Positions 1 through 64,000 of a stretch of DNA of 64,000 nt are shown here, piece after piece. How positions within the stretch are numbered: position 1 is the stretch's first letter; each line of letters starts with the position of its first letter. The notes beneath the pieces were generated by a model. The model was given only the letters and a program-made list of their open reading frames with translations, had not been told where the DNA came from and did no database searches. The stretch lies in contig JAWMAR010000203.1 in assembly GCA_036785375.1 (NCBI GenBank), positions 3,410,001 to 3,474,000 on the forward strand. Direction: 5' to 3'. A program made the translations under genes and the position numbers. This DNA is from Leucoraja ocellata (lineage: Eukaryota).

Positions 1-659
1 TACAACAAATGGCATATCTGAAGCTTACTGGTCAAGAATCTAGCAATCTGCTTTAAAAAAAGACAGTCTCCACTGCTGTCTGTGGTAATAAATTCCACAG
101 ATTCACCACCCTCAGACTCCACAACTACTTTGTCTATGGAACTATTGCGCTACAATGCTGAGAACTATATTCTGCACTCTCTTTCTTTGAGTTTGGCTTG
201 ATTGTATTTGTGTATAGTATCTGATTTGATTGGACTGCATGCTAAACAAAGCTTTTCACTGTATTTCTGTGTATGTCCCCAACAACTCTCAGCAACATCT
301 ACATATACACCATAGAAAGCATTGTATCAGGATGCATCACATCCTGGTTTGGGATCAACTCAAGACCGCAATAAGTTGCAGAGAGTTGTGGACACAGACA
401 GCCCAGACCATCACACAAACCAACCTTCATTCCTTTGATAGACACAAAATGCTGGAGTAACGCAGTGGAACTGGCAGCATCTCTGGAGAGAAGGAATGGG
501 TGATGTTTCGGGTCGGGACCTCCATTCCTTTGGCTCGCTTCTGCAAGACCAGCAGCGTAATTAAGGACAAGTTGCACGCTAGCCACTCCCTCTTCTTCCC
601 TATCCCCTCTCCCATCAGGCAAGAGGTACAGAAGTGTGAAAACGCACACCTCCAGATTC

Positions 660-3559
660 AAGTCGTCAAGTCACATTTATTTATATAGCACATTGAAAAA
701 ACAACTCTCGTTGGCCAAAGTGCTTTACATTTGTTATAAGAATAGTATAAACAAACAAACTACATACATATATACATATAGCCCTCGCTCAGAGGACGTC
801 ATGAAAGGCTTGGGGGTATAGATAAGTCGTTAGTCTTGACTTTAAAAGGAGTCGATGGAGGGGGCAGTTCTGATGGGAAGAGGGATGCTGTTCCACAGTC
901 TAGGGGCTGCAACCGCAAAGGCGCGGTCGCCCCTGAGCTTATGCCTAGACCGTGAGATATTCAACAACCCCAAGTCGGCTGATCTGAGGGGCATGGAGGT
1001 GGAGTGGTGGGTGAGCAGACTTTTTATGTAGGTGGGGGCAAGCTCATTGAGGGCTTTGTAGACATGGAGGAGGATCTTGAAGTTTATACGGAACCGCACA
1101 GGGAGCCAGTGGAGAGAGGCCAGGATCGGGGTGATGTGGCCCCTTTTTCGGGTGCCCGTCAGGAGGCTCGCTGCGGCGTTTTGGACCAGTTGCAGGCTGG
1201 ACAGGGAAGATTGGCTGATGCCAGTGTAAAGGGAGTTGCAGTAATCTAGGCGGGAGGAGTTGAATGTGTGGATGATCTTTTCCAGGTCATCAAATTGGAG
1301 GAATTGTTTTATTTTAGCTATCGTCCGAAGCTGAAAGAAGCTAGCTCTTACCACGGCATTGACTTGTTTGTCAAATTTCAATGCTGTGTTAAATATCATG
1401 CCAAGGTTTTTGACGTGAGGTTTGAGTAGTGGGGTAAGGCTTCCAAGGCTGCCTGCTATCGTTTTGATTGAGTCCGAGGGGCCGAGAAGGATGACCTCAG
1501 ACTTAAAGTCTTAAAATGACCTCAGACTGTGGACAAGCTTTTCCCTTTGAGAATAAGGAAGTTTCAAACAAGAGGACATGACTTCAGAATTAAGGGACAG
1601 AGGTTTAGGGGTAATATGAGGGGGAACTTCTTTACGCAGAGAGTGGTGGCGGTGTGGAATGAGCTCCCAGTGGAAGTGGTGGAGGCAGGTTCATTGGTAT
1701 CATTTAAAAATAAATTGGATAGGCATATGGATGAGAAGGGAATGGAGGGCTATGGTACGAGTGCAGGCAGGTGGGACTAAGGGGAAAAAAATTTGTTCGG
1801 CATGGACTTGTAGGGCCGAGATGGCCTGTTTCCGTGCTGTAATTGTTATATGGTTATTATATGGTTACTCTAGTTTAGTTTGAGGAAGTTCTGGGCCATC
1901 CAACACTTTATATCCTCGAGGCAGTGGGTAAGGTTAGATTGGTTTTTGGGCTTCAGGGGGAGATAGAGTTGTGTATCGTCTGCGTAGCAATGGAAGGAAA
2001 TGCCGTGCCTTTCAATGACTTGGCCTAATGGGAGCATATACAGGGAGAAGAGAATGGGGCCACGGATGGAACTTTGTGGAACCCCACAGCAGAGACTAGC
2101 TGGGGAGGAGAATGAGTTGCCTATGTTAGTAGAGAAACTCCTACCTTTGAGGTAGGAGATGAACCAGCTCAGGGCAGCGCCATCAATGCCAACCCCGTAC
2201 CGGAGACGGTCAATTAGGATGGTGTGGTCGACAGTATCAAATGCTGCGCTGAGGTCAAGAAGCAAGAAGGAGCAGGATTGCACAGTCGCCGGAGTCAACG
2301 GTGAGGAGTAGGTCATTATGTACCTTCAACCAGGCAGACTCTGTGCTATGGTGGGCCCTGAAACCTGATTGGAAAGTTTCCAAGGTAGTGTTTTAGTGAA
2401 GGCAAGGCATACGTTGACTTAAAATTACCTTTTCAAGGGCTTTTGAGAAGAAAGACAGTTTAGAAATGGGTCTGTAGTTGCTTGGCAAGGTGGGGTCGAG
2501 GTCAGGTTTTGTTCAGGAGTGGATGGAACACCGCATGTTTGAAGCTGGTAGGTACAGTGCTGGTGGCCAGAGAGCTGTTGAAGATGGCGAGGATGCTGGG
2601 ACCGGCTGTTGTAATGACATCCTTTAGGAGGGCAGAGGGGACAGTATCGAGGGGGCAGGTAGTAGGTTTCATGGTGGAGATCAGTTTTACAAGGGAGGGT
2701 AGAGTAACGGGTTGGAAACAATCTAATTTTGAAGAGCAGACCAATGAGACAGCCAGGTCATGGGTGGGAGGGGAAATATTCGTTCTGATGTTCTTTACTT
2801 TGCTGGTGAAAAATGTAGTAAATTCCTCGCACTTGGCAGGGGACCCAGTTAAGCTGGTGCTGGTGGCAGGACAGATGATGGAGGTGATGGTGCTAAAAAG
2901 GACCTTGGAATTATGAGCGTTTTTGGAGATAAGGGTGGAAAAATATTTAGTTCTTGCAGATTTTACCGCTTCCTGGTATTTGTGAAGATTGTTTTTCAGA
3001 AGTTCAAAGGAAATTTGAAGCTTATCAGATGTGTACTTCCGTTCTGATTTTCTGCATTCTCTTCTTAGGGCTCTGGTGGTGTCATTGACCCACGGCTCAC
3101 CTTTAGGCTTGGGCTTTTTCATTTTAAGAGGATCAACAGAATCCATGATGGAAGAGCAGTTAGTATTGAATAAAGAAATGAGGTCATGGTACTGAGATGG
3201 GGGGTGGATGCCTCAATAGTGCAGATGTCGGGGGCGGCTATGAGAGCCTCAGAGAACTTACTGGTCATTGTGGAGTTAACGTAGTGGGAGTAGCGAGCAG
3301 CGAGATGGGATTTTGAGGGAGAGAAAGGCAGAGATATATTGAATATAATAGCACTATGATCAGACAGGCAGGCTTCAATAATATCTGTGTTACAAGTTGG
3401 GAGACCAGACTAAAGCACTAGGTCCAGTGTATGGCCAAGCTTGTGCGTGGGTCCAGTGGTGAGTAGAGACAGATTGAAGGACTCAACCAGGTTCATAAAT
3501 TCACTCACAAAAGGCTTCGTGGGACAGCAGACATGAATGTTAAAGTCACCAAGAATCAG
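660..3559 (-). mobile_element. L2-clade LINE, degenerate ORF2 (EN-RT), interrupted by a CR1 fragment and a solo LTR
   Basis: Minus ORFs 842-1399, 1870-2316 (LLDLSAAFDTVDH, GVPQSSIRGP, YADDTQLY) and 2502-3146 are L2-type RT pieces. The endonuclease motif EFDQVLILGDFNIH is rebuilt by joining 7522-7536 to 3559 and below. Confidence 0.9.
1527..1867 (+). mobile_element. CR1 LINE 3' fragment inserted in L2
   Basis: TRGHDFRIKG...FFTQRVV..WN.LP CR1 C-terminus and ttatatgg tail; nearly identical to the 3' end of the CR1 at 16880-20012. Confidence 0.85.
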
Positions 3560-3877
3560 TGAGGAAATATATAATAAAATTGCTCAAATGATAAGTTCTT
3601 AAGGAACTTGTATTAAGTTGCAAGAGAAAAGCTTGGAGTTGGGGCTTTCAGAAATACATGCCTCCACAAAGAAATAAAGAACAAAGAACACACACAGGAG
3701 AACAGATGGCTTATCACAACATGGAAGTGTTGATCTGATGGGCACCATCCTTCTTCCTTTGTGACACATCTTCCGAGCTCGGGTGTATCATTAAGGCGAT
3801 TTATGGTTGTCTATGTTGGATTGTAGGCACCAAGGGTAGATACAAGTCTGTGAGATGGTTTGTGCTGTTTAAATGTA

Positions 3878-5540
3878 CAGGTGCACAACCTTTTATCCGA
3901 CAGCCTTGGGACCAGACACTTTTCGTAATTTGGAATTTGTCGGTCTTCGGAATGGAAATTGTTTAGCGTAGATTTTAATGGCTGGCTCGGTGGTAGAGTG
4001 CCCCGCTCAAGGTCGCGAGTTTGCGCCTTGATCCCGGCAGTTCCTCGGTCGCGAGTTTGAGTCTTCAATGTAGTTTTTTCTTGCAGAATAAATGTCTGTA
4101 TGAAATGCAGTGTGTTGAATGAATTCCTGAATTTGTAAATGTGACCGCAGCATTGAATCACCTCCCGCACTCGTGTCACCCTAGCGGGGCTACATGCCCT
4201 AAGGCGGCCTAAGGCGACATTTTCACACTCTTATATCCGTGTGCAGCAGAGGCGCCAAACGTGAGCTTTGGTGTGCAGACGACATCCTGGAAAAAATGTC
4301 TGGTTTCTTCCAGGTAGGCGATATACCCTCCCGGGCAATATACCCTCCACTTCTCTTTTATGAAGGTGATTTAGTTCCCCTTTCTTCCAGGACCGACCCG
4401 AGGTTCCGCTGTCACCTCTGCGGGCCGCCCTCGGTGAACGCTCACTCAACTTTGTCTTGGGATTCCTACCCTCCCGCGCAATGTACCCTCACCTTCTCTT
4501 TTATGAATGGGGATTTAGTTCCCCTTTCGTCGAGGACCGACCAGAGGTTCCGCTGTCACCTCTGCGGGCCGCCCTCGGTGAACGTCCTGTCTCCCTGTCC
4601 CTGGGATAGCAGGGGGCGATCAAACAGCACAATACCCCCCTCCCCCTCCCCCCCCCACCCCCAACTCCAGAGGAATCCGCTCCCCGATGGGCCGCTACGG
4701 CGACAAGCGGCAGTTCGCCCACAGCCCGAGAACAAGACGCACCTTGCGCACCAGCAGCAGCTGCCCCTCTGGAGTTGGAGCGGGGCTGGACTGGAGTTGC
4801 TGATCTGGGATCTCCGTGCTTGCAGTGGGCCTGGGGGTCGGTGTCCCGATGAGGGGGCGCAGCTCGGGCTGTGGGCGAACTGCCACTTGTCGCCGTAGTG
4901 GCCCATCGGGGAGCGGCTTCTGGTGGTCCCGATGTCTCCCGCTAGTTTGCAGTTTTCCTCTGGAGTTGGAACGGGGCTGGGCTGCTGCTGGCTGTGGGTC
5001 TCTGGGATCTCCGTGCTTGCAGTGGGCCTGGGGGTTGGTGTCCCGTTGGTCCTGACGTCTCCGGTGACTGGCATTGCCGACGTGAAGACAGTGCAAAGCC
5101 CCCACGCCGGTGCAATGGGCGGGGAGCTGGAGAGGGGAGGGAAGGGGTCACACACATGGCCGGGAAGCAGAGGGGTGTAGGTGGAGTGAAACTGAAGGGA
5201 GCGACAATCTGCTTGTCCCTGCCCGCTGAGTTAAAAGGTTCCCACGCAAGACTCACGATACACTGTGTATCGTGAGTCTACCGTGGGAACATTTTAACTC
5301 AGCGGGCAGACAGCAGCATATTGTCAATTATTAACCCTCCCGCGCAATATACCCTCGTCTTCTCTTTTATGAATGGGGATTTAGTTCCCCTTTCTTCGAG
5401 GACCGCCCGGAGGTTCCGCTGTCACCTCTGCGGGCCGCCCTCGGTGAACGTTTTCAAGGACCTTTTTTCAAGGACTGAAAAAATGTCGCTATTCGGAGGT
5501 TTTCGTTATTTGGATCTTCGGATAAAAGGTTGTGCACCTG
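3878..5540. mobile_element. Non-autonomous Tc1/mariner (Tigger/pogo-like) element
   Basis: Perfect 23-bp TIR CAGGTGCACAACCTTTTATCCGA at both ends, flanked by TA (3876-77, 5541-42). Three ~115-bp internal direct repeats (~4325-4440, ~4467-4583, ~5335-5450). Confidence 0.85.
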
Positions 5541-6314
5541 TATTTATGTTGAGATAAGAGATAAGGCATAGGTGATGGTTGCGTGACCTTTGCAAAAGGA
5601 TTTCTTATGGTTACCAGAAACTGAGAAAGTAACTCTGTTTTGATAATCTTTCATTTGTTGTGAGGAATGCTTTTAGTGAAGAGGCCTTACATTATTTTCC
5701 TCCAGAGATAGAAGGGGGAGGTTGTAATACAAAATGAAATTAGACCCGAGCTTGTGAAGAAGCAATCAAGTGTGATAGTTAATGGCCTTTATGTGGATGG
5801 AGTTGGGAATTGTGTGATTAGCAATAACTTAAGTCTTTACCACTTTGTAAGAATGGGGCAAAACTCATCTTTAATCTTTGTAATCCATAAGTAACTGTAT
5901 TTTAACTATGTGGTTGTAAGGAAATTAATTGTGAAGTGTATTGTGTTTAATTACAATTGTAAATATTAGACTTTGTTTAAATCTGAAGTTTTAGAAATAG
6001 CTTTCTGAAAAGTATTCTGTGAGAATTAGTTTTATATCTGTGGTTTTACTTTATTGAAATAAAATGATTTTGAGCAAAGAGGTTGAAGAAACCACAGAGG
6101 GGATGAAGGTTGTAAAGGGGCTGGAAAAGGGAAAATCATGTGACTATACGTTTTGTCAGTCAATGGAAAGGATTTAGTTGATTGGTTAATGCAAATAAGT
6201 TAAAATGTATGGTAAACCATAATGATTGGTTAATAGTTAGCCACTCCTTTTGTGCCATCCTTGTCTTTTACCTATATAATGTGTTACATTTATGCCAAAG
6301 TCAGTAGTTCTTTC

Positions 6315-7370
6315 CAAAGATCTTATAGCAGAGCAAGATGGGTTACTCTCACGCAAAAGTGTAGTACGCTCATGGGCGGATTCATGGGTGATTATTTTAG
6401 CAACCAGCCCCCGCCATCTTGTTCCGCCAACTTGCTCAGTCATCTTGCTTCCGGTCGGAGTGTGCGGCCCGGGGCAGCGGGAGAGGGAGTGTGGGGTCCG
6501 GGGCAGCGGGAGAGGGAGTGTGGGGTCCGGGGCAGCGGGAGAGGGAGTGTGGGGTCCGGGGCAGCGGGAGAGGGAGTGTGGGGTCCGGGGCAGCGGGAGA
6601 GGAAGTGTGGGGTCCGGGGCAGCGGGAGAGGAAGTGTGGGGTCCGGGGCAGCGGGAGAGGGAGTGTGGGGGCAGTGGGAGAGGGAGTGCGGGGCAGCGGG
6701 GAGCGGGGCATAGGAGGGGGTGAGACATTGTAGTGAGGGGGCAGGCGATGGAGTGCCGGGGGGGGGGGATAAGGCCTAGTGTGTGTGAAGTTGCGGGGAG
6801 GTTTACAATGTTTCTTATTTACAATGTTTCTTATTTAATGTCCCTTGTCTAGTCTGAAATAAAGTTCATTATTGGATCAGAAGAAATATAATTGTGTGTG
6901 TTATATGATTATATACATTTATATAATTTTCATGTATGTGTGTTTATAAACATTTTATTCTTTAACAAGAATTAACAGAATTATGAACTAACAGTATTAT
7001 GAATCTAACCCTATATCACACACAAAAAGTTCCCCCGCAATGTCAATTACCCTGCGAGTTGGGTCGGTTCCGGTTACTACAAAATCAACTCAAACACTGC
7101 TTGTGAGCCATTTAAAAAGAAATGATTTAAAAAACATTAAAAAAGACAATTACCAGAGTCATATTTTATTCTTGACAAGAAGTTTGAACTGACAGATTTA
7201 TGAATCTAACCCACACAAACTGTTGCCCCGCAACATTGATTACACTGTGAGTCGGGTCAGGTCAGGTAGGCTCAGGTTGCTAAAATGGGCGGGGAAAAAT
7301 GGATCCCCTCCATAGCGGATCCATTGCATTTAGCAGGAGTAGCCTATCTTGCTCTGCTATAGGATCTTTG
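6315..7370. mobile_element. Non-autonomous DNA transposon with 8-bp TSD (P-element-like or hAT)
   Basis: TIR CAAAGATC(T/C)TATAGCAGAGCAAGAT; 8-bp TSD GTTCTTTC at 6307-6314 and 7371-7378. Confidence 0.8.
6466..6710. repeat. G-rich ~28-bp minisatellite (CCGGGGCAGCGGGAGAGGGAGTGTGGGGT-like units)
   Basis: About 8 tandem units inside the 6315-7370 element. Confidence 0.9.
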
Positions 7371-7851
7371 GTTCTTTCGACCTGCTCCAGGGTTTCTAAC
7401 TGTGTTGGAAGGTTTAAAGAATTATCCAGCACTGTCTGAATAAATAATTGATTTTAGCAGCAATGGTTTGAATCGAGTTTTCTTGAATTAGACTGGCAAA
7501 AAGAACTCCTTTTAACATCAGGACCTGGTCAAATTCGGGGACAGTTTCTTCCCAGCTGTTATTAGACAACTGACCTATCCCACCAATAACTAGAGAGCAT
7601 TCCTGAACTACTATCTACCTCATTAGAGACCATCAGATTATCTTTGATTGGACTTTATCTTGCATAAACATTGTGCACATTGTTGCCTTTATCGTGTATC
7701 TGTACACTTTGGACAGTTTGATTGTTGCTTTCTGCTGACTGGTTAGCACCCAGCAAAAAGCTGTTCACTGTACCTCGGTACACGTGACAATAAACTAAAC
7801 TCAATTCAAGTGAAGGTGACAATAATAAACCCTTTTCTGTCTTTTGTTCAG

Positions 7852-8190
7852 ATGCATTCATCACTTGTGAACCAGCCACAGATGTAGAGATCGGCAAGGA
7901 TGTCACCTTCAAGTGTACGTTTAAGTGCGACAATCCATGTGTACCGAGGGTGAGGTGGGAGAAGGATCAAGATGCTGGAATCTTGTACGAGTACAAGGGA
8001 GATAAAAGCGATGTCAGCAAACAACATGCCAACTACTCGGGAAGAATTGAAGTCGACACATCCTCATTTAAAGAAGGAAAAGCATTTCTTACATTGAAGA
8101 ATGTCGAAATCTGGGATGAGGGAAAGTACATTGTCAGTATTAGCACTGACAATGGATATGGACCTGGATTTGTCCAGCTATCTGTTTGGG
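7852..8190 (+). CDS. Gene A exon: IgV domain of a B7/butyrophilin-family (B7-H4/VTCN1-like) protein
   Basis: Acceptor cttttctgtcttttgttcag, donor G|gtatgt, phase 1-1. Translation (D)AFITCEPATDVEIGKDVTFKCTFKCDNPCVPRVRWEKDQDAGILYEYKGDKSDVSKQHANYSGRIEVDTSSFKEGKAFLTLKNVEIWDEGKYIVSISTDNGYGPGFVQLSVW shows B7/BTN V hallmarks (Q..Y.GR, G.A.L.L.NV...D.G.Y). Confidence 0.9.
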
Positions 8191-8587
8191 GTATGTTTTC
8201 ATACTTGATAGGAGCAGAATTAGGCCATTCGGCCCATCGGTCATTCGGCCATCTCCTGCCTTCTCCCCCATACCCCCTTACTACCGTACTAATCGAGAAC
8301 CTGTCAATCTCCATTTTAAAAATACCCAATGACTTGGACTCCACAGCTGTCAGTGGCAGTGAATTCCACAGATTCACCACCCTCAGGCTGTAGAAATTCT
8401 TCCTCTTCTCCTTTCTAAAGGAACATTGTTTTATTCTGATGTTGTCCCAGGCTCACCCACTACTGGAAACCTCCTTGTCTTCTCTCTTATTCTGTTTACA
8501 GTGAGGGTCAAATGCACCTGGGTGTATTTATTTAATTGTTCAGTATTAGGGATTATTTTTAATTCTTAACGCAGCTTTTTTTACAGG

Positions 8588-11135
8588 AAGTCAAGTCAAG
8601 TTTATTTGTCACATACACATACGAGATGTGCAGTGAAATGAAAGTGGCAATGCTCGTGGACTTTTGTGCAAAAGACAAACAACAAAACAACCAACAAATT
8701 ATAAACACAATCATAACATACATATTCTTTTACATAATAAATATGGAAGGAAAAACGTTCAGTAGAGTTAGTCCCTGGTGAGATAGGCGTTTACAGTCCG
8801 AATTGCCTCTGGGAAGAAACTCCTTCTCAACCTCTCCGTTCTCACCGAATGGCAACGGAGGCGTTTGCCTGACCGTAGCTGCTGGAACAGTCCGTTGCAG
8901 GGGTGGAAAGGGTCTCCCATGATTTTTTTTGCTCTGGAGTTGCACCTCCTGTTGTATAGTTCCTGCAGGGGGGCGCATGAAGTTCCCATAGTGCGTTCAG
9001 CCGAACGCACTACTCTCTGCAGAGCCTTCTTGTCCTTGGCAGAGCAATTCCCAAACCAGATGGTAATGTTCCCGGACAAGATGCTTTCCACCGCCGCTGC
9101 GTAGAAGCACTGGAGGATCCTCGGAGACACTCTGAATTTCCTCAATTGCCTGAGGTGGTAAAGGCGCTGCCTTGCCTTACTCACGAGCACTGAGGCGTGT
9201 GATGCCCATGTCATATCCTCAGAGATGTGGACTCCCAGATATTTAAAACAGTTCACCCTATCCACAGGATCCCCATTTATACTCAATGGAGTGTACGTCC
9301 ATGGATGATGTGCCCTCCTAAAGTCCATGATCAGCTCCTTCGGTTTTTTTTTATGTTCAAGAGGAGGCTGTTATCCAGGCACCAGAGTGCTAGACCAGCC
9401 ACCTCCTCCCGGTAGGCCTTCTCGTCGTTGTCTGAGATCAGGCCCACCACCACAGTGTCATCAGCAAACTTAATTAATGAGTTGGAGCTGAACCTAGCCA
9501 CACAATCATGTGTGTACAGGGAGTACAATAGGGGGCTGAGGACGCAACCCTGAGGCGATCCTGTGCTCAGGGTGAGGGACTTTGATGTATTCCCTCCAAT
9601 CTTGATTACCTGAGGCCTGGCGGTGAGGAAGTCCAGGACCCAGGCACACAGGGGGGTGTTGAGCCCCAATTCCATTAGCTTCCCGGCCAGTCTGGTGGGG
9701 ACTATTGTGTTGAAGGCTGAACTGTAGTCTATAAACAGCATCCTCACGTAGCCCCCCTTCTGGCTGTCCAGATGGGAGAGAGCGGTGTGCAAGACCTGGG
9801 AGACCGCATCGTCCGTGGACCTGTTCAGACGGTATGCAAACTGCAACGGGTCCATGTTCCGAGGGAGGAAGGCGCAGATGTGATTCTTCACCAGCCTCTC
9901 AAAGCATTTCATGACTACTGAGGTAAGGGCCACCGGACGGTAGTCATCCAGACAGGCTGTGGAGGCATTTTTTGGTACCGGTACAATGATGGATTTTTTG
10001 AAGCAGGCAGGGACCACGGACTTGTCCAGGGAGAGGTTGAATAATGTAGTGAGCACCGGAGCTAGCTGCGTAGCACAGGACTTGAGTACTCGCCCCGAGG
10101 TGCCATCGGGGCCTGCAGCTTTTCTCGTGTTCACCCGTGTCAGAGCCCTCCTCACGTCGTGCTCGGACAGCGAGAATGTGTGCACATTTCTCCCTTCAGC
10201 TTCGGTAGCCAGCCCGCTGGCGGTATTGTCGATAGTCGGCAGACCTGGAGTGGTGTTGCCCCTCTCGAAACGAGCGTAGAAGGAGTTCAGGTCGTCAGCT
10301 AGGGAGGTGCCGGCACATGCGGATGAGGAAGGGGTGCTCCGGTAGTTGGTTACAATCCGTAGCCCCTGCCACAGGCTTCTGGTGTCCTGCTGCTCCATCT
10401 GTAACTCCATCTTGTCCCTGTACCTTCTCTTTGCGTCCTTCACCGCCCTTCGCAGTTGGTAGGACTCTGCCTTGTAGACGTCCATGTTTCCTGATGCCAG
10501 GCCCAAGTTGTAGGCAGCGGTGCGAGCATTCAGGGCCACACGAACAGATCTGTCTACCCAGGGTTTTTGGTTCGGGAAGGTGCTTACCCTTACCGCGGGG
10601 ATAATGTTGTCGGTTACTGTTGCGATGAAGTCCGTGACTGCTTCCGCGAAGTCACTGACGTCACTGGAACTTGCTTCGAACATATTCCAGTCGACATCAC
10701 TCAGTGCATCTTGCAGTATGGCCTCTGACTGGTCGGACCACCGCTTTACGTCCCTCGTCTCTACCGCTTCCCGAACTATCCTCTGTTTATACTCCGGCAA
10801 CAGGAAAATGGCAGCGTGGTCAGATTTTCCTAGGGGAGGGAGTGAAACGGCCTTGTAGCCTTTCCTGAACAGTGTGTAGCAGTGGTCCAAAGTTCTCTCC
10901 CCCCTGGTGGCACACGTGATGTGTTGGTAGAAGTTCGGCATGACCTTCTTGAGATTTGATTTATTACCATAGCCGCATCCGGGTACTTGTTTTGATGTCG
11001 ATATAGCACATCGTGTAGGGCCGATAGTGCCACGTCGCTGTCCGCCTGCGGTGGAATGTAGACAGCTGTGACGATCACTGAGCCGAACTCCCGGGGAAGG
11101 TAGAATGGGCGGCATGAGATTGCCAGATGCCGAAA
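8588..11135 (-). mobile_element. Rex1/Babar LINE, 5'-truncated, frameshifted EN-RT
   Basis: ORF 9331-11148 (YRPVALTSVVMKCFERL, FIDYSSAFNT, GSPQGCVLSP, KFADDT) and C-terminal ORF 8768-9328. EN remnant IVTAVYIPP. (CTTGA)n tail at ~8588-8600. Lies in the gene A V-C intron. Confidence 0.9.
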
Positions 11136-11274
11136 ATTCTGGTGTCATCTCCCTTCATCAAAATTCTCTTGTGAAGTTCCACCAGTTCAAATAAACTTCA
11201 TGCCTCAGTCCACGGCATCAAAGTTACAAAGAACAGGGATGTCTTTGGGGTGTCTAATTATACAACTATTAATG

Positions 11275-11720
11275 GCGGCATGGTGGCACAGCGGTAGAGT
11301 TGCTGTCTTACTGCACCAGAGACCAGAATTCGATCCTTACTATGGATACAGTCTGTATGGAGTATGTACGTTCTCCCCGTGACCACGTGGGGGCACCGGC
11401 TTCCTCCCACACAAAAGACATACAGGTCTTAAGAAAGGTCTTGACCCGAAACGTCACCCATTCCTTCTACAGAGATGCTGCCTGAGTTACTCCAGCATTT
11501 TATGTCTATCCTAGGTCGGTAGGTTAATTGGTATCGGTAAAAAATCTCAATTGTCCTGCACATCTTTGGAGTGTGGGAGGACACAGGAGCACCTGGAGAA
11601 AACCCACGTGGTCACGGGGAAAATGGACAAACTCCGTACAGACAGCACCCATAGTCAGGATGGAAGCCAGGTCTGTGGCGCTGTAAGGCAGCAACTCTAC
11701 CGCTGCGTCACCATGTCGCC
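11275..11720. mobile_element. Two tRNA-derived HE1/V-SINE-like fragments, tail-to-tail, with a Penelope repeat piece
   Basis: GGCGGCATGGTGGCACAGCGGTAGAGTTGCTG head with B-box-like TTCGATCC; inverted copy ~11560-11720. Confidence 0.7.
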
Positions 11721-11756
11721 ATTAATGGTTGCTATTTATGTTTCTTTTCTTGGCAG

Positions 11757-12020
11757 CTGCTGCTGATCCTATCAAAATTATCATGAATTCCGAAATGGAC
11801 ATGCTCTCTTGCCAGTCGTCAGGGTGGTATCCTGCCCCAACGGTGGAGTGGAGGGACAAATCGGGGAACGATTTAAACAAACACAGTGAAATAATCATGA
11901 AAGAACCCAATGGCCATTTCAACGTGACCCACAATCTGAAAGTATTTGACAAACAGAATCAGTACATCTGCTCAATGTGGCATAAGTGGATGAAAAAACA
12001 GACTCGAGTGGTTTTCTCGG
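11757..12020 (+). CDS. Gene A exon: B7/BTN-type IgC domain
   Basis: Acceptor tttcttttcttggcag, donor G|gtaagt, phase 1-1. (A)AADPIKIIMNSEMDMLSCQSSGWYPAPTVEWRDKSGNDLNKHSEIIMKEPNGHFNVTHNLKVFDKQNQYICSMWHKWMKKQTRVVFS contains the C.SSGWYP.P.V.W and Y.C...H motifs. Confidence 0.92.
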
Positions 12021-12281
12021 GTAAGTTTATTTTCTGAGATTATTAATCAAGTAAATTTAAATAAACTTATTAGAGATATTTTCATTCATAATCTGAGATC
12101 CATCAGTCGTTGTTTAAGAAAGAACTGCAGATGCTGGAAAAATCGAAGGTAGACAAAGATAGGCAGACATGGTTTGTCTATCCATCAGTCATTGACAAGT
12201 TTGTTGGTGAATTATTCCAGGATTTAGTCTCACCGCCCCACAAGATTTAGATTTAGGTTTATTATTGTCACGTGTAGTGTT

Positions 12282-13122
12282 GACACGGTGGCGCAGCAGT
12301 AGAGTTGCTGCCTCACAGCGCCAGAGACCCGGGTTCCATCCTGACTAGGGGGGTGTCTGTATGGAGTTTGTACATTCTCCCTGTGACCTCATAGGATTTC
12401 TCCGGGTGCTCCAGTGTACTCCCACTCTCCAAAGACTGGGTTTGTAGGTTAATTGGCTTCCAGAAATTGTAAATTATTCCTTGTGTTCAGTGGATCAATG
12501 GAACTTTATTTCTCTCATGTACTGAGGTACAGTGAAATTCATTTTTGTAGTTCAGTTCAGTACAAGTGTCACTATACAGAAACACTTAGATATATGTTAG
12601 CAGAGCATCACAGATACAAGTGTCTTACAGTAGTACTCAGAGTCAGTATACAGTCACCAGTTTTGGTGCCATTTTCGAGTGACAATTGCAAGTGCAGGGT
12701 TCTTGACCTGACCACGAAGGCCTGTTGTCCTGGTGGCATTGCAGGGTCAGCCTGGCCATGAGTGACCATGATGTCCTCCACCACTCTAGACGGTCCACGT
12801 GCTCGGCCTCTTGGAGCGGTGCCCAGTCCAGCCGAGGCCCAGGCTGTTGCAAGGCCACCAGCTGCCCACTCCCCCGTCAAGGCTGTACACTGCCTCCTGC
12901 AGCCGGTCTGCTTACTGGCCCTCTGTCCAACTCCACTCTGGGTGGGTGAGCCGGGCCGTACAGGCGGGTTCCGGTCTGCGGAGCAGGTCCTCAGTCCTCC
13001 CGCCGCGTGGCTAGCCGAATACTCCGCCATGTGCAGTGTGTAGGATAGTCCTAGTGTACGGGGTGATCGCTGGTCAGTGTGGTCCCGATGGGCCGAAGGA
13101 CCTGTTTCAGCACAGTGTCTCA
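12282..13122 (+). mobile_element. HE1/V-SINE-like element split by an unclassified ~0.55 kb insert
   Basis: SINE head at ~12282 and body to ~12490; SINE tail resumes ~13035-13122. Confidence 0.55.
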
Positions 13123-13822
13123 AGTATTGTAAAATAAAACTTATACTGTACGGATGGATTAACTAAGTTTGGCACAATGTTTCTGATTGTTGGTCATGAG
13201 AAACTTTGAAATTGTTAGCAGTGTGGAATGACTGATGCCTATCTTCTGGATTGCACTCATTAAGTAGTCTCCATAGCTCAGAATTCTCAGATAAAACGAT
13301 TGGGCGATTCTTCAGTAAATGTCTACTTTGGTGTCCCGTTACTTTGATGCTGTAAATAAGGAAAATCCGTAATTGTTAATAAACATAATCCTCATAAATA
13401 AAGATTAAACCCTAAATTATCTTCTTTTTTTCCCCGATATTCGATGCCCCCACCCCCCCGAAAACCACATGTCCTGATTGTTACTAGTGAAATTTCAAGT
13501 CAGCATATTTATTTAATGGGGGATCTATCTGAAATGAAAATACTTTTAAACGGTAGGTATTAATAATTAAAATATTTATCACCCATAAAAAAAATCCTCT
13601 CACCATTTCTTTTCAAAAATTTCTTGTCCCGATCTTCCGACCTCAAAAGACCACGGAATTGAAAAGTCCCCTACCTAGTGAATTTCTCCTGATTTGCGGG
13701 ACGAGAAACGTGAAAACTGTTTTTTGCTGCATAGCGGGTACGTACCTATATTCAGCACCATTCACGAACAGCGCTGAAGTCTTAGAAGAAAAAATAATCT
13801 TTCTTTTTTTATTTCTTCTGCA

Positions 13823-15620
13823 AACATAAAAACTTAGAAAATAAGTGCAGGAGGAAGCCATTTGGCCCTTCGAGCCAGCACCGCCATTCATTGTGATCAT
13901 GGTTGATCATCCCCAATCAATTACCCGTGCCTGCCTTCTCCCCATATCCCTTGATTCCACCAGCCCCTAGAGCTCTATCTAACTCTCTCTTAAATCTATC
14001 CAGTGACTTGGCCTCCACTGCCCTCTGGGGCAGGAATTCCACAAATTCACAACTCTCTGGGTGAAAAAGTTTTTTCTCACCTCAGTCCTAAATGGCCTCC
14101 CCTTTATTCTAAGACTGGCCCCTGGTTCTGGACTTGCCCTACATTGGGAACATTTTTCTTGCATCTAGCCTGTTCAGTCCTTTTATAATTTTATATGTTT
14201 CTATAAGATGCCCCCTCATCCTTCTAAACTCCAGTGAATACAAGCCTAGTCTTTTCAATCTTCCCTCATATGACAATCCCGCCATTCCAGGGATCAATCT
14301 CGTGAACCTACGCTGCACTGCCTCAATCGCAAGGATGTCCTTCCTCAAATTAGAGACCAAAACTGTAGACAATACTCCAGATGTGGTCTCCCCAGAGCCC
14401 TATACAACTGCAGAAGAACCTCTTTACTCCTATACTGAAATCCTCTTGTTGCGAAGGCCAACATTCCATTAGCTTTCTTCACTGCCTACTGTACCTGCAC
14501 GCCAACTTTCAGTGACCAGTGTACAAGGACACCCAGGTCTCGCTGTACCTCCCCCTTACCTAACCTAACCCCATTGAGATAATAATCTGCCCCCTTATTT
14601 TTGCCGCTAAAGTGGATAACCTCACATTTATCTATACTATACTGCATCTGCCACGCATCTGCCCACTCACTCAACCTGTCCAGGTCACCCTGCAACCTCT
14701 TCACAGCTCACACTGCCACCCAGCTTTGTGTCATCCACAAACTTGCTAGTGTTGCTCCTAATTCCCTCTTCCAAATCTTTAATATATATGGTAAACCGTT
14801 GCGGCCCCAATACCAAGCCTTGCGGCACTCCACTCGCCACTGCCTGCCATTCTGAAAAGGACCCGTTCACTCCTACTCTTTGCTTCCTGTCTGCCAACCA
14901 ATTTTTTATCCATGTCAACACCCTAACCCCAATACCATGTGCTCTAATTTTAGTCACCAGTCTCCCGTGCGGGACCTTATCAAAGGCTTTCTCAAAGTCT
15001 AGATACACTACATCCACTGGCTCCCCTTCATCCATTTTACTTGGCACATCTTCAAAAAATTCCAGATTAGTCGAGCATGATTTTCCTTTCATAAATCCAT
15101 GCTGACTTGGACTAATCCTTTTACTGCTATCAAAATTCCCCATTATTACCTCGTTAAAATTGACTCCAGCATTTTTCCCACCGCCGAAGTCGGGCTAACT
15201 GGTCTTAGTTCCCCGTTTTCTCTCTCGCTCCTTTCTTGAAAAGTGGGATAACATTAGCTATCCTCCAATCCACAGGAACTGATCCTGAATCTATTGAACA
15301 GTGGAAAATGATTACCAATGCATCCACTCTTTCTAGAGCCACCTCCCTGAGGACCCTGGGATGCAGACCATCAGGCCCAGGGGATTTATCAGCCTTCAGT
15401 CCCATTAGCATACCCAATACTATTTCTCGCCTAATGACAATTTCTTTCAGTTCCTCTACCCCCTTAGATCCTCTGTCCTCCAGTACTTCTGGGAGATTGT
15501 GTGTGTCTTCCTTACTGAAGACAGATCCAAAATACCTGTTCAACTCTTCTGCCATTTCCTTGTTCCCCATAATAATTTCGCCCGTTTCTGTCTCCATGGG
15601 ACCCACATTTGACTTTGCTA
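13823..15620 (-). mobile_element. CR1 LINE, degenerate RT and 3' end
   Basis: Minus ORFs with [49 protein letters not shown] and FFTQRVVNLWN. Confidence 0.9.
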
Positions 15621-15776
15621 TTCTTTTTCCCAAATTGTGCCATGTGCCATTCAGGAAACGATATGGCCAGGCTTGGCTTTCCGGCAAGGCCATCCTGGGC
15701 TTAAGGCTTGGGCCACCATTCCCGTCACAGCCACATCCACAACTTAAACCCGATCTCCATCCAGCTCCAACCGGAT

Positions 15777-16080
15777 ACATAGAAACATAGAAATTAGGTG
15801 CAGGAGTAGGCCATTCGGCCCTTTGAGCCTGCACCGCCATTCAATATGATCATGGCTGATCATCCAACTCAGTATCCCGTACCTGCCTTCTCTCCATACC
15901 CTCTGATCCCCTTAGCCACAAGGGCCACATCTAACTCCCTCTTAAATATAGCCAATGAACTGGCCTCGACTACCCTCTGCGGCAGAGAGTTCCAGAGATT
16001 CACCACTCTCTGTGTGAAAAAAGTTCTTCTCATCTCGGTTTTAAAGGATTTCCACCTTATCCTTAAGCTGTGACCCATTG
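15777..16080 (-). mobile_element. CR1 3' fragment
   Basis: GHSLRIR...FFTQRVVNLWNSLP and (TTTCTATG)n tail. Confidence 0.85.
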
Positions 16081-16320
16081 TCCTGGATCCTTAAGCTGTG
16101 ACTCATTGTCCTGGATACAAGGCCGTCGGTTCATCCCGTGACCTGATGTCCCTCTCCACGCCCGGCCCTCTTTAGCCCTTGTTCCCCGGTGGTGATGGGA
16201 GGGGGGGGGGGGGGGGGACAAGGGTTGAAGAGGTCCAGGCATGGAGAGGGACATTGGGTCACGGGAAGATGCAACGGCTTTGTGTCGGGCTGGAGATGGA
16301 GCTGGAGATCGGGGGTAAGT

Positions 16321-16648
16321 AGCCCCAACCCTAGCCCTAGCCCCAACACTAACCCTAACCCTAGCCCCAACCCTAGCCCCAGCCCCAACCCTAGCCCCAG
16401 CCCCAACCCTAGCCCCAACCCTAGCCCCAACCCTAGCCCCAGCCCCAACCCTAGCCCCAATCCCAACCCCAGCCCCAACCCTAGCCCCAGCCCCAATCCC
16501 AACCCTAGCCCCAGCCCCAATCCCAACCCTAGCCCCAGCCCCAATCCCAACCCTAGCCCCAGCCCCAACCCTAGCCCTAGCCCCAACCCTAGCCCCAATC
16601 CTAGCCCCAACCCTAGCCCCAGCCCTAATCCTAACCCGAGCCCTAACC
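16321..16648. repeat. Degenerate telomere-like hexamer array (AACCCT/AGCCCC/AATCCC)
   Basis: About 55 tandem hexamers related to (CCCTAA)n; source of the LG/PN/AR-rich spurious ORFs. Confidence 0.9.
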
Positions 16649-16879
16649 AAAGTCTAAAGTGTAAAATAATAGAACAATGACTATAATTATCAATTGTAAT
16701 TGATAAATGAACAGTATGCTTCTGCCTATTCATCTGAAGTTAATATTATTTTAGGGTAAGTTGGTGAAAAGTTGTGTGAAGGTTTTCCATTTTTGCTGAA
16801 AATCACCACTTTTTTCAGCAGTAAACTGTTACGAAAGTTTAAAATCAATGCGTTAGACGGAAAACATTTTTTGGTGGTT

Positions 16880-19800
16880 TATTTCCGGAAGATAATCCGG
16901 GGCGAGGGACTCAAATAGAGAAAGCTAGTAGACAGAATGGGAGGCAGGAAGCAGAAAAGGGAAGCACTCGGACACAAGAGGAGAAAGAAACAAAAGGAAA
17001 TAAACAGAGAATAAGAGTTTCTTAAATGTGTATATTTTAATGCAAGGAGCATTATAAGAAAGGTGGATGAGCTTAGAGTCTGGATAGACACCTGGAAGTA
17101 TGATGTTTAAGAGGGAACTGCAGATGCTGGAGAATCGAAGGTTACACAAAAAAGCTGGAGAAACTCAGCGGGTGCAGCAGCATCTATGGAGCGAAGGAAA
17201 TAGGCAACGTTTCGGGCCGAAACCCTTCTTCAGAAGTATGATGTTGTGGCGATCAGTGAAACATGGTTGCAGGAGGGCTGTGATTGGAAACTAAATATTC
17301 CAGGATTTCGTTGCTTCAGGTGTGATAGAATTGGAGGGGCAAGAGGTGGAGGTGTTGCATTGCTAGTCAGGGAAGATATTACAGCAGTGCTTTGGCAGGA
17401 TAGATTGGAGGGCTCATCTAGGGAGGCTATTTGGGTAGAACTGAGAAGTGGGAAAGGTGTAGCAACACTTATAGGGGTGTATTATAGACCGCCAAATGGG
17501 GAACGAGAATTGGAAGAGCAAATATGTAAGGAGATAGCAGATATTAGTAGTAAGCACAAGGTAGTGATTGTGGGAGATTTCAACTTTCCACACATAGACT
17601 GGGAAACACATTCTGTAAATGGGCTGGATGGTTTGGAGTTTGTAAAATGTGTGCAGGATAGTTTTTTGCAGCAATACATAGAGGTACCTACTAGAGGAGG
17701 GGGCAGTGCTAGACCTCTTGTTAGGAAATGAGACGGGACAGGTGGCGGAGGTATGCGTTGGGGAGCACTTCGGGTCCAGTGATCACAATACCATTAGTTT
17801 CAATATAATTATGGAGAAGGTCAGAACTGGACCTAGGGTTGAGATTTTTGATTGGAGAAAAGCTAACTTTGATGAGATGCGAGATGATTTAAAAGGAGTG
17901 AACTGGGACATTTTGTTTTATGGGAAAGATGGGGAAGAGAAATGGAGGACATTTAAAGGGGAAATTTTAAGAGTACAGAATCTTTATGTTCCTGTTCGGT
18001 TGAGAGGAAACAGTAAAAATTGGAAAGAGCCCTGGTTTTCAAGGGAAATTGGACTTGTTCGGAAAAAGAGGGAGATCTACAATAATTATAGGCAGCATGA
18101 AGTAAATGAGGTGCTTGAGGAGTATAAGGAATGTAAAAAGAATCTTAAGAAAGAAATTAGAAAAGCTAAAAGAAGATATGAGGTTGCTTTGGCAAGTAAG
18201 GTGAAAGTAAATCCAAAGGGTTTCTACAGCTATATTAATAGCAAAAGGATAACAAGGGATACAATTGGTCCTTTGGAGAGACAGAGTGGACAGCTATCTG
18301 CAGAGCCAAAAGAGATGGGGGAGATACTGAACAACTTTTTTTTCTTCGGTATTGACCCAGGAGAAGGATATTGAATTATGTGAGGTAAGGGAAACTAGTA
18401 GAGTAGCTATGGATACTATGAGGTTCAAAGTAAAAGAAGTACTGACACTTTTGAAAAATATAAAAGTGGATAAGTCTCCAGGTCCTGACAGGATATTCCC
18501 TAGGACATTGAGGGAAGTTAGTGTAGAAATAGCCGGGGCTATGACAGAAATATTTCAAATGTCATTAGAAACGGGAATAGTCCCCGAGGATTGGCGTACT
18601 GCGCATGTTGTTCCATTGTTTAAAAAGTGTTCTAAGAGTAAACCTAGCAATTATAGACCTGTTAGTTTGACTTCAGTGGTGGGCAAATTAATGGAAAAGA
18701 TACTTAGAGATAATATATATAAGCATCTAGATAAACAGGGTCTGATTAGGAACAGTCAACATGGATTTGTGCCTGGAAGGTCATGTTTGACTAATCTTCT
18801 TGAATTTTTTGAAGAGGTTACTAGGGAAATTGACGAGGGTAAAGCAGTGGATGTTGTCTATATGGACTTTAGTAAGGCCTTTGACAAGGTTCCTCATGGA
18901 AGGTTGGTTAAGAAGGTTCAACTGTTGGGTATAAATGCAGGAGTAGCAAGATGGATTCAACAGTGGCTGAATGGGAGAAGCCAGAGGGTAATGGTGGATG
19001 GCTGTTTATCGGGTTGCAGGCAGGTTACTAGTGGGATGCCTCAGGGATCTGTGTTGGGTCCTTTGTTGTTTGTCATGTACATCAATGATCTGGATGAAGG
19101 TGTAAATTGGATTAGTAAGTATGCAGATGATACCAAAATGAAGAGGATTTCCAAAGTCTACAGAGTGATTTGGGCCATTTGGAAAAATGGGCTGAAACAT
19201 GGCAGATGGAGTTTAATGCTGATAAATGTGAGGTGCTACACCTTGGCAGGACAAATCAAAATAGGACGTACATGGTAAATGGTAGGGAATTGAAGAATAC
19301 AGTTGAACAGAGGGATCTGGGAATAACCGTGCATAGTTCCTTGAAGGTGGAATCTCATATAGATAGGGTGGTAAAGAAAGCTTTTGGTATGCTAGCCTTT
19401 ATAAATCAGAGCATTGAGTATAGAAGCTTGGATGTAATGTTAAAATTGTACAAGGCATTGGTAAGACCAAATCTGGAGTATGGTGTACAATTTTGGTCGC
19501 CCAATTATAGGAAGGATGTCAACAAAATAGAGAGAGTACAGAGGAGATTTACTAGAATGTTGCCTGGGTTTCAACAACTAAGTTGCAGAGATAGGTTGAA
19601 TAAGTTAGGTCTTTATTCTCTGGAGTGCAGAAGGTTAAAGGGGGACTTGATAGAGGTCTTTAAAATGATGGGAGGGATAGACAGAGTTGATGTGGACAAG
19701 CTTTTCCCTTTGAGAATAGGGAAGATTCAAACAAGAGGACATGACTTCAGAATTAAGGGACAGAAGTTTAGGGGTAACATGAGGGGGAACTTCTTTACTC

Positions 19801-20012
19801 AGAGCGGTGTGGAATGAGCTTCCAGTGGAAGTGGTGGAGGCAGGTTCGTTGGTATCATTTAAAAATAAATTGGATAGGCATATGGATGAGAAGGGAAGGG
19901 AGGGTTATGGTATGAGTGCAGGCAGGTGGGACTAAGGAAAAAAAAGTTGTTCGGCACGGACTTGTAGGGCCGAGATGGCCTGTTTCTGTGCTGTAATTGT
20001 TATATGGTTATA
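16880..20012 (+). mobile_element. CR1 LINE with nearly complete but frameshifted ORF2 (EN+RT)
   Basis: ORFs 17246-17731 (ISETWL, YYRPPN, VGDFNFP), 17706-18374 (SSDH), 18352-19278 (RT, KYADDTK) and 19170-19817; ttatatgg tail. Confidence 0.95.
17108..17232 (-). mobile_element. Penelope terminal-repeat-derived short insertion with hammerhead-like core
   Basis: 13-bp TSD GAAGTATGATGTT (17095-17107, 17233-17245) inside the CR1 EN domain. The minus strand reads CTGAAGA-A-GGGTTTCGGCCC-GAAACGTT. Confidence 0.75.
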
Positions 20013-20562
20013 ATTTGAAAGACTGCGACAAAAATTTGATTTTATATTCTTAAATCAGTGAAATTTTGCACTGTTACTCATCATAAAAATATGACTACTA
20101 TGACTGAATGCAATGGGCAACCTGGAATAAGAAGAGGAAAAAATAAATTAAATTCTCTAAAAGATTGCGCCAAACATATTTTTCCCATAGTAGAGTTGTT
20201 CACCTATGAAAAACAACATTCTAAGTTGGAAAAATTAAAGTTTTATTTTTGGTTATCCAGAAACTTAAAAGTAGACACTTACTGAAGAAGCACCCGATTA
20301 TGTAGTTGGTTGGATCACAACTAAGCGAGGAGGTGCACAGTGCAGCTGCAGTTTTGTAATGGGTTTAGTTTAGGTTTATTATTATCATATGTACAGAGGT
20401 ACATTAAAAAGCCACGCCACCGACGGCCTTTACCTGCATTCCGGCTGCCAGCACCCACCTGGATTCCAGGCCCAGTTCCCGACCGAGAGTCTGAGGAAGG
20501 GTCACGACCCGAAACATGAACCTGTCCATGTTCTCCAGAGATGCTGCCTGACCAGTTGAGTT

Positions 20563-20763
20563 AAGGGCCTGTCCCACTTGGCCGTTAGTTGCGCGCCATT
20601 TACGCGACGTGGTAGCATGTGGGTAGTGCAGGATGGGCGCATGGTGTGGCGTGGAGGGGTGTGGAGTTGTGCGCGGTATCGCGCAGTACGCCAGGATTTT
20701 GTGCTGCACAAAATCTTCGCTCGCCATGGGCCTGTCGCGTAAATGAAGGCCAAGTGGGACAGG
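20563..20763. mobile_element. PIF/Harbinger-like MITE
   Basis: Inverted termini AAGGGCCTGTCCCACTTGGCC ... GGCCAAGTGGGACAGG; same family as 36371-37352. Confidence 0.65.
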
Positions 20764-21399
20764 GTGACATTTCAGGTCGAATGGGTAACGTTTCGGGTCA
20801 AGACCCTTCTTCAATCTGAAACATCATCCATTCCTTCTCTCCAGAGATGCTGCCAGTCCTGCTGAGTTACTCCTGCATTTTGTGTCTATCTTCAATGTAA
20901 ACCAGCATCTGCAGTTCCTTCCCACAGATTAATTTGGTCTGCAACTTGCTACTTTTCATTCACCTCTTTTTTGAATAGGGCCTTTACATCTGCAGTTTTT
21001 CCATTTATTAGCACCACTCAAGAAACTGCAACATTTTAGAAAATTACCATAAATATCATAAACTGGGTAAATATCATAAACTGGGTATTCAGATGACGTC
21101 ACGCGCTCTAGACGGCTGTGCGGACGCATGATGACGTGCGCGTCAGTCACTACCGGCCTGTTGCATAAATGACGGCCAAGTGGGACAGGCCCTTTGCTCC
21201 AGCACGTATACAATGATAATCCCTTACTCAGTTATAGCGGACAATTGTTAAAACAGATACCATTCTTCTTCTCTCCCCCCACCCCCATGCTCCTTTATAA
21301 AGAGAGTTTACTGTAATGTTATGATTATTGTTTACAGTGCTGACCTGTGTCAACAGCATTAGCAGGGAAAATGTTCATTTTTTTCCACTTTATTTTCAG

Positions 21400-21449
21400 A
21401 TGGAAATCCACGCTTAATCCACGTGGATAGAAAAAAATCTTCAGATTAA
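21400..21449 (+). CDS. Gene A probable terminal coding exon (hydrophilic tail, stop)
   Basis: Strong acceptor ttttttccactttattttcag in unique DNA. Phase 1 gives (D)GNPRLIHVDRKKSSD*. AATAAA follows at 21638-21643. Confidence 0.6.
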
Positions 21450-21637
21450 ATCAAAAGATGAATTGCTGCAAACAACAAGGAAACTCGTGATATTTTGTAT
21501 TTTCATCTCCGGCTTTTGCTCACCTGTCTGCCAATTCTTGTAATCCAAAAGATGCTTTGTGAGATGTTGTTCCTGCTGTTGGTGTCTATAGTGGATCATC
21601 GTTCTGTAAGATGTTTGAGGGCCTGACCGCCAAATTT

Positions 21638-21643
21638 AATAAA
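21638..21643 (+). terminator. Candidate polyadenylation signal of gene A
   Basis: AATAAA about 190 nt after the stop at 21447-21449, at the end of a unique stretch. Confidence 0.45.
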
Positions 21644-21649
21644 GAAATG

Positions 21650-21956
21650 GGTGGCACGGTGGCACAATGGTAGAGTTGCTGCCTTACAATGCCAGAGACC
21701 CAGGCCCGATCCTGATTATAGGTGCTGGCTATACAGAGTCTGTACGTTCTCCCCGTGCCCTGTGTGGGTTTTCCACGGGAGCTCCAATTTCCTCCCACAC
21801 ACCAAAGACGTACGGGTTTGTAGACTAATTGGCTTCGGTAGAATTGTAAATTGTCCCTCGTGTATAGGATAGTGTTAGTGTACGGGGATCACTAGTCAGC
21901 GCCGAATTGGTGGGTTGAAGGGCGTGTTTCTGTGCTGTATCTCTAAACTCAACTAA
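21650..21956 (+). mobile_element. HE1/V-SINE-like SINE, near full length
   Basis: tRNA-like head, central TGTACGTTCTCCCCGTG...TTCCTCCCACA domain and (CTAAA) tail. Further copies at ~22320-22880, 45550-45850 (-), 54440-54930 and 59720-60020 (-). Confidence 0.8.
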
Positions 21957-23069
21957 ATGTTATTGTTTAATGTTCAGCCACATTCTCTCACTGCTCTCCC
22001 TCAGTGAGTTCTTCCTGTCGTCTATAACATAGCCACGTGTGGTTCCTCAGCACCTGCCTTCACTGCTCAGTTGTTCCACATGACTTCCAGTTCCAATTCG
22101 AGGCCTCTAGGTTTCTGGGCCATCCTGGGTCCAAGGTACCTGGATCCTACTCACCACTACTTGCTACACACCCTATCCATGCTCCGAGTTCTACACTCTA
22201 TGCCATGTGCTGGCACCAGTCGTCTCTCACTCGCCCTCACCTGCAGCTCCGTGCCTCACTTAGACATGGACTTTAAATAAGATCCACGTCATCCTCTGCC
22301 TGAACCTCCTCCTCACAATGATGCAGTGGCAGGGTGGCTGCTTACAGTGCAAGAGACCTGCGTTTTATCCTGACTGTGTGGAGTTTGCACATTCTCCCTG
22401 TGACCATGTGTTATTCCTTTGTTATCCAAATTCCCCCCACATCCCAAAGACATGCAGGTTTGTAGGTTAATCGGCCCATATAGGATGCAAAAATGAGATA
22501 ATGTTGAACTAATGTACAGGTGATCGATGGTCGTCATGGACTCGGTGGGCCGAAGGGCCTGTTCCATGCTGTCTCTTTGAAACTTAAAAATATAACTCCC
22601 GGTTTTTATGTAGGCAAGTTTGGTTTCCAATCTATCACGGACATTCTCTCGATGCCGATCATCGATCACCCGTTCACACTAGTTCACTTTTTTATCCACT
22701 CCCTACGCACTTGGAGCACCTTTACACCCAATTAACCTACAAACCCACACATCTTTGGAATGTGGTAGGAAACCGGAGCACCCGGAGCAAACGCAATTGC
22801 AAACTCCACACACAGACAACACCTGAGGTCAGGATCGAACCCGGGTCTCTGGCGCTGTGAAGCAGCAGCTCCACCCGCTGGAAGCCAACTATTTTAAACA
22901 TGTTTATTTTCTTATTTTCCTTGTTCTGAAACCTTGACAGGTGTCCACTCTGTTTCTCTTCCCACTGATAATATTTTCTGCTTTGTTTTGGATTTCCAGT
23001 ATCTGCAGTATTCAATACAGTATATTAATTGTGCTAATTGAAATGTTTAATCGTATATCATTTTAATGC

Positions 23070-23940
23070 ACAGCCTTTCCCAGGGTTAATCAGAGAGCAC
23101 AGGTTTAAGGCAAGAGGGGAAAGATTTAATGGGTACCTGAAGGACAACTTTTTCACACAGATGGTGGTAGGTCTATGGAACGAGCTGCCAGTAGAGGTCT
23201 TTAAAGCAGCTTCAATAACAACATTTAAAATGCATCTGGACAGATACATGGATAAAATAAAAGTACTACCTTCAGAAAGGAGATGATATAAAACTATGTA
23301 CATTCAGAGGGTGATGAATCTGGGATTCATTTCACAGACCAAGTAGAGGCCAAGTCTTTAGGTATTTCTGATAGGTTCTCAATTAGTAAGGTTATAGAAA
23401 CTTACAAAATTCTTAAAGGGCTGGACAGGCTAGATGCAGGAAGATTATTCCCGATGTTGGGGAAGTCCAGAACAAGGGGGTCGCAGTTTAAGGATAAGAG
23501 GGAAGTCTTTTAGGACCGAGATGAGAAAATCATTTTTTACACAGAGAGTGGTGAATCTGTTGAATTATCTGCCACAGAAAGTAGTTGAGGTCAGTTCATT
23601 GGCTAGATTTAAGAGGGAGTTAGATGTGGCCCTTGTGGCTAAAGGGATCAGGGGGTATGGAGAGAAGGCAGGTATGGGATATTGATTTGGATGATCAGCC
23701 ATGATCATATTGAATGGCGGTGCAGGCTCGAGAAGGCAGGAAAATGGGGTTGAGAGGGAACGATAGATCAGCCACGTTGAATGACAGAGTAGACTCAATG
23801 GACCAAATGGCCTAATTCTGCTCCGACAACATGATCTTATGATAGGAAAGTTATGGAGGGATTTGGGCGAAACACAGGCAGGAAATTGGGGCATGCTTGG
23901 TTGGCATGGGCAAGTTGGGCTGAATGGCCTGATTCCAAGG
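23070..23940 (+). mobile_element. Cluster of nested CR1 3' fragments
   Basis: Repeated FFTQ.VV.LWN.LP motifs and CR1 3' UTR sequence. Confidence 0.75.
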
Positions 23941-24602
23941 ATTCTGACGTACATGACAGAACGTTGGTTGTACATTAGATCCACGAATGAGTGATATATG
24001 ATGCTGCAGAATTCAACAGATTGGGCAAAGTACTAACTCGTATTATACAGGTAAATCGATCCATAACCATATGCAATCAAGGTCAATGCTTGGGATTAAA
24101 GGATTTAGAATTCACACAATCTCATAAATCAGACTAGAAAGGGAGATGAGTTGGACGTTCTTGAATATTGTTTGAAGTGAGGCCTTTGAATAAGTTTATC
24201 TCAGCGAAATAGTGGACTTTTGAAACGTATATTAATCATTAGCATCAGCATTTAATGTTTTTTGCGAATTGCAGTATAATGAATGTTAATGAAAAGCTAG
24301 CAATCGTATAAGTAGAGTTAGACACAATGCTGGAGTAATTTAGCAGGTCAGGCACATTCTTTGGAAAATGGATAGCTGCATTTCAGGTTGGGGTACTTCT
24401 TCAGACAGGGTCTAAAGAAGGTTTCCTACCCGAAATGTCACCCATCCTTTTTCTACAGAGAATTTGCTTGACCTGCTGAGTTCCTTGAGCATTATGTGTC
24501 TTATCTTTGGTATAAACCAGCAGCTGCAGTTTCTTGTTATTATAACCATATAAGCAATTGGTTTAGAAGCATAGTCTTGGCTGTTGAAGTGTTATACATT
24601 AA

Positions 24603-26719
24603 TGGCTAGTTTTCACGGGGCGACTTGACGCAAGATGTAGCCAGAGTGGAGTGGTCATGGTCTAGCACGATATCACACGATATAACGGGGGTAGAGTAAA
24701 GAGTTCCCACGGTACTCGGCAATTCTGTCATTTTTGCGAGTGACTTGTCCGCCTCCCGATCTTTCCCGTTAATCGTGAATGAACATCGTGGACTGTAGTG
24801 TAGTTAATCACGTGGCACAAATGATGTTACTTTGTTGTCACACACTATATTGGTTTTTTTCACCCGAGCTCTTTAATGAGCTGAAGAATAATCTGTGTTT
24901 TTTAGACAAATGTTGTTTGGTGTGATGCACCTTCTCTCAATATGTGCAAGAAGTCGTCTTTTTATTTTGTCAAATATGAATAAACACTGTATCTCACATT
25001 GACCGTGATGATTGTGTTATTTTATGATCTACTGAGAGGTGAAACTTTCAGTCTGAAGAAGGCTCTCGACCCGAAACGCCACCCGTTCCTTCTCTCCAGA
25101 GATGCTGCATGTCCCGCTGAGTTGCTCCAAGCAACTGGTGTCTATCTTCAAAGTACTGACCAGGACTGCCCTCTCTCTCTCTCTCCCTCCCTCTCTCTCA
25201 CACAGGCATGAATGGATGAACTCCGCGGGCCAGGCAGCATCTACGGAGGGAAATGGACAGGCGACCCATTCTTCAGGCTGCCTTATGTATCTCCCCCCAC
25301 CCCAACTCACACCCACACACGAATGCTTGAGAAACTCAGCGGGGCCGAAACGTTGTCTATTTCCTTCGTTCCGTAGATGCTGCTGCACCCGCGGAGTTTC
25401 TCCAGCATTCGCGTGTGTGGGTGGGGGGGGGGGGGGGGGGACATAAGGCAGCCTGAAGAATGGGTCGCCTGTCCATTTCCCTCCGTAAATGCTGCCTGGC
25501 CCGCGGAGTTCCTCCATTCATGCCCGTGTGAGAGGAGGGAGGGAGAGAGAGAGAGAGAGAGGCACACACAAGGTGGATGCGAAATCTCACCTGCCTGTTT
25601 CAGTGACAGACACCCACCGCCAGTAAATGAAGACACCCCCATCTGTCTCCCCCTCCTCTCCCTCGACTCCCGCACCTTTCCCTCCCAACTCCAGTCCCGT
25701 CCCGACCCCCTGGGAAACTGAAGGTTTCCCGCTGTAATTAAAGTGTTCCCACGGTAGACTGTAAAACTGGGACCCTGGTTCTGGACTCCCCCAACATCGG
25801 GAACATTCTTCCTCCATCTAGCCTGTTCAATCCCGTAGATATGATTAGACAGGTATCTAGTTATTTAATTCAATTAATGATTTCTATTGCCCAGCCTCTC
25901 ATCTTTCAATCGGGTTCGGCCAGGAAGGAACTGCAGATGCTGGATTAAAACGAAGATCGACACAACATGTAGCTCAGCGGGACAAGCAGTATATCAGAAG
26001 GGTCTCGACCCGAAATGTCACCCATTCCTTCTCCCCAAAGATGCTGCCGGCCATCAAACTCATTCTCTTTAAACCGGCATCTGCTGTTCCTTCCGACACA
26101 TACGCAAGAAATAAGCAACTTTTCGGGCCGAAACGTTGCCTATTTCCTTCGTTCCATAGATGCTGCTGCACCCGCTGAGTTTCTCCAGCATTTGTGTGTG
26201 TGGGTGGGAGTTGGGGGGGGTTAGAGGGGGGGGGGTAGAGAGATAAGGCAGCCTGAGGAAAGGCTCGCCTGTCAATTTCCCTCCGTAGATGCTGCCTGGC
26301 CCGCGGAGTTCCTCCAGTTAGAAACTGCTTTCAGACAAAAAGAGACACACTGACATTAATGAAATGCTTGTTAGCTAGTTTTATTAGATTTGTATGTAAA
26401 TAGCAAACCGGCTGGATTCACTCTATCCAACTTACGGGTTCACCGTTCGCAGGAGTTCCCACGGTGACCGCAAGAATTACTACGGATATTGCACTGGCCA
26501 CTACGTTCATAAAATGTTGCAATGCTCAACCACAAGTGTACAAGTCACTCTTGGACAAATTCAAACATGTTTGAATTTTCTCCCGAGTACCCAAGTTACA
26601 CGATTACCTGCCGTTAGCGCCATGATGGTCCACGAATGCCATACTGTTATCGCACGAGGTTCCCACGATGTTAAACTCTGGTTACCTCTTGCGTCAAGTC
26701 GCCCCGTGAAAAGGGGGTT
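24603..26719. mobile_element. PIF/Harbinger-like non-autonomous element containing rearranged Penelope repeats
   Basis: ~40-bp TIR with core TTTTCACGGGGCGACTTGACGCAAGA; TAA on both sides (24600-02, 26720-22). Confidence 0.7.
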
Positions 26720-27212
26720 TAAACCTTACACGTAATGCACACTTGATCAAGGACAGGACAGATCCAGCAGTTGAGTGTTGGTTGGTGAAGATGGTGCAGT
26801 CAACATAAGGATGTTAATTTGTTGGAGCCTGGAAAAGCTGGATCATGGCTGAGATGAAGATGAAGGGAGAGGGAGGTAAATCACCAGATTTGTGCAAGGT
26901 GAAGACTAGATTGCAATGAGGTATCTGGGGCTTTCAACCTTGACCTTGTGGGAACTGCAGTATGACAAAGGGTAAGGTAACGTGCATCCAGGTACAGTTT
27001 TGAAATTTGAATATGTTTTTGTTCTTAGTTAAATAGTTGTTTTAGAAACATTAATCATTAGTGCTGGATTTTAATGTTTTGTTAATTGCAATGTCATAAG
27101 TTTTAATGGAAAACTAGAAATCCTACTGGTTTTGATGCATGTTGTGTGCTGTTGATTTTTTTCAATATTCTGATATTTCATGAATGTTTTAGGAATATTT
27201 CAATCTTGACCT

Positions 27213-27671
27213 TGTGGAAACTGCCGTATGAGAAAGATTAAGGTAGCATGCAACCAGCTACAGGTGTACAGCTAAAGATCCTTGAGCATTAGCCTGTGAT
27301 GCACAGGCTGTGATAGCTGTACAGCACAAGGTCCTGGAGAGTTGTTCTTTGGACATGCAACTGACTCTAACCATACAGTGCAAGGTCCAAGAGAGTTATT
27401 GTACTGATTAAATGCAAATAGAGGATTGAAATGCATGCAGTTTTTAATTTGATATTAGTGCTTTTATGAACGTATTGTGATTGGTGATAAGAACTTGGAG
27501 AGTGCGCAAGATTTCAATTGGTCAGAATGTGTATAAAAGTTGACACTTCCAAACAGAATTTCAGAGTAGTGCGGTAACTGGGACTGTATTACTCTTCTCT
27601 TGCACACGTAAATAAAGAGGTGTTTGGGAAACAAATGCAAGTTGTCTGAGTCCAGTTGATCAGGGATGACA
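27213..27671 (+). mobile_element. Probable solo LTR
   Basis: TG...CA ends with ACCT on both sides (27209-12, 27672-75). Internal ATTGG boxes, TATAAAA at ~27532 and AATAAA at ~27611. The 5' boundary is ambiguous because ~65 bp is duplicated at ~26932-26997. Confidence 0.55.
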
Positions 27672-28632
27672 ACCTGTGTGGAATTAGGTGGTCACATCAC
27701 TTTCTGCCAGCTATTAATGGGATACAGTATCAATGAATCTTTATACTGTCCAAGAATGCAGTGGAAAGGTGTGAAGACACCCTAGATGGAATGATGATAG
27801 GTGCACTCTAATATTCAGAGACACCTGTCCCCTGCTTGCTTCCGTTGGATTGTATAATGATTCATTTACAACAATACATTTGGGCCTCCATTGGGTGTTG
27901 GAGTCACAGCCAATAGTTCTACATTACATTAAAACCACATTAATAATTTTATTGAGCTTTTAAGTTTGTGATTAAGTTTAAGTTTGGACATTATAAAAAT
28001 AATGTATATAGTTAACATACATTATTTTAACTATATGTTCATTCTGAAGTGATTTAAGACGTGAATATTGCATGTTTTGCAAATTGGATGAAATTAGGCC
28101 GCCTTCATGTTACATGAGAGAGAGAGTTTGTATGCAATAAGTGGGAATGACAATGTTACTGGATGTTCGTTAAGTAGGAGACAATGTTTCTGCCAGAAAT
28201 GGTGTCAAAAAAAGAACTTTGTGAGGAAAAGTCGTATTGTGTATCATTTGGTATGGTTTATTTCATTCATTTTATTTTTTAAGTTATCAATTATTTTTAA
28301 TAATTAAGATTTCTGAAAAAAAATCTAAACGTTAATTATTTTTCTATTTTTAGTAATTAAATTCACACAAGTTAATTTCATTAAAAATATACTCTGAATT
28401 ATTTCCTGTGTTTGAGTTATATCTTTTGATTTGAATTAATATCGGTTGGATTTTGACTGAATTCCACAGGTGTCGGCACTATTCATTTTAATGTTATGAT
28501 TTATGTAAGAGTCTCCGATTCTGGATATAAGACTTACCTACCCTGTCTATTCAAAGATAATTTTTTGAAGTGGCAATTTGGCAAATACATTTGATTCATT
28601 TTTAAGAGTGAGCAAAGTGAAATTGCCAAGTC

Positions 28633-29845
28633 AGCAGTGGCACAGTGGCGTGGCAGCTACAAGCTTGGCACACCTGTATTTGAGTAATTTATCCCATTCT
28701 TCTCTGCAGATCCTCTCAAGCTCTGTCAGGTTGGACGGGGAGCGTCGATGCACAGCTATTTTCAGGTCTCTCCAGAGATGTTCGCTCAGGTTCAAGCCCG
28801 GGCTCTGGCTGGGCCACTCAAGGACATTCACAGACTTGTCACAAAGCCACTCCTGCGTTGTCTTGGCTGTGTGCTTATGGTTGTTGTCCTGTTGGAAGGT
28901 TAACCTCCGCTCCAGCCTGAGGTCCAGAATGCTCTGGAACAGGTTTTCATCAAGGATCTCTCTGTACTTTGCTCTGTTCATCTTTCCCTCGATCCTGACT
29001 GGTCTCCCAGTTCCTGCCGCTGAAAAACATCCCTACAAATGCAGCCACCACCATGCTTCACTGTAGGTATGGTATTGGTCTGATGATGAGCGGTGCCTGG
29101 TTTCCTCCAGACGTGACGCTTGGCATTCAGGCCAAAGAGTTCAATCTTGGTTTCATCAGATCAGAGAATCTTGGTTCTCATGCCTTTTGGCAAACTCCAA
29201 GTGGACTGTCATGTGCCTTTTACTGAGGAGTGGCATCCGTCTGGTCTGATTGGTTGAGTGCTGCAGATATAGTTGTCCTTCTGGAACGTTCTCCCATCTC
29301 CAGGAGGAACTCTGGAGCTCTGTCAGAGTGACTATTGGGTTCTTGGTCACCTCCTTGACCGAGACCCCTCTCCCCCGATTGCTCAGTTTGGCCGAGCGTC
29401 CAGCTCTATGAAGAATCTTGGTGGTTCCAATGTTCTTTTATTTAAGAATGATGGGGGCCACTGTGCTCTAAGGGACCTGCAAAGCTGCAGAAATTGTTTT
29501 ATACCCTTCCCCAGATCTGTGTCTCAGCACAATCCTGTCTCGGAGATCTACGGACAATTCCTGCGTCTTCATGGCTTGGTTTTTACTCTGACATGCACTG
29601 TCAACTGTGGGACCTTATATAGACAGGTGTGTGCCTTTCCAGATCATGTACAATCAATGTAATGATGGTGGAGTCCAATCAAGTTGTAGAAACATCTGAA
29701 GGATAATCAATGGAAACAGGATGAACCTAACCTGAATTTTGAGCATAAATTTCTAAACACCTGGTTTCGCTTCTTCATTCTGTAGTGTTGTGTGTAGATT
29801 GATGATAGAAAAATGAATTTAATCCATTTAAAAATAAGGCTGTAA
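28633..29845 (-). mobile_element. Tc1-like transposon remnant (degenerate transposase)
   Basis: FQQDNNHKHTAK and WPSQSPGLNLSEHLW motifs in ORF 28631-28981; N-terminal pieces in ORF 29156-29350. Confidence 0.9.
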
Positions 29846-32317
29846 TGTCAGTCACCGCCTCGCAGATTGGTTTCCTCTCCTGTCAGTTACGGCCGGGACG
29901 GCAAACCCCCTTCGTGCACGAGCGGTTTTATTCCCACGTCATCTACACTTCTTTAAAAAACTGTGAACTGGGCAAGAGTTGGATTATTGGACACGGTTCC
30001 ACAAATGTAAAAGTGCAGTTGCTGCGGTGCCTGGTGCTCAGCACGTCCTGGAACCATCCGTCCCTGCGCTTCACCCGGGGGAGGGTCAGGACTAGGGTCA
30101 CGGCTGCCCTCCTCAAAGATGGTGGTGCTGCTGGCCATTGGTTCGTGCGGACCCGGCGGACTGGACCTTGGAGAGAGGGGAGGAGGAAGAGGGAATGGAG
30201 GAGGGGGAAGAGAGGTGTAGAGAAAGGAGACGAGGGCCGTGGGGGAGGTCAGAGGGGATAGTTAGGGGCAGGGGCAGAAATCCCGGGGGGGGGGGGGGGT
30301 GGCAGGTGGGACACCTCTGTATTGAGTGATCCGGATTTTAAAATCTCCGCTTTCCGCGAAACAGTGGGGGTGGGACTGCTGATCGAGGGCGCCGATTGGA
30401 CGAGAGAGACGTCGGTCAGCAGGTAATGGCGGCGGGACATGATGATTCAGCGCGATGATTGGAGGAGGGAGGAGTGGGTGGGACTGAGGATAGAGTGTGA
30501 TGATTGGAGGAGGGAGGCGTGGCACAGACCTGCGCCTCATCCGCAGTTGGGATGATCCCGACCGGCTCTCCGGCGCTGTCCCGTCCCCACCCCCCCCCCC
30601 CCGAGTGCCGCCCCCCCCCCACGGGTGGCCAGAGACGTCGGAAGTCAGACGGAAGCTGTGCCCTCAGCCAGTGCAGAGAAGCAGCGCTAAACCCAGCTCA
30701 ATTTTGCCTGTCCTGCCAGGTTAACCTGCAGCCCTGCCTGGACTTGCGGGAAATATGGCGCAGGCTTACAGCCAGCGCGGAGAAGCAGCGCTGGTGTCCC
30801 GTCAGTCCAGGCAGGGCTGTAGGTTAACCCGGCGAGACAGGCAGAGTTGAGCTGCATTTAGCGCTGGATTGCGCCTCTGAAGCCTCGTGTGCGCGGTCCC
30901 CTCCATATTTTGATAACGATTTCCATGCCTGTAGGGGGGATTGGGGGATATGAGGGGTTAGGCGTTATGGAGGGCAGGAGGGAGTGGCAAAAGGTAGTGG
31001 AAATGAGAGGGTGGGATTGGGTAGGGGAGATTAGATTAGATTAGATTAGATTCGTTTATTGTCATTCAGACCTTTCGGTCTGAACGAAATTCTGTTTCCC
31101 TGCAGTCATACATATAATTAAAAAAATGACAAAAACACACAATCAACACAAATTTAACATCCACCACAGTGAGTTCACCAAACACCTCCTCACTGTGGTG
31201 GAAGGCAAAATCTTAAAGTCTCTGGCTCTTCCCTCTTTGTTCTCCCTCTGCGCCGAGGTGACGGTTCAAACTCCGCGGGTGGTCGCTGCCTCGCCACAGC
31301 TCAGAGGCCGAGTCAGGTCTCCGCCGCCGCCGCCCCCCGCCACAGCCTCGGGGCCGAGCCAGGTCTCGCCGCTGCCGCCGCCACCACAGCTCCGGTGCCG
31401 AGCTAGGTCGCCGCTGCTGCCGCCTCGGTGCCAAGCCAGGTCTCCGCCGCCACAGCTCCGGTGCCGAGCCAGGTCTCCGCTGCCGCCGCCGCCGCCGCCG
31501 CCACAGCCTCGGTGCCGAGCCAGGTCTCCGCCGCTGCTGCTGCTGCCGCCGCCGCCGCCACAGCCTCGGTGCCGGGTCAGGTCTCCGCCGCTGCCGCCGC
31601 CACAGCCTCGGTGCCGGGTCAGGTCTCTGCCGCTGCCGCCGCCGCCGCCGCCACAGCCTCGGTGCCGAGCCAGGTCTCCGCCGCTGCTGCTGCTGCCGCC
31701 GCCGCCGCCACAGCCTCGGTGCCGGGTCAGGTCTCCGCCGCTGCCGCCGCCACAGCCTCGGTGCCGGGTCAGGTCTCCGCCGCCGCCGCCACAGCCTCGG
31801 TGCCGGGCCAGGTCTCCGCGCTGTCGCTGCTGCCGCCGCCGCTGCAGCTTCGGTGCCGAGTCCGGTCTCCGCCGCCGCTGCCGCTGCTACAGCTCCATCG
31901 CTGCCAGCTCCGCCATTAGGCCTCGACGGAGACGGGGGATACGACCGAAGAAAAGTCGCATCCCCCGAAGGAAGAGGCCAAAGCATTGTTTCTCCCACCC
32001 CACCCACACACACACACACAACTTAATAAAACAAAATTAACTAAAACATGACAAAGAACAAAACGAAAGAAAAAAAACCAGACAGACTGCAGGTGGGCCG
32101 CAGCTGTTAAGCCAGCGCCACCATCTTGGAATTGGGAGGAGGAGAGGGGAAAGATGAGGGAGGGTGAAGAGGAGTGCTGGGGGATAAGGGGAAATGAGCC
32201 GTGCCTGCGAAGTTGGGGGCTATGGGTGAGTGGTGGAATGTTGCGTTGGGGAATAGGTTGCGTTGGCAGATCAGGCCTCCCATGTGACAGGGACCCAATG
32301 GGTTTCACTTGGTCTAG
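29846..32317 (+). mobile_element. GC-rich non-autonomous element with Helitron-like 3' end
   Basis: Ends GACCCAATGGGTTTCACTTGGT-CTAG|T (short hairpin then CTAG). Internal 63-bp inverted repeat 30682-30866. The 5' end is not resolved. Confidence 0.45.
31030..32127 (-). mobile_element. Non-autonomous retroelement with (TCTAA)n tail and internal GCC-rich minisatellite
   Basis: (TTAGA)n then TTTATTGTCATTCAGACCTTTCGGTCTGAA, shared with 51025-51780. Tandem GCC-rich units ~31300-31900. Confidence 0.6.
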
Positions 32318-34137
32318 TCTCTCTAAAGTTCAGGCCCACGAGTCCTGGTAACATCCTCCTAAATATTTGCATTCTTTCCAGCTTAATGGTATCCCTTCTG
32401 CAAGATGATCAAAACTGAGTAGACAGTAGTAGTCTTACATAACTGAGTAGATTCATGTAGTGGAGTTTTGAGATACAGCGTGGAAACTAAGCCCCTATCC
32501 CACTTAGGAGACCTAAGCAGCAACCTCTGGTGACCTTGCCCGCCACCCAAAAAAAATCTAGGTCGAGGTGACCTGCAACCTCCTACCACCTTCCACGCAT
32601 ATGTTGAAAAACTTCCTAGACTATGAAGAAAACCGGCTTCGACTAGACCTGCGAAAAAAATTTTTTATAACGGCAACCTATTTTTAGTCGAGGCCGGTTT
32701 TAAACATGATGTAAACATAGCAGCAACCTAGATGAAGCCTCAACCACTTAAGAAACACTTTTTCTCACAGAGAGTGTTGTGTCTGTGGAATTATCTGCCT
32801 CGGAGGGCGGTGGAGGCAGGGTGTCTGGATGCTTTCAAGAGAGAGCTAGATAGGGCTCTTAAAAATAGTGGAGTCAGGGGATATGGGGAGAAGGCAGAAA
32901 CGGGATACTGATTGGGGACGATCAGCCATGATCACATTGAATGGCGGTGCTGGCTCGAAGGGCCAAATAGCCTACTCCTGCACCTATTTGTCTATTGACC
33001 ATTAGGGAGAGTGACCAAAACGTCCGGTGACCTCATGGAAACCTTGGGTGGCAGGCAAGGTCACCAGAGGTTGCTGTTTAGGTCTCCTAAGTGGGACAGG
33101 AGCTTGGTGCTTCTGCCTCATCGACTCGCTACACACTACGGATAATTTAGCTTATTGTCACATGTCCCGAGTTATAGTGAAAAGCTTTTGTTGTGTGCTA
33201 ACCAGTCAGTGGAAAGACTACACATGATTACAATCGAGATATTCACATTGTATAGTTACATGATGAAGGGAATAACGTTTAGTACAAGATAAAGCCAGTA
33301 AAGTTCGATCAAACATAGGCTGAGGGCCAGTAAAGTCCAATCAAACCCACATGTCATTGGGATGTGGAAGGAAACAGGAGCACACGTGAGAAAACCCATG
33401 TGGTCACAGGGAGAACGCACCAACTCCACACCGTCAGCTCCCGAAGTCAGGATCAAACTCGAGTCTCTGTCGCTGTGAGGGAGCAGCTATACCAGCTGAG
33501 CCATTGTGCTGAACTCGATGGGCCGAATGGCCTGTTTGCATGCTGTATTTCCAAACTAAGCTCATGTTCTAAGTGAATTCCACGGGTTGCAGCCTGCAGG
33601 ACCCGGTCGCAGTGTAGATTGAACAGTAAAGGGCATGTCCCACTTGGCCGGTCATTTGCGCCTCATTTACACATCATAAGTAAAATAGGGTGACGCGTTG
33701 TGACGCACGGGTAGCGTGTGGGTAGCAGGGGATGGGCACATGGAGGAATGTGGAGTTGTGCGCAGTATCGTGCGGCCCTCCAGGATTTCGTGCTGCACAA
33801 AACGCTGACACATTTGGTACGCACACTGACGCATTGGCGTCGCACACTCCTTCCCGACGTCTCACGTGTATTGCGTGGTGACGCATGGCTATGTCAGTCG
33901 GCCACAATGAGAAAATAATTATGCCATAAGCATCAATGCTTTCAGAGTAACACCTTAATAAGTATTTTTGAAACATCCTTAGTTCAGGATGTGTCAAAAG
34001 TTAACATCCAGGTAAGGATTGCAGATTTTATATCCTAAAAGAACACTAGTAACTAAATACCACCAACAATTTTACTAACACCATTTTAAAGAAAAATTGC
34101 AAACTAATTCTGAAGCTGAGTTCAAACCCTCAAACTG

Positions 34138-34140
<3 letters not shown>
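32282..34140 (+). repeat. Copy 1 of a ~1.9-kb duplication (copy 2 at 35038-36904)
   Basis: Same order of MITE, CR1, SINE and unique pieces on both sides of the gap, with scattered substitutions and indels. Confidence 0.9.
32490..33105. mobile_element. Harbinger-like MITE with ~60-bp TIR and nested CR1 fragment
   Basis: CCCACTTAGGAGACCTAAGCAGCAACCTCTGGTGACCTTGCC at the left end, inverted copy ending ~33105. Duplicate at ~35245-35869. Confidence 0.65.
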
Positions 34141-34142
<2 letters not shown>

Positions 34143-34215
<73 letters not shown>

Positions 34216-34804
34216 GCCATCCGACCGACTGCCGTCCGGAGCCCTTCCTGCCTTTCAATTCGTGCCCGATACTCGCAGATGTCCAATCGGAATGGCCGAT
34301 GCTCGCAGATGTCCAATCGGAATGGATTCATTTGCATGTACAGCTGCCGGCTGCATTTCTTCCTTTGATTCATTGCCACGCCCAATCCAGACGCTCAATC
34401 TCCGAGATCTTTTCCATTTCGGTAGAGATTTCGCTTTTCTTTCTAAGCATCTGCTCCTCATTACATTTCGTCGTGTTGAAGTGCACGTTTTTAATCAAAT
34501 CCTTCTCCCCACCCCCAAGTATTTCAAAAGAAACTGGCTTCTCCATTTACATGCCAGCTTCCAACACACTTCGAAACAAAGTTGCAAGACAGGAACACTG
34601 AACTTTTCACTGCTGCAGCAGGCAGGGTAGGTGCCATTGGATTTTTTTTTTTTAATCCACTGCTGAGGGAGGCAGGGCAGTGCTGGAATCTTACTTTTGG
34701 GAACGGCTTCAGTTCCATTGGAGGAGACGGGTGCATGGTGGAATATTGGATTGGGGGATCACACCATTGGGGGAGCAGACCCAACGGGTCTGCACTTGGT
34801 CTAG
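34143..34804 (+). mobile_element. Non-autonomous Helitron-like element with 5' (TCTA)n
   Basis: Starts A|TCTATCTAT; hairpin GCAGACCC-AAC-GGGTCTGC at 34775-34793, then CTAG|T. Absent at the equivalent site of duplicate copy 2 (~36904). Confidence 0.7.
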
Positions 34805-34837
34805 TATATTACTAAAAGTCTGTTCTTGACCGGTTTT

Positions 34838-35037
34838 NNNNNNNNNNNNNNNNNNNNNNNNNNNNNNNNNNNNNNNNNNNNNNNNNNNNNNNNNNNNNNN
34901 NNNNNNNNNNNNNNNNNNNNNNNNNNNNNNNNNNNNNNNNNNNNNNNNNNNNNNNNNNNNNNNNNNNNNNNNNNNNNNNNNNNNNNNNNNNNNNNNNNNN
35001 NNNNNNNNNNNNNNNNNNNNNNNNNNNNNNNNNNNNN
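34838..35037. other. Assembly gap (200 N)
   Basis: Run of N. Confidence 1.
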
Positions 35038-36370
35038 ATGTGATAGGGACCCAATGGGTTTCACTTGGTCTCGTCTCTAAAATTCAGGCCCACGAGTCCT
35101 GGCAACAGCCTCCTAAATATTTGCATTCTTTCCAGCTTAATGCTATCCCTTCTGCAAGATGATCAAAACTGAGTAGACAGTAGTAGTCTTTACATAACTG
35201 AGTAGATCCATAGTAGTGGAGTTTCGAGATACAGCGTGGAAACTAAGCCCCTGTCCCATTTAGGAGAACTAAGCAGCAACCTCTGGTGACCTTGCCCGCC
35301 ACCCAAAAAAAAATCTAGGTCGAGGTGAGCTGCAACCTCCTACCACCTCCCACGCATATGTTGAAAAACTTCCTCGACTATGAAGAAAACCGGCTTCGAC
35401 TAGACATGCGACAAAAAAATTATCGATTTTTATAACGGCAACCTATTTTTAGTCGAGGCCGGTTTTAAACATGATGTAAACATAGCAGCAACCTAGATGA
35501 AGCCTCGACCACTTAAGAAACACATTTTCTCACAGAGAGTGTTGTGTCTGTGGAATTCTCTGTCTCGGAGGGCGGTGGAGGCCGGTTCTCTGGATGCTTT
35601 CAAGAGCGAGCTAGATAGGGCTCTTAAAAATAGCGGTGTCAGGGGATATGGGGACAAGGCAGGAACGGGGTACTGATTGGGGACGATCAGCCATGATCAC
35701 ATTGAATGGCGGTGCTGGCTCGAAGGGCCAAATAGCCTACTCCTGCACCTATTGTCTATTGACCATTAGGGAGAGTGACCAAAACATCCGGTGACCTCAT
35801 GGAAACCTCTGGTGGCGGGCAAGGTCACTAGAGGTTGCTGTTTAGGTCTCCTAAGTGGGACAGGAGCTTGGTGCTTCGACTTGCTACACACTACGGATAA
35901 TTTAGTTTAGCTTATTGTCATATGTCCCGAGTTATAGTGAAAAGCTTTTGTTGTGTGCTAACCAGTCAGTGGAAAGACTACACATGATTACAATCGAGAT
36001 ATTTACATTGTACAGTTACATGATGAAGGGAATAACGTTTAGTACAAGATAAAGCCAGTAAAGTCCGATCAAAGATAGGCTGAGGGCCAGTAAAGTCCAA
36101 TCAAACCCACATGTCATTGGGATGTGGAAGGAAACAGGAACACACGTGAGAAAACCCATACTGTCACAGGGAGAACGTACCAACTCCACACAGTCAGCTC
36201 CCGAGGTCAGGATCAAACTCTAGTCTCTGTCGCTGTGAGGGAGCAGCTATACCAGCTGAGCCATTGTGCTGAACTCGATGGGCCGAATGGCCTGTTTGCA
36301 TGCTGATGTTCTAAGTGAATTCCATGGGTTGCAACCTGCAGGACCCGGTCGCAGTGTAGATTGAACAGTA

Positions 36371-37352
36371 AAGGGCATGTCCCACTTGGCCGTCATTTGC
36401 GCCTCATTTACACGTCATATGTAAAATAGGGTGACGCGTTGTGACGCATGGGTAGCGTGTGGGTAGCGGGGGATGGGCACATGGAGAGGCATGGAGGAAT
36501 GTGGAGTTGTGCGCGGTATCGTGCGGCCCTCCAGGATTTCGTGCTGCACAAAATGCTGACACGTTTGGTACGCACACTGACGCATTGGCGTCGCACACTC
36601 CTTCCTGACGATTCGCGTGTATTGCGTGGTGACGCATGGCTATGTCAGTCGGCCACAATGAGAAAATAATTATGCCATAAGCATCAATGCTTTCAGAGTA
36701 ACACCTTAATAAGTATTTTTGAAATATCCTTAGTTCAGGATGTTTCAAAAGTTAACATCCAGGTAAGGATTGCAGAGTTTATATCCTAAAAGAACACTAG
36801 TAACTAAATTAGTTTTTTTTTTTAAATAACCACCAACAATTTTACTAACACCATTTTAAAGAAAAAACTAATTCTGAAGCTGAGTTCAAACCCTCAAACT
36901 GCTATAATGGAATACAATTTTGTGTTTGTTGGGAGTATTTCAGAAAGTTTAAAAGTAAATTAATTTTTCCAGCAAACAATGATTTTATCAATGTTTAAGA
37001 AGGAACTGCAGATGCTGGAGAATCGAAGGTACACAAAAAAGCTGGAGAAACTCAGCGGGTGCAGCAGCATCTATGGAGCGAAGGAAATAGGCAACTTTTC
37101 GGGCCGAAACGTTGCCCATTTCCTTCGCTCCATAGATGCTGCTGCACCCGCTGAGTTTCTCCAGCTTTTTTGTGTACCTATGATTTTATCAATGTTTCAC
37201 TTAACAAATGATGTCAATACGATGACTAATTCTACTTGCAGAGCAGATAAAATATTTGAAGATGCATAATGACGGGTGATGACGCGCGCGACCGTCGCAC
37301 ATCAGTCACTACTGGCCTGTCGCATAAATGACGGCCAAGTGGGACAGGCCCT
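36371..37352. mobile_element. PIF/Harbinger-like MITE with nested Penelope hairpin insert
   Basis: AAGGGCATGTCCCACTTGGCCGTCATTT ... AAATGACGGCCAAGTGGGACAGGCCCTT, with TAA-like flanks. Confidence 0.75.
36997..37179. mobile_element. Penelope terminal repeat in inverted (hairpin) arrangement
   Basis: 18-bp TSD ATGATTTTATCAATGTTT (36979-36996, 37180-37197); near-perfect ~74-bp arms across 37027-37179. Confidence 0.8.
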
Positions 37353-37494
37353 TAAAGAAACGAGACGTACTGCATGTCCGTGTAAGTGCCGTAGAAGAGA
37401 TACGTGTTGGGCCGAATGAATGCAGACACAAAACTCTTTGTACATTTGTGGAAAGAGGAACTGAAGATGCTGGTTTACAAGAAAAGTGGAGAGG

Positions 37495-40400
37495 TGATAG
37501 AAACATAGACAAAGAAAATAGGTGCAGGAGTAGGCCATTCGGCCCTTCGAGCCTGCACCGCCATTCAATATGATCATGGCTGATCATCCTACTCAGTATC
37601 CTGTACCTGCCTTCTCTCCATATCCCCTGATCCCTTTAGCCACAAGGGCCACATCTAACTTCCTCTTAAATATAGCCAATGAACTGGCCTCAACTACCTT
37701 CTGTGGCAGAGAATTCCACAGATTCACCACTCTGTGTGAAAAATGTTTTTCTCATCTCGGTCCTAAAAGATTTCCCCCTTATCCTTAAACTGTGACCCCT
37801 TGTTCTGGACTTCCCTAACATCGGGAGCAATCGTCCTGCATCTAGCCTGTCCAACCCCATAAGAATTTTGTACGTTTCTATAAGATCCCCCCTCAATCTT
37901 CTAAATTCCAGCGGGTACAAGCCGAGTCTATCCAATTTTTCTTCATATGAAAGTCGTGACATCCCAGGAATCAGTCTGGTGAACCTTCTCTGTACTCCCT
38001 CTATGGCAAGAATGTCTTTCCTCAGATTAGGAGACTAAAACTGTACACAATACTCCAGGAGTGGTCTCACCAACACCCTGTACAACTGCAGTAGAAGCTC
38101 CCTGCTCCTATACTCAAATCCTTTTGCTATGAATGCTAACATACCATTCACTTTCTTCACTGCCTGCCATACCTGCATGCCTACTTTCAATGACTGGTGT
38201 ACCATGACACCCAAGTCTCGTTGCATCTCCCCTTTTCCTAATCGGCCACAATTCAGATAATAATCTACTATCCTGTTTTTGCCACCAAAGCGGATAACCT
38301 CACATGTATCCACATTATACTGCATCTGCCATGCATTTGCCCACTCACTCAGCCTATCCAAGTCACCTTGCAACCTCCTCACAGCTAACACTGCCCCCCA
38401 GCTTCGTGTCATCCGCAAACTTGGAGATGTTGCATTCAATTCCCTCGTCCAAATCATTAATATATATTGTAAATAGTTGCGGTCCCAGCACTGAGCCTTG
38501 CAGTACCCCACTAATCATTGCCTGCCATTGTGAAAAGGACCCGTTCACTCCTACTCTTTGCTTCCTGTCTGCCAACCGGTTCTCTAACCACATCAATACT
38601 GAACCCCCAATGCCGTGTTCTTTAAGTATGTATACTAATCTCTTATGTGGGACCTTGTCGAAAGCCTTCTGAAAGTCCAGATATAACATATCCACTGATT
38701 CTCCCTTATCCACTCTACCAGTTACATGTTGGGTACACTCTACTAGTTACATGATGGGTAGGGGGCGCTGCTCTGGCAGCAGCCATGTCAGCAGCACGTC
38801 AGTTTTTTTCAACTTTTTCTTATTTTTTAGTATGTTTTAAAGTATGTATTTTGTGTTTTTTTGTGTGTTTTGTGTGGGGGTGGTGTGGGGAGGTTAAGGG
38901 GGGAAACCGCTTCGGTCGCCTCCTCCATGGAGAGGCGACTTTTTTCCAGGTTGCCTCCCCCGTGGTCTAACATCAAGGATCGGCGCGGCCTTTCCCGGAG
39001 ACGCGCCCGGGGCTTCAGCGGCGGGCGCAGCGTGGACTCTCGGCATGGAGCGGGTGAGCCCTCGCTGGGGCTCGCTGGAGGGGAGCGCTCCGTTTCGCTG
39101 GCCCGGTGCAGCCGGCAGCCTGAAGTCGCGGTCTGCAGAGCTCCAGCTGGTATGGCGTCTACAGCCTGGGATCCCTCGTGGGGGACCCGGGGGAAGAAGA
39201 AGCCATCACTGCCGGCCCGCGGCCAACTTCTACCGCGGGGCCAGCATGGACTTACCAACACCCCTGGAGGGGAGCTTCGACCACCAGCCCTGCAGTCTAC
39301 GGTGCTTCTGGCTGCGGCGGAGACTTTAAATCTCGACCACCAGCCTGCGGCCTACAACAACTTAAAGCCGCGGTCTCCGGTGAGGAAGAGCCGATCCTGG
39401 ACTGACTCTGGTCCTGTCCACGGGGGGGAAATGGCCAAATTTTTGTGCCTTCCACCACAGTGTTGAATGCTGTGGTGGATGTTTGTGTTACATTTTTTAT
39501 TGTGGTTGTGTGTTCTTTATTACTGTATCGCTGCTGACAACCCAAAATTCCACCAGCCTGGCTGTGTGGTCATTAAAATACAATACAATACAATACAATA
39601 CATCCTCGAAAACTTCTATAAGATTCGTCAGACATGATTTACCTTTCATAAATCCATGCTGACTGTTGTGTCCAATGATTTCGCCACTTTCCAAATGTAC
39701 TGCTATCCCATCTTTAATAACCGACTCTAGCAGTTTCCCCACTACCGATGTTAGACTAACTGGTCTGTAATTCCCTGTTTTCTCTCTCCCTCCGTTTTTA
39801 AAAAGTGGGGTTACATTAGCTACCGTCCAATCTTCAGGAACTACACCAGAATCTAAAGAATTTTGAAAAAATATCACCAATGCATCCACTATTTCTGGGG
39901 CTACTTCCTTAAGTACTCTGAGATGCAGCCTATGTGGCCCTGGGGATTTATCGGCCTTTAATCCATTCAATTTACCTACCACTTCCCGGCTAACCTGGAT
40001 TTCACTCAGTTCCTCCATCTCATTTGACCCCCCAGTCCCCTGCTATTTCCGGCAGATTATTTATGTCTTCCTTAGTGAAGACAGAACCAAAGTAGTTATT
40101 CAATTGAAGGTACACAAAATTGCTGGAGAAACTCAGCGGGTGCAGCAGCATCTTTGGAGCGAAGAAAATAGGCGACGTTTCGGGCCGAAACCCTTCTTCA
40201 GATTGGTCTGCCATGTCCTTGTTCCCCATGATCAATTCACCTGTATCTGATTGCAAGGGACCTAAATTTGTTATAACTAATCTTTTTCTCTTCACATATC
40301 TATAAAAACTTTTGCAGTCAGTTTTTATATTCCCTGCCAGTTTTCTGTCATAATCTATTTTCCCTTTCCTAATTAAGCATTTTGTCCTCCTCTACTGGAC

Positions 40401-40570
40401 TCTGAATTTCTCCCAGTCCTCTGGTAGCCTGCTTTTTCTGGCTAATTTGTATGCTTCATCTTTTGTTTTGATAATACCCCTGATTTCCCTGGTTATCCAC
40501 GGATGCACTACCTTCCCTGATTTATTCTTTTGCCAAACTGGGATGAACAATTGTTGTAGTTCATCCATAG
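37495..40570 (-). mobile_element. CR1 LINE (RT to 3' end) split by a GC-rich insert (~38760-39600) and a Penelope repeat (~40106-40201)
   Basis: Minus ORFs with [31 protein letters not shown] and KFADDTKL. Confidence 0.9.
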
Positions 40571-40740
40571 TTCATCCATGCAGTCTTTAATATTTCGGGT
40601 TGGGTCCTAATCATGTTCTCTAGAGATGCTGCTTGAGCCGCTGAGTTACTCCAGCACTTTGTGCCTCTTTTCTTGTAAACCAGCATCTTCAGTTCCTCGT
40701 TTCCACAAATGTACGAAGAGTTATTTCACTGAACTACCGT

Positions 40741-40847
40741 CCAATCTGCGGTCGATCTCACGCACAGCAGCGCAGAAAAACTGGCAGCGGTTGTGAATTC
40801 TGCAGAATGACCAGAGGCTCCGTGTAATCCGTGTCTCGGCACTTCCT
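40741..40847 (+). promoter_or_regulatory. Candidate gene B proximal promoter motifs
   Basis: CCAAT (40741-45), RUNX-like TGCGGT (40747-52) and ETS-like ACTTCCT (40841-47) in ~150 bp of unique DNA before the ATG. Short motifs that could occur by chance. Confidence 0.3.
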
Positions 40848-40861
40848 TCACCAAAATAAAA

Positions 40862-40910
40862 ATGTCATCGTTTGCAAAATTCATCTCCACACTCTGCCTC
40901 TTTCTCCCAG
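40862..40910 (+). CDS. Gene B exon 1: signal peptide
   Basis: aaaATG; MSSFAKFISTLCLFLP(G); perfect donor CAG|gtaagt in phase 1. The leader is completed by GSAVG in exon 2. Confidence 0.85.
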
Positions 40911-41697
40911 GTAAGTCATTCATGTTCACCCTTACTAACCCCTGTTCACGTTGTCTTCCGATAACTTATTTCTTTCTATCCCTTTTGCACTAATGTTTGT
41001 TGCTTTTTTGCCGTCTTGTAGAAATGTCATGTGTAATTTATGTTCAATTTGTTTTTGAATATGTGTTTGTTTCAGTGTAAGTGCATGTGATGCTGTTGCA
41101 AGCAAGATTTTAATTTAGACACAAAAGCAGAAATTGAACATGTAGTTAAAATAAGTTTGTCAGAAAGTTAACTTTAATTTAAGACTAAATTTAAGCGAAG
41201 GGTTCCGACCCGAAATGTCACCCGTCATTTTTCTCCAGAGATGCTGCGTGACCCGCTGAGTTACTCCAGCACCTAGTGTCTATCTTAAATATAAGTGACA
41301 CAAGGAACTATAGAATAATGTAAGTTTACATGAGGACGTTAACGCAAATAAATGTAAGAGACGCAAGAAATGCAGATGCTGGAATCTTGAACAAAACACA
41401 GTACTGGAGTAACTCAGCGGGTCAGGCAGCATCTCTGGAGAACATGGACAGGTCACGTTTCGCGTCGCGACCTTTCTTCGCATATGTTCTCCAGAGATGC
41501 TACTAGCGTCTCCAGCACTTTGTGTCTGTCTTCGATATAGATCAGCATCTGCAGTTCCTTCCTACACAGGTGGTTACAGGTGAGAGGGGGGGGGGGGGGG
41601 GGGTTAATTGGGCCTGGACCTCGCTGTCCTTGTGCCCATGATAGTAAACTCGAGTTACTCGGAAGGCGTCGTTAACTATGTTCACTTTCCGTGCCAG

Positions 41698-42027
41698 GGT
41701 CCGCTGTCGGTGTGAGGGTGAACCAGTCTCCTGCTGCTCTGACACTTCTCCGAGGACAGACAGCTACGTTCACCTGCTCCCTGCTACCTGGAGAGGGGGA
41801 GATAGTTTTAATGAGGGAATTCTGGTTTCGGACGAAAGACAACCCGGAGCTCTGGGACAACAAGACCGAGAGTTTTCTGAAGACAGGCGACCGACTGTTC
41901 GTGTCCCTGGGCTCGCTGGTCATTCGGGAGGTGACTGTGCACGATGCAGACACTTACCATTGTGTGGTACTGATACATGATATCTGGAAAAAGTTTACAG
42001 GAAACGGAACCACATTACATATCCAAG
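41698..42027 (+). CDS. Gene B exon 2: germline-joined VJ-type IgV domain (NKp30/antigen-receptor-like)
   Basis: Phase 1-1. (G)SAVGVRVNQSPAALTLLRGQTATFTCSLLPGEGEIVLMREFWFRTKDNPELWDNKTESFLKTGDRLFVSLGSLVIREVTVHDADTYHCVVLIHDIWKKFTGNGTTLHIQ has QSP, B-strand Cys, WFR, DADTYHC and J-like GNGTTLHI, then AAG|gtaatt. Confidence 0.93.
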
Positions 42028-42724
42028 GTAATTAATATAGAACATACAACAGGAACAGGCCCTTCAGCCCACAATGTTCGTGCGGACCATGAGGCCAAGT
42101 TAAACTAACTTGTATATTCATGTGTCTATCCAAAAGTCTCTTAAACTCTACGATCGAATCTGCCTCCACAGCCACCCCGAGATCTGATGCGATGGAGTTG
42201 GTGAATCGCACGAATCCCAAGTTCCCCAACCCGAAACACCGCCTGTCCATTCTCTCCACAGATGCGGCCTTAACCGCTGAGTTCCTCCAGCATTTTGTGT
42301 TTTGCTTAAGACTGCAGCGCCTGCAGTTCCATGTCTCTACTTCTATTTCATTCCTGCATTTCATCTCTCTCTATTAATGCTCATTTTCCGGCTCAAACCA
42401 GCCCAGTCTGACAAAAGGTCCCGAACTTAAACGTCATATATCCATGATTTCCAGAGATGCTGCCTGACCCGCTGAGTTACTCCAGCGCTTTGAGTCTAAC
42501 TTTGGTAAAAATAAACCTCGCATCTGCAGTTCCTCCTGTCTCCCTAATGATACAAAATAGATAATGAAAACAACCTCAACCTCGGTCGCAGTGTTTATAT
42601 TCCCAATAGTTCTAGTGTTGGCATTTAATTCTCTTGATTTCCTTACAAGCAGGGAGATGGAAACAAAGCCTCTTTGTTTCTCTCAGTTTTCTCTAGATTC
42701 CCTCTTGACCTGACGAGCTGAAGG

Positions 42725-43465
42725 CGTCAAGTTGGGAAAAGGGGAAGTACAACGGGATCTGGGGGTCCTTGTTCATCAGTCTATGAAAGTAAGCATGCGG
42801 GTACAGCAGGCAGTGAAGAAAGCGAATGGCATGTTGGCCTTTATAACAAGAGGGATCGAATATAGGAGCAAAGAGGTCCTTCTGCAGTTGTACAGAGCCC
42901 TAGTGAGACCACACCTGGAGTATTGTGTGTAGTTTTAGTCCTCTAATTAGAGGAAGGACATTCTTGCTGTTGAGGGAGTGCAGCGTAGGTTTACAAGGTT
43001 AATTCCAGGATGGCGGGGCTGTCATATGCTGAGAGAATGGAGCAGCTGGGTTTGTACCCTCTGGAGTTTAGAAGGATGAGAAGGCATCTCATTGAAACAT
43101 GTAAGATTGTTAAAGGCTTGAACACGCTAGAGGCAGGTAACATGTTCCAGATGTTGGGGGAATCCAGAACCAGGGGCACAGTTTAAGAGTAAGGAGTAAG
43201 GCATTTAGAACGAAGAAACACTTTTTCTCAAAGAGAGTGGTGAGCCTGTGGAATTATCTGCCTCTGAGGGAGGTGGAGGCAGGTTCTCTGGATGCTTTCA
43301 AGTGAGAGCTAGATAGAGCTCTTAAAAATAGCGGAGTCATGGGATATGGGGAAAAGGCAGGAACGGGGTACTGATTGGGGATGATCAGCCATGATCACAT
43401 TGAATGGCGGTGCTGGCTGGAAGGGCCAAATGGCCTACTCCTGCACTTATTGTTTATTGTCTATT
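42725..43465 (+). mobile_element. CR1 3' fragment in gene B intron 2
   Basis: RDLGVLVH...LYRALVRPHLEYC and CR1 3' UTR. Confidence 0.85.
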
Positions 43466-44799
43466 GAGTAACAGCGGGTCAGGCAGCATCTCTGGAGATC
43501 ATGGATAGGTGACGTCTCAGTACGGGGCCCTACTACAGACTGTGAGAGAGGTTATTACAGAACTGCTGTCGGAGAGAGGAGGATAACTTCTTCAAAGAAG
43601 GCATACCTTGAGGAATTTCACAGTGGAGCAGACAAATGTAGACACTGGATTATACCACTCAGCGGGTCAGGCAGCACCTCTGTAGATCATAGAGAGGTGA
43701 CATTTAGGGTCAGGGCCCTTCGTCAGCCTGGGTTGGTTTGTGCCTCAACGTGCACATTAATAGAGAGAAATAAAATGCAGGAAGGGAAATTTACCGATTC
43801 ACATTGAAGGCTTCCAGTCGAAACCCTGACCCTGAGACACAAGGAACTGAAGGGGTTGGTTGAAACAAAGACGCAAAGTGCTGGAGTAACTAATCGAGTC
43901 AGGCAGCATCTCTGGAGAACATGGACCGTTATTCTCTTCCCACGAATCAGGCCTGTCCGGCTGAATATTTATATGTTCTGTTTTAGATGTCCATCATCTG
44001 CTTGGATTTAGTTTACCGTCTACATATTCACTTCCATTTCATGCATTAAAACACACAAAGTGCTGGAGGAACTCGGCAGGTCCGGCAGCATCTGTGGAAT
44101 GAATGGCGATTCAGACCGAAGAATGGTCCCGACCCGAAACACCGCCTGTCCATTTCGCCCGCTGATTCACTGTGATTATGGCTGATCATCCACAGTCAGT
44201 ACCCCGTTCCTGCCTTCTCCCCATATCCATGGACTCCGCTATCTTTAAGAGCTCTATAACTCTCTCTTAAAAGCATCCAGAGAATTGGCCTCCACCGCCT
44301 TCTGAGGCAGAGAATTCCGCAGATTCACAACTCTCTGGGAGAAATGTTTTTCCTCATCTCCATTCTAAATGGCTTACTCCTTATTCTTAAAAATTCCAGC
44401 ATCTCCAATTCCTTGTCTCCACTTCCATTTCATTCGCTTCCTGTATTTTTCTTTCTTATTGTGCATTTTGAGACACAGACTGAAGAGATGTAGTCTGTAG
44501 ATGTAACCCGACCCGAAACATCACATATCATCCATGAAGAGTTACTCCAGCACTTTGTGTCTCGTCAGCTATCCATGTTCTCCAGAGATGCCGACTGACC
44601 CTCTGAGTTACTCCAGTACTTGTGCCTTTCTTTGGTATAAACCAGCGTTTGCAGCTCCTCTTTATTCCGCTAATAATCCATTGAATAACTTGGTTGCTCC
44701 TTAAGCAGGTGCACGGCGTGCCGTGTCATCATAGTTGCTCCATGCATGACTGAGAGCGACAGGAAGATTCACAGCGTGTTATTTTCCTACTTTACGCAG

Positions 44800-45099
44800 C
44801 GAAGCCTGACATCTCCCTGACCCTGGATCCCGGGATAGAAGGCGCAGAGACGCGGAGCCTGACTTGTGTGGCCGCCGGATTCTTCCCGAGGGAGCTGAAC
44901 ATGTCCTGGGCTGTCGTGGGCCAGTTGTCCTATGAAACAGAAGCGGGGCCGCTGAGGGAGAATGAGGATGGAAGCTTCAACGTGAGCTCCCGGCTGCGGC
45001 TCACCGGCCCTCGGCTAGAGGCGGGCATGGTCGTCACCTGCCTGGTTCAGCACCTCACGGGGACGGGCTCAGTGAGCGAACGTTTCCCTCCCATCCCAA
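44800..45099 (+). CDS. Gene B exon 3: C1-set Ig domain
   Basis: Acceptor ttttcctactttacgcag, donor CAA|gtaagt, phase 1-1. (A)KPDISLTLDPGIEGAETRSLTCVAAGFFPRELNMSWAVVGQLSYETEAGPLRENEDGSFNVSSRLRLTGPRLEAGMVVTCLVQHLTGTGSVSERFPPIP shows C1 hallmarks C.A.GFFP, N.DGSF...S.L and C.V.H. Confidence 0.93.
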
Positions 45100-45961
45100 G
45101 TAAGTGGCTTGAATGAACGTGGCAGCCAGCGTCCTCCAATTACTGAAGATACACAGAGTGCTGGAGTAACTCAGCGGCTCAGTTACTGCCGAGTTACTCC
45201 AACATGTTGTGTCTATCTGCGCTGTAAACTAGCATCTACAGGTCCTTCCTACACATGTCCAAGGTTGCAAGGTTTAATAGTACATGTGTACACATTTGTT
45301 AAACGGAGCCACAATGAACTGCAGATTCAAGATTACAAAAAAGACACAACGTGCTGAAGTAACTCAGTAGCGTGTAGTAGCATCTCTGGAGAACGTTGAA
45401 CACAATTCATAAACCTGATCAAAAGTGTATAAGATCACTCAATGTGTACAATATCAACCGCAAATATGTATTTAGACTTTCAGACTTTAGAGATACGCGG
45501 GAAAAGGCATTTCGGCCGATCAGCGATCACCTCATACACTGGCTAGACAAACACACGCTGGAGGAACTCAGCGGGTGAGGCCGCATCTATGTAGAGAAGG
45601 ATATGCGACGTTTCGGGTCGAGACCCTTCTTCTTAAACACATCATACACTAACACTATCCTGTACATTGGGGACAATTTACAATTTTACCGAAGCCAATT
45701 AACCTACAAACTCGTACGTCTTTGGAGTGTGGGAGGAAACCGGAGCACCCGGAAAAAAACCCACACAGGTCACGGGAAGAACGTACAGACTCCGCACATC
45801 CAACACCCGGAGTCAGTATTGAACCCGCGTCTAATGCGCTGTAATGCAGCAACTCAAGTACAGTTCATTTGTGCATCGATATATATATATATATCTTTCT
45901 TCATTATTATTTGAAACATTTACCGTTACAATACGGCGTAAGTGCTTTATCATATCAATAT

Positions 45962-46330
45962 ATTAACCATATAACCATATAACAATTACAGCACGGAAAC
46001 AGGCCATCTCGGCCCTACAAGTCCTTGCCGAACAACTTTTTATCCTTAGTCCCACCTGCCTGCACTCATACCATAACCCTCCATTCCCTTCTCATCCATA
46101 TGCCTATCCAATTTATTTTTAAATGATACCAACGAACCTGCCTCCCCCACTTCCACTGGAAGCTCATTCCACACCGCTACCACTCTCTGAGTAAAGAGGT
46201 TCCCCCTCATGTTACCCCTAAACTTCTGTCCCTTAATTCTGAAGTCATGTCCTCTTGTTTGAATCTTCCCTATTCTCAAAGGGAAAAGCTTATCCACATC
46301 AACTCTGTCTATCCCTCTCATCATTTTAAA
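45962..46330 (-). mobile_element. CR1 3' fragment
   Basis: ORF 46046-46324 is almost identical to the CR1 end at ~19660-20012. Confidence 0.85.
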
Positions 46331-46657
46331 ATGATGATATTATTTAATACATCTTGTACCCTGTATTTTAACGGTAAATATCTCAAATAATAATGGAAGT
46401 TGAAGAAAGATGTATAAAATTGATACTCGAGAAACTGCAGATGCTGGAATCTTGAGCTGGAGGAACTCAGCATCTGTGGAGGGAATGGACATGAGTCGTT
46501 TCGGGTCGGGACCCTTAGCTCACAGATGCTGCCTGACCCACTTAGTTCCCCCAGCACTTTGTGTTTTGCTCAAGATTCCGGCATCTGTGGTTCCTTGTGT
46601 CTGCAAATTTCATATTGTTTAATTAATTTAATTTATTCTGCGTTCATCGACGCACAG

Positions 46658-46683
46658 ATGGAATCTCGACAAAAAGGGTTTAG
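46658..46683 (+). CDS. Gene B candidate mini-exon ending in an in-frame stop
   Basis: Acceptor tttattctgcgttcatcgacgcacag and donor TAG|gtaaat. In the C1 frame it reads (N)GISTKRV*. Confidence 0.35.
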
Positions 46684-47759
46684 GTAAATATATAAACTAT
46701 AAACAAACGCAGCGGGTCAAGCAGCATCTGTGGAGGTTATGAACAGACGATGTTTCAGACTGACGAAGGTTCCCGATCCAAACATCGTCTGTCCTTTCCC
46801 CCCACAGATGCTGCCTGACCCGCTGAGTACCTCCAACACGTTGTGTTTTGCTCTAGATTCCAGCATCTGCAGTTCCTTGTATCTCCATAAACTATACACA
46901 ATACTTAATTATTTCCACTTCAATTTCACTCCCGGTGCCCCACCTGTTATAGTGTTGCTGTTAAATCAACTTGGTTTCCTTACAAGGACAGTGGAATATG
47001 GTGGAACGGTGGGAAAGGGGCACAAATTGCTGGAGTAACTCAGCGGGTCAGGCAGTATCTCTAGAGAACATGGATAGATGATGTTTCGGGTCAGGACCCT
47101 TCTTCAGACTGAATATTATATTATGAAATATTGTAATGTACACGACTCCTATGAAGGCAGCGTTGTGATGTTGCTAAATTTTCTAATGATACAAAGACAG
47201 ATAGGAACGTTGATTGTGGATAGAATATATGAACAAGAAAATAGATGTGAAGTGTAGCATAATGTGGAGGGAAAAAAGCAAAATTGTATATTGTGATGAG
47301 AAAACAAAAGCTTTTTGCTGCATCTCAGTCCATGTAACAATAAACTAAACTAAATTAAAACAAAAAAGTTAAAAAGAGTTCTGACACAGGTTTTGACCTG
47401 AAACGATGAATCTGATTTTCTCTTCACAAATCCTCATGATCTTAGGAGCATTTAAAGTTTTTATTGAGGGTGGTGTGAGCTGGATCATGCTGCCAGGGGT
47501 GGTGGGGGATGCAGATGCGATTTGTGGTGTTAGAGGTTAGAGGTTTTGATAGGCACATGGAATTGCAGGGAATGGAGGGATATGGATGATATGCAAACAG
47601 AGATTAGTTTAACTTGGCATCATGTTCTTCATGGACATTGTGGGCTGAAGGACCTGTTCCTGAATTGGTATATGTTCTACTTTAGAGTAGTTTACTTGTT
47701 TTCATTGGTCTATCTTTGGTATAAACCAGCATCAGCATTTCTTTCCTACATTCTCTATC

Positions 47760-50700
47760 TATCTGTCTGAAAAAGGGTTGCGACCCGAAACGTCACCTAC
47801 AGTATTTCTTTCCTTTAGAGATGCTGACTGAACCGCTGAGTTACTACAGCACTTTGTGTTTATCTTCTGATTTTTATTTACTTTTGAAATTATTGCCACT
47901 TTTCCCCCAGGAATATCACCCTGGAAAAAATGTCCCTGCAACCACAAGAGATGCAACACCTGTCCCTATACCATCTCCCTCGACTCCGTCCCAGGATCCC
48001 GGTAATCCTTTCAGGTTAAGCAGAGGTTCACTTGCATCTCCTCCAACCTCACCTACTGTATCTGTTGTTCAAGATGTGGACTCTTATATATTGGCGAGAC
48101 CAAATGTAGACTGGGCCATCATTTCGCTGAACACCTTCTCTCAGTCCGCCTGGCCCTACCTGATCTCCCAGTTGCTAAACACATTTAATTCTCCTTCTCA
48201 TTCCCGCTCTAACCTTTCTGTTCTAGGCCTCCTCCATTATCAAAGTGAGGTTAAATGGAAATTGGAGGAATGGCCCTATTTATTCTCGGTGATGGAAACA
48301 TTTCAACTGGGTGAGACGTTTTGCACATGGGTTAAGCTTTTATACACTAACCCAACAGCTAGAATACTGACAAATCAAATGTTATCAACAAAATTTGATT
48401 TATCTAAAGGTTTCAGACAAGGATGCCCGTTATCTCCATTATTATTCACCCTTGCTATTGAACCACTAGCAGAAAGTGTTCGAGCACATCCAGTAATATA
48501 TGGGTATAATACTAAAAATACAGTTAATAAAATCTCTCTATATGCAGACGATGTATTACTATATATTGCAAACCCAGAAATCAGCATTCCAAACTTGTTA
48601 AATCTTGTAACTCAATTTGGTTTATTTTCAGGATATGGAATTAATTGGAATAAAAGTGAGATTATGCCAAGTTATATATATTGCAACAATCACCTTTCAG
48701 AATAGTCAAACAAAAATGTAAATACCTAGGAATTTATGTGACCATGAAATATACTTCTTTATTTAAATCAAATTTCATGCCTTTACTTAATAAATTGCAT
48801 AAGAATATTCAATATTGGAAAACACTTCTCATTTCAATGCTCGGTAGATTTAACGCTATAAAAATGATTTTCTTCTGCAATTGCTATACCGTTTACAATC
48901 AATTCCTATAAATCTCCCAAAATATTTATTTTAAAAAGTTGACTATAGTGACAAGTTTTATTTGGAATTATAAGAACCATAGAATAAGGAAAACACACTT
49001 ATGCAAATCCAAGACCAAAGGAGGATTAGTTTTACCAATTTTTTAATTGTACTTTTGGGCAGTCAATGTCAAAAATATGAATTTTTGGTTGGAAGATATG
49101 GATCAACAACCAGACTGGTTAAAAATGGAAAAGGAAGACTGTTTGCCTTTTGAAATTGGTCCGATTCTGTTAGCTCCCACAAAATTGAATTAAAAAATCT
49201 ATAGTGAAAACCCTATAATATATTCGGGCCGCCCTCACGGGTATTCGAATTTGGAAACAACCAAAAAAGACATTAAAATTGGATAATTTATCATTTTCTC
49301 TCCCCATTGCAAATAACCCTTCATTTAAACCCTCAGTGTTGGATAAAGGTTTTTTTACAATGGAAAAATCATGGAATTAAAAAGATGGGACATCTTTATA
49401 GAAATTGTATTTTTCTCTCGTTTGAGGAGTTACAACAGAATTACGGATTACATTCAAATAATTTTTTTAGATATTTACAACTTAAAGATTATGTTAAATC
49501 ACATACACGAGAACACAGAACCAGAGAACCAGAGATTTGAGATGAATGTTTGAATAAACACCCTAACACAGTCAAATTAATATCTTACATTTATAATACT
49601 TTTATAGACAGTGAGAATCCGTCGACGGAATTATACAGAGCAGCATGGGAAAAGGAATTAGCTCAACCTATAACGAAAGATATTTGGGACGAAAGCCTAC
49701 AACATATACACCAATGTTCGTTAAATGCCATACATTCTTTAATACAATTTAAAGCACTACATAGACTGCATTATTCTAAAACAAAATTAAATAGAATGTT
49801 TCCTAATATCTCTCCTATCTGTGATAAATGTCAATCCCACGTGGCTAATTCAACCCATACTTTTGTAAACTGTAGTAAAATTAAAAATTACTGGATGGAT
49901 ATTTTCAAAATAATCTCTGTAGTCGTCAATATCTAAATGGATCCCAATCCTAAATTAATAATATTGGGCATATCAGAACAATACCTAAAACTCACAATAA
50001 ACCAAATAAATTTCCTTGATTACAGTATAATAATTGGGAAAAAATTGATATTAAAATTTTGGAAAAACCCAACAACCCCCACAATCAAGATGTGGATTAT
50101 GGAGATGTCGGAGATTACATTTGGAAAAAATTAGATTTGTCTTAATTGACAAACCAGAATTATTTACTAGAATATGGTCTCCATTTATAGATTATTTGAA
50201 GGGGTAGATCGGACTAGTGCGGAGGCCGGACTGAAGCCTAAACCCAGGACTAGATGAATAGTTATGTTCTCTGGCCCCAAATTGTATTATTGATAGTTTA
50301 TCCTATTTTTCTAATTTCCTTCTTTCTTTCTTTCCTTTTCCTATCTATAAATATAAATAAATAATTAGAGGCAATGTTAACATGTAACCGATAAAGGAGG
50401 ATCCCAGCTACTTTGGTAACTGGCACCCTGGAAACCTGGATATTTAATATGTGACCATTAAACAAAGTCTGTACGGATTATGATATGCAGATGCCTCTAA
50501 TAAAAAATGTATTTTAAAAAAAAAGGAAATTGGAGGAACAACATCTCATATTACGCTTGGGCAGCTTACAACCCAGGGGTATGAATATTGATTTCTCTAA
50601 CTTCAAGTAACCCTTGCATTCCCTCTCGCTTTCCATCCCTCCCCATCCAAGTCACAACAGTTTTTTGTTCTCACCTAGCTACAGCTAACAATGACCTGTT

Positions 50701-50930
50701 TCCTTTATCATCAATATTTTTTTGCATATCTTTCATTCAGTTGTTCTTTATCTCTCTACATCATTGTCGATATCTCTTGTTTCCCTTCCCCTTGACTTTC
50801 AGTCTGCAGAAGTCTTGACTCAAAACGTCACCCATTCTTTCTCTCCAAAGATGCTGCCTGTCCCACTGAGTTACTTCAGCATTTTGTGTCTATCTTCAAT
50901 TTGAACCAGCATCTGTAGTTCCTTCCTATG
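47760..50930 (+). mobile_element. Penelope-like element remnant (GIY-YIG endonuclease between terminal repeats) split by an L1-like insertion
   Basis: ~47935-48270 reads PCNHKRCNTC...FTCISSNLTYCICCSRCGLLYIGETKCRLGHHFAEH, with a stop. It resumes after 50538 as QHLILRLGSLQPRGMNIDFSNFK*. Direct terminal repeats at ~47760-47870 and ~50800-50930. Confidence 0.8.
48271..50524 (+). mobile_element. L1-clade LINE, 5'-truncated
   Basis: GFRQGCPLSPLLF, SLYADDVLL, KYLGI, C-terminal CDKC...H...C knuckle and A-rich tail. 14-bp TSD GGAAATTGGAGGAA (48257-70, 50525-38). Confidence 0.9.
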
Positions 50931-51024
50931 AAATTCTGCTCCTCTCTATCGTCTAATTTGCTCCCTGTTCTCACGATAGGTCATTGACCTGTTTCTTTAA
51001 CTTTGTTTCTCTTTACACATTTTT

Positions 51025-51780
51025 AGATTAGATTAGATTAGATCCTTTATTTGTCATTCAGACCTTTCGGTCTGAATGAAATGTCATTGCCTGCAGCCAT
51101 ACATGTAATAATAAACAACAAAACACCGGGCGATGGTAAGTCAGTCCCGCGGCTCACCGAGCTCCGTGAATGGGCCGGTTCAAGCTCCGCGGCCCGGGGT
51201 GGTCGAAGCTGCCGCCCTCCAGTCCAGCGGACGCAGCTGTTGCCGCGGGAGCTCCGGAAAACAGGCACCAGTCTGTGACCTGCGAGCTCCCGACGATGTC
51301 GTCCACTGGCCCGCGGCCGAGCCCCGGATTCAGGTCGCCGCCGCTAGAACGCCGCCTCAGCTACTGGAGCGCCGTCCCAGCCCCAAGCCTGGCCGCCCCC
51401 ACGGGAGCGCCATCTCAGCGCCGAGCGTCGAGTCATGTCGCTGCCACTGCGCCGGGCTGCCTCAGCCCCGTGCCGGGCCGCCTCAGGCACCGGATAGCCG
51501 TCCCGGCCCCGAGCCGGGTCGCCCTCACGGGAGTGCCGTCCCACCGGAACATCGAGTCATGCCGCTGCCACCGGAGCATCTCAGCCCCGCGCCGGGTCGC
51601 CCTCACGGGAGCGCCGAGTCACTGGAACAGAAAGCCCTGTTTTAGCCCCCCCCCGCACCCCACACACATAACACAACCTAATAACCAAAAATGTAACTAA
51701 ACAAGACAAAAAAAACCAACACAAAAAAGTAAAAACAGACGGACTGCAGGAGAGCCGTTCAACAGCGCCGCCACTTCCGG
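51025..51780 (-). mobile_element. GC-rich non-autonomous retroelement with (TCTAA)n tail
   Basis: Shares terminal regions with 31030-32127. Confidence 0.6.
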
Positions 51781-52019
51781 AGCCTGACCTGCTGCATATT
51801 TCCAGCATTTTCTTTCTTTTCGTTAATTTTTTTTAAAAAAGCTTCTTGTTGTAGATTGGTTACTTTACTTACTAACCAATGTAGTGCTTTATTATTATAT
51901 GGCAGGAGACAGCGTTTATCCTCTGTGACTTGGGAGATCTTGGTTTCTTAGTAAATGATTTACTGAAGCCAGTAAGCAGATATAGCAAACCAACGTGAAA
52001 GCTATATAGTGGAAATGTC

Positions 52020-53043
52020 AAGGACTAGAGGACATAGCTTCAAGGTGAGAGAGGCAAAGTTTAAAGGAGATGTACGGGGCAAGTTGTTTTACACAGAGGG
52101 TGGTGAGTGCCTGGAACATGTTGCTAATAGTGGTGGTGGAGGCTGATATGATAGTGGCATTTAAGAGGTGTTTAGATAGGCATATGGATGTGCAGGGAAT
52201 GGAGGGATATGATTCACGTGCAGGCAGAGAAGATTGGTTTAACTTGGCTCCATGTTTGTCACAGACATTGCAAACTGAAGGGCCTGTACTATGTTCTAAA
52301 CTCTATGAGGTTGGCAGATTCTGTTCACAACACATTCCAAGACAGACCACTACATAAAGGATTCACTGTTATTTTGCATAATGATTTTTCCTTGTTCTTT
52401 ATTTTATAAGGGGCAAAGTTTAACAAAGATGTGCAGGGTGAGTTCTTATACACAGATGGTGGTGGGTTCCTGGAACACGCTGCCAGGGGTGGTAGTGGAG
52501 GCAGATATGATAGTGGTGTTTAAGAGGCTTTTAGGAAGCAGTTACGCAGCTGATTTTCCAATAAACCTGGGATGTCCTGGGATGTCAGGACTTTCATATG
52601 AAGAAAGACTGGATAGACTCGGCTTGTACTCGCTAGAATTTAGGAAATTGAGGGGGGATCTTATAGAAACTTACAAAATTCTTAAGGGATTGGACAGGCT
52701 AGATGCAGGAAGATTGTTCCCGATGTTGGGGAAGTCCAGAACAAGAGGTCACAGTTTAGGGATAAGGGGAACTCCTTTAGGACCGAGATGAGAAAAACAT
52801 TTTTCACACAGAGAGTGGTGAATCTCTGGAATTCTCTGCCACAGAAGGTAGTTGAGGCCAGTTCATTGGCTATATTTAAGAGGGAGTTAGATGTGGCCCT
52901 TGTGGCTAAAGGGATCGGGGGTATGGAGAGAAGGCAGGTACAGGATACTTAGTTGGATGATCAGCCACGATCATATTGAATGGCGGTGCAGGCTCGAAGG
53001 GCCAAATGGCCTACTCCTGCACCTATTTTCTATGTTTCTATGT
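52020..53043 (+). mobile_element. Cluster of CR1 3' fragments
   Basis: LSYEERLDRLGLYSLE, TRGHS and FTQRVV motifs; (TTTCTATG)n tail ending ~53043. Confidence 0.85.
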
Positions 53044-53086
53044 AAACCCTAGTGGTTTGTGAAATGTTTCACTTCTCACTAAACAG

Positions 53087-53327
53087 CTCGCTAATTTACA
53101 ACACTTATCGAGTCCACACCCAAGATTACAAGTTGTTCAGCCACAGCCATACAATGATGTCTGCCTTGTGCTTGTTGTGCTTCTTGTGCGTGATGGTGGA
53201 AGATTGGTGGAAACAGGGCCGCGACGTGAACACTCTTTCCTTGACCCCATTTACAACACGTTATATTGCGGTCATTTACAACACAAAGATCCAATCTTTA
53301 CCCCAGTAACAGTAAACTTAGTGAATA
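53087..53327 (+). CDS. Gene B candidate optional extracellular exon (80 codons, unknown fold)
   Basis: Unique DNA, acceptor tttcacttctcactaaacag, donor ATA|gtaaga. Open in phase 0 to 1: LANLQHLSSPHPRLQVVQPQPYNDVCLVLVVLLVRDGGRLVETGPRREHSFLDPIYNTLYCGHLQHKDPIFTPVTVNLVN. Confidence 0.35.
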
Positions 53328-54230
53328 GTAAGAATGTTAGTCTATGAATAGAATAATGTAGATTTTCTCCTCTGAAAGGCCTATCTCATTTCTTTAAGTA
53401 TAGATATTTGTAGAACTAGAATATTAAGTGATAATCAAGGAGTATCTATAGTAACATTGACTTCTCTAACTTCGTAGCCCTTGCTTTCCCTCTCTCTCCA
53501 TCACCTCCCTATTCCCAGTTCTCCTACCAGTCTTTCTGTCTCTGACTACATTTTATCTCTGTACTGCCCACTTCCCTGACATCAGTCTGAAGAAGAGTCC
53601 CAACCAGAAAAGTCACCCATTCCTTCTCTCCAGAGATGCTGTCTGTTCCGCTGAGTTACTCCAGCAGTTTGTGTTTGCCTTCGATTTAAACCAACATCTG
53701 CAGTTCTTTCATACACATATCTATATTAACAGACATATTGGTAATATTTACCATGGAATTCCTGCAGAATAAAATCCCATTGACATATTTCACAAGAGCA
53801 ATATATCGGAAATATTAGATTTTAATATATTTCTGTTTCAATTGTCTGTGCGGAGATTGCATGTTTTAGCTGTGACCGCGTGGGTTTCCTCCGGGTGCTC
53901 CGGTTTCCTCGCACGTCCAAAAGACATAAAGGTTTGTAGTTCAATTGGTCCCTGCACATTGCCTCTAGTGTGTAGAGAGTGGATGTGAAAGGGTGATAAC
54001 ATACAACTGGTGTAAACGGATGATCGATAGTCAGCGTGGACTCTGCGGGTTGAAGCACCAGGTTCTATCTGTGTTTCTAATCAAAATTAAACTAAATGAC
54101 ATACATAATTAATGTTTCATGTAACAGTGCATTTAAATGATTTAATGTAATGTAACATGCAATAGTCATGATTATATTTGCTATTCATTGTAGCATTATT
54201 TTGATTCATATTTCAATTGTGATTTTCAAG

Positions 54231-54332
54231 GATCCTCCAAGTATTATTTCATTCGACTGAGTCTGATCCTAATAGTACCAATATGGGTCTTGATTGTGTA
54301 TCATTATCACAATAAATTGAAGAAAGGAAAAG
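54231..54332 (+). CDS. Gene B transmembrane exon with charged Arg
   Basis: Acceptor tttcaattgtgattttcaag, donor AAG|gtattg, phase 1-1. (R)SSKYYFIRLSLILIVPIWVLIVYHYHNKLKKGK is a hydrophobic span followed by a basic stop-transfer cluster. Confidence 0.8.
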
Positions 54333-54954
54333 GTATTGTATACATTGTACATTTTATTTTGTAATTTAACTAAAAACTGAGTATATAAAAGTGAATATTG
54401 TCTTTAGTTCCAGAGAGATTAAAATAATTTAAACAAAATGAGGGTGACAGCTTGTAGAGCTGCTGCCTCACAGCGCTAGAGATCCAGGTTAGAAACATAG
54501 AAACATAGACAATAGGTGCAGGAGTGGGCCATTCAGCCCTTCGAGCCTGCACCACCATTCAATGTGATCATGACTGATCATCTAAAATCCGTACACCGTT
54601 CTTGCTTTTTCACCATATCCCTTGATTCCTTTAGCCCTAAGAAATAAATCTAACTCGCTCTTGAATCCTGACTACGGGTGCTGACTTTGTGTAGAGTTTG
54701 CATGTTCTCCCTGTGACCACTTGGATTTCCTCAGAGTGCTTTGTTTTTCTCCCACATCCCAAAGATGTGTGGGTTTGTAGGTTAATTGACCCTGTGTAAA
54801 TTGCCCCTAGTGTGCAGGGAGTGGATGTGAAAATGGGATAATGTAGAACTAGTCCGAACAGGTGATCGATGGTCGGCGTAGACGCGGTGGGCTGAATGGC
54901 CTGTTTCTGTCCTGTATCTCTGAAATACACTAAATATTCATGATATTTTTATAG

Positions 54955-55022
54955 AATCATCTGTCCATGATGCAACTGTTGATATTCAAAGCATGAGAAA
55001 CCGAAATAACTCAGTAAATGAG
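54955..55022 (+). CDS. Gene B cytoplasmic exon
   Basis: Acceptor atatttttatag, strong donor GAG|gtgagt, phase 1-0; (E)SSVHDATVDIQSMRNRNNSVNE. Confidence 0.75.
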
Positions 55023-55099
55023 GTGAGTAATTTAGTTTGATATTTACCCTTATGTTGCATGCACGATGTTCTAATGTACACTGCGGTATTGTCAGCTTA

Positions 55100-56015
55100 T
55101 ATGAACAAATTCATCAGCACTATTGGATGTAATGGACTTTGTGGTTTTGCAGATAGTGAAGATGATTGTGAAAGATTGTAGCCGGATTGGCCAGGTGGGC
55201 AGAGGAATGGTTGATGGCATTTAATACAGAGAAGTGTGAGGTGTTGTATTTTGGGATGTGAAACAAGGGCATTACCTACACAGTAAATGGTAGGCCTCTG
55301 GGTAATATTGTAGAGTAGAGGCATCTACCTGGGACTCGACCATGGTTCGTTGAAGGTCGAGTCGCAGGTAGATAAGGTGGTCGAAAAGGCTTTTGGCACT
55401 TTGGCCTTCATCAGTCAAAGTATTGAGTATCGAAGCTAAGAGGTCATGTTGTAGTTGTATAAGACGTTGATGAGACGGCATTTAGAATATTGTGTTCAGT
55501 TTTGGGCACTATGTTAGAGGAAAGATATTGTCAAGCTTGAAAGGTTTCAGAAAATATTTATGAGGATGTTGCCAGGACTAGAGGGTGTGAGCTACAGGTA
55601 GAGATTGAGTAGGCTGGGTCCCTATTCCATGGAGCACAGGAGGATGATGGGAGATCTTATAGAGGTATAAATAATCATGAGAGGAATAGATCGGGCAGAT
55701 GCACAGAGGCTCTTGCCCAAAGTAGGGGAATCGAGGACCAGAGGACATAGGTTCAAGGTGAAGGGGAAAAGATTTAATAGGAATCCGAGGGGTATCTTTT
55801 ACACACAAAGGATGGTGGATGTATGGAACAAGCTGCCAGAGCAGATGCTATCCCATCGTTTAAGAAACAGTTCGACAGGTAAATGGATAGGGCGGGTTTG
55901 GAGGGTTATGGACCAAGCGCAGGCAAGTGGGACTAGTGCAGCTGGGACATTGTTGGCCGGTGTGGGCGAGTTGGGCCAAAGGGCCTGTTTCCACACTGTA
56001 TCTCTCTCTATGTCT
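55100..56015 (+). mobile_element. Old CR1/HER1-type 3' fragment
   Basis: Degenerate RT C-terminus; ORF 55677-56021 TRGHRFKVKG...WNKLP. Confidence 0.8.
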
Positions 56016-56286
56016 CTATAACACAAGACATTCTGCGGCACGGTGGTGCAGTGGGAGTGTTGCTGTCTCATAGCTGAGTCGCACGTTACGAATTAGCACA
56101 AGAGGTACCCCGAGTTAAAACTCGTGGTAATAACGTACGATTAACGTACCAAATTCGTAGACGTAACTTAGAGACTCGTGGCGCTAACGGCAGGTACTCG
56201 AGAAACTTGTCAACTCTTGCAAAAAGTCAAACATGTTTAAAATTTTCCACGAGTCAATTTTACCCTTGTGGTTAGGAATTGAAACA

Positions 56287-57175
56287 ACGTACGACATACG
56301 CTCATCCAATTTAAAACATTACATAGATTATATTATTCAAAAACTAAATTAAATAAAATCTTCCCTAATGTTTCACCAATCTGTGATAAATGCCTGTGTC
56401 AAGAAGCTACCATAGCGCACTCTTTTGTTTTTTGTACAAAAATCCAAAAATTCTGGTATGAAATATTTGATATTTTTTCAAAATTAGTCAAAATAAAACT
56501 GGTACCAAAACCAGAATGGATTATCTTTGGAATATCGGAAGGTAACCCTGAACTAAACGTGCTTCAGAAGAATGTATTTAATTACGGGCTAATAATGGGA
56601 AAAAAGCTTATACTTAAATTCTGGAAAAATGCGCCCATACCAACAATAAAAATGTGGATATCAAATATGTTTGAAACATTACATCTGGAAGAGATGAAAT
56701 TCCTCTTAGCAGGTAAAGCAGACCAATTCCAAAAGACGTGGTCTATGTTTCTGGCATCTCTATTACAAGTATGAGGTGCAATAGTAATTTAAATAAATAA
56801 ATAAATGGTATCAGGACCTGGTAACGGGAGGTAAAACAACAAAAACAGACTTGGTTGGTAGTCCCCTTTCTGCGGAGTTTAATGTTATAATAGAGCGATT
56901 GTTCCTATTTTCTTTTTCTTTCTTTTCTAGGGTCTATTTTCTCACTTTACTTCCTTCTCTAACTTCTTTTCTAAGGGCTTTCTTTTCCCAACACTCTTGC
57001 ACTTCACGACTCTTGCGCACTTTCTTTATTTGCCTTACTTCTATCTTTTTCTTAAAGCTCAAAAAAAATGAAGCGGTACAAAAAATGTATTAAGATATAT
57101 GTGTTGTGTAGTATTGTAATTTACCGTACTTCTAATAAAAATAAAATAAAATAAAAAAATTAATTAAAAAAAAAA
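56287..57175 (+). mobile_element. L1-clade 3' fragment with poly(A)
   Basis: CDKC knuckle, KKLILKFWK similarity to 48271-50524 and A-rich tail. 11-bp TSD GAATTGAAACA (56276-86, 57176-86). Confidence 0.85.
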
Positions 57176-57317
57176 GAATTGAAACATTTTAACTTGTAAG
57201 AACGTAGTGGCCCGTGCGTTTACCTTAGTGTATCGTGAGTCTACCGTGGGAACTCTTTAACTCAGCGGGCAGGCAGCAGCAGATTGTCGCTCCCTTCAGT
57301 TTCCCAGCGACAATCAC

Positions 57318-58501
57318 CTGCCATAACGCGAGAGAGATCATGCACTGTTGTAGGTCTCCTTTGCACGTCGGTGTTTCTGTCTTTCTCCACTCATTGTTGA
57401 CCCTATCTGTCACCACCCCCACCTACACCCCTCTGCTTCCCGGCCATGTGTGTGACCCCTTCCCTCCCCTCTCCAGCTCCCCGCCCATTACACCAGCGTG
57501 GGGGCTTTGCACTGTCTTCACGGCGGCGATGCCAGCGGGTTAGTGCCAATCGCCCCGGGGCAGTCGCTCCCTTCAGTTTCCCAGGGGGTCGAGATAGGAC
57601 TGGAGTTGGGAGGGAAAGGTGGGGGGGTGGGGGGGTTAGGTGAGCAGGAGAGTGGAGTTGTTTGCAGTTGCAGAGGAAGGGGGCAAGGGCGGTACAGTTC
57701 CCAGTCTCTGCTCCTGCCCAGGGGGGTGGCCGGAGACGTCAGGACCAACGAGACACCGACCCCCAGGCCCACCAGGCCCACTGCAAGCACGGAGAACCCA
57801 GAGACCCACAGCCAACAGCAACTCCAGCCCAGTCCCGCTCCAACTCCAGAGGAACCCGCTCCCCGTAGGGTCAGAAGCTGATGGTGTGCAAGGTACGTCT
57901 TGTTCTTGGGATGGCGGATGAGGGGGCGCAGCTCGGGCTATGGGCGAACTGCCACTTGTCGCCGTAGCAGCCCATCGGGAGCGAGGCTGGGCTGGAGTTG
58001 CTGTTGGCTATGGGTCTCTGGGTTCTCCGTGCTTGCAGTGGGCCTGGTGGGCCTGGGGGTCGGTGTCCCGTTGGCCCTGACGTCTCAGGCCACCACCCTG
58101 GGTAGAAGCTGAGACGGAACTGTACCGCCCTTGCCCCCTCCCTCTGCAACTGCAAACAACCCCACTCTCCTGGCCACCTAACCCCCCCCCCCCCCCCTCA
58201 CCTTTTCCTCCCAACTCCAGTCCCGTCCCGACCCCCTGGGAAACTGAAGGGAGCGACTGCCCCGGGGCGACTGGCACTGACCTGCTGGCATCGCCGACGT
58301 GAAGACAGTGCAAAGCCCCCTCGCTGGTGCAATGGGCGGGGAGCTGGAGAGGGGAGGGAAGGGTCACACACATGGCCGGGAAGCAAAGGGGTGTAGGTGG
58401 GGGTGGTGACAGATAGGGCCAACAATGAGTGGAGAAAGACAGAAACACCGACGTGCAAAGGAGACCTACAACAGTGCATGATCTCTCTCGTGTTATGGCA
58501 G
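57318..58501. repeat. Long inverted repeat (foldback) element
   Basis: Arms ~57318-57832 and ~57985-58501 are reverse complements; sequence shared with 4584-5310. Confidence 0.85.
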
Positions 58502-61500
58502 CTGTTCCTGAAGCTAAAGCCTTGGGATCGTTGCCCTTCGTGTTGGCGTGGAGGGGGAGGGGGAGAGGGTATTGTGCTGTTTGATCGCCCCCTGCTATCC
58601 CAGGGACAGGGAGACACAGCGGCTTTTGAGACTGGTGGGCAATCACGTCTAAAGTGTGTGCCCATACAGTCAGTACACCTCTCCTACACTTGTCTCCACC
58701 TCTCCTACACCTGCCTCCACCACTTCCACTGGAAGCTCATTCCACACCGCTACCACTCTCTGAGTAAAGAAGTTCCCCCTCATGTTACCCCTAAACCTCT
58801 GTCCCTTAATTCGTGGGTTTTCTCCGGGTGCTCCCGTTTCCTCTCATTCTTCAAATTGGCTTCTGTAAAAACTATCACTAGTGTGTAGGATAGTGCTAGT
58901 GCAGGGGTTAATCGCTGTTCGGCACGGACTCGGTGGGCCGAAGGGCCTGTTTCCGCACTGTTTCTCTAAAGTCTAGTGCATCTGCAGTTCCTTGTGTCAG
59001 CAAAACCGAATTGTCGCTGTCCTTTTTCAATCGAGAGAATTTTTCAATGCATTTAACTTGTTTGCCGTTTCCTTCCATCAGCTGGAATTATACTGCCAAC
59101 AAAGTGAGATCCATATTCCAAAACACACTTCCTCTTCAAGGAGGCCTTGTGGTCAACTGCATACCAGTCATTGGACATTGCTCGTGCAATGAGTTTCGTT
59201 GTTAATAACCAGTTGAAGAAGTGATGTTGCTACTAATATGCGTTGGATTCCATTCTCTTCAACTAAATCTACTATGCGTAAAATGACCTCAAGTGCCTGG
59301 TTTACTCATTATAGTGAATGCAGGGTCTTTTACCCAGGATAGGGAAATCTGGCTGCATTATTCAAGCACTTTGGGGTTTTTTCCAAGCCACCATCTGCAG
59401 TTCCTTGCGTATTTATTAAAGAAGTTCGGTTCTGTTACTTTTTTGAGTAAGAAAGAACTTCAGATGCTGGTAAAAATCAAAGGTTTTGATCAGTCTGAAG
59501 AAGGATCTCGACCCCATTCCTTCTCTCCAGAGATGCTGCCTCACCGGCTGAGTTACTCCTGCATTTTGTGTCTATCTTCTGTTACTTTTTTATTCTTCTA
59601 CTCTGTGAAGACTTTAAGCTCGGAGTATAATTCCAGGGTCTCATTGTCCTCAATGTTATCTCTCACTTCTTCAAGTGTATATCCTAGCGTTGATGAAATG
59701 ACATATCTTGACCAAGTCTGATTAGACTTTAGAGATACAGTGTGGAAACAGGACATTTGGCCCACCGAGTCCGCACCGACCAGCAATCACCTCTTTCACT
59801 AGCGCGATCCTACACACTAGGGACATTTTAGAAATTTACCAAAGCCAATTAACCTACAAACCTGTATGTCTTTGGAGTGTGGGAGGAAACTGGAGAATCT
59901 GGAGATCCCACGCGATCAAGGGGAGAACATATAAACTTTGTACAGACAGCACCTGTAGTCGGGATTAAAACCAGGTCTCTGCCGCTGTGAGGCAGCAACT
60001 CTACCGCTGCGCCAATGTGCCCCCTAATCATGCAGAGTTTTGCACATGACATTAGTTGCACTCCTCAGGCTGACTTTCACCTCCGTATCATTTTAGACAC
60101 ACAAAACCTGATAGCGCGCGACAAACAAAACAGCTGTTAATCTTGTCCTTTTAGAGTTGGTCAGATTATAGCAGGCACAGATATTCCCTACACACTGGGG
60201 GCAATTTACAGAAGACCACAAACCCGCACGTCTTTGTGACATGGGAGGAAATTAGAGCATGGATGAATTAATTAACTCTGTCCGATATCTTTCCCTGGAC
60301 ACCCCGTACTTAATGTGCAGCAGCTGAAAGTGATGGGTTTTCTCCTTAAACAGCTCAGTGAGTGGTTGCATGAGTTTTTGCAGTTGGAGGTCACTTCAGT
60401 AAAATATGAATTGCCAGCGCAAAGTTCTCTGATTCTAGCAATATTCCACCGTCATATCACACTGTCCCCTGCCAACAACAATCCCATCAATACCAACCTG
60501 CCTGAGGTCATTTGTTGCCGGCCCTGATTTGTCCCAGTCTTTGCTTACTTTCAGCCCCCCCCCCCCCCCAGTCTGAAGAAGAGTCCCAATCTGAAACGTC
60601 ACCTGTCCACCACATAGACGTTGTCTGTCTCGTTGAGTTTGTGTCTATCTGATTCTAGCAAGCTTTGTTGTTGGGAAAACTGAATGCAATGGACTGGCCA
60701 TTGTTAAGATCAGAAAATGACCCAAAGACTCAACGGTCAGGCAGTATCTGTGCTGAATATGGATAGATAAGTTTCCTCGACGGTGAAACTGATGAGAAGG
60801 TTGGTTGACCCTGTTAAGGGACAAGAGTGTTATCATTTGTTGTCATATACACTGACAACAGAACAATAACATTCTTATTTGCAGCAGCATAACAAGCCTG
60901 TAAACACAAGGCATACAAAGAATATATAGCAAACAAAAATGCAATCCATTGCAAAACCCCACAAAGTGTGTAGTGCAACTAAAGACAGTTTAGTTGATGT
61001 TGTGCAGAGTTCATGAGCCTGATGGTTGGTGGAAATAAGCTGTTCCTGAACCTGGACATTGCTGTTCACACATTCCTGTACCTTCTTCCTGATAGCAGGA
61101 ATGAAATGAAAGCATGGCCAGAGTGCTGTGGGTCTCTGATGTTATTGGTTGACTTTTTGAGGCAGCGCCTCCTGCAGATCCCTTCGATGTTGGGACGGTC
61201 TCTTCCTGCGATGGACTAGGCAGTGCCCACCTCTCTTTGTAACCTGCTTCATTCCTGGGTGATGTTGACAATGATATCAGTGAAACAGATATTGCCCACA
61301 AGTGTCACATGCCCACCGATCACTGACTAGTCCATGGACACACACATCCACACTTTAGCTTTTGCCCATTTGGTGTTTACTAATCAAATTCGTTACTGAT
61401 TTCACATGACTTTTCAATATAAATCAGGAACAGAGCCTCATTATAATTCATAAATTATAAATTATAAATCAGGAACAGAATACCTCATTAGATTCAGCTA

Positions 61501-61509
61501 AAAATAAAA

Positions 61510-62310
61510 TGACCATAAGATCATCAGACATAGTAGCAGAATTAGGTCATTCAGTCCATCGAGTCTGCTCCAACATTCACTCATGGCTGATCTAATTTTC
61601 CCTCTCAACCAATACTCCTGCCTTCTCACCGTAATCTTTGACACCCGTACTAATCAAGAATCTATCATTCTCCGCTTTAAAATGATCCAATGTCTTGGCC
61701 TCTACCACTGACTGCGCTAATGAATTCCACAGATTCACCACCATCTGGCTAAATAAATCCTCTCATCTCCGTTCTATTGTTATCCAAAATGTTCTAAAGT
61801 TCTAAAATTCCTCCGCTCCTCCAATTCTAAAATGAAGAAAATATCTTTCTAACCATAAGTTGGAATGTCTACAGAGACGATTTACGATGATGTTGACAGG
61901 ACTTGAGGGAGAGGTTGAGCAGGCTTGGACTCCCTGGAGCACAGGAGGATAAGGGGCGATCTTATGGAGGTGTATAAAATCATAATGGGAATAAGTGGGT
62001 GAATGCACGGAGTTTTTATAGCCAAAGGGAATTGAGAAATAGAAGGCATATGTTTAATGTGAGAAGGAAAAACCTGAGGGGCAACTTTATCATTCAGGGT
62101 ATATGTGGGTATATGGAACGAGCCGCCGGAGGACGTGGTTGGGGCAGGGACTACAACACCATTTAAAAGATATTTGGACAGGTACATGGACACAAAAGGT
62201 TTAGAGGGACTAGTGCCAACCGCGGGTAAATGGGACTATCTTAGATGGGGCATCTTGGTCGGCGTAGACGAGTTGGGCCGATGGGTCTGTTTCCGTGCTC
62301 TATAACTATG
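61510..62310. mobile_element. CR1 3' fragments in opposite orientations
   Basis: CR1 3' UTR and WNE.PE.VV.A motifs. Confidence 0.7.
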
Positions 62311-62370
62311 ATATCAACTCTGTAACACTAATATTTGCAAGTGGTTCTTATTGTTATTTTTGTGTTGCAG

Positions 62371-62406
62371 GATAATGTTTCAATAAACTATGAAAATCTG
62401 CATTAG
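62371..62406 (+). CDS. Gene B terminal coding exon with ITIM
   Basis: Strong acceptor ttattgttatttttgtgttgcag. Phase 0 gives DNVSINYENLH*; INYENL fits (I/V/L/S)xYxx(L/V). Confidence 0.75.
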   Translation, partial: DNVSINYENLH

Positions 62407-64000
62407 GCGCCTGTTTATTGCAAGAAGGGACAGCAAAGACAGGAATTGAGATGGACCGAGCAACCCCAAGAAACAGAATATGCCGTCTTAAAGGTCAAAG
62501 ATTAAAAATCGCTCTTTTTTGCATCTTTCTTCTTTTTCTTCATTCTTTTCGTTTTTCTCTTTTCCTCGATTTATGTGTCAATTTATTCTTTTCGATTTAT
62601 GTATCAATTTATAAGATGTTAAAAATGAAGCTGTACAGAAATTGTATAACTCTCATGCCAATTGCTTTATTCTTGTACAATTGCTTCTAATAAGATAAAC
62701 ATATTAAAAAAAAGATAAAAATAATTTATGAAGAACCGGTAACTTACTCCACAGTAATACATTGTACCTCTTCAACGAGACCACAAACTGATACTTATCA
62801 TACAACCACACACTCATCTCTCAAACAACATATGCAGAATATAAAAAAACAGAATCTAGAGGATGTGGCATGGCTTCCGAAACTTAATTCTCTATTCAAT
62901 TACTTTCCTTGAGCTCAAAACCAATTGATCTTTGTGACTCGCCATTGATCGCCTTCTGAGAGTTCCAAATGTACTTAGAATAAAGGGGAGGCATTTAAGA
63001 CTGAGGTGAGAATAAACGTTTTCACCCAGAGAGTTGTGAATTTGTGGAATTCCCTGCCACAGAGGGCAGTGGAGGCCAAGTCACTGGATGGATTTAAGAG
63101 AGAGTTAGATAGAGCTCTAGGGGCTAGTGGAAACAAGGGATATGGGGAGAAGGCAGGTACGGGTTATTGATTGAGGATGATCAGCCATGATCACAATAGT
63201 TGGCGGTGGTGGCTCGAAGGGCCGAATAGCACCTATTTTGAAAAACTTTGTTTTGCATGCTATCCAATCAAATCAGATACTACTATACATAAACACAATT
63301 AACCCAAACTCAAGTACAATAGGTGGAGCAAAGTGGAAGATACAAAGTGCAGAATTTAATTCTCAGCACTGTAGCACACTAGTTCCACAGACAAAGTCCA
63401 ATGTCCGCAATGGGGTAGAGGTGATTCGGAAGCCTGAAAACAGAGGGGAAGAAGCTGTTGCTGAATCTGTTGGTGCGCACTTTCAAGCTTCTGTATCTTC
63501 TGCCTGATGAGAGCAGGAGAAAAATGAATGATCAGGTTGGGACAAGTCTTTGATTATGTTGGCTGCCAATCAGATGAGCCCCACACCTCTACTTTCAGAA
63601 GAAGGGTTCCGACCCAAAACGTCACCTATTTTTTCTCTAGAGATGCTGCCTGACCTGCTGAGTTACTCCAGCACTTTGTCTCTATCTAGAGCTGGGTCAC
63701 ACTGAAGATCATCAGTGCCCTAAAACATGACCCGTCCATGTCCTCCAGAGATGCCACTTGACTCTTCCTCAGTCTGAAGGAGTGTTCTGTCCTGGCAGAT
63801 GTTTTCACGAGGTTTAGATTTAGCTCCAAGGGCTAACGGAATCAAAGGATATTGATAGAGAGCAGGAACGCGGTACTGATTTTGGACGATCAGCCATGAT
63901 AATATTGAATGGCGGTGCTGACTCGAAGGACCAAATGACCTATTCCTGCACCTATTTTCCATGTCTCTATGACCTGAAACATTCCCTGTCCTCATACTCC

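Follow-up and report, generated by a model that had tools for sequence, protein, structure and literature searches.

Our analysis revealed two genes with Ig domains on the plus strand of the window, i.e. the 64-kb stretch of the skate Leucoraja ocellata analysed here, which lies on the 4.4 Mb scaffold C203 (contig JAWMAR010000203.1). The first (7852-21449) is a B7-H4/VTCN1-like gene with a V exon of phase 1-1 (7852..8190; Pfam V-set, best PDB match B7-H4 4gos with E=1.8e-10), an exon for a BTN/B7-type IgC domain (11757..12020; Pfam C2-set_3, E=9e-16, intact in all five copies) and a terminal exon encoding a short hydrophilic tail (21400..21449), which is defined by the frame in paralogues, the ends of database proteins and spliced reads. 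The leader exon of this gene is found 16 kb upstream, at C203:3394021, beyond the limits of the window. The second gene (40862-62406) encodes a receptor and comprises a leader exon (40862..40910; ATG and GT donor in all six copies, alignable with homologue leaders), a VJ exon, namely an unsplit V with a J-like GxGT strand (41698..42027; Pfam V-set, AlphaFold pLDDT 84, fold searches), a C1 exon (44800..45099; Pfam C1-set, E=7e-13, intact in five of six copies), a transmembrane (TM) exon with an Arg near its outer end (54231..54332; codon CGA, aligned with homologue TM segments), a first cytoplasmic exon defined by comparison of copies and homologues (54955..55022) and a last exon (62371..62406) that carries a new YENL motif and ends at a premature TAG in place of the first ITIM tyrosine. 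Tblastn with the catshark, sawfish and stingray tails placed an untranslated remnant of the ancestral tail directly behind it (62407..62830), with the second ITIM (TEYAVL), about 220 unrelated bases and then the ancestral end. The homologues lack a counterpart of a tyrosine-containing open reading frame at 59611-59721, which was excluded from the receptor model.

The four Ig exons were assigned by Pfam as V-set plus BTN-type Ig-C for B7 and V-set plus C1-set for the receptor, and the modelled introns of both genes have AG/GT ends throughout. The initial annotation had proposed a B7-family V-C gene about 19 kb upstream of a VJ-C1 receptor as the only host genes, and in this it was borne out: both genes are real and intact, the distance from the B7 stop (21449) to the receptor ATG (40862) is 19.4 kb, and a scan of non-repetitive segments and splice sites found no third gene within the 64-kb window. 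The B7 V exon begins with position 7852, and the receptor stop codon ends with 62406. A single fused V-C-V-C1 gene was ruled out by the receptor's own leader and the B7 gene's own spliced terminal exon. No description of the locus was among the papers listed by a literature search; Flajnik 2012, Ohta and Flajnik 2015 and Ohta 2019 may cover these genes.

Between the two genes lies a scaffold gap of 200 Ns (34838-35037), whose 1.9-kb flanks are 92% identical to each other (32282..36908). This is probably a join of two paralogous units, so that the B7 and receptor copies of the window are possibly not adjacent in the genome. Without a gap, B7 is followed by the receptor in unit B (C203:3.94-4.01 Mb) as well as in unit D on a second scaffold, C1820. 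B7 lies directly 5' of a receptor in four of its five copies, and the two genes are a two-gene duplication unit that was duplicated together. Linkage is also seen in three other species, in keeping with the co-inheritance that had been proposed. In stingray, receptor (XP_059824346/7) and B7 (XP_059824348/50) have consecutive RefSeq accessions on the same 192.5 Mb chromosome; in sawfish and catshark they share a chromosome with accession numbers 62-625 apart. Among the four species with both genes, accessions are thus consecutive in one and the chromosome is shared in three, the receptor of the fourth, Narcine, being unplaced. Linkage was read here from shared chromosomes and from accession order, a proxy for position; on these data it looks old.

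The B7 gene had been described as possibly soluble, and we agree: it encodes an IgV and a B7/BTN-type IgC domain, one exon each, and no TM segment is predicted. A hydrophobic segment after the leader was found in none of 31 elasmobranch homologues (highest 19-residue hydropathy 1.27), which are mostly predicted models, such that a rare anchored isoform may exist. These proteins measure 226-248 aa and end shortly after the C domain, 26 of the 31 with xxDL/EL; the Leu that usually closes the xxDL end is missing from the window copy. The anchor-less B7-H4-like protein is conserved across 16 named shark and ray species, and the F-strand Cys is missing in most batoids. The frame of the terminal exon is preserved through 3-nt indels in the paralogues, and the tail matches the ends of database proteins. 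The spliced C-to-tail joint was present in three of four RNA runs, in reads mapped to a paralogue, and single contigs covered V, C and tail exons in two of the four. A frameshifted TM segment hidden in the tail was ruled out, as every copy and homologue stops early in the same frame. The predicted fate of the protein is secretion or, via its KDEL-like end, retention in the ER; a passage of PMC9408947 describes RTDL as a working retrieval signal in MANF.

With regard to the identity of this gene, the V domain alone matched B7-H4 (4gos) best in the PDB search, and most RefSeq names are likewise B7-H4/VTCN1. In the V+C profile search BTNL8 came first, with BTNL8, B7-H3 and butyrophilins above the B7-H4 entry, which is V-only, and in the Atlas search butyrophilin-named clusters came first. 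The TM segment and B30.2 tail of butyrophilins were not found in the B7 proteins. WARS2 exons are located at C203:3.20-3.22 Mb and a GH47 mannosidase, matched at the level of MAN1A, at C203:2.25-2.42 Mb. Human VTCN1 is flanked by WARS2 and MAN1A2, and the corresponding synteny, with WARS2 and a MAN1A gene, is found on C203. Taken together, the V domain, the names in databases and the position near WARS2 and MAN1A point to B7-H4 (VTCN1) rather than B7-H6. Differences to B7-H4 are the absence of a TM segment, the conserved xxDL/EL end and the several copies per genome in elasmobranchs. RBM39 adjoins only the decayed unit on C1820, via a LINE junction.

The receptor is a leader-VJ-C1-TM-tail gene, as first annotated, with the C1 exon in six of six copies and in four other elasmobranch species. 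Its description as NKp30-like held for the V fold only, where NKp30 is tied with VNAR, TCR V and light-chain V in sequence and fold searches (E=1e-4; Foldseek ranks 6-9); the C1 domain, the ancestral ITIM tail and the SIRP-like database names speak against it otherwise. None of the 13 branches of a V-domain tree was supported. A word-based search gave no homologues of the receptor V, and a full HMM search found them. V+C1 profile searches placed SIRP-alpha first in one case (PDB) and UrIg2 in the other; SIRP was not among the matches listed by either fold search, which remains compatible with SIRP kinship. Like SIRP-alpha/SIRP-beta1, the family combines a VJ plus C1 ectodomain with an ITIM form and a charged-TM form, and by sequence it is a SIRP-like, non-rearranging VJ-C1 family. 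The stingray homologue has V-C1-C1, the skate receptor a single C1, and the skate TM Arg differs from the DAP12-binding Lys of SIRP. The position beside WARS2 is not known as a SIRP locus. Non-rearranging genes with an unsplit VJ exon followed by C1 are described in passages of PMC10751288 and PMC12227049. PRARP (compared by description), Xenopus VJC1 and UrIg/UrIg2 share this structure with the skate gene, which differs in being a membrane receptor with paired tails and not a multi-C antibody-like chain.

These results make it highly improbable that the pair marks the MHC as skate NKp30 (NCR3) with either B7-H6 or a butyrophilin, an identification that draws on the NKp30 matches of the V domain and the top rank of BTNL8. 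NKp30 is a single VJ domain without C1. The unsplit VJ domain, the TM Arg and a B7-type neighbour as candidate ligand do recall NKp30-B7-H6, but the skate receptor adds C1 and an ancestral ITIM tail, its TM Arg arose recently in skate, and the ligand candidate is B7-H4-like and soluble. B7-H6 was absent among the 60 PDB matches listed for the V domain and the 50 listed for the V+C profile, and NKp30 is matched better by a second VJ family, encoded on other contigs (E=1e-6). The suggested MHC location was not supported: none of 11 MHC-I matches falls on C203, in a check for class I genes in an assembly below chromosome level, and the genes that flank the cluster are WARS2 and one of the MAN1A type. 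An MHC-paralogous reading of the block would draw on human synteny.

The receptor copies fall into two types. Four of six, including the window copy, have the TM Arg, the stop at the first ITIM tyrosine and YENL; the other two have a neutral TM segment (CTA/Leu versus CGA/Arg) and two ITIMs. Orthologues of catshark, sawfish, stingray and electric ray with an aligned TM segment lack the Arg and have ITIMs in their long isoforms, which argues that the inhibitory form is ancestral. One sawfish receptor model (P0074) has a different TM segment. Translation ends prematurely at the derived stop codon 62404-62406, and ancestral ITIM-coding sequence continues 3' of it. Since the three changes (Arg, stop, YENL) arose once, the four Arg copies represent one event. 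DNA around the TM and tail exons forms two clades (6.7-7.8% divergence between, 1.0-2.7% within), whereas the ectodomain DNA lacks that split, with 3.0-4.8% in all 15 pairs and V identities of 87-94%. The pattern agrees with the exchange that a passage of PMC5112662 reports among paired receptors. Similar ectodomains and both ITIM forms and charged-TM, ITIM-less forms are thus found in one cluster, as expected of paired receptors. The paired nature of the family was absent from the initial annotation. The pN/pS was 0.90 for the V exon versus 0.45 for C1, from small counts with none clearly above 1. In V, 22 columns are variable, of which twelve map to the C strand and the FG loop/G strand; variation is clustered in V (p=0.02) and as strongly in C1 (p=0.003).

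Mirrored haplotypes in the assembly make the copy number appear too high: WARS2 and MAN1A each occur twice on C203 in mirror orientation, the B7/receptor cluster mirrors about 3.77 Mb, and the B7 gene of the window has a copy with 99.5% identity. Together with the C1 frameshift and missing B7 leader of the C1820 unit, this could mean that the cluster is largely assembly duplication and the Arg/stop copies decaying duplicates, with one B7 and one inhibitory receptor that matter. We consider this very unlikely, as both tail types, about 7% apart, are present on each side of the mirror, all exons are intact in three of the four Arg copies, and the loss of the ITIMs goes together with the gain of both Arg and YENL.

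The best explanation, with a probability of about 0.6, is a skate duplication unit consisting of an anchor-less B7-H4-like gene and a paired VJ-C1 receptor, likely activating/inhibitory, with B7 most likely a co-carried old neighbour. The ancestral receptor, with neutral TM segment and ITIMs, would recruit SHP-type phosphatases and restrain leukocytes. The derived receptor, represented by the window copy, gained the TM Arg, lost both ITIMs by one Tyr-to-stop change and gained YENL, and would signal through an FcR-gamma/CD3-zeta-type adaptor, following the rule by which receptors with a TM Arg pair with adaptors. YENL is also compatible with the ITIM consensus, which leaves room for a derived form with a mixed or inhibitory effect. 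The ectodomains are near-identical in the two forms, as in paired receptors under pathogen pressure, and B7 would have been swept along in the duplications, a candidate ligand at most.

Old linkage and repeated co-duplication are equally expected of a true ligand-receptor module, which would give both. In such a module, which we regard as possible though doubtful, the soluble B7-H4-like protein would bind the neighbouring receptors and the activating/inhibitory pair would read its level, perhaps with B7 released on ER stress when xxDL retrieval lapses. Mammalian B7 ligands have V-type receptors, and NKR-P1/Clr, CD200/CD200R and CD2/CD58 are genetically linked receptor-ligand pairs. The skate cluster resembles these in its co-duplicated candidate ligand and paired receptors; its ligand, a candidate, has no membrane anchor. 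The arrangement in four of five B7 copies, the stingray, sawfish and catshark linkage, NKp30 among the best V fold matches and the RTDL retrieval in MANF (in the passage of PMC9408947) agree with binding, as does run X4, in which B7 is spliced and the receptor V is represented by 0.26 of its words. Yet genes 20-60 kb apart co-duplicate whatever their roles, linkage alone explains the congruent B7 and receptor splits among the four units, the accession numbers are a proxy for position and 62-625 apart in catshark and sawfish, and the variable positions of B7 V show no significant clustering (p=0.12), the C domain being equally variable. No RNA run was among the matches listed for the receptor V exon, and a predicted complex of both V domains, made without alignments, scored 0.31 against a mark of 0.34, a value that weighs neither for nor against binding. 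An ancient elasmobranch module of a soluble, ER-retrieved and stress-released B7-H4 with an adjoining SIRP/NKp30-like VJ-C1 receptor, which skates would have multiplied while splitting the receptor into activating and inhibitory forms, appears unlikely.

If that ancient module were true, the orphan checkpoint ligand B7-H4 would gain an ancestral receptor and B7 would be a secreted danger signal. The human B7-H4 receptor is still called unrecognised in a passage of PMC10046962, and cartilaginous fish offer a concrete candidate in the VJ-C1 receptor with its old linkage. Even without B7-receptor binding there would be a modest but real gain for elasmobranch immunogenetics. The locus adds a non-rearranging VJ-C1 family to the debate on antigen-receptor precursors, and it may document a paired receptor that arose in skate via three traceable point changes.

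The window (C203:3410001-3474000, in an assembly of 3.44 Gb) has a high content of LINE- and SINE-type repeats, and at 16320-16648, 6457-6700 and 31294-31884 it carries a degenerate CCCCAA/CCCTAG-type array and two GC-rich minisatellites. The B7 gene is encoded on the plus strand by a V exon (7852-8190), a C exon (11757-12020) and a terminal exon (21400-21449), and its leader exon lies beyond the window limits at C203:3394021. Among named homologues the V domain is closest to skate sequences (83-94% identity), and its top PDB match is B7-H4 (E=1.8e-10). With V and C searched together, BTNL8, B7-H3 and butyrophilins rank above B7-H4, whose PDB entry covers V only. RefSeq names most homologues VTCN1 or VTCN1-like and some butyrophilin-like. 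The first B7 copy and WARS2 are 30 kb apart, and a further 0.9 Mb or so away is a class I mannosidase; this neighbourhood favours B7-H4 orthology, since human VTCN1 lies with MAN1A2 and WARS2. The B7-family assignment of the initial annotation holds, with the label changed to B7-H4-like. The MHC location that it considered is not supported: of 11 matches to MHC class I, C203 carries none. Just past the cluster, at C203:4304240-4330674 on the minus strand, lies an ALCAM/CD166-like IgSF gene whose V exon is split (its PDB match is weak, E=0.055). In the B7 V domain (window 8110-8145; homologues P0001-P0096) the canonical F-strand cysteine is kept in sharks and missing in batoids except Narcine, and batoids have additional cysteines close to the domain start.

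All 31 B7 homologues retrieved (16 named species plus five unnamed contig-derived proteins, with isoforms and paralogues counted and hence not independent) carry a leader, V and C domains and, at the end, a tail that is short and hydrophilic, and none has a hydrophobic segment past the leader, which supports the earlier suggestion that the candidate ligand is soluble. On paralogue B (C203:3.94-4.01 Mb), single contigs from sequencing runs X7 and X8 span the V, C and tail exons without introns, those from X9 span V and C, and those from X4 the C-to-tail joint, which shows that a related organism transcribes the anchor-less form. The C-terminus is DL or EL in 26 of 31 homologues, the window copy being without the final Leu. 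This xxDL end resembles RTDL, the retrieval signal of MANF in the part of PMC9408947 available, and by analogy might work as a retrieval signal.

The receptor gene, also on the plus strand, has leader (40862-40910), VJ (41698-42027), C1 (44800-45099), TM (54231-54332) and cytoplasmic (54955-55022) exons and a last exon starting at 62371. From 61 HMM matches, four single-domain proteins stand out (sawfish, stingray, catshark, electric ray), three named SIRP-beta1-like or SIRP-alpha-like and one uncharacterised. Amid thousands of antibody chains, one PDB profile search placed SIRP-alpha first and another UrIg2 first and SIRP-alpha fifth. The stingray receptor (Hypanus, P0014/P0075), through a tandem C1 duplication, has a V-C1-C1-ITIM layout similar to SIRP-alpha. 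Fold searches with the V model (pLDDT 84) matched VNAR, NKp30 and TCR V about equally, so the resemblance to NKp30 is genuine at the level of the V fold, yet has no diagnostic value; as a label, SIRP-like VJ-C1 receptor is to be preferred to the NKp30-like receptor first proposed. A separate expanded VJ family matches NKp30 at E=1e-6, versus E=1e-4 for the window receptor, though nanobodies rank above NKp30 here also. Its unsplit VJ exons, many broken, form a cluster (G000:C2394 at L200:7619-7948, C4569, C3751, C3415, C742), and it is a candidate skate NCR3-like family.

Exon models and linkage in other species indicate two real, anciently linked genes. Both are known from four other species, stingray, sawfish, catshark and electric ray, where linkage was judged by sequence lengths and accession numbers in place of coordinates. 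In stingray, receptor (XP_059824346/7) and B7 (XP_059824348/50) share one 192.5 Mb sequence; in sawfish and catshark the two genes fall, within each species, on a chromosome of one and the same length (120.5 Mb and 211.7 Mb, respectively), with accessions 62-625 apart; in electric ray the receptor is on an unplaced contig. Chimaera sequences were absent among the B7 and receptor matches. In Mustelus, a single-V TM gene (P0071, XP_078088791) on the same chromosome, seven accession numbers from the B7 homologue, is a candidate second neighbour receptor in sharks.

The assembly contains five B7 V exons, four with a same-strand receptor downstream at V-to-V distances of 34 kb (window), 21 kb (unit B), 41 kb (unit C) and 57 kb (unit D, on C1820). 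Units B and D are without gaps, and the window and C units each hold one. The fifth B7 copy, 99.5% identical to the window copy, stops at a gap; receptor u2 is preceded by a gap at the expected B7 position, and the start of receptor E is 7 kb away from the end of a contig. The analysis covered all but 6 kb of some 1.35 Mb of C203 sequence taken from the region between 3.01 and 4.40 Mb. WARS2 and MAN1A each occur twice on C203 in mirror orientation, and the cluster is mirrored about 3.77 Mb; therefore both haplotypes are probably scaffolded together, and two or three units per haplotype are more likely than six. The mirror-image duplications (WARS2, MAN1A, cluster) are large, at 1.5-3.2 Mb and 3.4-4.2 Mb. 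Only unit D has RBM39 upstream, a junction that may reflect transposition or a misjoin. The RBM39 region (C1820:54574-88020) is 99.4% identical to C44:8350001-8382493 and is followed by a young LINE, located at a gap in C44, and then by a unit whose B7 gene lacks the leader and whose receptor is frameshifted.

Among copies, pN/pS, from small counts, was 0.90 for receptor V, 0.45 for C1, 1.34 for B7 V and 1.07 for B7 C. Variable columns are clustered in receptor V (two windows hold 12 of 22, p=0.02) and also in C1 (p=0.003), but not significantly in B7 V (p=0.12) or C (p=0.28). Sites in B7 (34:4:6) and in the receptor ectodomain (15:0:9) support one and the same division of four units, as is expected from linkage alone. 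No evidence for interface co-evolution was found in pN/pS, column clustering or site splits among copies, and a ligand-receptor relation, while plausible, is in our estimate rather unlikely. The locus is not described in the parts available of PMC10751288, PMC11599192, PMC12151841, PMC13262535, PMC9408947, PMC10046962, PMC12227049 and PMC5112662; these genes may appear in the supplements to PMC11599192 and PMC10751288.

Searches by V and by TM both recovered six receptor copies, and these are of two types. In four of them (window, C, D, E) the TM codon is CGA/Arg, a YENL motif is newly present and a TAG codon replaces the first ITIM tyrosine; in the other two (u2, B) the TM codon is CTA/Leu, and the frame continues through LHYAPV and TEYAVL/TEYAIL. 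The form in the window is derived, because in the four other species long isoforms combine a neutral TM with ITIMs. A 36-codon open stretch with three tyrosines (window 59611-59721) is kept in all six copies, is absent from the homologue proteins and is possibly due to chance. An Arg in the outer TM would couple to FcR-gamma or CD3-zeta. Around the TM and tail exons, DNA divergence is 6.7-7.8% between types and 1.0-2.7% within them, versus 3.0-4.8% in the ectodomain whatever the type, a pattern also described for paired receptors in the available part of PMC5112662. The sign of the signal from the Arg form is not certain, since YENL would fit an ITIM or a YxN Grb2 site as well, YxN being found in CD28H in the accessible portion of PMC11599192. 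Of the new points, the firmest is that the receptor is a paired one and that the origin of its activating-type form can be traced.

What the first reader, a model, noticed from the sequence alone, without database searches (positions are those of the whole stretch)
40862..62406. Non-rearranging antigen-receptor-like gene: leader-VJ-C1-TM-cytoplasmic tail (294 aa)
Seen: six exons with canonical splice sites and compatible phases (1,1,1,1,0) join into an 885-nt ORF. The V exon contains its own J-like strand (FTGNGTTLHI) followed directly by a splice donor, with no RSS heptamer/nonamer. The next exon is a clear C1-set domain. Known: VJ plus C1 is the architecture of TCR chains and Ig light chains. 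C1 domains are largely restricted to Ig, TCR, MHC, B2M, tapasin, SIRP and B7-H6. NKp30/NCR3 has a germline VJ ending TGNGT but no C1. Inference: a germline-encoded receptor resembling the proposed pre-RAG antigen-receptor ancestor, possibly an uncharacterised chondrichthyan family. The ORF track shows only fragments of it.
Basis: partly seen in the sequence, partly recalled or inferred. Interest (0 to 1): 0.9.

Follow-up and report, generated by a model that had tools for sequence, protein, structure and literature searches.

The report
SIRP-like immune receptor with cut tail
This is a real six-exon gene for a cell-surface immune receptor of a SIRP-like kind shared by sharks and rays, and this copy ends at a stop codon exactly where its relatives carry the key tyrosine of their inhibitory tail.

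Summary
The six-exon model is confirmed. It has 885 nt, phases 1,1,1,1,0 and 5 of 5 GT-AG introns. The V exon is V-set with an in-exon J-like strand and no RSS. The next exon is C1-set. One contig of run X4, from a related organism, joins V to C1 across the 2.8-kb intron. The other junctions rest on homology alone.

The gene is not an orphan. It belongs to a family found in more than 15 elasmobranch species. NCBI names members inconsistently, as SIRP-beta-1-like, SIRP-alpha-like, Ig kappa-like or TCR-beta-like. I found no paper on the family. Its best colinear solved match is SIRP-alpha D1-D2. The family has ITIM/ITSM-tailed forms and Arg-TM short-tailed forms.

New here: the TAG at 62404-62406 replaces the first ITIM tyrosine, which is Tyr in 14 of 14 homologues. 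The old tail lies decaying downstream. The TM carries Arg where 14 of 14 homologues have Leu. This is the route by which activating KIR arose from inhibitory KIR.

The scan noted many other VJ-C1 receptors elsewhere in this genome (unchecked). My verdict is a new member of a known kind, of moderate interest.

The parts
40862..40910 (+). Exon 1: ATG and most of a split leader (MSSFAKFISTLCLFLP + 1 nt), donor gtaagt
   Evidence: It aligns to homologue leaders such as MSLLGNLLYTLWLFLP|G. No read support: X4 depth is 0 in bin 40761-40921.
41698..42027 (+). Exon 2: end of the leader plus a V-set domain with its own J-like G strand. It has 2 Cys and 3 N-glycosylation sequons.
   Evidence: Pfam V-set 2.9e-7. 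65% identity to Pristis P0001. X4 contig covers 41725-41980. No RSS.
41994..42023 (+). J-like motif FTGNGTTLHI (G-x-G-T-x-L-x-I) inside the V exon
   Evidence: The G-x-G-T motif is kept in most homologues. It aligns to GAGTELSV of SIRP-alpha.
44800..45099 (+). Exon 3: C1-set domain with FFP, 13 residues between Cys and Trp, and C-L-V-Q-H
   Evidence: Pfam C1-set 5.7e-13. Hallmarks counted against the criteria of PMC2785349. X4 contig covers 44798-45100.
54231..54332 (+). Exon 4: stalk, transmembrane segment and basic stop-transfer (SSKYYFIRLSLILIVPIWVLIVYHYHNKLKKGK)
   Evidence: tblastn with P0001 E 1.1e-4, P0006 2.0e-4, P0003 0.003. Alignment. No read evidence.
54254..54256 (+). [quoted passage not shown]
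   Evidence: 14 of 14 homologue sequences (11 species) that use this TM exon have Leu in this column.
54955..55022 (+). Exon 5: cytoplasmic spacer (SSVHDATVDIQSMRNRNNSVNE), acceptor tttttatag, donor gtgagt
   Evidence: It aligns to GK(D/E)SS.HDKNVD.Q...SVN(E/K) of homologues. tblastn alone is weak (E 1.2).
62371..62406 (+). Exon 6 as translated: DNVSINYENLH then TAG. It contains a newly arisen ITIM-like I-N-Y-E-N-L.
   Evidence: It aligns to (V/S)NVSLS(N/S)E(N/T)L(Q/H)Y of homologues.
62404..62406 (+). TAG stop in the codon that is the membrane-proximal ITIM tyrosine in relatives
   Evidence: 14 of 14 homologue sequences that reach this exon have Tyr here (L-H/Q-Y-A-x-V). APV follows the stop in frame.
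62407..62502 (+). Untranslated relic of the old tail, still open and conserved (APVYCKKGQQRQELRWTEQPQETEYAVLKVKD, with an ITSM-like TEYAVL)
   Evidence: tblastn with P0002 over 62362-62502, E 2.4e-7. Alignments.
62503..62713 (+). A/T-rich insertion of about 211-214 nt that splits KVKD|KNNL. GAT lies on both sides and TAA comes at once.
   Evidence: Read from the sequence against the homologues' contiguous KVKDKNN. It is not repeated elsewhere in the window.
62714..62831 (+). Distal relic of the tail: DKNNL, then a 5-nt loss that shifts the frame, then YEEPVTYSTV...TTHSSLKQH
   Evidence: sequence. tblastn with P0002 over 62727-62828, E 6.2e-5. Alignment.

Best explanation
This is a type I membrane receptor gene of a batoid. 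It belongs to an elasmobranch-wide family of SIRP-like receptors built as split leader, germline VJ domain, one C1-set domain, TM and tail. In typical members the V domain binds a still unknown ligand through CDR-like loops and the C1 domain acts as a spacer. Their tail carries a membrane-proximal ITIM (L-x-Y-A-x-V), an ITSM-like T-E-Y-A-x-L and up to two further tyrosine motifs, which would recruit SH2 phosphatases. Partner genes or forms with nearly the same ectodomain have an Arg-bearing TM and a short tail, so the family is a paired inhibitory/activating system like SIRP-alpha/beta. [quoted passage not shown] Inferred: this copy has switched, or is switching, from inhibitory to adaptor-coupled activating signalling. 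By the position and type of the basic residue, the partner would be an FcR-gamma-like ITAM dimer. The family already has activating forms built on a different TM exon, so this would be a second, independent route.
For: Gene structure and junction residues. Domains. The C1 hallmarks of PMC2785349 are met. V-C1 splicing: X4 record 9. X4 covers the V and C1 exon bins (about 25-40) but not the unique intron bins (0-2.3). 17 of its 21 listed differences recur in DNA contigs of X1/X5/X6 that run into this locus's own introns, so it is the orthologue's transcript. Family: phmmer of the V exon gave P0001 at 4.4e-33. 16 of 16 hits and 17 of 17 hits are elasmobranch family members, named. Paired forms: P0041 (ITIM tail) against P0042 (Arg-TM, 260 aa) share one 90% cluster in Pristis; P0050 and P0052 are similar. 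Stop at the ITIM Tyr, 14 of 14 Tyr; TM Arg, 14 of 14 Leu. Relic tail with an insertion and a 5-nt loss. [quoted passage not shown] FcR-gamma partners carry Arg in the N-terminal TM segment (PMC1440944, passages). SIRP-alpha D1-D2 is the best single colinear stretch, 70.8 bits.
Against: Only one contig of one run, from a relative, shows splicing. That run is not on record as RNA. No read evidence exists for the TM and tail exons, for exon 1, or for the TAG itself. The Arg lies near the outer edge of the hydrophobic stretch and may snorkel rather than pair with an adaptor. The 32 codons after the TAG are intact and TEYAVLKVKD is perfectly conserved, so the TAG is recent and could be a null allele, a polymorphism or an error. 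A new Tyr makes an ITIM-like INYENL two residues before the end, which argues against a purely activating reading. The window's V and C1 branches are long (0.67 and 0.56 against medians of about 0.08), which also fits relaxed constraint. SIRP kinship is not secure. The V exon alone finds VNAR, Ig light chains and NKp30 but no SIRP among 58 solved hits. The tail finds nothing outside the family. Synteny could not be tested.
Confidence: 0.5

Rival explanations
1. Decaying gene or null allele. An inhibitory receptor recently lost its tail through a nonsense mutation. The TM Arg and the fast-evolving ectodomain are signs of relaxed constraint, not of a new function.
For: Long terminal branches. 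Mostly nonsynonymous differences to relatives. Tail lesions. A relative's contig (X6) shows 7 extra letters inside the C1 exon at 44853-44855 (table 4), which may be a frameshift there.
Against: All 885 nt upstream of the stop are open, with 5 of 5 canonical introns and junction residues as in relatives. The orthologue is transcribed and spliced in a relative. The two changes are exactly the pair that converts signalling in KIR.
Confidence: 0.22
2. Still inhibitory, or dual. The new C-terminal I-N-Y-E-N-L acts as a replacement ITIM (or as a pY-x-N Grb2-type site), so the chain combines a TM Arg with an inhibitory motif, as another first-stage note proposes.
For: INYENL fits (I/V/L/S)xYxx(L/V/I). 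Only one change (Asn to Tyr) was needed, because relatives already have Leu at -2 and +3 (P0041 SLSNENLQY).
Against: The Tyr is absent from 14 of 14 relatives, so there is no conservation. The motif ends one residue before the C-terminus. A single such motif arises easily by chance.
Confidence: 0.1
3. The stop is not real in the population, being an assembly error or a rare allele. The true product then runs on to ...TEYAVLKVKD and stops at the insertion, giving an inhibitory receptor with an ITIM plus an ITSM-like motif.
For: 62407-62502 is open and highly conserved. TAG is one base from TAC or TAT.
Against: Nothing in my calls shows a different base there.
Confidence: 0.1
4. The family is not SIRP kin. 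It would be a separate old lineage of non-rearranging antigen-receptor-like chains, nearer to UrIg/UrIg2 or to NKp30 with an added C1. The neighbouring B7/butyrophilin-like gene might then be its ligand, as with NKp30 and B7H6.
For: The best whole-chain solved hit of the C1 exon and of the family profile is UrIg2. The V exon hits VNAR, IgL and NKp30 but not SIRP. It has a split leader, as antigen-receptor genes do (PMC12227049). A B7/BTN-type V exon and IgC exon lie 29-33 kb upstream.
Against: The UrIg2 score is a sum over three C1 domains (at most 28.2 bits each for the exon). The best single colinear stretch is SIRP-alpha (70.8 against 61.0 bits), sharing GTEL..AKP, PRD and C.V.HVT. There is one C1, a TM and an ITIM tail, unlike UrIg (secreted, 3 C) and UrIg2 (9-11 C).
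Confidence: 0.15

Closest known systems
SIRP family (SIRP-alpha, SIRP-beta, SIRP-gamma)
   Same: A V-set domain with a J-like G-x-G-T-E-L strand joined through AKP to a C1-set domain. Type I membrane protein. Paired forms: an ITIM-rich tail against a basic TM residue with a short tail. Best colinear solved match. NCBI names most homologues SIRP-like. SIRP features are taken from PMC2785349 and PMC12975943.
   Different: One C1 domain instead of two (two in Hypanus and Mobula by exon duplication). The V exon alone does not retrieve SIRP. The tail has no detectable kin outside elasmobranchs. The basic residue is Arg near the outer TM edge, not the SIRP-beta type that binds DAP12. Ligand and synteny are unknown.
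UrIg and UrIg2 (non-rearranging shark VJ-C1 genes; PMC12227049, Introduction and UrIg2 section read)
   Same: Split leader, single-exon VJ, true C1 domains, found only in elasmobranchs. UrIg2 is the top solved hit by summed score.
   Different: UrIg is secreted with 3 C domains and is a disulfide-linked dimer. UrIg2 has 9-11 C domains. This gene has one C1, no spare Cys and an ITIM-type tail in its relatives.
NKp30 / NCR3
   Same: A germline VJ domain with a T-G-N-G-T motif. Solved NKp30 chains match at E 1.5e-4 to 3.5e-4. A TM Arg (recalled for human NKp30, not from a call).
   Different: NKp30 has no C domain. Here a C1 exon is spliced directly to V.
Short-tailed activating KIR derived from inhibitory KIR (PMC2213150, passages)
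   Same: The same two changes: a basic residue introduced into the TM and a stop codon inside the membrane-proximal ITIM, leaving the old tail sequence downstream.
   Different: An unrelated ectodomain (KIR has C2/I-type Ig domains). KIR uses a central Lys and DAP12. Here an N-terminal Arg points, by the rule in PMC1440944, to an FcR-gamma-like partner.
TCR and Ig light chains
   Same: Leader, V with a J strand, one C1 and (for TCR) a TM. Many solved light chains align over V plus C1.
   Different: There is no RSS and no separate J segment. There is no interchain Cys after the C1. Relatives have an ITIM tail.

Membership tests
SIRP family | N-terminal V-set domain with a J-like G-x-G-T strand encoded in one exon | tested here: met
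   Pfam V-set. FTGNGTTLHI at 41994-42023. It aligns to GAGTELSV of SIRP-alpha.
SIRP family | [quoted passage not shown] | tested here: not met
   Only one C1 exon. tblastn of the C1 exon against the window finds only itself (next best E 0.061). Two C1 domains occur only in the Hypanus and Mobula homologues.
SIRP family | C1 hallmarks: (F/Y)(F/Y/H)P, 13 residues between Cys and Trp, x-V-x-H after the F-strand Cys (PMC2785349) | tested here: met
   FFP, 13 residues, CLVQH.
SIRP family | Paired signalling forms: ITIM tail against basic TM residue with short tail | tested here: met
   At family level: P0041, P0002 and others have ITIM/ITSM tails, while P0042, P0050 and P0052 have an Arg-TM and short tails.
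SIRP family | Sequence kinship of V, C1 and tail to SIRP above other IgSF families | tested here: inconclusive
   Best single colinear stretch is SIRP-alpha at 70.8 bits. C1 exon: SIRP-alpha 4.8e-13, SIRP-gamma 1.9e-12. But 0 of the 58 solved hits of the V exon are SIRP, and the tail search found only family members (7 of 21 candidates).
SIRP family | Orthologous genomic position (SIRP cluster neighbours) and CD47 binding | not testable with these tools
The window holds no recognised SIRP-cluster neighbour. Binding needs the bench.
UrIg / UrIg2 | Single-exon VJ with split leader | tested here: met
   Definition from PMC12227049.
UrIg / UrIg2 | Three (UrIg) or 9-11 (UrIg2) C1-type domains; UrIg is secreted | tested here: not met
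   One C1 exon followed by a TM exon.
NKp30 / NCR3 | A single VJ domain followed by stalk and TM, with no C domain | tested here: not met
   The C1 exon is spliced to V in the X4 contig and is present in all full-length homologues.
Rearranging antigen-receptor chains (TCR, IgL) | Separate V and J segments flanked by RSS heptamer and nonamer | tested here: not met
   The J strand is inside the V exon. There are 0 heptamers or nonamers in 41600-42200.
B7 / butyrophilin | V domain without a J motif plus an IgC domain of the CD80 or BTN type | tested here: not met
   C1-set 49.5 bits, against C2-set_2 at 20.4 bits (below its cut-off of 21) and C2-set_3 at E 0.16.
Activating receptor derived from an inhibitory one (KIR-type switch) | Basic TM residue where inhibitory kin are hydrophobic, and a stop inside the membrane-proximal ITIM | tested here: met
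   Arg against 14 of 14 Leu; TAG against 14 of 14 Tyr. Criterion from PMC2213150.
Activating receptor derived from an inhibitory one (KIR-type switch) | Assembly with an ITAM adaptor through the basic residue | not testable with these tools
   Needs co-expression or co-precipitation with FcR-gamma and DAP12 orthologues.

The most novel reading that the evidence does not exclude
The elasmobranch VJ-C1-TM family is not merely 'SIRP-like'. It would be a distinct, ancient lineage of membrane-bound, non-rearranging antigen-receptor-chain-like genes, sister to SIRP and to the rearranging receptors. That would make it the closest living model of the pre-RAG receptor chain. In this genome it would have expanded into many paired inhibitory and activating genes whose CDR-like loops evolve fast. 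The window would then catch one member in the act of switching signalling mode by the same two mutations that created activating KIR in apes.
Probability: 0.15. Interest if true: 0.75.

Novelty: new member of a known kind. Interest (0 to 1): 0.45.

Why it matters
It shows that V(J)-C1 paired receptors of the SIRP type, with ITIM/ITSM tails and Arg-TM partners, exist throughout sharks and rays. Hatherley et al. [quoted passage not shown] Public annotation names the family in at least six different ways, which shows it has not been curated. It deserves a place beside UrIg, UrIg2 and NCR3 in work on antigen-receptor origins. The window's copy is a clean, datable example of an inhibitory-to-activating switch (stop in the first ITIM, basic TM residue, relic tail). 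It lies about 400 million years away from the KIR and Ly49 cases. It is directly testable by adaptor co-expression.

Tried and rejected
A brute-force search for TM and tail exons by splice sites, phase and hydrophobicity gave 54 exon-4 candidates and hundreds of pairings, nearly all inside repeats. It was of no use on its own. Candidates at 57982 and 59533 were dropped once homologues fixed exon 4 at 54231.

Of 9 open 68-nt exon-5 candidates, only 54955-55022 matches homologues.

I looked for the family's other, Arg-bearing TM exon (as in P0050 and P0052) in the window and found none. The best E was 0.73, and the E 1.0 hit is exon 4 itself.

The word-based protein searches never reached beyond the family. 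These blanks say little. No SIRP, UrIg, NCR3, TCR or IgL sequences could be fetched as ids, so I built no cross-family tree. The trees hold family members only. In them, hits under 70 aa and identical rows were dropped (23 V hits gave 19 rows; 24 C1 hits gave 18 rows).

Names of 10 further V-domain hits were unrelated multi-Ig proteins.

The 211-nt insert is not a repeat within the window, so I cannot call it a transposon.

The search of earlier findings by sequence gave nothing.

Papers not held: PMC6761025, PMC3709836, PMC10530332. What they say about Xenopus VJ-C1 genes, shark NKp30 and UrIg is therefore recalled or second-hand. The gene tables of PMC10751288 and PMC12227049 may list this family.
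Full report
**What is there**

- e1 40862-40910
- e2 41698-42027
- e3 44800-45099
- e4 54231-54332
- e5 54955-55022
- e6 62371-62406

They add up to 885 nt with phases 1,1,1,1,0. All 5 introns are GT-AG with good polypyrimidine acceptors. The four codons split by introns read G, A, R and E. Homologous proteins have these residues at exactly those joints: LFLP-G-xAVG, IQ-A-KPD, x-R-GFSKYY and GK-E/D-xS. I never joined the exons into one sequence.

**Domains**

- The V exon passes Pfam's V-set threshold (31.1 bits, cut-off 26).
- The next exon passes C1-set clearly (49.5 bits, cut-off 21). The CD80-type and BTN-type C models fail (20.4 bits and E 0.16).
- The C1 exon has all three sequence hallmarks that Hatherley et al. 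list for C1-set domains: FFP, exactly 13 residues between the B-strand Cys and the C-strand Trp, and C-x-V-x-H (criteria from PMC2785349, passages).
- The J-like strand FTGNGTTLHI (41994-42023) lies inside the V exon, one codon from the donor.
- No RSS heptamer or nonamer lies in 41600-42200, so the gene cannot rearrange.
- Each domain has only its two canonical cysteines, and the stalk and TM have none. Nothing suggests a disulfide-linked dimer of the TCR, IgL or UrIg type.
- The window holds one copy. tblastn of both exons finds only themselves.

**Reads**

The run search with the V exon listed 9 runs. Six hold part of it, and none is on record as RNA.

- X1, X5 and X6 behave as DNA. Their contigs cross exon-intron borders (for example X1 record 3 at 41844-42103, X6 record 31 at 44587-45175).
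- X4 is only 83 million letters. It has depth 25-40 on the V and C1 bins and 0-2.3 on the unique intron bins.
- Its record 9 (612 letters, depth 40) lies on 41725-41980 and then on 44798-45100, so the 2.8-kb intron is skipped.
- The 51 letters between the two parts do not reach 90% likeness. By length they hold the last 47 nt of the V exon plus 6 more letters, which is an in-frame length difference in the CDR3-like loop.
- 17 of the 21 listed X4 differences also occur in the DNA contigs of X1, X5 or X6, which continue into this locus's own introns. The transcript therefore comes from the orthologue in a related organism, not from a distant paralogue.

Limits of this evidence:
- It is one contig, one run and a relative.
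- The joint is seen in table 8, not among the rows shown in table 5.
- Exon 1 has depth 0 in X4.
- Exons 4-6 were outside the laid stretch.
- A retrocopy in DNA is not formally excluded, although the exon-only coverage of an 83-million-letter run argues for RNA.

**Relatives**

HMMER of the V exon against 1.84 billion representatives gave 40 hits at E ≤ 0.001. The best was P0001 (4.4e-33, 65% identity, 290 aa). Word-based searches with P0001 and with a family profile returned 16 and 17 proteins, all from sharks and rays. The genera are Pristis, Mobula, Hypanus, Hemitrygon, Narcine, Scyliorhinus, Mustelus, Cetorhinus, Stegostoma, Hemiscyllium, Heterodontus and Heptranchias, plus one unnamed entry.

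NCBI's pipeline names them 'signal-regulatory protein beta-1-like', 'tyrosine-protein phosphatase non-receptor type substrate 1-like', 'immunoglobulin kappa light chain-like', 'T cell receptor beta chain MC.7.G5-like', 'Ig heavy chain Mem5-like' or 'uncharacterized'. The family is therefore public but uncurated.

All members are built as leader, VJ, C1, TM and tail. Hypanus and Mobula have a duplicated C1. Local tblastn of five homologues places every exon of the model on the window:

| Exon | E-value |
|---|---|
| V | 2.7e-39 |
| C1 | 1.6e-35 |
| TM | 1.1e-4 |
| exon 5 | 1.2 (weak alone, but colinear) |

In family-only trees the window's C1 falls in the batoid clade (99/99) and its V falls outside the shark clade (98/97). 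Both have long end branches (0.67 and 0.56; medians about 0.08).

**The family is a paired system**

Long forms end in four tyrosine motifs: L-(H/Q)-Y-A-x-V, T-E-Y-A-x-L, V-x-Y-S-x-V and T-x-Y-A-S-L. The last two are already lost in several rays. Short forms (P0042 Pristis, P0050 Mobula, P0052 Hemitrygon) keep almost the same ectodomain. P0042 shares a 90% cluster with P0041. The short forms use a different TM with an Arg (LIP.I.R...) and a tail of a few residues.

**The end of the window's ORF**

In the alignment, the TAG at 62404-62406 sits in the column of the first ITIM tyrosine. All 14 of 14 homologue sequences that reach this exon (11 species) have Tyr there, and the window reads L-H-stop-A-P-V. 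The reading frame stays open for 32 more codons and keeps ETEYAVLKVKD (62407-62502).

Three further changes follow:
- About 211-214 A/T-rich bases (62503-62713) split KVKD from KNNL. GAT lies on both sides and a TAA follows immediately.
- DKNNL follows at 62714-62728.
- A 5-nt loss shifts the frame before YEEPVTYSTV...SSLKQH.

The distal part was probably cut off first by the insertion. The TAG looks recent.

In the TM, CGA (54254-54256) gives Arg where 14 of 14 homologues have Leu. A new Tyr, five residues before the old one, creates I-N-Y-E-N-L.

**How it most likely works**

Shown: a type I receptor chain with a ligand-binding-type V domain on a C1 spacer; loss of the ITIM and ITSM; a basic residue in the outer third of the TM.

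Inferred: an inhibitory-to-activating switch. [quoted passage not shown] Feng et al. found that receptors pairing with FcR-gamma carry Arg in the N-terminal TM segment, whereas DAP12 partners carry a central Lys (PMC1440944, passages). On that rule the window's Arg points to an FcR-gamma-like adaptor. I put this reading at about even odds. The rivals are a null allele or decaying gene, a replacement ITIM, and an unreal stop.

**Variation**

Differences between the window and the four runs are mostly nonsynonymous in the V exon:

| Run | Nonsynonymous : synonymous |
|---|---|
| X4 | 7:4 |
| X1 | 6:1 |
| X5 | 5:2 |
| X6 | 6:3 |

They cluster at residues 31-40, 67-70 and 92-93 of the exon, and the CDR3-like stretch does not align at all. 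In X1 the two V pieces carry 15 differences in 518 letters, against 10 in 954 for five other pieces (Fisher p = 0.011). The counts are small and table 3 was truncated. This fits either diversifying selection on the binding face or relaxed constraint.

**Comparison with known families**

- Among solved structures, the V exon is nearest to shark VNAR (3.5e-6), Ig light chains and NKp30 (1.5e-4). No SIRP is among its 58 hits.
- The C1 exon's top hit is UrIg2 (9.1e-19), but as a sum over three domains of at most 28.2 bits each. It is followed by Ig heavy chains, SIRP-alpha (4.8e-13) and SIRP-gamma (1.9e-12).
- With the family profile, the best single colinear stretch is SIRP-alpha D1-D2 at 70.8 bits over V plus C1. 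It shares GTEL..AKP at the domain joint, PRD in the BC loop and C.V.HVT in strand F. UrIg2 scores 61.0 bits and an Ig lambda chain 47.4 bits.
- The gene works like a SIRP and looks most like one. It fails the two-C1 criterion, however. Its V and tail do not retrieve SIRP, and synteny could not be tested. I therefore call it SIRP-like rather than a SIRP orthologue.
- It is not UrIg or UrIg2 (3 or 9-11 C domains; PMC12227049, Introduction and UrIg2 section read).
- It is not NKp30 (no C domain), not TCR or IgL (no RSS) and not B7/BTN.

**Context**

About 29-33 kb upstream lie a B7-type V exon and a butyrophilin-type IgC exon. The V exon is at 7842-8189 and is closest to VTCN1 (1.8e-10), PD-L1 and BTNL8. 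The IgC exon is at 11726-12034 and matches PF22705 at 1.5e-15.

Other first-stage notes of this scan are unchecked by me. They report further VJ-C1 receptors with inhibitory tails 92 kb and 469 kb beyond the window, an Arg-TM one 626 kb beyond, and clusters on other pieces. In all, 32 notes hold the words. If these are right, this genome carries a large multigene family, and the window's gene is one member of a cluster.

**Literature**

Searches for UrIg, NKp30/shark/C1, SIRP/cartilaginous fish/C1-set, NCR3/shark/B7H6, signal-regulatory protein/shark/ITIM, VJ-C1/PRARP and paired receptor/shark/DAP12 found no paper that describes this family. PMC10751288 (passages) lists NKp30, PRARP and UrIg as the non-rearranging VJ genes, and PMC12227049 does not mention SIRP. 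Three key papers were not held and supplements were closed, so prior description cannot be excluded.

**Verdict**

The new content is the family-wide picture and the stop-at-ITIM plus TM-Arg switch.

Noticed in passing
window 7842-8189 and 11726-12034 (+): A B7-family V exon (best solved match VTCN1/B7-H4 at 1.8e-10, then PD-L1, BTNL8, CD276) and a butyrophilin-type IgC exon (PF22705 at 1.5e-15; BTNL8 at 2.9e-9) lie upstream on the same strand. A B7/BTN-like gene next to a VJ receptor recalls the NKp30-B7H6 pairing. No link was tested.
   Followed up: partly
window 44853-44855, run X6 (table 4): The contig of a related organism carries 7 extra letters inside the C1 exon. This may be a frameshift, meaning a dead orthologue there, or an alignment effect.
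   Followed up: no
window 47821-48705 (+), inside intron 3: A 294-aa ORF with a reverse-transcriptase-like look (YADD motif; recognised by eye, no Pfam run). Intron 3 (9.1 kb) and intron 5 (7.3 kb) are filled with retroelement fragments and a short element recurring as the '...MLPDPLSYSSTLC...' ORFs.
   Followed up: no
window 57235-58665 and 4500-5300: Mirror-image ORFs on both strands (the same peptides, such as SPLHVGVSVFLHSLL) show an inverted duplication of a GC-rich element inside intron 5. Related copies lie near 5 kb.
   Followed up: no
window 33015-34000 and 36094-36751, around the N run 34838-35037: Near-identical ORF sets on both sides of the 200-N gap suggest a duplicated block, or an assembly join, at the gap. 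The Ns were left as they are.
   Followed up: no
window 30000-32100: A GC-rich stretch (0.64) holds long low-complexity Pro/Arg/Ala-rich ORFs on both strands. It looks like a tandem repeat rather than a gene.
   Followed up: no
homologues P0003/P0043 (Hypanus) and P0044 (Mobula): The C1 exon is tandemly duplicated in myliobatiform rays, and the two copies within a species are nearly identical. This is recent duplication or homogenisation, as reported for UrIg2 C domains.
   Followed up: partly

What the first reader, a model, noticed from the sequence alone, without database searches (positions are those of the whole stretch)
54231..62406. Dual signalling design: transmembrane Arg plus C-terminal ITIM in one chain
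Seen: the TM segment YYFIRLSLILIVPIWVLIVY has Arg near its outer end, and the last exon encodes INYENL next to the stop. Known: an Arg at this position recruits CD3zeta/FcRgamma in NKp30, NKp46 and activating LILRs. IxYxxL recruits SHP-1/2, and YEN is a Grb2-SH2-type YxN motif. Having both features is uncommon (KIR2DL4, NKp44, chicken CHIR-AB). Inference: a bifunctional activating/inhibitory receptor.
Basis: partly seen in the sequence, partly recalled or inferred. Interest (0 to 1): 0.7.

Follow-up and report, generated by a model that had tools for sequence, protein, structure and literature searches.

The report
Immune brake receptor rewired into activator
This cartilaginous-fish gene encodes an antibody-like cell-surface receptor whose inhibitory tail is cut off by a stop codon and whose membrane segment carries an arginine, so it is likely the activating twin of neighbouring inhibitory receptors rather than one receptor that does both jobs.

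Summary
Both motifs are real, but the reading changes. The gene is leader-VJ-C1-TM-two tail exons (294 aa), a non-rearranging SIRP-like receptor, not NKp30. The genome holds six copies in two classes. Four (this one included; one is frameshifted) have TM Arg, INYENL and a stop. Two have TM Leu, Asn in place of that Tyr, and an open tail with an ITIM and an ITSM-like motif. The stop sits on the ITIM tyrosine codon, and the second motif lies dead behind it. In 12 of 12 other shark and ray species the orthologue has Leu and no Tyr there, so Arg, the Tyr and the stop are all derived. Ectodomains are mixed across classes while signalling halves are not: a paired-receptor pattern like KIR2DS. INYENL is a newly gained motif, not a retained ITIM; it also fits a Grb2 site. 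Other rays and a shark have an older Arg partner with a different TM exon, not found here. No transcript or binding data. Verdict: likely activating member of a paired family, reinvented in this lineage; true dual function about 20%.

The parts
40862..40910 (+). Leader exon (ATG, 16 codons plus one base, phase 1)
   Evidence: Hydrophobic ATG exon with GT donor, present in 6 of 6 copies
41698..42027 (+). Single-exon VJ-type Ig V domain with a J-like GxG end
   Evidence: Pfam V-set E 4e-07; model pLDDT 86, fold matches VNAR, TCR V-alpha and NKp30 about equally; 65% identical to a sawfish protein
44800..45099 (+). Ig C1-set exon
   Evidence: tblastn with orthologues E 1e-35; Pfam C1-set E 5.7e-13
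54231..54332 (+). Transmembrane exon; Arg codon at 54254-54256 (Leu in the inhibitory class and in orthologues)
54955..55022 (+). First cytoplasmic exon, no tyrosine
   Evidence: Phase 1 to 0, 68 bases in 6 of 6 copies; aligns to orthologues
62371..62406 (+). Coding part of last exon: gained Tyr codon at 62389-62391 (INYENL) and TAG at 62404-62406 on the ancestral ITIM tyrosine codon
62407..62505 (+). Non-coding relic of the inhibitory tail, still in frame, with TEYAVL at 62473-62490
   Evidence: broken by new stops or a deletion in two other organisms
62504..62717 (+). About 214-base insertion with a short flanking duplication and A-rich end, in all four Arg-class copies and in neither Leu-class copy; likely a retroelement 3' end
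   Evidence: Alignment and an 81% match on contig C1; element type inferred
62727..62831 (+). Older relic of the distal ancestral tail, cut off in both classes by a shared frameshift
   Evidence: tblastn with the stingray protein, 51% over 35 residues; alignment

Best explanation
This is the short-tailed, arginine-bearing member of a pair of near-identical VJ-C1 immune receptors, and it likely activates cells through FcR-gamma or CD3-zeta while its leucine-bearing twins likely inhibit them. Shown: the two classes, the three class-defining single-base differences (Leu/Arg, Asn/Tyr, Tyr/stop), their derived state, and mixing of ectodomains across classes. Inferred: the Arg would pair with the TM aspartate of an FcR-gamma or zeta dimer and signal through its ITAMs; the stop removes the two-tyrosine phosphatase platform; the lone new YENL tyrosine most likely acts as a minor Grb2-type docking site, or does little. 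Exchange of the ectodomain exons would keep both classes aimed at the same ligand, possibly so that the activating copy catches a pathogen that mimics the ligand of the inhibitory one (inference from other paired receptors).
For: Six complete gene copies: 4 Arg/Tyr/stop and 2 Leu/Asn/open, no mixed copy. Orthologues of the same TM type from 12 species: Leu in 12 of 12, Tyr at the YENL site in 0 of 12, ITIM tyrosine in 12 of 12. Informative sites: 25 of 34 in the signalling half split Leu from Arg class, 0 of 22 in the ectodomain part; class-diagnostic sites are nearly absent from 40.5 to 50.5 kb and dense from 53.5 kb on. The five copies tested form one clade (100/100) in an ectodomain tree of 21 proteins. 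Contigs of other organisms: stop-type last exon in 3 of 4 runs laid (1 had no cover), open-type in 2 of 4, with Lys or Asp at the YENL site; Arg in 4 of 4, Leu type in 1 of 4. Adaptor-type TM exons in the genome: 2 over the Pfam cut-off, one best matching FcR-gamma. Same recipe in hominoid KIR: a charged TM residue plus a stop within the membrane-proximal ITIM (PMC2213150, passages). Homogenised ligand-binding domains in paired receptors (PMC3210942, abstract). pY-x-N binds Grb2 SH2, as in CD22 YENV (PMC5302901, passages).
Against: No transcript, protein or binding data. INYENL fits the ITIM consensus and is kept in 4 of 4 Arg copies and in 3 other organisms. The TM lacks the NxxR motif typical of FcR-gamma-coupled LRC receptors (PMC6557307, passages). 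One of four Arg copies has a frameshift in C1. Constraint before versus behind the stop is not significant (2 of 36 against 13 of 96 variable sites, p 0.16). V exons show pN about equal to pS (0.041, 0.040), so positive selection is not shown. In CD22 the Grb2 site dampens signalling, so a Grb2 site need not be activating. Copies on the two small contigs may be alleles rather than loci. TM and tail are phased only in this genome.
Confidence: 0.62

Rival explanations
1. True dual receptor: the Arg recruits an ITAM adaptor and the newly gained INYENL works as an ITIM that replaces the lost ones.
For: Exact IxYxxL consensus; only 2 of 396 possible single-base changes in the Leu-class tail make an ITIM consensus (2 of 14 Tyr-creating changes), and this is one of them; Tyr tied to the stop class in all copies and organisms seen. 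Arg-plus-ITIM receptors exist (CHIR, PMC1458963, passages).
Against: The two conserved inhibitory motifs were removed in the same lineage; keeping them would have been the simple route to a dual receptor. One motif only, with an acidic +1 and Asn +2 that suit Grb2. Ile and Leu of the consensus pre-existed in the Leu class. Conservation over about 7% DNA divergence is expected without selection.
Confidence: 0.2
2. Truncated, non-signalling or decaying duplicates (decoys); Arg and Tyr are passengers on an amplified haplotype.
For: 1 of 4 Arg copies is frameshifted; no significant constraint in the short tail; a retroelement-like insertion sits behind the stop.
Against: 3 of 4 Arg copies are intact over six exons; the class is shared with other organisms whose post-stop relic decays while the pre-stop part shows no change; an Arg at this TM place recurs independently in the older partner of other species.
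Confidence: 0.12
3. The stop is bypassed (readthrough, or splicing to the AG of the TAG itself or a later in-frame AG), giving a longer isoform with TEYAVL, so the gene is dual through isoforms.
For: The relic is in frame and free of stops up to TEYAVL in 4 of 4 Arg copies; the TAG forms an in-frame AG.
Against: Weak pyrimidine tract (8 of 17, against 12 for the main acceptor); in two other organisms the relic has gained stops, a 2-base deletion or lost the ITIM Val (one of these contigs is assigned to the stop class only by the insertion).
Confidence: 0.06

Closest known systems
Elasmobranch RefSeq models named 'signal-regulatory protein beta-1-like' or 'PTPNS1-like' (for example XP_051870356 sawfish, XP_038658211 catshark)
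   Same: Orthologous family: VJ, C1, TM and tail all align, 47-65% V identity.
   Different: Those with this TM type all have Leu and a long tyrosine tail; their Arg partner uses a different TM exon and a tail without tyrosine motifs. Names are automatic.
Short-tailed activating KIR (KIR2DS) derived from inhibitory KIR
   Same: Gain of a basic TM residue and a stop in the membrane-proximal ITIM, then swapping of ectodomains (PMC2213150, passages).
   Different: Unrelated Ig domains; Arg near the outer end rather than a Lys for DAP12; an extra Tyr motif was gained.
Mammalian SIRP-alpha / SIRP-beta1 pair
   Same: Best solved-structure sequence hits of the sawfish orthologue are SIRP-alpha and SIRP-gamma (E 4e-22, 8e-19, mostly through C1); V-C1 architecture; paired design (recalled).
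   Different: One C1 here; Arg rather than Lys (SIRP-beta1 Lys recalled); orthology and synteny not shown.
Non-rearranging VJ-C1 genes PRARP, amphibian VJC1, shark UrIg/UrIg2
   Same: Single-exon VJ followed by C1 (PMC10751288 passages; PMC12227049 section 7).
   Different: UrIg2 has nine or more C1 domains; the PRARP and VJC1 papers could not be read, so orthology is open.
NKp30 / shark NCR3
   Same: VJ-type V exon, Arg near the outer TM end, weak sequence and fold match.
   Different: NKp30 has one Ig domain (recalled); this gene has a C1 exon; no MHC class I hit on the contig.
KIR2DL4 and chicken bifunctional CHIR
   Same: TM Arg and an ITIM-consensus motif in one chain.
   Different: Those lineages retained the ancestral ITIM (PMC1458963, passages); here the ancestral motifs are lost and the motif is new.

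Membership tests
Paired activating/inhibitory receptors | Near-identical ectodomains in two classes | tested here: met
   Ectodomain DNA distance 3.4% between classes, 3.2% and 4.1% within
Paired activating/inhibitory receptors | One class with uncharged TM and ITIM tail, the other with basic TM residue and short tail | tested here: met
   6 of 6 copies fall cleanly in two classes
Paired activating/inhibitory receptors | Linked genes | tested here: met
   Two Arg and two Leu copies within 0.7 Mb of contig C203
Paired activating/inhibitory receptors | Opposite signalling shown in cells | not testable with these tools
   Needs cell assays
Bifunctional receptors (KIR2DL4, CHIR-AB type) | Basic TM residue | tested here: met
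   Arg at TM position 5
Bifunctional receptors (KIR2DL4, CHIR-AB type) | Retained ancestral ITIM | tested here: not met
   Ancestral ITIM Tyr codon is the stop; INYENL Tyr absent from 12 of 12 orthologues
Bifunctional receptors (KIR2DL4, CHIR-AB type) | Phosphatase recruitment to the tail | not testable with these tools
   Needs pull-down
NKp30 / NCR3 | Single VJ-type Ig domain only (feature recalled) | tested here: not met
   C1 exon at 44800-45099 in all six copies, frameshifted in one
NKp30 / NCR3 | MHC linkage | tested here: inconclusive
   0 of 11 MHC class I matches lie on C203, but the assembly is in 5847 contigs
SIRP family | V with J-like end followed by C1 domains (feature recalled) | tested here: met
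   One C1 here, two in some ray orthologues
SIRP family | Synteny with NSFL1C (neighbour recalled) | tested here: inconclusive
   0 of 5 SEP-domain matches on C203
SIRP family | CD47 binding | not testable with these tools
   No data
Non-rearranging VJ-C1 genes (PRARP, VJC1) | V and J in one exon spliced to a C1 exon | tested here: met
Non-rearranging VJ-C1 genes (PRARP, VJC1) | Orthology to the described genes | not tested
   Papers not held; no such sequences among the fetched proteins were identified
LRC-type FcR-gamma-coupled receptors | NxxR motif in the TM | tested here: not met
   Residue three before the Arg is Tyr; motif from PMC6557307

The most novel reading that the evidence does not exclude
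Sharks and rays carry an old paired VJ-C1 receptor system; this lineage lost the old activating partner and rebuilt one from the inhibitory gene by three single-base changes, one of which created a new working phosphotyrosine site (Grb2-type or ITIM) just as the old ITIMs were cut off, and the receptor is copied as a cassette with a B7-family gene that may be its ligand.
Probability: 0.25. Interest if true: 0.7.

Novelty: new variant of a known kind. Interest (0 to 1): 0.5.

Why it matters
It extends the rule that activating receptors are repeatedly built from inhibitory ones, known from mammalian KIR and Ly49 and chicken CHIR, to cartilaginous fish and to a non-rearranging VJ-C1 gene of the type thought to resemble the antigen-receptor precursor. 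The switch reduces to three codons with natural Leu/Arg, Asn/Tyr and Tyr/stop variants side by side in one genome, so each step can be tested directly. The apparent replacement of an older activating partner would be a clean case of turnover of activating receptors.

Tried and rejected
NKp30 orthologue: first guess from the VJ exon and Arg, dropped when the C1 exon was found. Assembly error at the stop: rejected, TAG is in 4 of 6 copies and in contigs of 3 other organisms. Extra or alternative TM exon in the C1-TM intron: two weak hydrophobic candidates only, no match to the older Arg TM. Older Arg-type TM exon: no hit in 438 kb of held DNA with a profile that found each left-out member at E 7e-07 or better; a genome-wide single-protein search gave 0 candidates, which is weak. 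Word-based protein searches with the V exon found nothing. Atlas search gave only generic V-set clusters. No RNA holder listed, so expression and splicing stay open. Complex prediction of the TM with the FcR-gamma-like TM was not available (nothing was folded). Positive selection on V: not shown. Earlier findings of the scan: none returned. Paper searches for a description of this family found none, but five papers most likely to bear on it were not held: Kinlein 2021 (PMC8273117), Flajnik 2012 (PMC3709836), Ohta and Flajnik 2015 (PMC4594805), Flajnik 2023 (PMC10530332), Ohta 2019 (PMC6761025); Fu 2019 was seen only as a reference entry. No supplements were read.
Full report
Observation. The Arg codon is at 54254-54256. 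INYENL is followed by one His and TAG at 62404-62406. The frame runs on behind the stop for 32 codons and contains TEYAVL. An ITIM consensus turns up in 7% of shuffles of the tail, so the motif needed comparative evidence.

Gene. A V-set exon with a J-like end lies at 41698-42027, a leader exon at 40862-40910 and a C1-set exon at 44800-45099. With the TM exon and two tail exons the phases fit and give 294 residues. Splicing is inferred; the run search listed no RNA holder. The V model (pLDDT 86) matches VNAR, TCR V-alpha and NKp30 about equally, so the fold does not name the family.

Copies. Searches of the own genome with V, TM and last exon each gave six copies, four on contig C203 and one each on C1820 and C2713, which may be alleles. 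Four copies have TM Arg, INYENL and TAG. Two have TM Leu, Asn at that Tyr site, a Tyr codon at the TAG site completing LHYAPV, and TEYAVL or TEYAIL before a later stop. No copy is mixed. Each of the three differences is one base. The C1820 copy has a frameshift in C1. Among informative sites, 25 of 34 in the signalling half separate the classes and 0 of 22 in the ectodomain part do; along the gene the class signal is nearly absent up to about 50.5 kb and dense from 53.5 kb. This is the pattern described for paired receptors (PMC3210942, abstract). V differences sit mostly in a few loops, but pN equals pS.

Direction of change. The HMMER search returned four close relatives among 39 hits; cluster look-ups and a search with the sawfish protein added more. 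All are automatically named VJ-C1 proteins of sharks and rays. I counted one full-tailed protein of the same TM type per species, 12 in all, leaving out nine isoforms or models that were redundant or lacked TM or tail and five with another TM type. Leu stands at the Arg site in 12 of 12; the YENL site holds Asn, Ser or Asp, never Tyr; the ITIM tyrosine is present in 12 of 12. Arg, the new Tyr and the stop are thus derived. Five own copies form one clade (100/100) in a 21-row ectodomain tree; the frameshifted copy and three proteins my parser missed were left out. A shared frameshift had already shortened the tail in both classes, and a 214-base insertion marks the Arg class.

Other organisms. 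Contigs of four coded runs were laid on each exon. Last exon: three runs had cover; all three hold a Tyr-plus-TAG contig, two also hold an open contig with Lys or Asp at the YENL site. Behind the stop the relic has gained stops, a deletion or lost the ITIM Val in two organisms. TM exon: Arg in 4 of 4, a Leu contig in 1 of 4. The stop is therefore no assembly error and is older than this species. TM and tail cannot be phased in these contigs. Pooled variable sites, 2 of 36 before and 13 of 96 behind the stop, are not significantly different (p 0.16).

An older partner. Sawfish, a devil ray, a stingray and the horn shark have short-tailed members with a different TM exon; 4 of 5 such proteins carry Arg near the outer end and 1 His. 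The sawfish pair has almost identical ectodomains. That TM exon was not found in 438 kb of held DNA covering all six genes from V to tail, and a genome-wide single-protein search was blank but weak. Loss and replacement is the likely history but loss is not proven.

Mechanism. The best reading is an activating receptor. A basic TM residue pairs with the aspartate of ITAM adaptors, Arg typically with FcR-gamma (PMC6557307, passages), though this TM lacks the NxxR motif named there. The genome has two adaptor-type TM exons, one closest to FcR-gamma. Hominoid activating KIR arose by the same two steps, a charge and a stop in the proximal ITIM (PMC2213150, passages). The gained Tyr is the unusual part. 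Only 2 of 14 Tyr-creating single-base changes in the Leu-class tail give an ITIM consensus and this is one, which keeps the dual reading alive. But the site is single, the two conserved motifs were discarded, and pY-x-N is the Grb2 signature, as for CD22 YENV, where it dampens calcium signalling (PMC5302901, passages). Bifunctional CHIR lineages kept their ancestral ITIMs (PMC1458963, passages), unlike this case.

Family. It works like a paired receptor and meets the sequence features of that kind. It is not NKp30 (C1 exon present). The sawfish orthologue hits SIRP-alpha and SIRP-gamma best among solved structures, but synteny checks were inconclusive. It shares the VJ-C1 design of PRARP and UrIg (PMC10751288, passages; PMC12227049, abstract, passages and section 7). 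Features of NKp30 and SIRP given without a call are recalled. Eight searches of the held library found no description of this family, but five key papers were not held, so novelty in print is uncertain. PMC12272517, PMC10450919 and PMC11599192 were seen as passages and added nothing decisive.

Verdict. Observation confirmed, interpretation partly supported. New variant of a known kind, interest 0.5.

Noticed in passing
window 7851-8192 (+) and 11765-12022 (+): A B7/butyrophilin-family gene (V exon best matching B7-H4, then PD-L1 and BTNL8; IgC exon matching butyrophilins) lies upstream of the receptor. The same V plus C pair sits upstream of three other receptor copies in the same orientation and once more at C203 3.27 Mb, so it is copied as a cassette with the receptor. 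A candidate ligand; untested.
   Followed up: partly
proteins P0041, P0051, P0052, P0055, P0060: Other rays and the horn shark have a short-tailed partner with a different Arg-bearing TM exon; one stingray copy has His instead of Arg.
   Followed up: partly
G000 C1820 near 156.4 kb (L029): One Arg-class copy has a frameshift in its C1 exon: pseudogene or assembly error.
   Followed up: no
window 62320-62530, run X2: In one other organism the stop-type last exon lacks the insertion and continues into Leu-class-like 3' sequence, suggesting a recombinant or an earlier stage.
   Followed up: no
proteins P0047, P0048: Annotated isoforms in two sharks skip the TM exon but keep the tail, which would give a non-membrane form.
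   Followed up: no
window 9334-11154 (-), 17204-19275 (+), 55100-56000, 61860-62300: Retrotransposon reverse-transcriptase and endonuclease fragments and many short repeats fill the introns and intergenic DNA; a 200-base N gap lies at 34838-35037.
   Followed up: no
G000 C76 near 7.88 and 8.09 Mb (L081): Two more distant V-like exons match the sawfish V domain at 39-42%; possibly a related family.
   Followed up: no
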